From positions 41,912,001-41,976,000 of the forward strand of contig OX597825.1 in NCBI GenBank assembly GCA_951406725.2: a DNA stretch of 64,000 nt, read 5' to 3'. Positions within the stretch are counted from its first letter, which is position 1, and the number at the start of each line of letters is the position of its first letter. Below are positions 1 to 64,000 of the stretch, piece by piece. Made by a program: the position numbers and the translations under genes. The notes under the pieces were generated by a model, which worked only from the letters and a program-made list of their open reading frames with translations, ran no database searches and was not told the origin of the DNA. This DNA is from Octopus vulgaris (lineage: Eukaryota).

Positions 1-29
1 ATTCCTGACTTAGTTCATTTATTACATGC

Positions 30-900
30 AATTTTGTAACATCTTGTTAGAAATGGTTTTTCATCTGTCACTTTGGTTAACAAATTCAGGCAAATATTCA
101 CCTCAAATTTTGCATAAAGCTTGGCAAATCTGCCCCTGAGAACCTCAAAATACCTTGCTATGCTTTTGGCAAGTAATTTTTCATTCGAACATAGTCTTTT
201 GAATGACATCTACATTTAATGACTTGTCAAGTATTACTTCAAAATGACGAGTGTTCAGGACTCCTAATTATTGGCAAAATGTCTGAAAATCTTTGGAAAA
301 TAATTATGGACTCATCCATGAAAGCTGTCACTTAACTGTTCATCATTTCTATAACATGGTAGGATTTAGTATATGGAGTCTGCCAGATGTTTGTCATGAA
401 AAACCTGAAGTGTGTCTTCCAGTATTGAGATTTAATTAAAACTGCCACATTTTGATGTGTGCTTTACACTTTGTGAGAAGGTTGATGCAATGTAACTTTC
501 ATTTGTAGAATCATGGAAGGTGTTGAAAGTTGAACATATGCCTTGGAATTGAAGAAAAGCAGACTTTCAAACTAAACAGATCTTTTTATAGTTAGAGATT
601 CATAGCAAATTTTCTGGTTCACTTATTTGTTCATTCCATAGCATCTTTATAAACTCAGTTGGCTATAAAAGGACTGCTGCGATACCCAACTTTTGAAGTA
701 CAAATGTAAAGCTGACCATGGGAAAAGATGGTATGTCAAACCCAGTTCAATGACTTTCAATGATTGCTTATGAAACTCCATTAACTGTGGAGCATCGTAT
801 TTGTTCCAGTGAATCCTGTATTATTCATTCTGAAGTTTGGGAGAATCTAAGTTACAAAACAGTATTAATGGTGCTCCAAGTTTCAACAGCAAATTCTATG
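30..900 (-). mobile_element. Possible very old LINE (CR1/Jockey-like) RT remnant
   Basis: Broken minus-strand peptides (PQLMEFH..., LQKLGIAAVLL) loosely resemble LINE RT segments. There are many stops and frameshifts. Confidence 0.25.
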
Positions 901-1514
901 GAGGGCTTCTGCTAGTTCAAAGCTATCAGATAACTCGGTTCAGGGAAATGAATTTGTCCACTGATTTATTGCATCTTTTCTCACTGAGGTGCATCTCTAG
1001 TAAACTTCTGTCAACATCTCCTATAGCCACAATTTTGCTGCTAAGATTGCTTGCTTACAGAATCCTTTTATTTAGGATCCTTTTATCATATTTGACCATT
1101 TGGAAAGGTTGTGGCTTTTGGTTTCTGTTCTGTTTGAAATGACAACTAAATTCAGTCACCAAGGTTCCTCTCAAGAAATTCATTCCCCTTCTAAGTAGCT
1201 GCGTAGAAAACTCAACAGTCAGTATTATCACTATTGAAGTATGGTCAATTATTACTAGTAAAGTGTTTTAAGTAGGTTTTGATCTAATCAGCTCAGATTC
1301 CTCAAAGAATAACAGTAAGGACTTGTCTTAAATTACCAGCATGACCTATGTTCATTTGCTCCTTGTATTACCTATGTGTTTTCTTTCAGATCTTGTATTG
1401 TCAGTTCTAAGACTTCAACAACTTGATGGCAATTTACGCTGGCTTCATCCCTCATGATCAATTTGTATCTTTGCTGAAGTTTGGCATTGGCTGACTTCTT
1501 AGCACATATATATG

Positions 1515-1895
1515 TTTCTGAGATGAGGAATTAATATTAGGTACTAGTTGGAGTGGTGTCCTCATCTTGATTGTTGCTTTTAGCTGGACTAATACATAAT
1601 ACAAAAATCCCACATCTCAGAAATATATGACTGTGTTATGCAATTGGAAAGGAATAGACATAAAACATCAATGGAGTTTTATAAGCTTTCACAATTCCCT
1701 CTGACACAGTCTATGGGCTTAGTGTAGTGCATAAAAGTGCTTGATAGTGGAATGCTGTCACCTAGAGATTCTGAGTTTAATCCTGGGTTCACTAAGGTGA
1801 ATCACAAGACACTTGATGAAGGCTAGAGTGTACACAATCAAAATATAGTGAAAGCAACAACCAAGATAGAGACACCACTCCAACTAATACATAAC
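1515..1895. mobile_element. Fold-back element with degenerate hammerhead-like motif
   Basis: 1541-1580 is an imperfect inverted repeat of 1851-1890. The sequence cac-TTGATGA-aggct...c-AAAA-ta-TA-gtg lies at 1810-1850. Confidence 0.55.
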
Positions 1896-2367
1896 TTCTT
1901 AATGTTTCACAAGGGTTGGTCATGTTATATAAGATCTAAGAATAGCTTTAACATATGCCACAATGATACTGCAAGAGTGATATGCAGGCCTAAGTGAACT
2001 TTTTCAAGCGGATTTGTATGAAAGATCTTTCCTTTACCACTAGAAGCATCAATGAGAAGAGTTTTCTTCTTACCTCCAAAGCAATTAATGATGCTGTAAT
2101 TTATTTTTATCTACAAACTGATCCAATGCTTGAATATCATAGTTGATTCCTTAAAAGATATACTGATACTACTGTAGTGGAACATTTCTCTCATTCAACT
2201 TCCATTTCTTCCTTTGGCCTGGGCATCCAAAAGATGCTTTCTGCCAATGTACCTTGGGGATCAATACCCCCAAATTGTGCTGATTCTGTGGAGATTCACC
2301 CAACTCTTGCCGACATGGAAATCAAACTAAATCAATGATGATAATGATGATAATGTGATAGATAAAC

Positions 2368-2445
2368 GGATGGATGGATGGATGGATGGATGGATGGATG
2401 GATGGATGGATGGACAGACGGACAGACAGACATACAGACAGACAT
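2368..2445. repeat. (GGAT)n/(GACA)n microsatellite
   Basis: Read directly. Confidence 0.95.
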
Positions 2446-4576
2446 GTAGGAAACTTATCTATGAAATGAACTAATGCTGCTCAGTTTCAATTCTCAGGAG
2501 TAACTTTATACATCAGTTATATTGTAAATGTTCTTGAAAAGGAATGAGTAACAACTGATAATCTCTCTCATGTTGTGGCAATGTAATATTCTAAGAGAAA
2601 TTGCTTTCATAACAAGCTAACTCCAGCACCATACATGATATTAAATGAAAGATATGTATTCAAGCAAGTTGTGAATAGAATATATTGCCATTTATATTTG
2701 TACCCACAATAAAGCACCATATTCACCCTTACTGTCTTGATACTGCACTCTTTCAATAATGCTTTTTCCTTTTTTTTTTTATATATGATCAACAAGAATA
2801 TATTGATTAAAGTCTCATCTGTAATTACCAAGAGTATTTTGAAATTCTTCCCTAGAGATGAAAATTATTTTAATAACATTTCTGCTAGTCTTGATATTTT
2901 GCCAATTCATATTAATTTATTCTGCAGCAGTTTGGAGAAATGAACAAATTTGAAGCATCAAATGATGTTTAGCATATTTTTGCTTTGCTCATCTAATTAT
3001 TGAATTTTTCTATTTTTCTATTTTCTCCCATAAAATACATTTTAAAATTATCAGTGTAGTCATGTGCTGAAAAAGTCATTTGCTCTATTTCAAAATCTAA
3101 AGCTTTTCTCCTTTCATTTTATTTCATTCTTTATCAATATATCTTAGATCATGTCTCCTCAAGTATGTCTCTTTTCTTTCTTTTTATTGCCTTTTCCAGG
3201 CAATCATCTGCATAGAAATTTTCTCCATAAATTACCTGACTTATTCATGGATTTACTGAAGCAGTTGTGCTATGCTCTGCTTTGTCAAACATCAAGTTAG
3301 TTTGACATCATCACTTGACTCCAAGTCACTCTTATAAATTTATTTAGAGCATTGAAACAATAGAAGTAAATTTTATTTTAGGCTGGGACTTCATCTTAAC
3401 TTTTTGTATGTAAGCAGCAAAAATTTCACTTTACTAGTTTTATCATTCCCCTTGAGAAATACATGAATGTTACAAAATATCCTCCTCCTCTGATAAATTT
3501 GAGGTTCTGAAAGAAATCTCAGAGTCAGTATGTTCAGTATTTAAACAGAAACATTATTAGCTCTGCAATTGCTATAAGAAATCTGCACAAATTCAACCAG
3601 ACTGCTTGTGTCGCTTTTATAATTGATATGACTGTTGAGTTCTGATGAAAATTAGTTAAACTAAAATTTAAAATAGTTAAATATGTTTAAGAGCCATATA
3701 CTGTATTGTTTTTCTTCATATACTATGTTCACAAGTATCAGTGATTATGAGCCATCACTATCCTTTTAGCTTTCTAATTATCACTAAATTTTCATGGATT
3801 TGTCTCCTGTCCTGAAGTTCAGTTAAGATAGCCTCCTATAGTTTTCTGCACATCCTATTCAATATCTGTTTCTGTATCTGCAGTATTGATAAGCTTTTGC
3901 ACCAGTTGATGTTTAAGTTCACATAACAATATTTAAAACTGGGAGCAGTGTATGCTCTTAGGTCTCTTTTCTACACTGGTATTGATAACTACTTTTTCAA
4001 CAATATATATTTGATCTTAATAAAAGCAGTTTTGATCTGATCAACTTCTTTTTTATTGTTAAGATGTAGGATTCAAAGTTGTCAACTTGTTTCAATTAAT
4101 TATACTTGTGTTGGATTACTGTCTCAACATTCAGGAGCTAATTCCATCTCTTGATATATTTCACCAACAGTTGCACACACTTTATGTTGACATTGCCATT
4201 GTTAATGTCATTGTTGTCATCATCATCATCCTCATATTCACTACCACCATCAGCATCATCGTCACCATCATTTAACATCTGCTTTCCATGATAAGTAATT
4301 TGACAGGATTGACAAGTCAGAGGACACATCTCACTTGAATATTTCTGTTTTAGCATGGTTTCTACAGCTGGACACCAACTACATTGCTATATAGTTTGAA
4401 AAGAGATGCTATTTTCCATCTTCTAGCTATCAAGAGAGAAGTAGTTAGTTTAAGTATAACCCCCACCACCCCTATGCAATAAATCCAGTTCTGTTATAGA
4501 AAAGGGAGTTCTAAAATAAAGTAGACTAGAGACTTCTGCCAGAGTTTCAGAGACATCAATTAATAATAATAATAAT

Positions 4577-4788
4577 GGTTCCAAATTTTGGCACAAGGCC
4601 AGCAATTTTAGTGGAGAGGATGACTCAGTTACATCAACCCCAGAGTTCAGCAGGTACTTATATTATCAACCCCAAAAAGATGAAAGAAAAAGTTGACCTT
4701 GGCTCAATTTGAACTCAGAATATAAGGCTGAATGAAATGCGACTAAGCATTTTGCCCAGCATGCTAATGATTGTACCAGCTCACCACC
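4577..4788 (-). mobile_element. tRNA-type SINE, family A
   Basis: Matches the other copies (aaaagatgaaag...aagttgacct...aatttgaactcagaa...ccagctcaccacc). The reverse complement has a B-box-like GAGTTCAAATT. Confidence 0.8.
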
Positions 4789-4794
4789 CTAAAT

Positions 4795-4881
4795 CAATAA
4801 TAACGATAACAACAACAACAACAACAACAACAACAATAATAATAATAATGATAATGATAATAATAATAATAGTAATAATAT

Positions 4882-4912
<31 letters not shown>

Positions 4913-4917
4913 AAGAT
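4795..4917. repeat. (AAC)n/(AAT)n/(AAG)n compound microsatellite
   Basis: Read directly. Confidence 0.95.
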
Positions 4918-5102
4918 AAAAATCCTTCCCAAGTCATAGGACCATTTTCCCAATTTCTGTGGCAAATATATCCTCCCTGGACAGGATGCTGATCCATCAC
5001 AGGTTTACTCATTTTTACCAGCTGAGTGAACTGGAGCAATGTGAAATGAAATGTTTTGCCGTGTTGCAAAGTCAAGGAATCAAAACTACAATCTTACAAT
5101 AA

Positions 5103-5298
5103 TGAATCCCAAATTTTGGCACAGGCCAGTAATTTCACTCAATTACATCAGAACCCAGTTTTCAACTGATTCTTATTTTACTAACCCTGATAAGATGAAA
5201 GCAAGTAAACCTCACCAGAATTTGAACTCAGAATGTGAAAATGGACAAAATGACATGAAGCATTTTGCCTAACATGCTAACAATTCTCTCAGCTCATC
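5103..5298 (-). mobile_element. SINE family A, degenerate
   Basis: Similar to 4577-4788 and 25812-26042. Confidence 0.7.
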
Positions 5299-5304
5299 AA
5301 CAGG

Positions 5305-6345
5305 CTCTACATGAAGAGGGGTAAAGATGGACATGGGCTGATTAGCATACAGGAGCATGTCAACTGTGAAAAAGGAAATATGGCAGAATATTTGGTAAAC
5401 AGCAAACAAGACCTGCTACACTAAGCTGCTAGTGCAGAAGGATTTAACAAAATGGGCTTGAGAGTGCTCCTGAATTCCAATCAAGAACAGCCAATGAGAG
5501 AGAAGAAACCCTATTCCACAGGGAATTACATGGTCAGTTCCACTGTGAAACCAACAAATTAAAAGACCAGGAAGCATCGTGGAGGTGGCTTAACAAGGGT
5601 TACCTAAAAGAGAATACTGAATCATCGCTGCCCAGGAGCAGGCATTGAATACCAACTCAGTGCAAAAGAAGATATGTCACACAAGTGCAACAGACCTCTG
5701 TAGAATGTATAGGAAGTGGGCCAGACGCATGACTCACATTGTTAGTGCTTGTGAAAGTCTTGTGCAGAAAGAGTACAAGTGTAGACATGACAAAGTAACC
5801 CAAAACCTCCACTGGCTATGCCATAAGCATGGATACGAGGCTATGAGTGCTTGGCACCAACATACACTGGAAAAAGTAATGGACAAAAAGGAGAAGGCAA
5901 AAATTCCCTGGGGCTTTGACTTCCAGACAGCACCGAAGTAACCTTTAGGTGGGACAAGCAACTGTGCCTAATAATTGATCTTGCAGTGCCAGAAAATCAA
6001 CATATCATCATGAAAGAAAGAGAAAAGGTTGATAAATATGGATACCTAAAAATTGAGATCGCTAAGATGTAACAGCTATGAGAGTCAAACATAAAGGTTA
6101 TCCCTATTGTCATTGGAGCATTGGGTTCAATACCACTCAGTCTGAAAAAATATCTGAAGACTTTAGACATATCCTACAATCTAGGTGTATTGCAAAAGTC
6201 AGCATTACTTGGAGCTGTATGCATATTGCGTAAAGTATTGTCTGAGGTCCTTGTTGTGATTTGACAAACTGTACAAACCCCCAGTAGACACAATATCTTC
6301 AATCAAGAACCTCATGATATTGTATACTGTGTGTCATCTATAATA
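5305..6345 (+). mobile_element. R4/Dong-like non-LTR retrotransposon 3' fragment (CCHC knuckle plus restriction-like endonuclease), pseudogenised
   Basis: Peptides AAQEQALNTN, CRM...HIVSAC...YKCRHDKV, IIDLAVP...EKVDKY and VIPIVIGALG...LQKSALLG. Ends in TAA repeats at about 6339-6360. Confidence 0.85.
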
Positions 6346-6361
6346 ATAATGATGATAATAA

Positions 6362-6553
6362 TTCACAAGACGTGAAATTTGGGGGAGAGAGAGACAAGTT
6401 GATCACATCAACCTCAGTGCTCAACTGGTACTTACTTTAGGATGAACAGCAAAGTGAATCTTGTCAGAATTTAAACTCAGAACATAAAGAGCTAGAAGAA
6501 ATGCTATTAAACATCTTGTCTCATGTACTAATGATTCTACCAGCTCGCCACCT
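6362..6553 (-). mobile_element. SINE family A
   Basis: Similar to the other family A copies. Confidence 0.7.
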
Positions 6554-6645
6554 TAACAACAACACTAATATTGATAGGTTGTCTCTGAATGTTCACATTG
6601 ACTGTTCATATGTATAGTCACAGTTTATAGTATCAAAAGTAGATC

Positions 6646-6787
6646 ACCTAAAAATTGAGATCGCTAAGATGTAACAGCTATGAAAGTCAAACGTAAAGGT
6701 TATCCCTATTGCCATTGGAGCATCGGGTTCAATACCACTCAGTCTGAAAAAAACATCTGAAAACTTTAGAAATATTCTACAATCTAG
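6646..6787 (+). repeat. Local duplicate of LINE segment 6044-6184
   Basis: Near-identical ~140 bp, including the same in-frame stop (atgTAAcagcta). Confidence 0.9.
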
Positions 6788-8171
6788 ATGTAGATTTCTG
6801 TCCTGAGCCATTGTGACGATCATGCAATAAAGTCCCATGTTTAATCTCACTGAGCTGTGTTTAGTAATTCCTTGCATACCTAAACTATGAATAGTGTAAT
6901 TAACCTAGTAATTTAACTTTTCCATTGTTTAGGCATGTCCAAGTCACCAAAAGTTTTGCAACCCCAATATCTCTTCCACAATGGGAGCTTGCCTTTCTTC
7001 AGGATGATAGTGCTCCTGAAGTTGTCATTTTTGTTGCTGCTTAGGATCTACCTTAGATGTCTTATATATACATGCAGATATATTTTACCTGTTTCAGGAA
7101 GGGTAAGTAGGTATTTTGAAAATACCTCATTGAGTGATAACCATGCCCTGCATAGTTGCAGGCTGCCCTTTGGCAAAGCATGGTATCCATCCAGCCACTC
7201 TGCAGTATGGCAGATTGTGAAGAGGTTATGGAAGAGCTCAACTAGGTCAATGGTGCTTCTTATATTGATGCTGAATGAAGGAACTCAAGAAGATCAACGG
7301 TCAGGATCACCAAGCTCTATCAAGAGAATAACTGCAATGCATCTATAGAGGTAGCATCCATGGTTGTGTAATCAGCTAATGAAAGATTCACTATGACTCA
7401 AGCTCTCGATTCAAATTCATAATAAGGGAATTGGATTGCAACAGAGAGTCATGGGAAACTGAAAAAGGAATGTAAAAAATAAATGTACTATTTGAAGGAG
7501 TTGATAGGATTGTATACTAATCTTCATCAAGCTGGACAATATTTACCTAATGCCTTGCAGAGTAGAGGACAAAAGATAAAAATAATAGTCATCCATAATA
7601 ACTGCTTGATATGCTTTCGCTAATGCTGTTTCTCAGATACCTTTCATATGTTCTCTTCATAGCAAATAAGAACTATAATGTAATCCACATTTTCATGATG
7701 TTGCAAAACATGAAACTACTTGAATAGTTTCTTTCATTTTCTTCAGAGAAATTCAAAAGATAAAAGCATGACCAGAGGAATGAGATCTTTTAGTTTATTT
7801 TAAACATCTATAATCATACATTATACAAGATTCAACACTGCTTTTAATCTCTCAAGTGTTTATAAATACTAGTAATTCTAGTCAAGTCATTTTCTTTATC
7901 AAAAACTACAATACTTACCAAAATGATATTACTGGTTCTGGTAGCTGAGTGACAAAGTACAAATTCCTGAGTCTTTTTGTTATATGTTTAGGAAGAATGT
8001 ATTAACTCCACAAACCTAACATATTTAGCTAAATAAATGCGTACCTACAGCTTTAATAACAATGGTGAAATTTGCTTTTGCTGAATCCTTTTTTTATATT
8101 TTATTTAACCAATAATTCATGCACAATGGCTTTGAAGTTACAGCTACAGATACTATATATCAAATCTTATA

Positions 8172-8383
8172 CCCTTTCTACTATAGGCGCAAGGCCTCAA
8201 ATTTTTTTGTTGGGGCTGATCAATTACATCGACTCCAGTTCTTAGCTGGTACTTATTTCATCAATCCTAAAAGGATGAAAGGCAAAGTGAACCTTGGTGG
8301 AATTTGAACTCAGAACAAAGAGAAACAAAATGCTGCTAAGCATATTGCCCAGCTCACTCACAATTCTGCCAGCTCGCCACCTT
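8172..8383 (-). mobile_element. SINE family A
   Basis: aaaggatgaaaggcaaagtgaaccttggtggaatttgaactcagaac...ctgccagctcgccacc. Confidence 0.85.
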
Positions 8384-8766
8384 TATACCAAATATTACAT
8401 CAATCATCCAATAGACTGATATGTCTACCTGACATTTACTATTACCATTCTAGTTACCAGTTGAACTGTTAGTGATATAATGAGTGAAAAATATCACATT
8501 GGTTACATTTTTCTTAACTCACGCTAATAAAGTTTGAAGAATTCTCTGTTGGTATACTATGATATATAATTAGATTCTACTTCACTGTTAGCATAGCTCG
8601 AAATGGGTGGTCTACCCTGGGCAACAAATTTTGGAAGGTGGCACTCTTGCTTTAAGGCAATATAAAAAACTAAAAGCTATTTTCTTCCATCCAAAGAGTT
8701 AAAGGCTCCAGTCAATATTTTTCCCACAAAAACAAATGGAAACAAATTCCTGGTTGCAGTACAAGT

Positions 8767-9030
8767 TATTGTTATACTTGGGTCTTCGTTTCAGCGTCTT
8801 CATTATTATTATTTTGGTTTCTTTGTCAAAGCTCTTTCACCACACATTAAAATGGAATAAGCAGAACAAGAGGAGACATGTAGGATAGGAAGTCACTGAA
8901 GAGGTCATAGGATTTATGATGAAAGAGCTTTGACAAAGAAACTAAAACAATAATAATAGAGCTGAAAAGAAGACCAATATAGTGAGCATGTTTAATTGGA
9001 AAAATATGAACATCCCCAAGTATAACAATA
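8767..9030. mobile_element. Fold-back element carrying a hammerhead motif
   Basis: Inverted arms at 8781-8842 and 8917-8975, with an extra arm pair at 8767-8782 and 9014-9030. Confidence 0.7.
8892..8934 (+). ncRNA. Minimal type-I hammerhead ribozyme candidate
   Basis: gtca-CTGAAGA-g-gtcata(ggatt)tatgat-GAAA-gagc-TT-tgac. Stem I is gtca/tgac, stem II pairs, and the NUH triplet is CUU. Confidence 0.6.
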
Positions 9031-9274
9031 TCTGTTTGAACTCTTAGTTTTCCAAGTATAAATTATGTTGTCTTGAAATTTAGCTGATGCCATCAACCTC
9101 AGCACTTGACAGAAACTTTATTTTATTGACCTCAAAATCATGGAATTTCAAGTTGACCTTTGTAGGATTTGAACTCAGAATGGAAAATTTCAACCACCAG
9201 CTATTTCATCCAACACTCTACTAATTCTACAAATCCTCTGCTCTGTACTTAATTAGTGAGGTCAGGGTAAAAGT

Positions 9275-9585
9275 AAGGTAAAGACCCCCTTCGGTTACAG
9301 AGAATCATGAGATTGCACCTAGAAAGTCCAGGCAAGATTGTTTGTGGAAGACCACCACTTGCCCATGCATGCCATCCCAGCCTCTCTGTAACACCAATGC
9401 TGTGCAAGCAAAAGGCAAAGGCTGATACAGCTTGGCACCAGAGTTGTCACAGCTCATTTCTACAGCTGAGTGTACTGAAGCAACATGAAATTAAGTGTCT
9501 TGCTCAAGAATACAACATTCAGCCTAGTCTGGGAATCAAACTTGCAATTTCACAATTGTAAACCACTGAGCCATGTGCCTTCAGC
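9275..9585 (-). mobile_element. SINE family C
   Basis: gctgagtg...gcaacatgaaattaagtgtcttgctcaaga...gggaatcaaac. Partial copies lie at about 5020-5100 and 56190-56310. Confidence 0.6.
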
Positions 9586-10029
9586 CCAATTAGTAATAAC
9601 ATAGATATAATGTTTATTTCTTAGAGAAGGGAATTAAATATTTATAATAACACAGGTCTACTAAATAGAACATTTTGAAAATTGCTGTGATAATTTCATG
9701 TTTTTTTAATATATTTTTGCAGTGCTAGCTGAAAATATCAAAAAAATCTCTTTCCCATTACCTAAGGTTTCTTACACTTTAATTATGGAATATACCATAA
9801 TCTATAGGCAAATTCACATATAGTAGGACAAAATGAAACTAATAAAAATGAATTTGGTACTTTACTTAGCAAAATAAAATGGCACAAATGCAACTGAATG
9901 GTGAAAAAATAGACTTTTACAAGGTTTCCATTTATGTTTTAGGTTCAGCACCCCAAAATTTCATTTTTAGCACATGGAAGCTATGCCTAGAACCGTTTTA
10001 CTTGAGATCGTTTGAGGGACACTAACAAT

Positions 10030-10680
10030 GCATCATCCATGAGTAGATGGCCATCATACTGACATTCTACCTACCCTGAAATTTCCCTTCCATCTCCTTT
10101 AGTTCTTAATGAAAACTTTCCCCTACTTCTCACTCACATCTCCCACATTTTCCAGAAAGGTATCCAAAAGAGCATGTAGGAAATGAATTCTAATGTTCAT
10201 TTTATGCTTTAAAATTTTCCCGTATTCTTCACACTGTGTCTTTGTAGTTTTGATCCTTATGAATACCCAAGAAATTCTTCATCACATCCTTAAAATTAAT
10301 CCAAACATGTTTTCAGAATCACCAAGAGAGTTTTCACAATTCTTATCCTTGATGAGATTATTTATATCTGGTCCTATAGATACACTCACTCTAACTTTGG
10401 TGTCTGATAGAACAGGAAACATGCTACACAAATACTTGAAACCCTCTCCATCCTATTGCAAAGTTTTTACGAATTGCTCCAAAAGACCAAGTTTTATATG
10501 TAGAGGTGCAAAAGAACCCTTTTATGCTCAACCAAACTCAATTGAAGGATATTCTTTGTTCCTGGTGTAAGTGTATCCTTCTTTGGTTATTCTTTTTTTT
10601 TAGATCAATGAAGGTTCCTGGATCTACTGTCCCATTCACATGAGAAACAAGGAAACTTTGTACCCTGACAGTTGTCCATG
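10030..10680 (-). mobile_element. Chapaev3-type (CMC superfamily) transposase relic
   Basis: Frameshifted peptides TKFPCFSCEWDSR, TPGTKNIL...LVEHKRVLL, PLHIKLGLLEQFVKTL*DGEGFKYL..FPVLSDTK, MNIRIHFLHA and QGR*NVSMMAIYSW match the Chapaev3 C-terminal motifs as I recall them. Confidence 0.7.
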
Positions 10681-11641
10681 TGAAATGTAAAGTGCTTCCT
10701 GGTGGTTATAACAGAAAATGGCCAATCACAAAGCAAATTGTGAGACTCCTCAGAGCAAACAGTTGTCAGTTCATTTCTAACTGAATCTTGGTGTTACTAA
10801 GATGTCACAGAATGTAACAATTCATGGCACTAAGAAACAGTCAGAAATATGATCTCATGAATATTGTGTGTAAAATCTTTGTGATATTTACATCTTTCAT
10901 GAGAGACACTGTCTCCTAAAATGCAGTATATATTTTGAAGGTGATAAACATTTCATTCATACCTCTTCCTGGACTACAAAGAAGTGAATTCATTATGCTT
11001 AATCATTCCTTATCTAATTCCATGCAATTTTCACTTTGTGTGCTAAAAGTGAAGATGAAAATGCAATATCATCTATTCTGAACCAGAGCAGCAAGAAATT
11101 AATGATTAGGTCATCTTTGTTTTTATATTATTAAACCAATGTTTTGCAGACGGAGAGAGAAAAAGGGAGTGGTACAGCTTCTAAAAACAAAGGAAAGGCT
11201 TTGCAGTAAGTATTGAAATAGATTGAAGTGGGTGCAACTGAAACATCTCAATCCAAAAGGAACTATTATTACTGAAACTGAAGTAGTTTCTGCATTCAAG
11301 CAATCAGCAGGGATATTTTCAACTTTTATCTGCTTTAAGCAATGAAGACAGCAAAATAATTTCTGGCTGTGGACTTAGACGATGTTTGCTTATGGTTAGG
11401 AAAGATTAATGATGACACACAGATCTTACTAAGTTGTCAAAGATCATCTATGGTTCAACATTTATATTCTGATTTCAGTAAATTGATACATTAAGGTGTA
11501 TTAGCCAAAGGATAAACTAACCATCTAACACATGAATATTCTTTTAATTCTGATAAATGGAGAACAAATCTTGAGATCATTTGTGGTGGACACCTTTTTC
11601 AAAGAAGCTATTTACTACTTTAGTTGTAGTATATTGACATA

Positions 11642-12933
11642 CAGGGTACGGTGAATAAATTGTCGTCTAAATTACACAAAATGGAAAATAATACTGACAT
11701 AATATTTTAATTCATATATTAACCAAAATTACATAAAAATATCTTGATATATTAAAGAGTAAATTCACTCAATAAAATCGCCATTGGCTTCAACCACAGC
11801 CTCCACATGTCTTTGGAACCTCCCGTAACTCTTCTGGATGGTCTCATTGTTATGTTGGTGAATGCTGCCATAATGCCTGACTTCAGTTCATCTTTGGTGT
11901 TACAAGGAGTTTTGTTGGTCTTTCACACAGCTGCACCCCACACATAAAAATGAAGGGGGGTTGCAGCTTGGGGAGTTAGGGGGCCAGATGTTAAGGGTGA
12001 TATGGTCACAGAAATTGTCTGACAGCCACGACTAGGTTCTCCTGCTTATGTAGCATGGTGCAGAGTCCTGTTGCCAAACATAGGGTTTTCCATCAGCCAC
12101 CCTCTTGACCCAGAGCAGCACTACCTTCTCCAGGTACATGATGTAGGCCTCTGTGTTGGGTCTGAGGCTGTGTGGGGAGATGAATGGAGGCATAACATCG
12201 CTATCACTAGTGATCATTCCAAGCACCATGATGTTGACTGGATGTTTGATTTTTATCACTCTCGGTACATGTTTTAGGAAAGCCAACAATTGTTCTGTGT
12301 GTTCACCATCTGATCCTGGCAAAAATTTTTCTCGTCTGAGGAAAGCCAAAGCATGTTTGGTTGATGTTTAAGTTTGTTCAAATGCTTTGTAGCATGAACT
12401 TTCCTCTTGTCTTTGATAGCTTGGGATAAAAATTGGCCCTTTTCATCTTGTATGAGGAATACCGATTATCTTCATGCACCACCTACCTGATAAGAAACTC
12501 AGACACTCCTATGTCCCTGGTGATGGACCTGATTGACTTGGAGAAATCATTGTCAATCATGGCCTAGATCTCACTGACAAATTCAGGAATTTTTTTCTTA
12601 TCAGAATAATCAAAGTGAGTTTCCTGAGCTGCCGTACCTTCGTAATCACCATTAGACTCATCCAACTCTTTCTGAATCCTCTGCACTGTCCTCAGATTGA
12701 CACCCAAACACTCTGAAATCATTGTATTGGAGCTTCTGGTGTGAATGCCAAGCAGTACAGCATATCATTTCCAAATTTTTGGCAGAGTGAATTGTGTCAT
12801 GGTGTTGTTTTCTTTGCAGACAGTGCCCCAGTGATGCTACTATACTGTGTAGCTGACAAAATCAAAAAACAATCAGTGCGCATGCACTAAAATTAGAAAT
12901 ATAAAATGGCAAGAATTTACCCATTGCACCCTG
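11642..12933 (-). mobile_element. Tc1/mariner maT-type (DD37D) transposon, full extent, defective
   Basis: TA-flanked imperfect TIRs (CAGGGTAC.../...GCACCCTG). Transposase remnant MVLGMITSD...YVWQQDSAPC...IWPPNSP.CNP. Confidence 0.85.
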
Positions 12934-13833
12934 TACAGATGTTATATATATTGTAATTCAGTGGATGGATTAAGGATGTAATAGAAACTGAATTCTCAAA
13001 TATTTGAACATCAATACTGTATAGCTCATGTTTGGACTTACATGCACAACGAAAGGAATTGGAAATTGGGATTGCTCACAGAGAAGCAATTGTTACATAA
13101 GAATAAGAGATTGTTGAAAAAGTGGAGGGAATCTTTTAAGATTATTTGATAGCACTGGATTCTTAGTTAAATAGAACTTGGCGTTTTGGTGTCACTGACA
13201 TTGAAGGTGAAGCAATAATAACAGAAGAAATATTTTAGCTTTACTTTGCTTGATGGTAAAATACAATCCATGAACATATTCTCCAGGTAAATTTGAGAAT
13301 AATGTTTGCTGCTGCTAACATGTTATTCACTATTCAAAACTACTTTGCAGAAATTTTTGGAGAAACATAAGAAGCAAAGTTATTCAACTGCACTCCTGAT
13401 ATTTGTTGTAGGAATTAAGCAATATACGTTTTATGCTATATTAAGATTCTTGAAAATAAGGTTAAGATTGTGGCATCTTTTGTTCAGATTGAATCAAAAA
13501 GTAAAACTGTCAAGAACATTAGAACTATGATGTTTGAAATACTAGAAAATAATGGAATTGGTATTTAGAATTTTTATATCCTGCTACAGGTTGGTACTTC
13601 GCAAGACTACCAAACTGCTCTGACTACTACCAACCACTACTATTTATAAGAGTTCAGCTAGTCCATTCTTCTTATCCCCTAGGGGTGTCAATGACTCTCG
13701 CCACAACATTTTCCCCTTTGAGACTGACTTCTGTTAGAAGTTAATATTACTTTTATTTATTTATTGTTCTAGTATCTTTTACACAATGTCAGCCTTTTCA
13801 CACAGGATCGGCCTGGAATTTGAAACTAGAAAT

Positions 13834-15421
13834 TTAAATTTTTACTTCATTGTGTATGACTCCTTCGTGTATCACCTGGTTAACTATACAGGTGACTAGA
13901 CTACAGCCAACACCGCCAGATATTTTGAGCATCTCTGCAGTGATTTCTGATGGGCCAGGGGCTTTCCCTGTTTTCATACCCTTAATTGCTCTATCTACCA
14001 AGGTACAGTCAATTCGGATAGCTGGTCCTTCTGTTGGGTCGACATGTAGCAGACTCTCTTTCTTCCATTCATTCTCTTTATTGAGCAACCTTTCACAGTG
14101 GCGTCTCCAAACCTCTCTCTTTGCAACCTTGTTTAGTGCAAGTGAACCATCATCCATGCAAACACATTTCTCTCCTACCACATCACAATTCTCTCTCACA
14201 CACTGCCTTGAAACACAAAATACCTCAAGCCCTTGGTCCACACAGTGCCGGACATTGGCAAATATTTTTCCGATCTGCTTCCCCTCTGGTTAAATAAACC
14301 TGTCTCCTAGCTTCCCTTCTGGCAGTCTGATGCAATTCCCTGTTACCACCGTTCTTCCAGTCCTTCCAAGCCTGTTTCTTTACTATAATAGCCCTGTCAA
14401 CAGCATTGTGAGAGGGGACTTTGTACCATCTACAGATCTCGTTAGTGACCCTCAGCAGGTTATCCCATAGAAACCTCCAGTTGTCTTCCACATTGTTTGA
14501 AGCTATATCCCCTTCTATTTCGTCAAAGGCTTCGAGTAATACGTCTCTAAATCTCTGTACATTCACAAGATCTTTAAGCTGCCAGACCCTTGTTCTCCAT
14601 GCTGGTCATCTTCTGGACATCCATTTAGCCCTGATCCTGAAGTCGCTAATTACCAGTCTATGTTGTGGGGTAAATTCTACACCTGGGACTGAGTTTGGCA
14701 TTTATAAGCAGCCATCTTCCCTTTTACTGGCAAGGGTGTAGTCAATTTGGCTAGTGTGTCTGCCAGAACGGTAGGTGACTGGCAGGTTTCCTGAAGTTAG
14801 TATTGCAAACCATAAGATCATTTTCATCACAGAACTCCAGCAGCCTGGTTCCCTCCTCGTTGTTGGAACAAAAACCATAGCCTCCATGCGCACCATGGAA
14901 GCCCCCTGTATGTTGTCTAACATGTCCACTGAAGTCGCCAGCCACAAAGAGAAGGTCCCTGTCATTCATCAACGAGGTAGTTTGCAAGAGGGTGTCGTAG
15001 AATTGGTCTTTCTATCCATCAGGTAACCCCGGCTGAGGGGCATAGGCCGAGATAATGGTTGCTAACCCATAATAAAGCACTAATCTAATCTTGAATATTC
15101 TGTCGCATACTCTGACTATCTCGATTACCTTATCCACCCATTTCTCCGCAAGAAGTATACCCATGCCCCCAACCCCATCAGTGTTCTCTACCAAGAAAAA
15201 TCTTGTACCTGCGTTCTTTGCCTGTGAGGAACCTAGGGAAACCTCCTCTCCACCTTACATCTTGGAGGCAACACAAATCGACACATCTCTATTCAAGTAT
15301 CTCAACAATCTCACCAGACCTACCTTTCAGTGTGCCGATGTTCAGAGTGCCAACCCTGAGGGTGTGGGCCCGTGAGAACCTGAGATGGGGGGACAGCAGT
15401 GTCATGTATCTGAAAAGAAAG
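13834..15421 (-). mobile_element. RTE-clade LINE 5' portion (APE endonuclease to RT start), pseudogenised
   Basis: MTLLSPHLRFSRAHTLRVGTLNIGTLKGRSGEIVE, ISAYAPQPG, GDFSGHV...NEEGTRLLEFC, SQIDY, MKTGKAPGPSEITAEMLK. Confidence 0.9.
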
Positions 15422-15704
15422 CCCGCATTTGGCAGAATTCATAAACAAACAATAGCCTTCAATTCAACCTGCATACACTACACAATTATATAAAAGTGAA
15501 AAGTTTTAAAATTCCAAATTTTTACAATTTGTTGGGGTGATTAATCTATCACCATTGTTCAACATTTCCCTTTTTCTCTTTCAGATGACCATACTTAGGC
15601 AGTTCCTTTCATTTGTAGCATTCTCTTTACAGTCGTCGACTGTTTTACAAGCATACTGTGTGACAAGTATCTCTTCTCCATCCGGATTTTACTATTGAGG
15701 TGGT

Positions 15705-16400
15705 CATCATTATCATCATGATCATCGTTTAACGTCCATTTTCCATGCTAGCATGGGTTGGACGGTTTGACCGGAGTCTGGGAAGCAGGAGGCTTCATCA
15801 GGCTCCAGTCTGATCTGGCAGTTTCTACAGCTGGATGCCCTTCCTAATGCCAATCACTCCATGAGTGTAGTGGGTACTTTTTACGTGCCACCGGCACAGG
15901 GGCCAGAGGAGGCTGGCAAATGGCCACGATTGGTTGGTGCTTTTATGTGTCACTGACACGGACGCCAGTCAGGTGGCGCTGGCATCTGCCATGTTCGGAC
16001 AGTGCTTTTTACGTGTCACCAGCACGGGTATCTTAACTAAAATTTCCCTTTGATTTTTATTTTTGATGTTGGTGTTGACGTACTTGACTCAATAGGTCTC
16101 CTCAAGAACAGCAGGTCACTCTACAATCCAAGGTTAGCACAGGAGGCCATTCTACAAACCATGAACTCACTTCATATCTCAGAGGTCTCGGTCTTCGTCA
16201 TTTCCTCTGTGAGGCCCTACATGCCACCGGCACGGGTATCACAACTACAATATCCATTCAATTTTTATTTTGATGTTGAAGTACTTGACACAATAGTTCT
16301 CCTCAAGCACAGCAGCTTGTCCTGCAAGCCATAAACTCTCTTCATTTGTTGGGTCTTCGAAGTCACAGCATATCTCCGGAGGTCACGGTCTTTCATCATA
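15705..16400 (-). mobile_element. RTE 3'-UTR-derived repeat module with internal repeats and (GAT)n tail
   Basis: Reverse complement of the module at 47110-47670 (gggcatccagctgtagaaac...ccaacccatgc..catggaaa..ggacgttaaacgatgatg). Confidence 0.75.
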
Positions 16401-16900
16401 GCCTTAACCAACCCTTGAGCAGAGATGAAGGTACCTGTTGCAATTCCTCTTTGACAAGTTCTCAAAACTGTCTCTTTTAGCCTGGCTACTACACAGAGAA
16501 AACAGGCCTTCCTCTCCCTGTTAAAGGAGGAAGGTGGCACAATATTGATAATAGATTCAGCTGATAGCTGTAATCTTTCCATTGTAGGCAACAGCTGTTT
16601 GATATAGGCTATCAGTTCCTTGATTTCTGCACACTGCATGAAGGCATCCAGAAAACTTTTACCATCCCACCCACACATCAGGCATGTCAGTGTGATGGCA
16701 AAACCATGCTTCAATAGCTTTTCTTGAACCAGGCCAGGGATTTCTGGTAATTACCCTAGCCTGAAAGTTCTTCTGAACAGGTTGATCAACTGATTTCCGT
16801 CAAACCCATAGTCTTCTCCAGGACATCATCTGATATAAACTCTACCAGCCTGCTATAGAAGTCCGCATCTTTAATCTTCATTCTGTCAACACCTCAAATG
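16400..16900 (-). mobile_element. L1/Tx1-like LINE C-terminal fragment
   Basis: ORF 16265-16714 contains a decayed CCHC-like stretch (TCLMCG...FLDAFMQC) followed by LSAESIINIVPP...ACFLCVVARLK. Confidence 0.5.
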
Positions 16901-17299
16901 TAAACTTCTTCCCTGAAGATAGGGGCTGATATTATCCGATGATAGAATCAATTTTCAATCATTATTTTGGACCACCAACCCCCCAGAGACAGCTGTTGGA
17001 CTCGTAAAAATCTTTTCAAACCCTTTAATTCCTGATATCATTATATCTGTGTAAAGTGGACCTTCTTACATGTAAATATGTGTATATTTTTGCATTAAAT
17101 GTATTTAATATTTTTTTGTTTAAAACAACTTGCCTAACTTGCTTAGCCTTACACTTTCTCCTCTACCCACGCAAGTTTAAGTCTCTTGAGCACAACAAAG
17201 TCTATTCTATGCAGGGAATATCTGTATCTCATCTCTCTTTCCCCTCTCTCTTCCCCTCTCTTTATATATATATGTGTGTCTGTGCGTGTGTGTGTGTAT

Positions 17300-17535
17300 T
17301 TATGGATGGATGGATGGGTGTGGATGTGTGTGTCTGTGTTTATACCCCCATCACTGCTTGACAACCAGTGTTGGTGTGTTTATGCTCCCATAACTTAGTG
17401 GTTCAGCAAAAGAGACCGACAGAGTAAGTACTAGGACTTAAAAATAAGTTCTGGGGTCAATTTGCTAGACTAAAAGCCCCTCAAGGCAGTGCTCTAGGAT
17501 GGCCACAGTCAAATGACTGAAACAAGTAAAAGAAT
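17300..17535 (+). mobile_element. SINE family B 3' half
   Basis: cttgacaaccagtgttggtgtgtttat...ggccacagtcaaatgactgaaacaagtaaaaga. Confidence 0.8.
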
Positions 17536-19409
17536 AACAGAAAAGCCTGTAATAAAGCAATAACCTATTTGTGATGAATGTACCTAAAAATTGCACATCA
17601 CTATCAATGGAGATAGAAAAAAAATGGTTTGTGATGCAGCACAACATACTGAGTTTAAAATAACGTTTCCTTCTCTCGATACAGTGATCCAATAAATAAC
17701 ATTGAAATTTTGTTATCATGAACTTGTTGAGAAATTTGCTTTTCTTTGCTTGTTATATCTTTTAGTTATTATATTGTTATATGGGTATCAACTAAATTGT
17801 GATCATGGAGACACTGATAAGAAAGAGTTCCGCATTGTTGCCGCTGCTATGTAAGACAGAACATATGTAGAAGAAAGGCTTCTTTTAAAATTTTCTGTTT
17901 ATTAACAAGCATAATTTTCAGAACTCTGTTACAAATGGCGTAATACTCTATTGATTTTTTTTTCCTCACAATTGCCATTAAATTTGTCAGTTGTGTGAAG
18001 GATTTTATATATTAAGAGTGATAAATAATTCCTTGAAAGCTGCACAGAATGCCTTGTATTTGGGATCCTGCCATGCTATCAATAGAACAACAATTGTCTG
18101 ACAAAATAAAATTAGACGTTGTCATCAAATATAGAAGAGAGAGAAAAGTAACTTTGTAGGTTGTGAAATAAACATAGTTTTCTAATTTGTTTGATATCTT
18201 TTTCTACACATGTCATTTTCTTTTTTGCTTTAGTTTGATGTATATTATGTTGTCTTTTATGTTAGGAACAAAATTAAGGACTACCCTAGATGGCACAAAC
18301 TCTTGTTACATTACTGCACTATATGTCATGGTATACTGATGTCCATTTCATCTGTTTTTTATCACAGGCAATCACTAGCTTATCATTTCTAGTGGTTAAT
18401 CTATTTTGAGCTCAGCCTGTTTTGAAAATTATTTCTAAACATCAAAAGACCTTAATTATATCTTCAAGAAAGGTTGTACTTAGCCTGCTAGAAAAAGCAA
18501 CCAAATATTCCACAAATTTTATCTGACATATTTGAAAAGACAAGAAGGCAGTGGATATTGTAGACATAGATGTACAATGTCCTGAAGGATGCAATAGTTG
18601 TGGTCATAGATCTTCTCAGTCAGGTTTCAAATGGAGCTAAACAATAACAACAACAAAAATTTTCCTACCCTACAATTCTAAGACAAAATATAGTCACTGG
18701 GAAACAAAATGCAATGTGATGCACATCACCAAAGCATTTCTCTAAATAAACTAAAACTTCTGTTTAATAGGTTATCGTATTATTTTATAGGCCATTTCCT
18801 ACTCATTTCATTTAGCTCCTACTCTCATTAGATAACTTACACTCTCATTAGATAACTTTTTTGGTGGGAAGAAACTAACTTTCATAAAGTGATTGTAATT
18901 TTCTTTCACACTTGATGCCATTGGAGAATTTCTGTCAGGGAAAATCAGATTAAATTTCACTGCATAAGAGCTAAAAGCAATTTAAAAAGGTATTGAATCC
19001 TTTTTTTATACTATTGCAAACTAAGTTTGTTAAATTACTTACATTGCAAATCAATTTGTTGATTTGACATTATTTACATCAATAGGTGTTTCAAGAATGG
19101 AAAATTTAAACTAACAATCAATAAAATAAATGGTCATTTTCTTTTTTTTAGAATTTCTTTTCTTTAATTATGTAGAATTAAATATTACTTCTGAAAATTT
19201 AATATATTTAGCCCAAATTTTCTCTCTAGATTTGCGATAATGTTTGTTCTAATGGCCTACTTATAAAAATTTGGTATTTCTGCTTTAGCTATTGATTTTT
19301 GATTTTTTTTCTTTATAAAAGTTCTGGCTACCAAATATTGATCTAGAACTACAAGATATAATCTCATCATTTGCAATCTACTTACTGACTCATCAATATC
19401 TGTGAATCT

Positions 19410-19545
<136 letters not shown>

Positions 19546-19604
19546 ATATCAGTTTCCTTTGTAATGTTTTTGTGCATGTGTATGCATGTGTATGCATGTA
19601 TGTA

Positions 19605-19643
<39 letters not shown>

Positions 19644-19647
<4 letters not shown>

Positions 19648-20013
19648 CAAAATGGGACAAGAATGCAAAGGACCCGGACAACTAGGTGATACAAAAACAA
19701 AGATGGATCATTCAAAGCTTTCTATCCTCAGTCTAGAACCAGGTCATCCTCGCAATTTCAGCTGATTAATCTTGAGATTGTTCCAATCTGACCAGCCCTA
19801 AGCAAAAATTAAGCTAATAGCATTAGGTTCCTTGGAAGAAAGCATAAGTTTAATCAGCCGAAATTGCAAGGATGATCTGGTTCTTGACTGAGGATAGAAA
19901 GCTTCGAATGACCTGACCTTGTTTTTTTTGTATCGTCTATCTGGATGTTTTGTTATCCCTTTTTGTATCACCTAGTTGTCTGGATGTTTTGCATTCTTGT
20001 CCTATTTTGTATT
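19644..20013. mobile_element. Fold-back element between (TA)n tracts
   Basis: 19644-19769 is inverted at 19850-20013, with an insertion in the right arm. Confidence 0.8.
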
Positions 20014-20339
20014 TTACATATATCTATATATATAGATATATATAGATATATACATAGTAGCGTACATACACTTTGTTCTCTCTCTCTCTCAATATATATA
20101 TGTAAATACACATATGAATGTGTGTGTGTGTGTACCACTAGATTATATTAGTAAAGACTTTACAACATGAGTACCACTTTCTGAGTCTCTGAGATTAGTA
20201 CCTGGTAACAGGTACTAATGATCAATATTAGCATGAAGCTGTTTTACATTAGAATATACCTCTCCTGCAAAGATGCTGTGACAACAGTTAAAGATCCCTC
20301 ACTTTTTGTAGATTTACTTGGATAGCCATTGAGTTACCT

Positions 20340-20660
20340 GAGTCCGTCTGCTCTTCGAAGGTTCTTGTTTTGCATCCAGGAGAATGTTCAAAAAATTCCC
20401 ATACTCACCAAATTAGGCTTAGTCCCATTGTCCGTTTATTCACCAATAATGCAACCATGCAGCAAGCTGTATTGTGTTATATGATACCAGCAGCACTTAT
20501 GAGAAACTTGAGGATTCATTGATATGATATTCTCTGTGAGACAGATACAAGAGAAATGCATTGAACAGTAGGTGTCTTTATATCAAGATTTTGTTGATTT
20601 AATGAAAGCTTTTGATACAGTTAACAGAGATACACTTTGGAAATCCTTGGAAAGTCTTTT
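20340..20660 (+). mobile_element. RTE/BovB-like RT fragment
   Basis: DMIFSVRQIQEKCIEQ and FVDLMKAFDTVNRDTLWKSL. Confidence 0.75.
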
Positions 20661-20833
20661 CTTAAATGCATCTTATAGGTTTACTCTTTCAAAGACCGGT
20701 GTACTGAAAAAAATCCTTTATATGGAAAGTGGGCAAAAGTAAAAGCATGTAATCAAAGAATCTTACCTTAAATAATTCCTTGTCCAAATCTCTGTTAGCA
20801 TAAGTGAATGAAATACACGTGTACAAACACATA

Positions 20834-20880
<47 letters not shown>

Positions 20881-22049
20881 TGTGTGTGATTTGCGTGTAT
20901 GTATGTATAAATTAGATGTGTATCTTTTTCACTTGTGCATTGACTTCAGTAAAGGGGAAAATTGATAAAATAGAAAAAGCATAGTACAAAGAAATAGAAT
21001 TTTGATTTGAAGCATCATGTGCACGTGTGTGTGTGTGTGTGGAGGGGTGTATGTGTGTATGTGGGTTAGTGTATTGAGTGTGTGTGAGGGGTGCATGGAG
21101 TGTGTGTGTGTGTGTGAGTACATAGGCAATGAAATATTCAAACCATATAGTCTCACTTTGTCTTACTATGTTAAACATATAATTGAACATATACACCATT
21201 GTGCAAGAGTTACTTGAGCCATAAAAGTCAGTTGTAAATGACAAAAGTGTCATCAGCAGCCAGACTTTTTGTGAAAGAAAATATTCATTACATTATATGT
21301 GTCATCTGTCTGCTTACATGTATGCCATAGAGACAAAAGTGAAATCTACTAAGAATTATTGAGAAGATACAAAATTTCTGGTAATAATAATAATATAAAA
21401 TCAGAGAAATATCTATGAGTGACAACAACACACTTGGTAACATCCCAAAGAAAATAAATAACAGTAAGGTAAGAGTTAAAAATATTTTTTTTGTTTGCAT
21501 TACAACATGTTTATATTTGCTGGATATCATATAATAAAGAAGCAGGATGATCTAACAACAATCACAGAACACTATAGTAAAATCATTGAAAAAATTATCA
21601 ACTGCAGTAGTAGCATGGTTCTGGATTTTATGCCACTGCATGGCCCCTTGGGCAAGTCTCTTGTTACAGCCTCAAACTGATCCACTATGTTACAAGTGGA
21701 ATTTGGTTAATGGAAACATAAAACTCATCATATATGTGTATATATGCATGCATGTATTTGCACGTGTATTTTGCAGCATTCTGCTAAATCATCCATAGAT
21801 TTTTATGATAAATACATATGCTGACAGGCAGAATTAGCTGAATATGTGATGTTCAAGCGGTACATCTAGTCTGGGTATTTTCAAGTCAGTATGAAGTGGT
21901 TGCCTCCCCTGTCAGCATATGAGTACGTCTGCACTCTTCCTAGAGCATTAAGAGTATTCGTTATTTCTAGCAATGTAGGTACATTGTTACATTTAGTGAC
22001 AATTGAATTTTTTCCTTGTGGTATGATATTGCACCTAGCTGTTCATATA

Positions 22050-22206
22050 CAGGATGTTCCAGAAGCCATGCACCATTCTGGTTTACATTTAAAATAATTA
22101 AAGCATTTTATTTTATTATAATTAATTTCAATAAAGTGTTTTTGAAATCAATAAGCATGTATTCTTTTAAAAAAACAGGTTAGTGCACAACTTCTTGAAC
22201 ATCCTG
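22050..22206. mobile_element. Tc1/mariner-type MITE (~157 bp)
   Basis: Imperfect 24-bp TIRs (CAGGATGTTCCAGAAGCCATGCAC vs CAGGATGTTCAAGAAGTTGTGCAC), each flanked by TA. Confidence 0.75.
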
Positions 22207-22254
22207 TATATATATATATAAATACGTATATATATATATATACATATATATATG

Positions 22255-22304
<50 letters not shown>

Positions 22305-22349
22305 CATATATATATATGCATGTATATATATATACATATATATAATCTC

Positions 22350-22757
22350 TTTACTCTTTACTTTTTTACTTGTTTCAGTCATTTGACTGTGGCCATGCTG
22401 GAGCACCATCTTTAGTCGAGCAAATCGACCCCGGGACTTATTCTTTGTAAGCCTAGAACTTATTCTATTGGTCTCTTTTGCCGAACCGCTAAGTGATGGG
22501 GATGTAAACACACCAGCATCGGTTGTCAAGCAATGCTAGAGGGACAAACACAGACACACAAACATATACACACACATACATATATATACATATATACGAC
22601 AGGCTTCTTTCAGTTTCTGTCTACCAAATCCACTCACAAGGCTTTGGTCGGTCCGAGGCTATAGCAGAAGACACTTGCCCAAGATGCCACGCAGTGGGAC
22701 TGAACCCAGAACCATGTGGTTGGTTAGCAAGCTACTTACCACACAGCCACTCCTGCG

Positions 22758-22760
<3 letters not shown>
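22350..22760 (-). mobile_element. Full-length SINE family B
   Basis: The tRNA-like head on the minus strand reads ggcgcaggagtggctgtgtggtaag...gggttcagtccc. There is an internal microsatellite and an aaagagta-type tail. Confidence 0.9.
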
Positions 22761-23111
<351 letters not shown>

Positions 23112-23689
23112 AATATTATGTGATATTGATAAGGTTTATGTTACTGACACCTAATTGTTGTTTTACTTTACTGTAAACTTAATTCAGTTAGTCCTGGTGT
23201 TCTTCTTGTTGATATACCTAGATTCTTAAGAATCCTGTAGATAATATGTAAGTATATATATATATATGTATGTGTGTGTATGCGTATCAATTTAAATACA
23301 CAACCAAAGCAGCTACTAATAGTTTGATGCTATTATGATACTTGAACAGGCACTTTTATAAAATTCACAATATATCTTAAAGCAATCTTTCAGACTCTGT
23401 TTATGTATTACATATATTTTAAAAATAAGGATATATAAACGTAAACCTAATTTACATAAACCTATTGAATATTATACTCACTTTTCTATATTTCCTACTA
23501 ATTTCATAATTGACTCCTCAAAAATATATTCTTTGTTAGCAAATATATTTTGAGCAGTAGGATAATATACTACTTTGCTGCTCCCTGGGAATAATACTTA
23601 TCTAAAAACCTTGCATAATTAAACAAGTAATTTGTGTTACACTCACTTTTTGTAATGCATTTAAAATTTTCAAAAGACTTTCTTAAAAA

Positions 23690-24960
23690 TTCTTCAGAAT
23701 CCATGTTTTAAAGACTTTCGTTATTATATTGATCCTCTTCACACTAATAAAGCGATCTGTATGAAGCCATTCATTTCCGTTGGCTTGATTGTATATAGGA
23801 TCACTCTTCTCATTAAAATGTCTTGTTCAACAACTTACCACAACTAAACACAAGTGTTTCTTTATCATAATTGTCATCCAAAGACATCATTGTAAACTTC
23901 TTTCACTTTCAAAACTTTCGTTCTTTGTCCTCATCTCTTCACATTGAAGAAGCTCTTACTTTTTGTTTTGCACTCCTTATTAACTACTTGTATAGCTACA
24001 GCACTTCCTCACCCTCACTCCTTTCAAGCCTTCTAAGAGTCAAAAGTAACAAGTAACTAATATTATGAACTCAGAGATCATTGCATAGCCTTATGAAGAA
24101 CAATTTTTCATCCCAATACCACTTGCAACATGTCATATTATCAATTAACTGAATGTGAACAGGAACACACTGTAGTATTTGTGAAACAAGAAGTATTTAT
24201 ATATCTTACTACTGTAGGCAACAAATTGTCAGAATCCTTAAAGAATAAGAGAAGATAGCTTGCAGTTTTTGTTCCAGATGTCTGCGCTCTAAACACAATT
24301 TAATTTTTACTTCTTTTGGGATCAATACAATAAAGTACAGTTTTGGACAGCAGATTGGAGAAATTATGACTGTTGCTGCTTTCTAAGCTTTTGAGGGGTT
24401 TACTTAATACATCACATGGTTTAACACCTCTATCACCTGATTCTTGACTACCTTTAGCAGTGTTCATCCCTTGGCAGGATAGCACTCCAGTTTAAGAATA
24501 ATTCACTCCCAAATTTGCAACAATCTTAGACACTCTGAAAAGATTTCATAGATACAGGCTTTTCTTTCCTGACTAAATGAAAAAAATAATGTAAACAAAT
24601 AAACAGGTACAAGATATTTTTTGAATCTCCCTTGAATTGATACATATTTTTTAATGTCAGAATGAAGGCTGTCTCCTAATCTTTGCAGAAGTCTTGAGAC
24701 CATTTTCTAATCTTTTGAGAAGTAGTTGAATAATGACCGGACTCATCCTTTTGCATAGTGGGATACTTGTCTTGTGAGAGACTTTTACTTGGGGATCCAG
24801 TCCCATAATTGCATTCAATAAATTATACTTCTAATTTTGCATTTCATTCATAGAGAGAACAGTAATGTTAAGGTGTCACAACCATTGATGTTTTTATCAA
24901 GACATCATTTTTAGGAGGTTGCCAGTCAAGACGAAAGAGACTCTCTCCTCTTTGTAGTAA
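23690..24960 (-). mobile_element. Possible highly decayed hAT transposase
   Basis: A minus-strand fragment MRRVILYT...IALLV loosely resembles a hAT dimerisation region. No intact motif is present. Confidence 0.25.
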
Positions 24961-25449
24961 ATCTAATCCTGAAAGGGCTTTCTTTGTTGGTTTTCATTTC
25001 AGGGTACACATTATCATTATTACTACTGTCATAAGACAGTTGCACTGTGGAAAGTTAGTAATAATGATAATGAAATAAATAAATAAATATCTATTTGGAT
25101 GGTTATTGACTTTCTTAAGTTCATCCATTCACCCATATTTTCCATCCTGAAGAGTCTCCAAAAACAATTAAAAATACACCCACCTCACTGAGCATGATCT
25201 GTAGGGTTGCTGGTTTAGTTGCTGATAGCCCAATGTTTATGGCATGATTGCAGTTTCTTGTCTTCTACCATGGTGCTGGTGGAAAGGTGAATGAACAGTG
25301 TTGGGAAGTGACAAGGCTCTGGAAAAAACAATGGGAGAATCATTAGTGTTAATCAGTTGTCTGTTGTTGCAATATTTAGTTAAAGTCTTTCGTGTTCTGA
25401 TTACAAATCCTGTTCATACATACTTTGTCTTTCATTCCTTACTATTTAT

Positions 25450-26042
25450 TATTTCTTTATTGCCCACAAGGGGCTAAATATAGAGGGGACAAACAAGGAC
25501 AAAGGAATTAAGTCGATTACATCGACGCCAGTGCATAACTGGTACTTAATTTATAGACCCCAAAAGGATGAAAGGCAAAGTCGACCTCGGCGGAATTTGA
25601 ACTCAGAACCTAAAGACAGACAAAATACCTATTTCTTTACTACCCACAAGGGGATAAACACAGAGAGGACAAACAAAGACAGACAAATGGATTAAGTCGA
25701 TTATGTCGACCCTAGTGTGTAACTGGTACTTATTTAATCACCTGAAAGGATGAAAGGCAAAGTCGACCTCAGCGGAATTTGAACTCAGAACCTAAAGACA
25801 GACGAAATACCTATTTCTTTACTACCCACAAGGGGCTAAACACAGAGAGGACAAACAAGGACAGACAAACGGATTAAGTCGATTATGTCGACCCTAGTGT
25901 GTAACTGGTACTTATTTAATCGCCTGAAAGGATGAAAGGCAAAGTCGACCTCAGTGGAATTTGAACTCAGAACGTAGCAGCAGACGAAATACCACTAAGC
26001 ATTTCACCTGCCATGCTAACGTTTCTGCCAGCTCGCTGCCTT
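25450..26042 (-). mobile_element. Head-to-tail trimer of SINE family A
   Basis: Units start at about 25450, 25630 and 25812. Only the unit ending at 26042 keeps the head. Confidence 0.9.
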
Positions 26043-26119
26043 AGTATTTATAATATAATGTACCAGTCAATTACAGGATGAATTAAACGAACTAATCAAA
26101 TTTTCATTTAGATTTGATC

Positions 26120-26169
<50 letters not shown>

Positions 26170-26385
26170 GGAGACGGTGAGCTGGCAGGATCATTTGCAC
26201 ACTGGACGAAATGCTTAGTGGTATTTCACCCATTGCTATGTTCTGGGTTCAAATTCCACCGAGGTCAACTTGCCTTTCATTATTTTGGGGACAATAAATT
26301 AAGTACCAGTGAAACATTGGGGTTGATGTAACTGACTTGTTCCCTCCCCTAAAATTTCAGGCCTTGTGCCTTTAGTAGAAAGGAT
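26170..26385 (+). mobile_element. SINE family A, plus strand
   Basis: gacggtgagctggcag...gggttcaaattccaccgaggtcaacttgcctttcat...aagtaccag. Confidence 0.85.
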
Positions 26386-26547
26386 TATTATTATTGATAT
26401 TTTAGATGACTACTGTAGTCTCTGTTAATACGATTATCAACAAATTTAAAATTCTGACTCTTCTCATATGCAATACATCCACATTTTAAAACATCATACT
26501 TAAAACACACATACATACACACACAAGTACACACTTATATACACACA

Positions 26548-26604
<57 letters not shown>

Positions 26605-28224
26605 GCAGGATGATTTTGAATACAAGAAATACTATATAATGCAGATTTGAAAGATTGTTTACTTGGGGGCAGAAAATTTATCAGTTGAGAAAAATGTTGA
26701 AAATAGACCACAGCAGGTCATTGGAAATTAATAAATTGCCATAAGATTTATTTGAACACCTCTTTACTCATATCTTAACTTTGAATTTTCTTTCCTTTTC
26801 TTTCTAATTTGTGCTGCAACTCTGAGAATATATTCCAGCAAATGAATCAATGTTCATTAAGAACTTCATCTCTCAAAATCAACATTTAGCTGAATATTTG
26901 CAAAGTATTTTGATCAAAATTAATGATTTAAATTACTGGCAAAACTGTCCAGTATTTCTGATTCTTAATTAATCAAGTGCCAAATGTGGCCTCAAAAGTG
27001 AATTGTTCCATCTCTTGGAACACTTATAAATTGGTTTCAATCCAGCAAGTAATTTAACTCTTTCGGTAAATAATTCTTAACCTGGCATTCATCTACTTCA
27101 CTAAGAAAAAAAAAAAAAAATTAAATTATTTTTGGTCAACTTTCAAATTAGGAATAACTATTATATCTGTAAATCTATAAATGGTAAAAATGGTGAAGCA
27201 GTTAAATTATTCGACTAAATACCGAAGTTATTGTTTAACCCTGGCTTGTACTGATCAAAAAAACTTATGATCCCAGTCATTCTATGTGTGAACATTCTGT
27301 CATTTTCATATATCACCTACTGAATTATCCAATGTATCTTTAAACTCTAAGGTGTGTTGGAGGATAATTTTGCAGCTATTTCTGACCAGCTATGTATCTG
27401 TGAACTGGGATAAGTTTCAGAGCAAGATATTAAATTCTACTTGCATCCATTTAAGTAGCAAGAGAAATTTACCTGCTGTAAATTTATTCTATTAACCATA
27501 GCAATACCCAAATTCTATGAAAACTTCTAACTTTTCAAATGAAAATTTTAGCATGCAAAATTACACTGAAATCTAGTACCACACAGTGAAGCTGACTTTC
27601 ATTGAAGTGGAGATCTTCTCCCTATCAGTCCTAAATCATTATCATCATAAGAGGCAGTATTTTAAACTATGCTGTCCTCTGCTAATAAGGTTTGATAGGT
27701 TTATAATATAGCTTATCTTCATTCATCTAGGGTCCATGTTATTTCATCTGTTGCTCTCAGGATGCTAACAGCTGATCTCACCCACTTTTCAGTTTTTTTA
27801 AATTTTTATTATTATTATTATCTTCTCTTATTATCTTCACAGAATATATTAATTTTTCAGAGAGCATTCAGTGTCCATTCGCATCATTTCTTTATACCAG
27901 TGTAATAATCACTCCTACAAATTTTGGCTGATGATTGTAGTGCTTAGTCATCTTAGAGATCAGAAATCATAAGATTTTTACCTCATTAAATATTACTTTT
28001 GATCAATAGCTCTTATCAGATTCATCTGAGAAAACATACAAGAGGTTACATAATCAGAGAAGCATAGAAGGTGTAGTCATTGTCTTTATTGTTTTCTGGA
28101 ATAGTTCCTTAATATTTATAACTTAAATAAGTGATCCCATCCTAAAAGACAATTTTAAATGACAAATTTTGCTGTAGTATTAATCGGGTTCAATAACAAT
28201 GCTGAAGTGCCTTTGCTGGTTACT

Positions 28225-28385
28225 CTTTTTCTTGTTTCAGTCATTTGACTGTGGCCATGCTGGAGCACTGCCTTTAGTTAAGCAAATCGACCCCAGGACT
28301 TATTCTTTGTAAGCCTAGTACTTATTCTATCGCTCTCTTTTGCCAAACCGCTAAGTTACAGGGATGTAAACACACTAACATCAGC
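28225..28385 (-). mobile_element. SINE family B 3' fragment
   Basis: Matches 22365-22520. Confidence 0.85.
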
Positions 28386-29519
28386 TACTAAATATTTTAT
28401 GCAAATTGGAATTAACTTTTAAGAGAGAGCATTAAGAATCATAGTAATTATACATGAAGCCATCTCTTTTTTCTGTTAAGTCATCATTTCTCCTCTCTGC
28501 CAAAGGCATTCTAATTACAAGGATACTTTTATATCACATCCGTTTAGTACTTTAAAGATTATATGTACAAATGTGACTCTATTTTATACATGCTTAATAC
28601 ACTCTCTTTTAAACTCAGCTTGAAATGCTTCTCCTTTTCTTTATTTTTACACACACACTCGCACATGCACACACACAGACACATTGCGCACTCACACACA
28701 CATACCCACACATTCACAGAATATTTAAATGCAAAAAGAAAACATTCGGAAGTATTGTTGGAAAATATTGTGTCTGAAATTACCAGAAGTTATTAAAAAG
28801 AGTAACATGAGAGTTATAAGCAATATTTCCAAGAAAAATAGATTAAATATTTTTAAAAATCCATTTAGAAAATTTTAAAAATGTAAATATTTAGTAATTT
28901 TATTAAAGTGACATTTAAGAAATAAGACATTTTCTGACATTGCATAAATCTATAAGATTACTTCAGAATTTTATAAATTGCTTTCTTATTTTTTCTTCCA
29001 AAAATCAGATTAAACTTTAATAATCTTTCTGTTTATTGATGTACAAATTGCAAATTAAGCACAGAACATCTTATTGTACAAATCCCTCTTGCTAATTTTT
29101 AAAGAAACTTCAATTTTTTAATCAGCCAATAGCATATTAAATATTACTGGCAGCAAAGATCCCAAATGGAATATTTTTATTTGCCATGACAAAGAATTAG
29201 TAAAAGGTGGTTGATATCTTTAAACACGCGAAATTTAAGGCTATTAGTTGAAACTACTTACTAATATCTCACAAGTTCAAATTCTACCACAGTTATCAAG
29301 ATGAAAATAAGAACCATTCCCATTTCTTACTCAAGTGGCATATAAAAAATATTATGTGACTGAGCCAATGAAGGGCCATTTATTTTGCAAAAATTAGCAA
29401 CCAAATGGCCAGCAAATGATACCATATTATCTTGAAAAGAAGGACATATTAGATAACAATGACTCTAGAATTGCATGAAAAAACAAGAGCATCCAATTAT
29501 AAATTTTTCCACTCAACAT

Positions 29520-29750
29520 ATTCTTTTATTCTTTCACTTCTTTCAGTCATTTGACTGTAGCCATGCTGGAGTACCACCTTGAGGGGTTTTAGTCAAACAA
29601 ATTGACCCCAGGACTTATTTTTAAAACCTAGTACTTACTTTATCAGTCTCTTTTGCTGAACCACTAAGTTACAAGGATGTAAACAAACCAACACTGGTTG
29701 TCAAGCAGTGATAGGGGAACAAACACAGAAACAAATACATACACACGTTG
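29520..29750 (-). mobile_element. SINE family B 3' half
   Basis: Matches 22365-22570. Confidence 0.8.
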
Positions 29751-29796
<46 letters not shown>

Positions 29797-29812
29797 ATAC
29801 ATATACATATTA

Positions 29813-31082
29813 CCACATATACTGGTGTATAATACGAATGGGTGTACGAGATGACACCCCAGGATTTCTATTTAAAAAGTGGGTTTGCTGTATGAGACTA
29901 ATCCAGTTCTCTTCAAAAAGTGGCTAAATATTGTAAATTACCTACAATAATACACATCAAACATACCTGGCTGGTGTAAATACTACCATAGTGAAGTCAC
30001 TTGAGCATCGGTTATTTTACAAGAACTAATATGGTATCAAGTATATCATAATAACATCCTTTACTTGAAATGTATTTACAGATTTACTTACTGTATGTGT
30101 AATAGTATATTGTAATATACTAGAAATGTTATAAAATACACTACAAGTATTTTCTTTAAATTGTAAATTTTATTTTGCTTTACAAAACTGTTGGTCTTGA
30201 AACAGCATATCCCTTTTGATGCTGCTCACAGACCATGTCTGCTACATGCTTGTCTAGAATCGGCCAGGGTGCAGTGCCACCTCTCACTGCACATTTTGTC
30301 CTAAGTATACTCCTTGATAAGTTTTCCTTTAATCTCCAAACTCTTGCCATCTTCTTGGTTACACTGTATTCTCTCACAGCAGCACAGTTGTGTGACTTGG
30401 TGTATGCTACCACTTTCAGCTTAAAACCAGCTTAATATTTCTTTTGTTTATCACTTGGAGCCATGATGGGGTTTTGCAGTTACTGAAAATTAATGTTCAC
30501 CCAGTGAGAGTACTGGTGCTTATGAGAGATTGACAACTTGAGCCTTTTCAAGAAATCCTGTCTGTAAATGTTTAAAAGTTAGCAGTAACAGTGATTGGTC
30601 TGACTGACAATAACTGGCCCATTACAGAAGGTACTGGTACATGCTGCTAATCTGCAGTAACAGGTAAGTTAGTTACTGTAAACTACACTTGTCTTGAAGC
30701 CCCCACCCCAGCTGGCTGAGCACTGTATGAGAAAGTGCTCTAACAAGACATTGTAAAGATAATGCATTCTGGGTCCGGCTGAACTGGTTGATTGTTTATA
30801 TTTTCTGTTCGTCTATCTACTAAGTTTGCAGTACTGTTATTTTAATATAATCCTACTATTAATCCAGCTTCTCAAACATAAATGTAAGTATCAGTAGGAA
30901 ATACTATGCTGTAGAACCATAAGATCTATGTGAGTGCTTTACACTGTTCTCCATTGACATTGGTGCTACTCTAAACCACAGGAAGTTATGGTTCAGATTT
31001 TATAGAGTATATAAAACGACTCCTAGTTGTAGGGTTAATTATTTTAAAGTTCAAATTCCATCCTGTATGCCTGTTTATATGG
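29813..31082 (-). mobile_element. pogo/Tc2-like DNA transposon, internally deleted
   Basis: TA-flanked degenerate TIRs (CCACATATACTGGTGTATAA / CCATATAAACAGGCATACAG). The peptide at 30180-30464 (Y*AGFKLKVVAY...AAVREYSV...VWR...WPILDKHVADMV...GYAVSR) has Brinker-type and CENP-B-type HTH features. No DDE domain was seen. Confidence 0.75.
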
Positions 31083-31086
31083 TATG

Positions 31087-31140
<54 letters not shown>

Positions 31141-31142
<2 letters not shown>

Positions 31143-31848
31143 AATTTATAAATAAGGATAATATCGATATTTAAATATCAATATTATCAAGTGGCCAGCA
31201 TGGGAATAAATACCATATAAAGGTAATAATTTTTTACAACTATAAATAAGGGTATCTGAGAGACACCACCATGCCGAAATAGCAGTCAAATCCCTGACTC
31301 TAAAAACCACCTAAAATGTTCATATCACACCACGAGATAAGACAGAGGGACAAAATAAACTAGCAAAAAGATATTACTGAATAATTCAAGATCCTGGATT
31401 TCTAGCTTTGCTTCAAATAAGCTCTGCTTTCATCAGTTGAATATACCAGATGGGCACATAAATACAAATACATATATATACAGAACACACATTATACTTA
31501 CATATACGAACGTCCATACATACAAGTATATGCATGTATGTACAAGGCCAGATTCAAATTGCCCGCCAACTACCTCGTAAGCGCGATATGGTCAAAATAA
31601 ACACCCCAGTGAATATAGTGACGAATTATATAAATTTATAAATAAGGATAATATCGATATTTAAAGATCAGGCAATTTGAATCTGGCAATAAATATCGGG
31701 CAATTTGAATTGGCATGCAATTTGAATCTTTTTGCTAGTTTATTTTGTCTCTCTGTCTTATCTCGTGGTGCGATATGAACATTTTAGGTGGGTTTTAGAG
31801 TCAGGGATTTGACTGCTATTTCGGCATCTCAGATACCCTTATTTATAG

Positions 31849-31850
<2 letters not shown>
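31141..31850. mobile_element. Complex fold-back element (inverted plus direct repeats) with a hammerhead
   Basis: Inverted arms at 31238-31372 and 31726-31850. Direct repeat at 31141-31175 and 31631-31665. Flanked by (TG)n and (TA)n. Confidence 0.8.
31384..31442 (-). ncRNA. Type-I hammerhead ribozyme candidate
   Basis: The minus strand reads attcaa-CTGATGA-a-agc(aga)gctt(atttg)aagc(aaa)gct-a-GAAA-tccagga-TC-ttgaat. It has a 6-bp stem I, an intact core and a near-palindromic stem III. Confidence 0.65.
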
Positions 31851-31941
<91 letters not shown>

Positions 31942-31944
31942 TGC

Positions 31945-32105
31945 ACAACAGGCTTCTTTCAGTTTCCATCTAACAAATCCACTCACAAGGCTTTGAGGCT
32001 TTGGTCAGACTGAGGCTATAGTAGAAGACACTTGTCCAAAGTGCTAGGCAATGGGACTGAATCCAGAACCTTGTGATTGGGAAGCAAGCTTCTTACCACA
32101 CAGCT
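31945..32105 (-). mobile_element. SINE family B 5' half
   Basis: Matches 22598-22748. Confidence 0.8.
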
Positions 32106-35100
32106 GACTTCTATAGAATGACTTTACTTGGTGTTTACACATTAAATCCCATTCTACAGAAAACCTACCTCTCAATGTATAAATCAACACCACTGAAGTT
32201 AACCACAATCTATCAATGTATAAAGCTGCAACCTCGTAAAAGTGGCATGTGCTTTCTTAGCTTTCATTTATGATATGTAATTAATGTGGATGGGAGAAAA
32301 TGAAGCTGTCTTTAAGAAAAATAGAGTTAAGTATTAAGCCAGTAGCTTTAAACTGTAAAACATGAAACATTGTAGAAACTAATGACAGCTGAAATGATAT
32401 TGTCAAGTCAAAGAGTCAGTAATCATTTGGAAAATGGAAAATGCATTAAAAACAATATATAAACAAGACATGATTACAAGACTTTTGTATATAATAAACT
32501 GAAATGTCTACTTTTGCAATGTTTCAGTTCAGATCAATAGATAATAATGGTTTTATAAGTCTGTAAAACACAATGTCCAACTATTCTTCTAGATAAACTA
32601 TACTTTGAATTGAGTGTAGCTCTTTTCATTTAGCTGGACAGTATAGTTAATAGAAATCTCTCAGTATATTCATCATCTCAACTTTAACACCACCCTATAA
32701 ATGGATGATAAAACCTAAAATAATGCAAACCAGAAAATTCAACTTTCTGCTACATTAGTAGTATTTTATAATAATGGTAATTAAAAGTAATATAATATTT
32801 TTAATTAAGTCTTTCAGCAATAAAATGAATAGGCTATTAATGAACCTGATTGGATACGAATAATCTGCTTAGGACTAATGCAATTGCCAAGGTTTAACTT
32901 TATGACATTTGGGTTTAATGGTCCCAAACTTTAACGCCTTTATGTACCTATTTTGAAACAATTTAATTTCTAATAAGATGAACATTGATATCAGTTAAAT
33001 GTATAGTTCTATTAATTGACTTAACTTTAAATGGGTCATTGAATGTTTCCACATAATCTCTTGATCTTCACAAATATAATTGCCAAATCTCAGCCATCTT
33101 TAAAACTGGAGTAAATTGTGAAATCCCAGGAAACTGGTGATGGCCTGCTTCAATGACATTTAGTCAGTGGGGGAGAGTTCATAGAAGAGTTTGATAAGTT
33201 TAATTGCTGTCATGATGAGTGTAGAATCTAATATTTCAAACCCTATTCTTCATCTGAAAGCGAAGAAATTAAATGGGAACTTTAAAATAGGGAAAATATT
33301 TTAGTACTGAATTTTGGGACAGCATACAATAAAAACTGATTGACCATGAATAAAAATGTTGGTTGAATGCAGCAGTTAATCACCTGTGTCTATTCAATAA
33401 GTTTGATAAGACCGGAGCTGACAACTATAATGACAATCATGACAGCAGCTACAATAACAACAACAATGACAACAGCTAATTTCAAGTACACTTGGCACAT
33501 TAGGACAGTTTAAACCTACTTGTTTGAAGATCTTGAAGAATCATGCTAAAATATAAATTGACATCATGAAAGTTCACATTACCAGCAATACCAATAATGT
33601 CTGTAAGTAATCAACAGTTGGGTCCCAATCCTGGTGGCACAATATGCTAGAAAAGGCATCAGCAGCTTCCTTAAATCAGGCTTTAAGTTCTTAGAAAGGC
33701 AAGGAAACATTGGGTAATGTACTTCTAGATAAATTATGTCAAACAAAAAAAATGGAGAAACGATGGCTGGTATGTCTTTGTTCTGCTCCATCATGGCTGA
33801 CATGAGGCTAAATAACAACAATGGGGAAAACTAACATCATGAGATTTAGAAGGGAGATCAAGAATAAGTAAATAGAAAATTGTTTGTTGATGGCGAACTT
33901 GGAATTAAGTTTCTTCTTCAAGAGGAAACAGTATAATTTCATTAATTACTATTTATTCATCAGCATCAAAACTATTTCACCAAGGACAACTGATACCTAT
34001 ATTAGGAATAAAACCTTCTCTGGATTTGATAAGATTATTCTGATTATCTCAGAATGTTTATTAGTTCTAAAGGAATGAGAGGTTAATGTGGAAAGAAAGC
34101 ATGAGACAGTATACTACACTGTATTTAACCGAATCCTACCCCGAGTGTTCTTTTGCAAATTTCATTAAACAGAAACTATACTAAACTCCAGAAATATAAC
34201 CAACACCCTTTCCCATCTCAGAGCTTGAAATACAGGAATAAACAGGTATAAATAAACATGTAAATACATAAATAAGTAATTATAAATATATAAATTTATA
34301 ACAAAATTTAGCAAATTATAAAATAAAACATTTTTCTTTTCTGTTTATATTTGTTTATCATCTATTGCTATTGAATTGGTATTTCATTTCACCTTTCTCA
34401 TATTTTCGATGGACATTTCTTTAGAATAATTTAATCCAATATTATTATCATGGGATTATACAAGTAATTGTATTTTTCTTTTGCTTTTTTATTATTTTTT
34501 TAGTTTCTATTTGAAATTGTGTTTCCTAGGTTATATTCTGCAATAATTGCTGAACACAAAAAAATATAATGAAATACAAAAATTTATTTTACCAAATGCA
34601 ATAGAAAGAATGTTCTCACATCTTTGATAATTCTGAATAAAGCTAAATAGATAGAAGAGAAGGTGGGGACCAAGCATTCATGCATCTCCTTTGAGAAGGC
34701 AATAAGTAGTCAATTGAAGTGATAAAAAAATTGACTCCAACCAGTAGTTAATAGCTAAAAACAATTTGTATCGTTAATGTGTGAAAACAAAACTCCTGAT
34801 GGCTTTTCAAGAAATATTTAACCTTCATGGGCTAAGTCACGATGGCTGTCAATAACTTCCAAAATGTTCAATAGAAGCAATGGCGATCAATGTTGACCTT
34901 TCAAATAAATTCTAATAAAGACAACAAACTGATCGAAAGGCAATATTCAAAGTGGCTGTGGGAGAACATGTTGACTAATGATCAACTGAAAATAAAAATA
35001 CAAGAGCAATGAATTCATTATTTTCTGAATAAGGGTTTAAACAGTCTGTAAAGAGACTAAATTGAAGATAGGGTAATGTACTGGAGTATGAGCGCATGAG

Positions 35101-35699
35101 ATACATGTTCAAATCTATTACATGTATGTTCTTGTTTCCAGTCATAATTTTTATTACTTTTGTTTCAATATTTGCATAAATTGAAATGCTTTCAATTTGC
35201 AGTTTTTTATCAACTGTTGCACTCAGTAGCAAGGAAAAGCATTTTAATTGACAATGTGAGAAATTGGTAGTGAAATTTCTTGGACAGGGTATTATTTTTT
35301 TCAAAAGAACAAAACTTCAGATGAAAAGTGGATATATAAATTTGTGTAAATTCAGATTTAAAAAGACAACAAAACAATATATGTGGAAAGGTTCAAATGC
35401 AAAACATAGAACCAGTTTAAAACTTTGTTTACTTAAAAACTTACTACTACACAATATATTTTGAGAAAAGAACTGAAAAATAAATTAAATCAAAATTTTG
35501 TTTTTCTTTTTAATTATGGATTTCTTTTTTTGCATAATTTCTGATAATTTCAACAGTCATAGTTTATCCCAAGTGAAATTCTAGAGACAAGAAATGATGT
35601 CACATCATGTAATTTGCAGAGTTATTTCTTTATGGCATTCTTCCATAAAACAGAGTTGATTATTAAATATTATATTGTTGCCTCTCCATTTCTTTGTTA

Positions 35700-36100
35700 T
35701 GGTATGGCTTGGTGGTAAGAAGCTTGCATTCCAACTACATGGTACAAGGTTCAGTCCCACTGTATGATACTTTAGGCAAGTGTCATCTACTATAGCTACA
35801 AAGTGACCAAAGTTTTGTGGGCAGAAACTGAAAGAAGTTCATCATGTGAATATGTGTGTGTGTATGTGTGTGTGTGTATGCATATGTGTGTGTGTCTTTG
35901 AGTTTGATTCACACTGCAATTTAACAACCAGCACTGATTTGTTTGTGTCAACGTAAATTAAAGATTTTGTTAACAGGATACGATAAAATAAGTACAAGGT
36001 TGAAACAATAAGTACTTGGGTCAACTTGTTTTACTAAAACTTTCAAGGTAGTGTCCCATCGTGACCACAGCTGAATGACTGAAATAAGTAAAAGATAAAA
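35700..36100 (+). mobile_element. SINE family B, degenerate full-length
   Basis: Head (ggtggtaagaagcttgc...ggttcagtcccac), internal (TG)n and tail (gaatgactgaaataagtaaaaga). Confidence 0.75.
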
Positions 36101-36905
36101 GAATTCGACAAGATGCTTCAACAAAATAGATGCCACTCAGCTTCTTGATTCTATATCAATTCTTTTACAAGCTCAAGTCTTCTGAGATCTACCACTTCAG
36201 TTAATCACTTCTTATCAGGCCATACTCAGTTTCTTTACATCACCTACACAGTACATTTTCCTCTGCATAAACTATTCATTCATATTACATGACCATACCA
36301 ATAAAGTCATATCACTTCTAGTACACCAGTATTTGCTATCCTCTTACTTAATTACTTTGCATTCCATATTTCCATCAGTTACACATTAATGGGATTAAAC
36401 CATCTCATTCCAGTCAAATTCATTCAGGCTGCATTACACTTCTCATATATACCTTAGGTAGCATGCTTTTGATAAGCATCTTTATACTACCCAACTCCCT
36501 TAAAAATCCAAGTATGATGTTAACATCAGCTTCCCACTTAGGGTTAATAATCTAACATGTTATGATTGTAAACAGAACTTAAACTAATTCACTAATTTAT
36601 CTTCTGTGAAATAAAGCAAAATGAAAGAGATGGATATTGAATTGTAATGCAAACAACCATAAAGGCAAAGACTAATTTCTGTGTCAGTGTGTCACACTTT
36701 GACCCCCTCTCTCACTATTCAATGACATTTCCTCATGCTTGAGTGAGAGTAATTGTAGGCATAGAGATGGTGAGGGTGGTGGGAAAGACAGAGAGAAAGA
36801 GAAAGAAAGAAATGGAGAGGGAGAGAAAAAGAGACAAAGAAATTTAGGAAGAGTTGATGATGTTTTATTAAAATCAGTAGTGCTGATGGTGACGACGAGA
36901 GTAAT

Positions 36906-36948
<43 letters not shown>

Positions 36949-37479
36949 ATGTGAGAGAAAAAGGAAGATGATGTACAACTTTCTTGGACAGAAATTCTTG
37001 TGGCCAGTATACTGAACCAGCTGACCACTATCATTTTTATTTTATTTTCTGCTTTCTTTAATACATACATACATACATACATGTGTGTGTGTGTGTGCAT
37101 ATATACACATACACTCACACACATGCGCACACACTCATGCACACACACACACACATAAAATACACCGTGACTGAAATACAGTTTCCACAAAATTAAACAT
37201 CTAATATAATAAATGCATAAACTAATTTCTGTGTGTCAGCGTGTCACTCTTAGACTCCGTCTCTCACTATTCAATGACACTCCTACTATTCCTCATGATG
37301 GGATGAGAGTAATAGTAGGTATAGAGACGGTGAGGGCAGTGGTAAAGACAGAGAGAGAGAGAGAGAAAGAAAAAGAGAAGGAGAGAAAGAGAAGGAGAAA
37401 GAAAGAGGTTAGATAGAAAAAAAATTCTTTTCTTTACCCACCTATTTTTAGTTTCATTCATTTTCAATTTCTTGTATAG

Positions 37480-40130
37480 TGCTTTATATTTGCAATCTTT
37501 CATCCTACACAAGCCTGATCTTCCTACTTCTAATAATAGCCGGTCTGTGGCATTTTTTACATACCCTGCTATGTTGTTTTCTTCTGCTCTAATGCTGTGT
37601 TCACATCCAATAAGTCCTCTTCCCCCTCTTTTTCTTGTACATACAGTCTGTCTGTGTCACTTTTTGAGTGGAGTGATCCATATCTAGTTAGCAACTTCCT
37701 TGTCTTTCTGTCTAAGCTGTTTAGTTCGTCTACTGCCCAGGTGATTACCCCTGCTCCATATCTAAGGTGTGAAACCACCCAGGTGTTGATAGATTCAATC
37801 TTATTCTGTCTGTTTAATTTCACCTTAAGGATCAGTCTCAGTCTGCACAAGTATTCCACCTTAAATTTTTCTATAATTTCTTTCTCCATCAATTTATCTA
37901 TTCCCCAAATCCCCATCTCTACTATTTGCTTCATAACCTTCCCCAACGGTATCATTAGCCCATCCATACATTTGATTTTGACTCTCTTCAAGACTAACAC
38001 ACCACACTTTCTCAGACCAAACTCCATTCTGATATCAGCACTGAAGGTATACACCATATCAACGAGGAAACTGACTTTAGCTTCATCTTTATCATAAAGT
38101 TCGAGATCATCCGTGAATAGCAAATGGTTGACTTTTTGTTTGTGGCTTTTGAATACATACCCAGTTTTTGATTTCCTCAGAATCAGTGTTAGTGGTATCA
38201 AGTACAACACAAAGATCAGTAGGGACAGGCAGTCTCCTTGGAAGATGCCCCTCCTAATTTCTACTGTCCCTAAACTTCTTCCATATCCTCCAATTCGTTA
38301 TACTTTTCCCAAGCAATAACTCAACATTTGATGCAATATCACTCCATAATTTAAGAATGTGGGATCATATTGTATGCTTTATGGTAGTCAATCCATGACA
38401 TGGCTAAGTTACTTTTCCTCCTGTTGCAGTCTCTAAGTACTGTTTTGTCTATCAGGAGTTGATCCTTGGTACCTCTGCACTTATGCTTGCAACCCTTCTG
38501 CTCATGTGGCAGGACTCTATTATTTTCCAAACATTCTTACATTTACTCTGCACATATTCCAGTCAGTAACTTCCACATCAGTGGCAGACAGGTTATCAGC
38601 CTCTAATTGTCTACTGTATTGACTTTTTTGATGTTTATCAGGCACAGCACTGTCCTACCCAATGTCAACCACTCTGGTGTTACTTGGTTGGCATCTAACA
38701 AGGTGTTGAGTTGCTCAGCTATTCGTGCATGACATTCACCAAAACTTTTGATCCAGTAGCCTTGAACTCCATCTGGTCCTGGGGCTTTCCAGTTGCTCAT
38801 TTTTTTGCTGATTTCCTTTACTTCCCTAACTGAAATGACTGATTCTGCCTGTTTTGGACAGACTACTGTTTGTTTCAGTTCTTGCAACCACTCAGCATCC
38901 TTCTTTTGCTCCTTGTCTTTGCTCCAGATTTCACTCCAAAATCTTTAACTTTCAATGTTATCTGGTATCAACATTTCATCTGTACACTCTCCATTTATTT
39001 CTTTATATCTGATCTACTCTGAATAACCTATTCTGGTGGTAATCCTTCATTCTTTGGTCGTATGCTACCATCTTTGCTTTCTTTGCAACGAAGCACTATT
39101 TCAGTTCCTCCATTACTACTTTCAGGACCTTTGTTTCAATATTATACTTCCTTTTCAGTGCCCTGTATTTCTGTTCGCTTTTAAGCTCCTCTTTCTCTTT
39201 TCGGTCTAATACAGGGATTTCCTTCGAGAGCATATCTAACCCTGCCTGGATTCTTCTTTTCCACTATGGATCTTTTCTTTTGTCACTCCCATTATGTTTC
39301 TTTTTCTTGACATCGACTCCCACATTTTCTACTACAACAATACTTGCTGCCTTGATCAAATTATTTGTTTCTGTAATGTTGTTTGTTCTGATGTATTTCA
39401 GAATTTCATTGACATTTTTAATTTCTTGGTTCAATTTCCATTGATCAACTTTTTTAAGGTTGCAAATAATGTCGCTATCATTTTCCTGTAGTCTTACCTT
39501 TATTCTGTCATAGATTGCTTTTTGTTCATCTGTCATGTTGCCATTAGTTTTATTGTCTTCTTTTAGATCATCTATGTCTCTCATCAAATAAATACCACTG
39601 CTCCTTTCCTGTGCTATGAGATTACTCTTATTAGTAAGAACTGCATTTTCCTACTTATCTATGCTGTTATTATCCATGACCCGTCTTTTGATAGCTTCGA
39701 GTTCTACTTCTGTGAACCAATATTTTTTTCTTATTGCTCTATCCTGATCACATAGTCTCTGTTCTGTGAATTGAAACAATCCCTTTTCTCTCCAATTTGA
39801 GCACCATGTTCATCTACCGGGCTGCTCAGGTAGTAACACTCCATGACCACAGCGTTAATTTGCTTGCTCCATCTACGCCATGCATGGTGGTTACTTTCTG
39901 GATATCAACAGGCTGGAGCCAGACCAGAATCTCTGAGCCTACCAGGTGTAACACTGTCACCATCATTGGCTTCAGCTTCATTACCACCGTTATTCACAAC
40001 ATATTTTTTTCCTTGTCACTCATATGAGGTAACAATTATCAGGTTGCGCAATTACCAGTGTTTTTATTGTGATACCATCACTAGATGTATCATTAATCAT
40101 CCCTTGAGGAGGCTCCACCTGTTTCCTTTC
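37480..40130 (-). mobile_element. R4/Dong-like LINE (5' region plus RT), pseudogenised, 3'-truncated
   Basis: NWKAPGPDGVQGYWIK, GIFQGDCLS, HLLFTDDL, MEFGLRKC, INTWVVSHLRYGAGV and LDRKTRKLL. The 5' end abuts (AAT)n at about 40131. Confidence 0.9.
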
Positions 40131-40953
40131 ATTATTATTATTATTATTATTGTTATTATTATCACCACTGCTATCACTAACATTATTGTTTTTATGTGTA
40201 GTATTAACAGTGGTTGCAGCAACAGCAACGGTAACAGGAGTGGAGTAGGGGTAGTGGTAAGGGTGGCAGTTGGGCCTCATATTTCTGTGCTATCATAATA
40301 GTAGTAGTAGTTGTAGTATTATTGTAGTATTAGTAGTATTCAGCATTAGCAGCTGCAGCATATTATTATTTTTTTATTTTTATCATTGTCACCATCACCA
40401 CCACTACCATTGTTGGAGGAAATAGTTGGGTAACAGTTTGGTGGATAGATCCTATTCTACAGGTCTATTAATAGATTCGACAGATGGTGGGGAGGTCAGC
40501 CATAGAGACAAAAGAATCTTCATACCCTTTGGGTCAGCAGAAATCAAATGTGTTTACTACTACCAGTGGCCACTGAGAGCACTGCCTTGGAAAGAAGCAA
40601 TTCAACCTGTTCTATTTGTAATTACTGGTAGAAAAAACAATAATAATATATATACACACACACACACACATATACACACACGTATACTGATATTCATGTC
40701 GTTGAATTTTTTAATTCCTGAATTCAATTGTGTTGTTGCAATAAAAGGTGTGTTTACGTATTTGGGTAATATATTAAAGTTTTAAAGTTTTCTTGAGATG
40801 TTCGTTTGTCTGTCCTTTGTAGGAGACAGTAGGACTTTTGCAATGAAAAGGATGTTTACATTTTCAAATACTCAGGAAGAGAGAAAAGGATAAGTATTCA
40901 CACAGTAGTGGTAGATATTAAAGTTTTTTTATAAAAGCTGATCGTTTGTTTAC

Positions 40954-40997
<44 letters not shown>

Positions 40998-43900
40998 GTG
41001 TTGCTGTTGTTATTATTTTTTTGTTGTTGTGATTCAATAATACCATTCACATTTAGAATATATTAGAAGAATATACTAAATGTGCTTCAGTACTTGACCA
41101 ATTCTTCATTTTTATTGACCACTAGTAGAATAAAAGGTAAAGTTTACATTTGCAGGATTTAAACTCAGAATGAAAAAGCCATAACTAAATCTTCCAAGCA
41201 TTCTGTCTGATGTTGTAACAGTTCTGCCAATCTTAAAAATAGCTTGTGAATTCAATTTATCAGAAGTGTTTGGACTCAGTTTACTATAATAAAATGGCCA
41301 TCAATAAGAGAAATACATGTTTTTCATTTGCTCAAGTATGAAACCTTTTTGTTTTGTAATAAATTCTGATCAGTCTGATTGTTCATGTTTATATGGCTTT
41401 CTTTTGCAATATTTCTGACAATAGCTGATTAGAAAACTAGACAAATGTTTTGTTGAAGATTTATATATTCATGTCATGTTATGCATGCAGGGCTGTGCCC
41501 AAAGTAAGTCCTAAATCATCTTTGTGTCAGCAAATAAGAACAAAGACAAAATGAGTGCAAGACAGCACACTAATCTAACTGCACATTGATGATTGATGAG
41601 AAGTTTTATAGTCTACAATATTTGGTAGCCTACAATATTAATAGGAAAATTTAGAAAATTAGAAAATTTTCCCAGCCTGAACAATTTATTCACTTCATAA
41701 TGTAATGTTGGATATTAAGACATCAGTGGTAAGCAATAGCACATTCAGTAATTCAAATCAACAAAGGAGCCTGTGTCTGGTCATTTGGCTTGTTAGTAAG
41801 AACAGCCAAACGTCCATCATCACACTATACCATCTTAGAAAACAACAAATATTTTGGGACTACTTTCCTAAGGCAGGAATTAGTTTTATAGCATTCCATA
41901 ATAGTTTTTATCCATTTTTACTCACTACATCTCCCCTCAACAATCCTTGCCCATAACTTTGCCCATGTATTCCTCTACTTCTTTTCATATTCATTTCCAC
42001 ATTCCTCAACTTCCTTCCATACCAATTTCCATCATTCCTCTCACTCAGACACTTTCAGCTTTCCTCAGCTTCCGACCCAGTCATTTCTTTCTTGCTCACA
42101 CACCAAACCATTTACATTTGTATTTTCTTTAACTTTCTCTCCTACTCTACATGCATCACCTCTTTACTCTTATAAATCATGAAATTCTCACATATTAAAC
42201 ATAAATTATTCCTTTTAGCTTCAGCAACACTACCTTCCTCATTAACACATTACTTGGCACCTTGAAATTTTTACATGTATGTTCCACCTTCTCTATTTAA
42301 CACGTCTCCCAAATAATAAAATTCCATCATCACACTCTCAACATTTCAGTTTAACATTCCCTCCATCTGCAGCTTTCTTCATATACAGTTTAAATTTAAC
42401 TGACACATGTGAAAATAACCCACCTACATCTCAACATTTTCAATTGAACCTGCCTAGTGCATATTGTACATTTAATGAAATAAATGCCATACCTTCCCTG
42501 GGCATTGCACATGGCCAAATCCCTGTTCTTTCAACCTCACCACATACTTCATACAATTTAGTACATTTTGTCACCATACATTCCTTCCATTTGTCTCTTT
42601 AAACCCATCCATATGCTTTGTTAACACAAGGCCATCTGAATATAGTAATCCCTGGGGCAAACCCTCTTTTACATAACAATACACTCTAGAAACTGTAAAT
42701 ATTGTATACAGTAAAACTCAGTGTATATCCCAATTTCAAACAAGTACCATAGCTGGCAATATACTTGACTATCTATAAGCAATACAATTGGTGAATTATA
42801 TCAAAATTTCAGTTTCAATTCAGACCTGCGTAATACATCAAGTAAGCATGTATAGAGTGGTAATATCTATCAGTCTTTTGGCTGAAAGTTTGCAGTGCCA
42901 TTCCATAAAAGATTTAAGAATAGTGACTTTGAATATTTTAGCTAAGGTAAATTCTTTGAGATGAGGTGCTCAGCTGACTTGTACAACAAATGCAAGCCTA
43001 CAGCTAGACTATGTGTCAACTATTTTGAGGTTGCCATATACACCAGGTTTACATATTGCACATTTTGTAATACTGAGTTAAAAGTTTTATAATCTTCAGT
43101 TTCTCATACCTTTATGATAGAGAAGTGAGTAAACAAGATAATTTCAATTGAGATTCTTGAAATAACAGCACTTCAGCTGGACTACATTTGTAATAACTTT
43201 ATGATTAATTATAGTAATGGAGAATAAAGAATGTTATCCACTTTCAAATATCAGGCATTTCCAGTAGAAATTCTTACATTTATAGCAAGGAGCCTGATTT
43301 CATATTCCAGGAGAAAAGTTTTTAAATTAGTTATAATTAACTAAAATATTAATGATAATGCATAGGGAAATGGACATAAAATATGAAGAATACAAATATC
43401 TGTTAAGTCAGAAGGTGTTTACAATGATTTTATAGCTTTAAGTGAATGAGACATAATTTCCCACTGGTACTGAATTGGCAGTGTTGTAGGAAAAAATGTT
43501 TTGCTAAATTTGCATTCTGAAATCAAATCCTATGGAGGTCACCTTTGCCTATTATCCTTTCCAGGTTGATGAAATAATGTATCAGTCTAGGGCAGCAGGC
43601 TAGTAAGATTGTTAGAGTATCAAATGAGAATATCATGCAATAGTTATTATGGCACTTTGCATTCTGAGTTTTTGGGTGGTAGACTTAATCTGTTGCTTAG
43701 TTTAACAACACCACTAGGTCATTGATTGCCTTCAGTGAAGTTCAGTCTTTGGAAAGCTTCCAGGTTTATGCCTTCAGTTTTAGGATAATGACCATGTTTA
43801 TTCCCATCCATCTCAGAAACTTTGACAAAATAAAGGACCAATGATGCTGCCACTTGCTCCCTGGATAAATAGTAAAAGAAAATGGATAATCTGGTACTTA

Positions 43901-44449
43901 AATTTCAGGTTACCTGACATTTAATTTCAACTGCTTCTGAACTCAATCCATAGAATTAAGTTTAGTGCACAAATATTCAATAATTAGTGATTTAGTTTCT
44001 CTTAGTTATGAGTTCAAACCATATCAGGCCACCTTTATATTTCATCTGTTTAGGGTCTTACACAGTAAATATCAATTTACAGTGGATCTCATTCAGTCAT
44101 CTTCTGTGCAGGAATAGAAACTGCACACGGATGCAGCCTAATGGTAAAACTAAAAAATAGAATAGAAGAACAACAGTATGTGTAAAAAATCCAAGACCAA
44201 CTGTTTTTATTTAGACAAGTTTTTGAAATAAGGGGGATTAAATAAAACTGAAAGTATTTCACTGTCCCTTGATAAACAACTTGGGAAGATGGAAATTAAA
44301 TCTGCTAAGGCAAATACCAGGAAATTATTCAGTTCATTGACTGATTGATTCTATATCAATTTTAGTATGCCAGAATCTACCAAAACTAGATAACTATCAA
44401 AACTTTGTTACTAAGAAAAATAAAGAATTACTTTTGATTTATATATATA

Positions 44450-44610
44450 GATGCAGGAGTGGGTGTGTGGTAAGTAGCTTTCTTATCAACCATATGGTTC
44501 TGGGTTCAGTCCCACTGTATGACACCTTGGGCAAATGTCTTCTACTATAGCCTCAGGCCAACCAAAGTCTTTTGAGTGGATTTGGCAGACAGAAAATGAA
44601 AGAAGTCTGT

Positions 44611-44651
<41 letters not shown>

Positions 44652-45292
44652 GAACGTGGGGTGTAACTGGCCCACTTATGAGTACCTCTCATTCATCAGA
44701 CAATGAACTTTGCTTGCGAATACCTATTGAGGCAAGTGTAAACAAATCAAAATCGCTGACGTGGCCAATGATAGTACCACCTGATTGGCACATCCGAGTG
44801 TGATCATTGCCAGCGTTGCCTTACTGGCTCCCATACAAGTAGCACATAAAAACACCTTTTGAGGTGGTTGTTGCCAGAACCACTTGACTGCCCCTCATAC
44901 CAGTGGCACTCACTACAGTCTTAGAGTGGTTGGCGTTAGGAAGGGCATCCAGCTGTAGAAACTTTGCCAGGTCAGATTGAACCTGGTGACCAGTCCTCAG
45001 TCAAACCATCCAACCCATGTCAGCATGGAAAGTGGACGTTAAACAATGATGATGATAATGATAATGATATATGTATGCATATGTTTGTGTGTCTGTATTT
45101 GTCACCCCCACATCACTTGATAACCAATGCTGGTGTTTTTACATTCCTGTAACTTAGCAGTTTGGCAAAAGAGACTAATAGAATAAGTACTAGGCTTACA
45201 AAGAATAAATTCTGGGGTTGAATAGCTCGACTAAAGGTGGTGCTCCAGCATGGCCACAGTCAAATGACTAAAACATATAAAAGAATAAAAGA
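44450..45292 (+). mobile_element. SINE family B interrupted by an RTE-tail module
   Basis: SINE head at 44450-44615, then (TA)n, the RTE-tail module at 44650-45068, and the SINE 3' half at 45070-45292. Confidence 0.75.
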
Positions 45293-45429
45293 AAATATTC
45301 TTTCTGGAAAATTTATATTTTATCAAGTTATTAAGTGCATGGCCTTGCTCTAATTAATGTTATATTAATATGTCAATTTTCAATAAAGAAAACAAGTGAT
45401 CAAATGTTATATTTAATTGAAATTTAATA

Positions 45430-46460
45430 ATCAGTGTACTTTCCCTGATTATCTATGAATTCCTTCCATCTATTTACAAGCTTTTTAATCCCATCAGTGT
45501 AAAACTCTTTTGGTTTCAAAGTGAAGAACTCTCAAATGTCAATTTTGACCTCCTCCTTGCTTGCAAAAGTTATGTCCCCCAAATGATTCTGTAAACTATG
45601 AAACAAATGATAGTCTGAAGGAGCAAGGTCGGGAGAATAAGGTGGGTGGTGAGGAATTTTTTCCCAACCAAGCTCTTCGATCTTCTGTGATGTGATCCTG
45701 CTAAGTTACAGTAATGTAAAAACACCAGCATCAGTTGTCTAGTGATGTTGGGGGGACAAACACAGACACACTCCTTTTCAATTCACTAAACCCGATCTTT
45801 TTTTCTTCAAAGCTTGGTTCAAACGCTCTAATTGCTGACAGTAGACTTGAGCATTGATTGCTGCATTAGGTGGTAACAATTCAAAGTGAATTACTACTTT
45901 GCAATCCCACCAGATAGAGAGAAGAACCTTTTTTCCATGAAGTTCCCTTCTTGGTTGTGGTTGAGCTTTTTCCCTTTTACCAAGTCACTGTTTACGATGT
46001 TTAACATTTCGATAGAAGATCCATTTTTCATCACCAGTCACAAGTCTATCCAAAAAGGGTGAAATGAGCTTGTGAGAATGGAGAGAAGAGCAGATGTCAA
46101 CTCGGGATTTGTGGTTGCTTTCAGACAATTCATGAGGCACACATTTTCCAAGTTTAGGAACCTTTCCAAATTGTTGAAGATAATGATGAACAGTTGTATG
46201 GTTTGAACTAAGCTTTATTGCCAATTCTTCAACTGATAATGCAGGATTTTCTTCAAGTAATGCCTCAAGGAGCTTATCATCAAACTCAACTGGACGTCCT
46301 GTTAAATCTTCACCTTCACTTCTGAATTTTGCAAACCATCTTCTGCATGTTCTTTCATTCAAACATTCTTTCCCATAAACTGAGTGTATGTTCCGAGTCA
46401 CTTTGGCTGCAGAGTTTCCTTTTTTGTACTCATAAAGCATTATGTGCCTCAAATACTCTT
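45430..46460 (-). mobile_element. mariner (DD34D-type) transposase pseudogene with SINE fragment insertion
   Basis: HIMLYEYKKG...RWFAKF, VPHEL, LVTGDEKWIFY, LLSIWWD and PPYSPDLAPSDYHLF. A SINE B piece sits at about 45699-45772. Confidence 0.9.
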
Positions 46461-46519
46461 TGCATACTTGATATATGTATAAATATATAAACACTGCAGA
46501 TATGCAGAAAACTAATTCC

Positions 46520-47670
46520 ATCACATGCCAGTGGGGAGAAACTAGAAGAATTTGATAGCTTCCTCTACCTAGGTGACCAAGTCTGCAGTGGGGGTGGGGG
46601 GTGCTCAGAAAGCGTTGCCACTAGAATAAGAATAGCCTGGGCAAAGTTCAGAAAGCTCCTGCCTCTACAGGTGACAAGGGGTCTCTCACTCAGAGTGAAA
46701 GGTAGATTGTATGATACATGTGCGCAAACTGCCATGCTACACAGCGGTGAATCATGGGCCATGACTGCTGAAGACATGCGTAAGCTTGAAAGAAATGAAG
46801 CTAGTATGATCCACTGGATGTTTAAAGTCAGTGTGCACACATGACAGTGTGTAAGCACCCTGAGAGAAATTTTGGACATAAGAGGCATCAGATGTGGTGT
46901 GCAAGGGAGACAACTGTGTTGGTATGGTTATGTGCTGCATATGGAAGAGGAGAGCTGTGTGAAGAAGTGTCACTCTCTAACGGTGGAAGGAACACGTGGA
47001 AGAGAGAGACCCAGGTGGTGAAGCATGACCTTCAAAGGTTGGGCCAATGACAAAAGACTGAGACCTCTGGAGATACGCTGTGACTGAGAAAACCTGGCAA
47101 GTAAAGTGAGATCACAGCCATAGCCTACACCAGTGTCATGCTTGAGGAAGCCTATTGAGTCAAAATCAAAATCAAAATCAAATCAAATCAAATCAAGTCA
47201 AATCAAATCACAATCAAATGGAAATTGTAGTTGTGGCCGATGCCAGTGCTGCCTGACTGGCACCCATGCTGGTGGAACACAATAAGTGCCATTCATGCGT
47301 GGGTCATTGCCAGTGCTGCTCGACTGGTGCCTCGTGCCAGTGGCATGTAAAAAGCACCATCAGAACATGGTCGATGCCAGTTCCCTCGCCCCAACTTGCT
47401 CCTGTGCTGGTGGCATGTAAAAGGCACGATCCAAACGTGGCTGATGCCAGTACCGCCTGACTGGCTCCCATGCCAGTGGCACATAAAAAGCACCCACTAC
47501 ACTATCGAAGTAGTTGGCGTTGGGAAGAGCATCCAGCTGTAGAAACATTGCCAGATCAGATTAGAGCCTGGTGCAGCCTCCTGGTTTGCCAGTCCCTAGT
47601 CAAACCCTCCAACCCATGCCAGTCTGGAAAATGGAAGTTAAACGATGATGATGATGATGATGATGATGAA
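46520..47670 (+). mobile_element. RTE LINE 3' fragment with 3' UTR and (GAT)n tail
   Basis: EKLEEFDSFLYLGD...RIRIAWAKFRKLLPL...VKGRLY...ESWAM and LCWYGYVLHM. The UTR has (CAAAT)n and repeated motifs and ends gttaaacgatgatg. Confidence 0.85.
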
Positions 47671-48056
47671 ATGTGTGTGTGTGTGTGCATGTGTGTGTTT
47701 GTAATAAATAAAGTAAAATAAAAATCAATGAAACAACTATATGAGGTGTAGGAGCATGCAAGCAATCACTGTAAATTTTTGTTCAAAACAACATGAATCA
47801 TGCAAGGCTATAATAATTACAGAAGTAACCTCAGACAGTAACTGCAAAGACTCACATGGTTGTAAAGATCCACTCTTAATCAACAGAACCATAATGGAAG
47901 GCTGCAGAAGGTAAAAGAAAGGGATGTGTAAAGCATGGATTGACAAACAGAACGTGTTTTAATAATATAAAAGGCAATCTTTTGAGGTGGGGGTAAATTT
48001 GCAAGAAATATATTTCCAAATGAAAAGAAAAAAAAAGAACTCTAAACAAAATATGT

Positions 48057-48140
48057 TAAATGGTGGTGTCAGTTCAGACACACATAGCTGGTTGTTTTAA
48101 AACAACCAGCTATGTGTGTCTGAACTGACACCACCATTTA
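48057..48140. repeat. Perfect 84-bp palindrome with no spacer
   Basis: taaatggtggtgtcagttcagacacacatagctggttgtttt|aaaacaaccagctatgtgtgtctgaactgacaccaccattta. Confidence 0.95.
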
Positions 48141-49482
48141 TATATATATATATATATTGAGAGGATAATTGTGATTCTGGATATTGCCTCATTAGTACAT
48201 CATACAGGATCCTGGTGAGCATAGTATTCCAAATTAATAGAAGATTCATAAGACTTCAATGGATATTACAGGGAGCAATACATAACTATAAGGTGAGATC
48301 CAGAAGGCTTAATATATGATAGATATGTTTATAAATACTTTGCTATTAGCAATGGAAATAGCATCAGCTCAAAATAGCAATCTGCATAGAATACTTAAAG
48401 CAGACATTCATAGAAAGCTTGCTAAACTGTGGTATTGATATTGAGAAAACATCTCTTATAAAAGAATAGAGTTAAAATCAAAGAAATATATCAGCAGCGG
48501 ATGAAATTCATCCTGTAGCATTAGTGGCATTGCTAAATACATGTTTCTGCATTTTTGAGTTTTGTCAGTACCAGGTATTCTCTGGCAGCACATGATAAAA
48601 GACAACCAGTTGCTACTGATACAGTGAAACAGTGACTGGAAATACAAAGACAATACTGTTTTCAATAGAGTTGTTATCATTGTATCTGATTGTTCACACA
48701 CTTCAAAAGTGTATGTGTGTATATGCACGTATGTGTGTGTGTATGTGTGTGTGTATGTATATTAACTCTATTGTTATGAAACAATTAGCATTTTTGATGA
48801 CTCAGGTATACTGGTAAGTATATATCACAATGTATAAGATAAAAAAGATAAATAATTATAAAGGCAAATATAAAGAGAGGCTATAATTATAATAATTACC
48901 ATACAAAATAAAAGTTATAATTAGAACTTAAATTTAAATCCAAAAACTATTTGTGAAAAACAAAAATCAATAAATAAAAATTAAAATATGTAATGAGAGC
49001 AATAGACAATGAAGGTGAAAAATTTAACGGTAACATGAACAAAATGGTAAAATAAAATAAGTAAATATGAAGAAAAAATGTAAATATGATATTACTTCAG
49101 AAATCATAGTTAACAGGCATAATTCAAATACTACATATTGTGTGAGTAGATGGAGTGGAATAATCAGGGAATAAATTAAATAATAGATTCCATCTATATA
49201 TGTGTGTGTGCAAGTGCATATGTGTGTATGCACACATGTGCATGCATGTGTGCATTTGTGTGCGGTGTCTGTACATCTGCATGCTTGCGTGCGTGTTACT
49301 TTTACTTTTGCAGCAGTAGATGGTCAAGTAAATGCTTTTTTTTATTTCCTTGATAGTTTCCTTGATAATTTCACAACATGAGGTATAAAATAAAAAGGAC
49401 AACTTGCTTCCAATGCAAGTTCATATCAATGATCAGATAACCTATTTTTGCAACAGTTGATCTTGTTCATTTTCACTCAGAG

Positions 49483-49519
<37 letters not shown>

Positions 49520-50179
49520 TATGTTGTATTTTTGTAACTTTTTTTCTCATAATTTTCTTTCCTAAATTTCATGTTTGCCTGACTTAACAAACTTTTCTTC
49601 TCCATTTAGCATTCAAATTTTTTATGACACCTTAAATAATCTTTATCTGGAAAAATATCTACCTCTTAATGTACTGCCTTCATTGAATTAAATTGTTGCA
49701 AGCAACCAAGTCAAACATGCACTTATGGAATCTTCATTGTAGGAATGGCCTTATGAAGCTATGTATAGGTTATTACAGCCTTATGCATGTGTATAGATGT
49801 GTTTGAGAATGCATTTGTATGTATGAGTATGTCTATATATAAACCGGAAACAGTTTGATGCCCTTTTATTAAGGATTTTCCATATTTCCTAATTAGTTCT
49901 TTATATTTACTTTGGAACATTAGGCTTTCTATGCCCATTAGCATTTTGAGACCATCACAATTATATCATAAGAATAAAATGATGATAATAATGGTACGTT
50001 GCTTCTGTGTTTTGCATTAGGTCACAAAGTAGCATAGAAGTTCCACTGTAACAGATCAAATCCCCAATATTGTATTTAAAAATTATATTATGATAAGTTG
50101 TAGATTTTGTGATTTATCTTTCTGTATGTTTTGCCTTTGTGCTGATGAAGGGGTTTTATTTTTGTGCAGATGAAGGGGT

Positions 50180-50595
50180 GAGAAAGGATCTTCAGATACT
50201 AGGCCAAACTGAAGAGATAACAAGAGACTGGGAGATGTGTCTATATTTTAGAAGATATGTCAACTTAAGTAAAATTTGCTGCCATCCATACATTCAGGCA
50301 TATCCTTTATGGCCATGCCCCAACTCCCTCTCCCAGATTAGAGGTCTTTGTCTTGCATGTGCTGGTGCCTTGTAAAATGCACTCATGCCAGTGCATGTAG
50401 ATGCAACCATGTCAATGGCATGTAAATATAACCCAGCACACTCTGTAAAGTGGTTGGTGTTAGGAAGGGCATCAAGCTGCAGAAACTATGCCTAAGCAGA
50501 CAGTGAAAGCCTAGACTGCTCCCTGGCTGATCCGTCCCTGTCAAGCTGTCCAACTCATGCTAGCATGAAAAACAGACAGTAAATGATGATGATGA
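50180..50595 (+). mobile_element. Degenerate RTE 3' end
   Basis: gtggttggtgttaggaagggcatc...ccaactcatgctagcatgaaaa...gatgatgatg. Confidence 0.65.
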
Positions 50596-50629
50596 CATAT
50601 ACATACATACATACATATATATTTCAAAT

Positions 50630-53600
50630 GCTTGTGCTTCTTTCTCCCCCACACCCTTTGTATGTCTCATTTCCACGTTTAATTTCCTCCCCGCAAGAAT
50701 TTTTTGCTTTCTCCTTGTTATTCCACCATGCTGGACTACAAATCCTACCTCCTCACCCTTCACCATCGCCTAAAACATTACCTCTGCTTACTTCCTTCCC
50801 CCTGCTTTCAGACATCCATTAACCTCTCTTTACTCATTTAAAAAAAAACGCTTCTCCAGCCACATTTCATTTCTCAGTCACTACTTACATCACCACCTCA
50901 TCCCTAAAGGTTTCTGCCTCCATGTCCACCCCACTCTCCACTCTGCTTCATACATCCTACCCATACTCCGTACCACATCTTACCGCCTTATGTGTGCCAC
51001 CATTCGCTCCAATCTCTCTAAAATACATACCATCGACTGCTTTTTCCATCTTTTTCCCCTCTCTGCCACCCTTCCATGCTCACAACACATTGCGTTATAT
51101 AATTCATTTAAATCATCTCTTTCATCAATTTCTTGCCAACACCAAACTTCGTAAACTCCACTCACTCCTCCATTCCATCACATCCGATGCCACTACCCCA
51201 ACTCCTCCACTACACTTCTCCCACCCTGATATGCTCAACCCACCCACACCGAACACCCCTGTCCCTGCAAACCCCCTCACACATCCTCACCCCTCCCCAG
51301 CCTTCCACCAGCCCTACCACCCCTCCTACTTCCACCCTATCCACCCTTTCTACTTCTATTCAATCCACCCCTTCTCCACTTCGGTCTGTTGTTACCATTC
51401 CCCCAGATCTTTCCCTCTTTGTGGCGGAGTGCTCCATCGTCAGTAGGGGTCTGCGTTTCATCCCCCTCACTCCATCCTGTAAGGAATTTCAGACTCGTGC
51501 TGATATCCACAGCTTTGTGCGCCACATTAGATTGTGTGTGCTTTTCCGCGACACTCCACCCACATCAAACGAGGAGGACTGCTTCACTGACCTAGGCCGC
51601 CGACCATCCCAGTGGACGCCTGCTCCTGGCCAGTTCCAAGCAGTGGATCTTTTTGCGGGCGCCTGTCAGCGTGCTTTGGAGCAGTTCAACTTCTTCAGGC
51701 GCCCCCGTCGTCTCAACATCTCCCCAGCCGACGGCGCACTGACATCGTTATTAAACTGGCTGACAAGGGTGGAGCTGTGGTGGTATGGCACGCGGACCAT
51801 TACAGGGCGGAAGCTCTCCACCAGCTCCATGACACCTCCTTCTACTGCCTTCTGTCCTCTGACCACACGCCCAACAGACGGTCTTCTCTACCATCCATGA
51901 CCTCATCTCGACCGTGTCCTTGCCCACCTAGTGGCTCCTCTTCCTTCTTACATCCATGACACCAGTCATGCTCTTCGTCTATTCAACTCTTTCTCCTTCC
52001 CTCCTGGTTCCTCCAAACTTCTCTTTACACTGGATATCCAGAGCCTCTACACTGTGATCCCTCACCACGAGGTGCTGCATGCACTGAAATGCTTCCTGGA
52101 CCTCCGACCCAATCCCTAACCCGACACTTCCACACTTATTCGTCTGGCCGAACTTGTCCTCTCACTCAACTACTTCTCGTTCGCAGCCAAGTTCTACCAG
52201 CAGATCTATGGAGGTAGCCATGGGAACGAGAATGGGCCCCGAACTATATGACCGTTATATTGAAGACGTGTATCGGTGCCACCTCACTCTCCCGCGAACA
52301 TCTAGACTCCTTCCTCTCTTTCGTCAAATCTTTCCATCCTGCCCTCCACTTCTCCTGCACTATCTCTGACACCTCTGTCTCCTTTTTTCACATTTCGGAC
52401 AGTATTCATCACTCCACTCTTACCACCTCCATCCACTACAAACACACAGACTCACACTCATACCTAAACTTCTCCTCCTCCCACCCTAAACACACCAAGC
52501 TTTCTATTCCCTATTCCCAATTCCTCCGTCTACGCAGGCTCTGTAGTGACGACCGTGACTTTGAGACTCAGTCTCAACTCATGGCTCGCCACTTCATCCT
52601 ACGTGGATATCCCTTCACCACTATCCACACCGCCCTTGCCAGAGCACGTTCCGTGGACCGTGCATCTCCAACTCACTATTCTCCGAGCTTTCCGGCATCT
52701 CCAGTCCGACCCGTCCACTTCACACATCTTCCCTAACTGACCCCTCCCCTCCTTCAAACGAGCCCACAATCTATGAGATCTCTTGGTCCACAGCTTCTTC
52801 CCCAACCCTACCTCCCAGCTTGGCTCATTCCCCTGCTCCTGCCTATGCTGCCGCACTTGCCCTTACCTCTCCAACACCACCCTCCTCACCGGCACCCATC
52901 ATCGATCTTATTGCATCATCGACTCCTTCACCTGCTCTTCCAGCAATATCATCTATTGCATCTCCTGCTCTCTCTCTGCCATTCCCTGTACATCGGACAA
53001 AGGGGACGCCACTTGGCTGACCGGTTCGCGGAACATCTCCGAGACATCCGCTTTGGCAATGACACCCCGGTCTCACGCCATTTCCGCTCCACCAGTCTCT
53101 CCTTGCAACACCTGTCTGTGTTCAGATTGTCCTTGCACAGAGGCCATCCGGACTCCCGTTTGCGCCATGAACAGGGATTAATCTTCTCTCTTCGCTCTTT
53201 TACGCCATTTGGGCTCAACTCTTCTCCCCTCTTCATCTAACCTCCCCCCCGACTCCTACTTCTCTTCACTCCTACATCTTTTCACCCCTATTCTCTTTCC
53301 CTCTTCTCTCTTACTCTCTTTCTCTCTGCTCCCTCACTCTCCTTCTCTCCTCTCTCCCCCTTCCCCCCTCCTTCTTCCCACCCAACTCTCCTCTCTTGCC
53401 CTGACTCCTACTTCTCTTCAACCCCTACTCTCTTTCCCGCTTTCTCTCTTACTCTCTTTCTCTCTTCTCTCCTCCTCTCTCTCCTCACATACCCACCTTC
53501 CCATCACCCATAAACCCATCCACCCCTACACATTCCTACTTCACCTTCCCTATCCTTCCCAACCCATCCCATCCCCCCCCCATCCTATCCCACACACCCT

Positions 53601-54130
53601 CCTCACATACCCCACCCTCTGCCTACCCACAAACCCCAACCCTCAGCCGAACCCACACTCCACCTGTGCTTTCCCCACTCTTGCCTCCCCCACCTCCCAA
53701 CAACATCACACCACACCACACTACACCATGCAACATTACACATTACATCACAACACACCACCCACACACCATCCTCACATTTTCACACCTACACAAACAT
53801 ACACACATACGCCCAGACCACCAGCCCTCTTTCACACGCACATACATACTCTCTTATACACACACGCACCTTCGTGTTGGGGGTCGTCTTTACTTTGTTA
53901 TCTCCCCTACTTCCTTCTCGTGTGAGACCCTTCTGTCCGAGTCAGATGCCATGATAGATCATTAGCCACTACACACATTTTTTTCTCTCCTTGTTTTTTC
54001 TATGTCGCTTTCTGTAGAAGAGTGTAGGCTCAAAACGTAAAAGACTTTTTCTATTCCTGAGCGTTATACTAATACATCTGTTTGTTTTCTACACCACCTG
54101 TCTTTGTCTTTTGTTTTTTTCATAAACTCT
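50630..54130 (+). mobile_element. Penelope-like element (RT plus GIY-YIG endonuclease), pseudogenised
   Basis: IVIKLADKGGAVVVW, LPSYIHDT, LFTLDIQSLYTVIPH, VAMGTRMGP, SIHYKHTDSHSYL, SIPYSQFLRLRRLCS, FTCSSSNIIYCISC, LYIGQ...LADRFAEH and PFGLN, followed by a C-rich tail and a terminal repeat region. Confidence 0.9.
54008..54043 (+). ncRNA. Degenerate hammerhead-like motif at the Penelope 3' end
   Basis: cttt-CTGTAGA-a-gagt(gtag)gctc-AAAA-cg-TA-aaag. The core deviates at A6 and G12. Confidence 0.4.
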
Positions 54131-54398
54131 CCCTATCTATCTATCTATCTATCTATATATATATATCTTGTTCGAAGGTTATAATGGACACAGTTTGTGT
54201 GTCGTATAGCTTGCTTAAGGCGATGGCCTCATGGAGCTAATCAGCGACAGCTTTAGCCTTATATCTATAAGACTGCCATATTAATATGGCGATAACAATT
54301 AATTTCCAGTAACACTGCCGTAATCTCTTTTAGAGAGACTTAGTAATTTTAATATTTCTATTATTGAAAACAAGTGGATGTATTCCACCAAAACTAGG

Positions 54399-54577
54399 TA
54401 AATAAAACCTTCGAACAGAGACGATCAGTGATGACACCTGTTGGGTCTGACTACGTTACATTGACAAAGGGCAAATACCCTGAAACGCGTCTGTAACTGT
54501 CTGACTGGCAGTGTCAATGTAACGTAGTCAGACCCAGCAGGTGTCGCCACTGATCGTCTCTGTTCGAAGGTTTTATT

Positions 54578-54579
<2 letters not shown>
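54399..54579. repeat. Near-perfect 68-bp-arm hairpin
   Basis: Arms at 54399-54466 and 54512-54579 with 3 differences, followed by (GATA)n. Confidence 0.95.
54455..54497 (+). ncRNA. Minimal type-I hammerhead ribozyme candidate with U3-A8 core variant
   Basis: gttaca-TTGACAA-aggg(caaata)ccct-GAAA-cgcg-TC-tgtaac. It has a perfect 6-bp stem I, a 4-bp stem II, a palindromic stem III and a GUC cleavage triplet. Confidence 0.75.
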
Positions 54580-54653
<74 letters not shown>

Positions 54654-55004
54654 CACACACACAGAATAGTGCCCATGGCATGATAAAAAAACCACAATAC
54701 CGCAACACAATGTAAAGTGGTTGCAATAGAAAACATTCCAAAGCAATTACTGTAGCACGATGCAGTCCTTGGACTTATCAGATCCTTGTCGAAACATCCA
54801 ATCCATGCCTTGCACCTTACTCTACTGAATCTTATAGTGAGCTTCTTTCAGTATGGTACATGGTCTTTAAATGACAACAATGTTGAACACTCTCTCTTTC
54901 TCTCTCTCTATCTCTATCTCTGTAAATATATATATATCTATATGTATACACACACATATATATATACATCTATATACATCTATTTATCTATCTATCTATC
55001 TATC

Positions 55005-55042
<38 letters not shown>

Positions 55043-55146
55043 TACATACATACATACACAGCTACATACATACATATGTACATAGCTACATACATACATA
55101 AATACATATATATATATATAGATATATATATATATATATATATATA

Positions 55147-55941
55147 TTGGGTAATCCCATAAATAATGTAATATTTTTATGCTTCTTTTTTTTTTCAAAA
55201 TTAAGATAAACAAAGTTCTTTTTTAATCTAAAATATACTTTCCTTCGTTATTTACAATTCTCTTCCATCTATCTGGTAGACTTGCAAGGCCCTTCTTCCA
55301 AAATTCACTTGTCTGTGAGGAAAAATACTCTTCCACTACCGCTCTCAGCTTGTCTACAGAATTCCTATTTCTTCCATCAAAATGATTTTGTAAACTGAGA
55401 AATAAATAATGATCAGATGGAGCAACGTCTGGAATATATGGTGGGAGGGGCATCGTTCCCATTCTAACACCTCCAGCGTTTGGAATGTCATCCTTGCTGT
55501 ATTTTGCTGGGCATTATCCTGGTGGGAAAACACCTTTCATCTTGAAACCAAAGATAGCATACAGGAGCTCTACAGATCTTCCAGGACAAGACTCATCTTC
55601 TTGGCTGTAGTTTCCAGCTCCAAATTTCTGGAACTACCATTGACACTGGCTTATACTTATTATCCTATCTCCATATACTGCATTAATATTCTTCACACTT
55701 TCTGTTGCATTGTTGCCTTTATTAAATTCATAAAGTAAAATATGCTGCCTTTGTCACTTTCATTATAATTTTGAAAAAATAACTGTTAAAATCGAACTGC
55801 ACTCTTCAAAATTTGCTCTAAGTACATGGTAAAATTATTATCTACTTTTATAATAAGTTAATGCAGGTAGTTTATCCCGTCCCCCTCCAACTTTTAGTTC
55901 ATGCAGTTGAAAAAAAAAACATTATTTAAGGGATGACCCAA
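55147..55941 (-). mobile_element. mariner deletion derivative
   Basis: TA-flanked TIRs (TTGGGTAATCCCATAAATAATG / CATTATTTAAGGGATGACCCAA). C-terminal PPYIPDVAPSDHYLFLSLQNHF and N-terminal FYEFNKGNNAT remnants. Confidence 0.85.
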
Positions 55942-55986
55942 TATATATCTATATATCTATTTTTATATCTATCAATCTATCTATCT

Positions 55987-56040
<54 letters not shown>

Positions 56041-57527
56041 AGATAGATATATATATACATATATATAATCTGCCTAAATGATTTGTTTATAGTGTTCAAA
56101 TGTATGTATTCTACTTTAGTTCACTCCTCCCATCGAATGAATATTGCTTCTACAAGAGTACGAGTGTGATATACATCAGATGCTGATGTGATTGCAGAGC
56201 AATGTGAAATGTAGTGTTATGCTCAAAAACGCAACACATTACCTGGTCCAGGAATCGAATCCATGATCTAGTGATCTTGAGTGGAATGCCCTAACCACCA
56301 AGCTATACATTTTCACACACACACACACACATATATATGTAGAGAGAGAGACACACACGCTCACTCTCATATGTGTACACTTACGTATACACATTCACAC
56401 AAAATTTCCTCATCACATTGAACACTTTTTCTTTCACCAAATATTTAAATTGCTAACTTAATTACAGATATTAGGAACTATAGAGATCAACACAGTTTGC
56501 TCTCAAAGGTTATGTGATCAGTAAAATGGAGATTAAAATATCATGAGAGGAAATCCAATCTCCTAGTTGACTAGATTTAACATCACGTTTGTTGGCCATG
56601 TATTCAATTGGTCATACATTTAAACAGACAGTATTCAGAGTGCCTATAGAAGTGTAGCAGACATAATTCCGGCTTGGTCTTCGAAACGAAATCACACACA
56701 CAAACACATGCACACAAACACACACACACACTCACACACACACATGCACACACACACATGCACATGTATATATGCATACTGAGATATAAATACTTACAAG
56801 CACACATACCTACACACATTGACACACACACATGCACACAATCATTTATACATAGTTATCTATATTTTCGGAATATTTCTCCATATTATGCTTCAGTAAT
56901 ATATAACAAATCGAACAGCTGAATCTCCATATGGTCTATGGTCTCAGGAAATAATGTATTATATCTAAGTGACATAAACAATGGGGAGAAATGATCATTG
57001 ATCACTAAACCAGAAATCCTTAGTCTAGAACAATATTAGTGATGATTAAGTTGCATGAAAAAAATGTTGACAGAGAAACAATCCAAGAATTTATAAGAGA
57101 CATTAGTCACTCTAAGATAAAATCTTTATCCATCTTTCAAATATCTTTTCAGTCAAACATATTTTATGTACTTAAATTGGGTAATCTCTAGATGTTATTA
57201 CTGATTGGTAGCAGCTTAATTCCTTTCCATTCCCCATAGAAATGTAAAAAATAAAGTGTTCTCTTCAGTGAGATATAATACAACCTATTAACTATAGTCA
57301 CATCTTTGTAACTTCTTATCCTTTTACTTGTAAAAGTTCACGTAGTAGATGCTAATCCGTACCATGCAACTGTTAGATTTTTGCAAAGATTGAGAAGATA
57401 TTGTAAATTGCAAAGACTTTGCAACCTTGTACCTACCCCTACTAAAACTTCTAAAGTGGATGAATTACTAGAAAATACAAAATAGTTCTTTGCATGAATG
57501 AATGTTTCATAATTCTTCACTTAATAT

Positions 57528-57738
57528 TGGTTTCAAATTTTGGCACAAAACCAACCGTTTTTTGGTGGGGCTGGGGCTAAGTCAGTTAAACCAACTCCAG
57601 TGTTCAGCTGGTACCTATTTTATTGACCCCAAAAGGATGAAAAGCAAAGGCAACCCCAGTGGAATTTGAACTCAGAATGCAAAGATGGACAAAATACTGT
57701 GTAGCATTTTACCTGACAAACTAATATTGATGTTAGCC
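57528..57738 (-). mobile_element. SINE family A
   Basis: Similar to the other family A copies. Confidence 0.75.
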
Positions 57739-58637
57739 ACAACTTGGCATTAGAAGTCCTAGAGCAAGTGATAATGTTTTATGTGAAAACCAACATATTT
57801 TGTGTTCTTCTTAATGCTTATATTCTGAAACTTTGAAGAAAATAATGAAATATGAAATTCACTATGTACATACGTATATATATATGTTTATGGATGTAAT
57901 GTTTTAAATATATTCAACAATCAACAAGAAAGACAGCAGACATAAATGGCAGAATTAAATTTTAAAGTACTTTTTGTCTACATAATATCAAAACAATACT
58001 TTACACAAGATTTTTTGATCATTCCAACATCGAAAATTTTCCATTCTTATACATTAATAATTAGTTTTTTGCTATCACATGCTCTAACAAAAATTCTTTG
58101 AAAATTTGAAGAGCGTCCAGTCTATTTGTTGTTTCTACTTTTAGTAGTTGATTGAGATAACAGTAGGACTTCACTTCAGTCATACTTCAAAACTGTAAAT
58201 TCAAGACAATTTAATTCCTCCTCCTCAACAGCAGCAGCACCACCACCACCACAATCACCATCATTTTATCACCCAATCTACCCTGGTTGCATGGGTCAGA
58301 CAAAGTTTATTGAAGCAGATACTCTATGGACAAATGCTATGCCTGTCATCAACCCTCATCTGCTTCTAAGTAAGTTAAATATTTTCTCATGGCCACACAT
58401 AGTTTTTCTGAATATTAGAAATGAATCAAACTGCCCTAATGACAGGGACACTCATTTACAATTATCATGTGATGTCAAGCCAAGGAGACACAAATATCAT
58501 ATGCATACATACACATATTCACATACAAACAAACATGCACAAACACGTGCACACACACATACATATATATATATAAATAAATATATATAAATAAATATAT
58601 ATATATATATATATATAAATGTATATATATATATACA

Positions 58638-59830
58638 TTGGTATTGGTATTGGCATCCTTTCTGTCTCAGGAGACAATGGAGTTGCGCATAAAGTAGTCT
58701 AGTTCGGCTTTTATATTTCATGTCCTGATACATTTCCTGCTGTGGCTGTGTAGTCCTATCCTGGACAAACACTCCCTCTGGCAGGTACCGCAAATGTAGC
58801 GAAGACTGTTCCTGGCTGGTTGTAGTGCCATAGTCTCTTGTTTACATCTCTTCCTTTCTTTCCATTTCTCCTCTCTCTCTCTGTCACTCCTTTGTATTCC
58901 CTCTTTTACGGTACGTCGCCAATCTCCACGGTTGCCGGCAACTGCCTCCCAACCGCTAATATTGATGTTGCAGGCCTTCATGTCCCTTTTGCAAACATCC
59001 TTGTAACGTAAGATCGGTCTACCCACAGACCTAGTACCCCTAGCAAGCTCTCCATAGAGTATGTCCTTGGGGATTCTGCCATCTTTCATACGGCTAACAT
59101 GCCCAAGCCATCTCATACGTCTTTGTGTGAGGAGTGCAAACATGCTTGGTATTCCTGCTTGCTTGAGGACATCTTTGTTGGGGATATGATTCTGCCATTT
59201 GATGCAGAGGATTTTTCGGAGGCAGCGCAGGTGAAAGATGTTTAGGCGACGCTCTTGCGTGTGTATAGCGTCCAGGTCTCACTTCCATACAGTAGAGTGC
59301 TGAGTACACATACCTGGTAGATCTTCATTTTCGTGGTCTTGGTCAGCTTATTGTTGTCCTAAGCCCGTTTGGAGAGTTGGGCCATTGCAGCAGCTGCCTT
59401 GCCAATGTGTATATTGAGCTCAGCGTCAAGGGATAGGTTGTAGGTGACGGTAGAGCCCAGATAGGTAAACTTCTCCACCTCTTGTAATCTGTGGTCTCCA
59501 ATATGTATGTTTGGGATGTCCGATGTAGCCTGGCCCATGATGTTGGTCTTCTTAAGGCTGATAGCTAAGCCAAAGTCGTTACATGCTTGCTCAAAACAGT
59601 TAATGAGCCTTTGGAGGGTTTCTTTTGTGTGTGTTACCAGAGCGGCATCATCAGCAAATAACATCTCCTTGAACTGGACGTTTCTGATTTTGGTCTTGGC
59701 ACGCAGGCACAAGAGATTGAACAGTTTCCCGTCACTTCTACTGTGCAGAAACACTCCATCATCTGATGTCTGAAAGGCATGTGAAAGTAAGTGCGAGAAG
59801 AAGATGCCAAACAATGTAGGAGCGAGGACA
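58638..59830 (-). mobile_element. RTE-BovB LINE 3' half, 5'-truncated
   Basis: VLAPTLFGIFF, DGKLFNL, EMLFADDAAL, FGLAISLKKT, FTYLGS, RMRWLGHVSRMKDGRIPKDILYGEL and CGTCQRECLSRIGLHSH. Short (ATACCA)-type tail. Confidence 0.92.
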
Positions 59831-59859
59831 TATATATACATATATAAACACATATATAG

Positions 59860-60869
59860 CAAATGAAAGACAGAAGATGGAATATACGAGAATTTATTAT
59901 TAATCACGAAATTGTTTCGACATATCTAACATTGATTCCTCTTGGGTGAGACATTCAACAAGTGGTTCAGGAGCATCTGGTGGTGTAGATGTATCTCGTC
60001 AGTTGATGAATAAATACAACTCATTAAAATGATTGTTCCGCAATGTAACTTTCCGTTTTGTAGAGAGAAAAGCAGCCAGATGGAGGAAATATCTTTGGAA
60101 GATTTTGTATAGCGACTGAAGGAGGATAAAACGAAGTACAGCATTAATTGATCCATACTAAGGTATGCAAAACAAGACAATATAATTTCCAGGAGATGCC
60201 ATCTCTGCTCCGAGGAATCGCTGTCTATTCTGTGCACTAACAAGAAGATGATTAATAGAATTTCTGAACAACTCTCAAGAAGCCTTCATGCAAATAAATG
60301 TACTTTTGCACAATGCACTGAGAATGAATTTTGAGTAACCATTAACTTAACTTAATTTACTTTAAGGTATGGATGACTTTTAACCTCCCCATTCTTATAA
60401 ACCTCAGGTTGATAAATAACTCGCTTTGTGATCATGGGTGCACCAAACCTCATGTGTGCGTATGCTCACATTTTTGCACATGCTTGTATGAGTGAGTGTA
60501 CTCCCACCATGCAGCTTGCCTGAGGGCATTTATGCATCCATATTTGTTAACAGTTCTTTTTAATACTTTTCTTGCTGGTTTGCATGTTCATTTCTTTTTT
60601 GCATCTGTGATTTTATTTTTGATCTTCTATATAAATGAAGATATTTCCTCCATCTGGCTGCTTTTCTCTCTACAAAACTGAAAGTACATTGTGGAACAGT
60701 CATTTTAACAAGTTGTATTTATCACCCAAAGTGATACATCTGCACCACTGGATGCTTCTGAACCAGTTGTTGAGTGTCCCACCCAAGAGGAATCAAGGCT
60801 AGATGTGTCGAAATAATTGTGGTGATTAATAATAAATTCTCATATATTCCATCGTCTGTCTTTCATTTG
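59860..60869. mobile_element. Fold-back element with ~235-bp arms, two degenerate hammerhead-like motifs and a possible GIY-YIG remnant
   Basis: Arms at 59860-60095 and 60638-60869. The minus-strand spacer encodes ...HRIDSDSSEQRWHLLE, weakly like a Penelope endonuclease C-terminus. Confidence 0.75.
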
Positions 60870-60946
60870 ATGTATATCTAATGATCACTCTGAAAGTGAC
60901 TGCTTTTCCAGTAAGCTACTACGTGTAAACCATTCGTTTCATTATC

Positions 60947-60977
<31 letters not shown>

Positions 60978-61349
60978 ATATATATATATATATATGTATA
61001 TACACACATACACATATATATGTCTGTTATTGGGAAAATTCAGTGTTTATTATTCCTAGCAATAGTAAAGTATGTACAGAGAGGACTAGGAAGAAACTCT
61101 TTTACTCTTTTATACTCTTTTACTTGTTTCAGTCATTTGACTGCAGCCATGCTGGAGCACCGCATTTAACTGAGGAAGTTTTTTTAAAAACTAGAGCCTT
61201 AAAGTAATGTGATTGGAAACATAGTTACACATCATAAGAAAAACTGTATTTGAATAATAATACAAATCATAACTTTAATGATGTGGGCTCCCAGATTAGG
61301 AACTTGAGCAATGTTGATTGTCCTATTAAAGGTAGTGTTAATAATAATA

Positions 61350-61557
61350 ATCCTTTCTACTAAAGGCACAAGGTCTGAAATTTGTGGAGAGAGGCTTAGT
61401 TGATTACATTGACCACAGTGATTCACTGGTACTTAATTTATTATCCACAAAAGAATAAAAGACAAAGTTGACCTTGGTGGAATGTGAACTCAGACAACAC
61501 AGGCAAAATACTGCTAAGCAATTTGCCTGGCATCCTAACAATTCTGCCAGCTTGCCA
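61350..61557 (-). mobile_element. SINE family A
   Basis: Similar to the other family A copies. Confidence 0.8.
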
Positions 61558-61595
<38 letters not shown>

Positions 61596-61680
61596 TGATG
61601 ATGATAATAATAATGATAATGATGTGGTGAAGAAGAAGAAGAAGAAGAAGAAGAAGAAGAAGAAGAAGAAAGGAAAGAAA
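61558..61680. repeat. (AAT)n/(GAT)n/(AAG)n compound microsatellite
   Basis: Read directly. Confidence 0.95.
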
Positions 61681-61687
61681 ACAAACT

Positions 61688-62045
61688 ATGCTAGATCATA
61701 GATATAGCATGCCCAGCTGACAACACGGTATGCGATAAGGAAGAAAGAAAAGTTGAGAGATATGACAGGTTAGCTTGGGAAGTTAAGCTGTTGTGGTCGA
61801 TGAAAAAGTTAGCAGTAGTACCAATAAGTGTTGGAACCCTGAGAACAGTGACCAAAAATCTTGAGAAGTACGTGGAAGAAATAGGGGCTGCAATAAGGGT
61901 GGCGCACTTGCAGAAAACGGCACTGCATAGGACCGTACGAATACTCTGGAAGGTACTCAAAAAATAAGAGGTGTTACCTTAGTTCAGTGGTAGTGAACAG
62001 CTGATACTGTAGTACATCTCCAGCGTTAGAAGCTGTGCAAAAGGC
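61688..62045 (+). mobile_element. R4/Dong-like LINE extreme 3' fragment
   Basis: IIDIACPAD...KEERKVERYDRLAWEVKLLW...VVPISVGTL...LQKTALHRTVRILWKVL (restriction-like endonuclease), embedded in AAG/AAT repeats. Confidence 0.8.
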
Positions 62046-64000
62046 AAGAAGAAGAAGAATAGTACTTATAAAAATAAGAATAATAGTAATAACGCAAAAA
62101 ATAATTAGGTTATTGAAAAAAATCAACAAATGTCAAAGTAACTGTAATACTGTTTGACCTGTACTGAATTATATTGACAATAATTGATATTGTGAACACC
62201 AATATAATTTATAGTAATGGTAATAATGGTTGTGACAGGCATAATAAAATTAATAACACTAAGAATAATGTTAACAATACTGATAGTTCAAATAGTCCCA
62301 CTACAACATGCATATTTAGTTATCACACACCAAATAGTCGGTGGAAGTCATGCATTGATGACATAATATGGTTTAATCTACTTTGGTCTAATAATATGAT
62401 TATGCAATTATTCAAGGAATTGCTTACTGCTTTATAGAAGAATTTCCCTCTATTTAGTAAATATCACCATATTTTTAATAAATGTAAAATAAGAATTTCT
62501 TTCTCATCTTTACCTAATTTAGCAAACATTGTAGCAGATATTAAAAAGAATAATATTAACAGCTTTACTTGTTACAATCTAAATAGTAATAATTTCTAAT
62601 AATGACAATCGTAATTACATCCCCAATGATGACAACAATAGCAGTAACAGCAGCGGGGTGATAAGTCGCAATTGTCAGCAACAACTTCTGATAATGACCG
62701 CCAGTTGACTGCTTCAAACTCCAACTCTTTTGACAGTTGCACAAGCTATAATAGAGGTGGCACTTATGTGGACAGTAACTATAACAACATGAATTTTGAC
62801 TTAGATAAGAGTGAAACCAATTGGTGTAGCATCAGTGGAGGTGATGATTATATAAATAACATAAATTATGATAATTACTGATGACAATATTAACAATCCA
62901 TGCAACAGCATCAAGAATTAACCTTGCAATGGCAGTACTATTATAAATATCACCATCTCTGTTGACTCTTATGTAAACCTTGATAATACAAGTGATTCTA
63001 ATAGGACTAACAATAATTATTACTCTGTAAACTGCACATGAACATTTTAATATTCCTACTAGCAACACAGAGAATACTAGTGTTCATAGGTCTCATAAGT
63101 TATGTAACTGTCAAAATAGACTCCTACGTGCACTTAATAATTTATACCTCACTATAATTATTATCTATAGAAGTGACATACAATCTAATCAGACCACATT
63201 TACCAATATCAGTTCAACAGCTTGAGAATTGAAGTAAAGATTTTATAATCCTTCTCATAACTTTCACTCATGGAAAAAATTAGGGAATTAAAAAAGCAAC
63301 AAATATTCTAACCTACCTGGAGCATAATCAAACTTGCATTACTCTATTCCAGTAATGTCCTCTATAAATTTAGTTCACTAACAGTGAAATGCTTGCATTA
63401 CATTAGAAACATGTTCTTAGACTTCAAACATCTTATCTGATATACTTTGAATTACTTACTACTTAATCCCTAATCTATTAGCATTTATTTAACCTACACT
63501 TTGTGTCTTAGTTGAGTGTCCACATCTCGCTTAAGTACTAAATAATATTTATAACAATCTGTAATTTATACTTTTGTTTGACTTTGTTGATCACCTACCT
63601 CCAGAACTTAGCATTTCTTGGTTTACCAACTAACAAGTTACGTTGTCTTATTTGCTGCTTACTATCACATTGATTCACATCTTTATGTTCAAAAATTTGT
63701 AAAATACTTGATTCCCTTAGTCCCTTTGTTCTTTATTGCCTTTACTGTTATATTTATGAATATGTGTGTTTACATCTATCTATCTATCTATCTATCTATC
63801 TATATATCTACCTATTTGTCTCTCTCTCTCTCTCTCTCTCATTATATATATATATATAGGTATATATTTTATAATATATTATTATTAATATCAAGAAATC
63901 AATATTAGAAAATTCTTCAGAAAGATATATACGTGTGTAAAATAATTGTTGTATTACAAATATAAATATATATAAAAATATATGTAAATATGTATAAGTA

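Follow-up and report, generated by a model that had tools for sequence, protein, structure and literature searches.

Five unrelated hammerhead-bearing fold-back families in Octopus vulgaris and their likely insertion by Penelope-type enzymes

Fold-back elements and hammerhead motifs in the window

The window analyzed here, a stretch of 64,000 nt from contig OX597825.1 of Octopus vulgaris, contains five inverted-repeat (fold-back) elements and one decayed Penelope-like element (PLE). Self-BLAST recovered all five fold-backs within the window, with arm pairs at 1537-1580/1851-1894, 8781-8842/8917-8975 and 31235-31372/31726-31853, and further fold-backs at 54399-54579 and 59852-60095/60638-60877. 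Each of the five is a copy from its own dispersed repeat family, and all five families carry a type I hammerhead. The families (A to E, in order along the window) are mutually dissimilar, as the original prediction had stated; the best E value in a consensus-versus-consensus comparison was 0.29. That prediction had also placed a minimal hammerhead, intact or decayed, in every fold-back of one recurrent system. Every family does have a hammerhead, and the window copies at 1515 and 59860 are decayed. However, three of the hammerheads fall outside the minimal type, and the supposed single system is made up of five separate families, some representing truncated PLE ends and others non-coding units. 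Contact with microsatellites, described for most of the elements, is clear at 31141 and 54167 and partial at 59860 and 1515, while the element at 8767 has none.

A strict type I descriptor matched the window three times, at 8896 (+), 31436 (-) and 54461 (+), each time inside an element that the original prediction had named, in comparison to one match in 60 block shuffles. When applied to a 0.8 Mb genome sample, the descriptor gave 23 matches against 0-1 per shuffle (8 shuffles), so that the shuffled controls proposed with the prediction reveal an excess of the motif at both scales. The consensuses of B, C, D and E pass the same descriptor, as do 20 motif copies of A2, a larger sister family of A; the motif was absent from the other inverted repeats of the window (4/4 tested). 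It could be argued that these are chance matches in decayed palindromes, or that the elements are MITEs of the DNA-transposon type, given that an Rfam search of the window, one D locus and one A locus returned no hammerhead at E<=10, and that three of the six window elements include no copy passing the strict descriptor. This explanation is extremely improbable and is already refuted by the shuffle controls, by core bases kept across copies (in D, U3 in 34/35 and A8 in 35/35), by the many copies that are single-armed and variably 5'-truncated, and by two families that lead into RT/GIY-YIG ORFs. Informal comparison of the stems revealed that D stem I carries a double change at 2 loci and that B differs from its sister family by another. 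D-like families exchange U3-A8 with C3-G8 as well as stem pairs; D and G are unalignable elsewhere, and homology between them beyond the motif was not detected (score 24, shuffle maximum 24). We conclude that the hammerhead motifs are real and specify RNAs predicted to cut themselves.

The suggestion that a density of about one element per 10 kb is typical was borne out, with 50 insertions in the 0.8 Mb sample, or approximately one per 16 kb. Non-coding families account for 10 of these 50 insertions, and PLE ends and unclassified families hold most of the motifs. Extrapolation from the sample would give roughly 80,000 intact motifs genome-wide and, with a genome size that we assume, presumably a total of the order of 10^5 ends with a hammerhead. 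Schistosomes have more hammerheads per megabase than this genome, though the octopus count is high.

Truncated ends of Penelope-like elements

The family B insertion (8767-9041, plus strand) consists of an inverted arm extending to 8847 and a direct arm at 8849-9041, and represents the 3' end of an old PLE that was autonomous and encoded a C-terminal GIY-YIG endonuclease. Its minimal type I hammerhead (8892-8934, +) passes the strict descriptor, with a predicted cut after 8930. In 14/30 B loci a GIY-YIG sequence lies 100-900 nt upstream on the same strand. A young sister family encodes a 1312-aa ORF flanked by direct terminal repeats, and position 9 of its hammerhead is C in each of the 12 variants listed. 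B copies have variable 5' truncation, fixed 3' ends and an inverted copy on the 5' side.

The same arrangement characterizes family E, whose insertion (59859-60869, +) comprises an inverted arm at 59859-60095 and a direct arm at 60088-60869. This element is a 5'-truncated PLE that, judged by its motifs and target, belongs to the Hydra clade. It contains a broken C-terminal GIY-YIG endonuclease (60092-60331, +) that is 82% identical to the E consensus protein, and the family extends upstream into GIY-YIG with a CxCx5C linker and then into the RT core; the sequence recovered for E does not reach the N-terminus. In the E protein the CxCx5C linker and the CxxC and CxH motifs are present and CCHH is absent, TA adjoins 27/34 E ends, and a young Hydra-clade element elsewhere in the genome has a 984-aa ORF. 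The E hammerhead had been called minimal; its stem II is 77 nt long and position 4 is C. Neither window copy is intact, the left-arm copy (59903-60007, -) being damaged in stems I and III and the right-arm copy (60721-60826, +) by destruction of the core. The idea that the fold-backs are solo termini is correct for these two truncated autonomous PLEs, at 8767 and 59860, and not for the other three elements. Conversely, the non-autonomous option applies to the elements at 1515, 31141 and 54167.

The decayed Penelope-like element, P (50728-54133, +, start approximate), encodes an RT, a C-terminal GIY-YIG and a Cys linker. Judging by its motifs, we take it to be of the Neptune type. No upstream terminal repeat of P was found within the window. 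The motif reported to end this element, at 54009-54043 (+), is indeed hammerhead-like, but the copy is decayed, and position 6 is U in 16/17 sampled family copies.

PLE terminal repeats carry minimal hammerheads (Cervera and de la Pena 2014, PMC4209133). The accessible sections of that paper describe motifs with an extra purine before stem II, a palindromic stem III and a U3-A8 variant, an architecture matched by A, B and P. As here, the motifs reported there mostly occur singly in truncated PLEs, along with opposite-strand pairs 100-700 bp apart; no cephalopod is noted among the minimal hammerheads in those sections. In contrast to that minimal type, C and E have a long stem II, and C occupies position 4 in E and position 9 in the young B sister. 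EN+ PLE insertions include inverted copies truncated at the 5' side and have a tail at a single end (Craig et al. 2021, PMC8557442), and E resembles the Hydra clade, as characterized in the parts of that study available, in its inverted 5'-truncated copy, (TA)n target, CxCx5C, CxxC and CxH motifs and lack of CCHH; it differs in its hammerhead with a 77-nt stem II and in having no tail. Mollusca are listed for the clade, with no cephalopod named in those parts (PMC8557442).

Non-coding families C, D and A

The family C insertion (31141-31853, -) contains 1.08 units (31141-31669) and an inverted arm (31726-31853), and is located within (TG)n/(TA)n. The C unit is 487 nt long, tandem and non-coding. 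Its type I hammerhead is on the minus strand (31384-31442), where it passes the strict descriptor with a predicted cut at 31390. A plus-strand look-alike in this element, CTGAGAGA...GAAA, fails even a relaxed descriptor on the C consensus. The family D element, previously taken to start at 54399, is a fold-back with a hammerhead as described, but its true start is 54167 (54167-54579, +; direct arm 54167-54517, inverted arm 54512-54579). Its hammerhead (54455-54497, +) has canonical helix sizes and a U3-A8 core, with a predicted cut after 54491 and one stem I pair compensated in the window copy. The D unit is 365 nt, likewise tandem and non-coding. Arms longer than one unit occur in 11/47 cases for C and 19/42 for D, and at one locus (L026) two intact hammerhead motifs are 364 nt apart. 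Both monomers are strongly self-paired, with circular-fold z-scores of -7.6 for C and -7.3 for D (30 shuffles).

With head-to-tail non-coding units and one predicted type I hammerhead each, C and D fit the non-LTR retrozymes of metazoans, for which PLEs have been proposed as the mobilizing partner (Cervera and de la Pena 2020, PMC7229834; Li, Clavereau and Pollet 2026, 10.64898/2026.07.22.740005). They share with retrozymes tandem units of a few hundred bases, low GC and self-pairing, C at 487 nt being at the long end of the size range. They differ in being mostly dispersed insertions of 1-2 units with PLE-type inversion and tail, and none of the sequence records that contain D is listed as RNA.

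The family A insertion (1515-1894, +) starts with an inverted arm (1515-1580, minus), followed by a direct arm up to 1894. The A unit is 299 nt and non-coding, and the window copy is ~81% identical to the A consensus. It contains a decayed tRNA-like head (approximately 1716-1790, +), with A and B boxes present in the A consensus, and a decayed minimal hammerhead (1810-1850, +) with C3 changed to U, G12 changed to A and a broken stem II. The majority consensus of A fails the strict descriptor at G12 (17 A and 14 G among 37 copies); we read A at position 12 as CpG decay because A2 retains G in 45/50. A2 likewise has a tRNA-like head, whose score of 61 against 19 genomic tRNAs was reached by 0/300 shuffles. 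The score of the A consensus head was reached by 3/300 shuffles and that of the window copy by 29/300, which is not significant alone. ARAGORN with default settings found no tRNA in 14 loci, and Rfam gave no tRNA match.

A2 copies are monomers that start at the head and leave the ribozyme uncut. Their long end is fixed and is not poly(A), and no target-site duplication was present in the two distinct full copies inspected. A differs from A2 in that its spacer leads directly into the head, in tandem, in 27/29 loci. A passenger with a tRNA-like head is unusual. The nearest counterparts are the SINE-like Sm-alpha and Sj-alpha of schistosomes, in which a tRNA-derived Pol III promoter is followed by a hammerhead (PMC6765202, PMC2770079). 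A shares with them this order of parts and the tandem form; A/A2 differ in their PLE-type minimal hammerhead and inverted, tailed insertions, and A2 in its monomers with an uncut ribozyme.

Could all five families be terminal repeats of autonomous PLEs, with ORF-bearing copies of A, C and D being rare and unsampled? Such an origin is true for B and E. Furthermore, A2 has an open frame that begins with an ATG, crosses the hammerhead and reaches the long end, and A extends this frame by ~25 codons, a pattern that an ORF starting in the terminal repeat would produce. We nevertheless consider this explanation unlikely for the set as a whole. In C and D, arms continue across the junction between units and become longer than a single unit, and the spacer of A runs straight to the head. 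Among the A2 arms that reach the head start, 0/31 extend upstream into shared sequence (an inverted arm precedes 21 and unique DNA precedes 10), and none of 53 A2 long ends runs on into shared sequence. The longest open frame was 236 aa among 150 scored matches of 38,343 A2 candidates, and no ORF was detected behind A2 in 20 loci chosen for the longest frames. One longer protein that came up is a host gene model rather than a PLE, and a PLE endonuclease near an A2 copy (locus L312) is a separate insertion.

Insertion geometry and a proposed mechanism

The 3' ends point outward in 85/87 inverted loci. In all families except E, the arms of a locus usually differ in where they stop, each using one of two fixed sites; by manual count, pairs of one short and one long end occur in 11/14 loci for D, 13/15 for C, 18/21 for B, 18/19 for A2 and 8/12 for A, the pairing in A alone being not significant (p 0.19). 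The loci examined are the best matches to each family query rather than random copies. E fold-backs have one 3' end only (4/4), and therefore a two-site model does not cover E. The unequal fixed ends are the "tail" signature of PLEs, and the fold-back is their published insertion structure. Arms start within 3 nt of the cut site in 0/42 cases for D, whose query disfavored such copies, and in 1/47 for C, about as expected by chance. Where inserted copies end is not determined by ribozyme cleavage.

A fold-back could also arise from a single priming event, in which the cDNA folds back and copies itself and an endonuclease trims the second end, generating the tail. The tail is ascribed to endonuclease resolution in PMC8557442, the long arm contains the short one in 10/13 C, 9/18 B and 4/11 D loci, and many A2 inversions start at the head start. 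This course of events seems rather improbable to us. Neither arm is contained in the other in 19/42 paired loci (7/11 for D, 3/13 for C and 9/18 for B, some of the B calls being weakened by fragmented alignments and a short reference), and therefore these insertions are not the product of simply copying one arm. At one locus (L005) there is no overlap whatsoever between the arms.

We favor two independent priming events. A Penelope-type enzyme would nick both strands of AT-rich DNA, and reverse transcription would be primed at each nick from either of two internal start sites, which lie downstream of the hammerhead and are separated by 40-95 nt. The two cDNAs would terminate independently and be joined head to head, usually via a few shared bases, leaving a fold-back whose arms differ in length. 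The template for C and D would be a circle or an uncut multimer, because the arms traverse an intact ribozyme and exceed one unit. The closest experimental parallel is the green anole Poseidon, for which both strands are cut and extended and cleavage is dispensable in vitro (Frangieh et al. 2024, PMC11167929). Poseidon resembles the present families in its tail, which is defined by two internal RT start sites, its AT-rich targets and its use of both strands; it differs in being autonomous and demonstrated in vitro, and in its tail of 30-40 nt in comparison to ~40-95 nt here.

The proposed link to PLEs holds for all five families. With high confidence we read them as families unrelated to one another, B and E being truncated PLE ends and A, C and D non-coding hammerhead units, all likely inserted by Penelope-type RT/GIY-YIG enzymes. 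Comparison of A, A2, C, D and G with five PLE termini revealed nothing shared beyond low-complexity matches, which also account for two high z-scores, and no A, C or D terminus lies in register with the ORF at the Hydra and B-sister loci.

PLE hammerheads, inverted insertions and retrozymes are already published, and no new kind of system is present here. Our literature search found nothing on cephalopod hammerhead families or PLE-driven SINEs, and ribozymes are unmentioned in the accessible part of an octopus repeat paper (PMC13282606); Dfam, Repbase or an octopus library may name these families. So far, the case for mobilization of animal retrozymes by PLEs has been built on co-occurrence and on similarity between terminal repeats. 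The two-ended insertion footprint that an autonomous PLE and non-coding families have in common in one genome provides more direct genomic support, and the Hydra-clade and B-sister ORFs are enzymes with which such mobilization can be tested.

For A/A2 we tentatively propose, as a possibility short of probable, a SINE-like class that is mobilized by Penelope enzymes instead of LINEs, in which a tRNA-derived Pol III promoter is combined with a PLE terminal repeat and the short transcript is inserted by two-ended priming with its hammerhead uncut. The tRNA-headed family could then add PLEs to the list of SINE partners. If true, and taken with the altered cores of young autonomous families, this would make the PLE hammerhead mainly a binding or priming module, with cleavage optional.

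The D copy in the window is oriented opposite to the outward 3' ends that the mechanism leads one to expect: its 3' ends point inward, the only such case among 30 D loci.

The finding put forward in the original prediction is real, yet it is a mixture of known things, namely truncated ends of Penelope-like elements (PLEs) and non-coding hammerhead units, which have a common insertion footprint. Of most note are a tRNA-headed family and a sign that ribozyme cleavage leaves the insertions unshaped.

Fold-back families and predicted hammerheads

Self-BLAST recovered all five inverted repeats predicted in the window, starting at 1515 (A), 8767 (B), 31141 (C), 54399 (D, true start 54167) and 59860 (E). 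They lack mutual similarity, as had been claimed, and the five family consensuses, based on 30 loci apiece, are unrelated to one another. The host genome is large (2.8 Gb) and rich in microsatellites; the dispersed families behind A, B, C, D and E yielded 343, 1191, 2633, 1677 and 2624 first-look candidates, respectively, 40 of which were scored per family.

A hammerhead had been assigned to all five elements. A strict type I descriptor matched the window copies of B, C and D but not those of A and E; these three matches compare with one in 60 block shuffles. The consensuses of B, C, D and E satisfy the descriptor, and that of A fails it because, of 37 copies, 17 have A and 14 have G at core position G12. 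This position is a CpG site in A, and a larger sister family, A2, retains G in 45 of 50 copies. The predicted hammerhead of D has canonical size and a U3-A8 core, that of C lies on the minus strand, and that of E combines a stem II of 77 nt with C at position 4 (24 of 32 copies). No Rfam hammerhead model matched these motifs (E≤10) in the window, one D locus and one A locus.

The window also carries a perfect 84-nt palindrome without a hammerhead (48057-48140), adjoining (TA)n and unmatched in ~2 Mb of other loci. Also present in the window (25450-25993, 37569-38297, 45985-46620, 58718-59925) are a 182-bp repeat in three tandem copies, two decayed fragments of a LINE RT and part of a mariner transposase.

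Coding and non-coding families

The suggestion that the fold-backs are solo termini holds for B and E, which are ends of autonomous elements, and that of non-autonomous elements fits the non-coding A, C and D. Followed upstream, the E consensus enters a GIY-YIG domain whose linker is CxCx5C and then an RT core, and the broken end of this domain sits in the window spacer at 60092-60331. These protein motifs agree with the Hydra clade as described in PMC8557442. A young Hydra-clade PLE (L295 2296-5248, L296-L305) has an intact 984-aa ORF and, within its terminal repeats, a hammerhead with a 60-nt stem II.

Of 30 B loci chosen by their upstream flank, 14 are preceded, at 100-900 nt and in the same orientation, by a GIY-YIG. 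B has a young sister family (L396 2278-6213, L366-L398) with a 1312-aa ORF flanked by direct terminal repeats; its CX4CxxC linker makes it Neptune or Nematis by published clade definitions. Young sister copies have C instead of A at hammerhead position 9, a change that can be expected to impair cleavage. The RT motifs of the sister suggest Nematis. The remaining element, P (about 50728-54133), is a decayed PLE bearing its own terminal motif (54009-54043). This terminus is very common (14 insertions in a 0.8-Mb sample), and core position 6 is U in 16 of 17 copies of the family.

The tandem units of C (487 nt) and D (365 nt) are non-coding, and as circles they fold far more strongly than shuffles. 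C and D arms run across the unit junction and exceed one unit in 11 of 47 C and 19 of 42 D arms. At the DNA level, C and D match metazoan non-LTR retrozymes as described in PMC7229834 and bioRxiv 10.64898/2026.07.22.740005. In the window D copy (54167-54579) the 3' ends point inward, and a (CTAT)n tract on one side faces a (GATA)n tract, inverted relative to it, on the other; this copy may be what is left of two insertions in opposite orientation after loss of the centre. Outside the window, a further family, G, forms a 359-nt tandem unit in (TA)n (L151 / L234 4100-6800) with five direct and two inverted intact predicted hammerheads; its motif architecture is D-like, homology to D being absent elsewhere.

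The tRNA-headed family

The 299-nt unit of family A contains A and B boxes, and A2 aligns to it with a score of 95 (shuffle maximum 26). Compared with 19 genomic tRNAs, the score of the A2 tRNA-like head was reached by none of 300 shuffles, that of the A consensus by 3 and that of the window A copy alone by 29. In A2 the head is followed by an (AAT)n linker, a predicted minimal hammerhead and a fixed end. Since none of the 31 arms reaching the head start extends into shared upstream sequence, these copies derive from RNA starting at the head. An open frame runs through the A2 hammerhead, and no ORF-linked copy was found among 150 scored of 38,343 candidates. A and A2 likely came from a PLE terminal repeat; the closest case described is schistosome Sm-alpha (PMC6765202, PMC2770079).

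A2 (L306-L335, L419-L438, L211-L213) is absent from the window, contributes four insertions to the 0.8-Mb sample and is often inverted at the head start. Its hammerhead region encodes ~36 N-terminal residues of an Octopus sinensis gene model (P0003), a cysteine-rich receptor-like protein, which may reflect exonisation or mis-annotation.

Insertion footprint and genomic density

The footprint was examined at 181 loci, after removal of six duplicates and with one single-armed A2 duplicate left in. Inverted loci numbered 87, and in 85 both 3' ends point outward, the exceptions being the copy of D in the window and a single C locus, which probably represents an internal palindrome. Arms terminate at one of two set distances past the predicted cut site: about 175 and 238 nt in D, 155 and 251 in C, 103 and 160 in B, 52-77 and 102 in A2, and about 47 and 84 in A; E has a single end. 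One arm ends at each site in 11/14 D, 13/15 C, 18/21 B, 18/19 A2 and 8/12 A loci (pooled 68/81, p 2e-10 against even odds). The paired ends of A-D and A2 correspond to the tail described for PLEs in PMC8557442. In anole Poseidon, two internal RT start sites account for the tail (PMC11167929); the Poseidon protein cuts and extends both strands, ribozyme cleavage being dispensable in vitro. Neither arm is nested within the other in 7/11 D, 3/13 C and 9/18 B paired loci, so two priming events are required, at least at those loci. C and D junctions are mostly flush or share a few overlapping bases. Arm 5' starts were not enriched at the predicted cut site, a sign that ribozyme cleavage does not shape the insertions.

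Density was sampled in eighty 10-kb stretches (0.8 Mb) at round-number positions. Fourteen of the stretches held a total of 23 strict motifs, and each of eight shuffles gave 0-1; this density of about 29 per Mb, to which one array contributed seven motifs, extrapolates to roughly 80,000 genome-wide. With decayed copies included, 13 references found 66 motif-spanning copies, equal to 50 insertions in 36 stretches; as five references were drawn from the sample itself, the insertion density is about 56-63 per Mb. The density of the window is typical, its six elements being ordinary against 50 insertions in 0.8 Mb. A/A2, C, D or G account for only 10 of these 50, and 156 strict matches in 2 Mb of mostly targeted sequence fell into 19 motif clusters.
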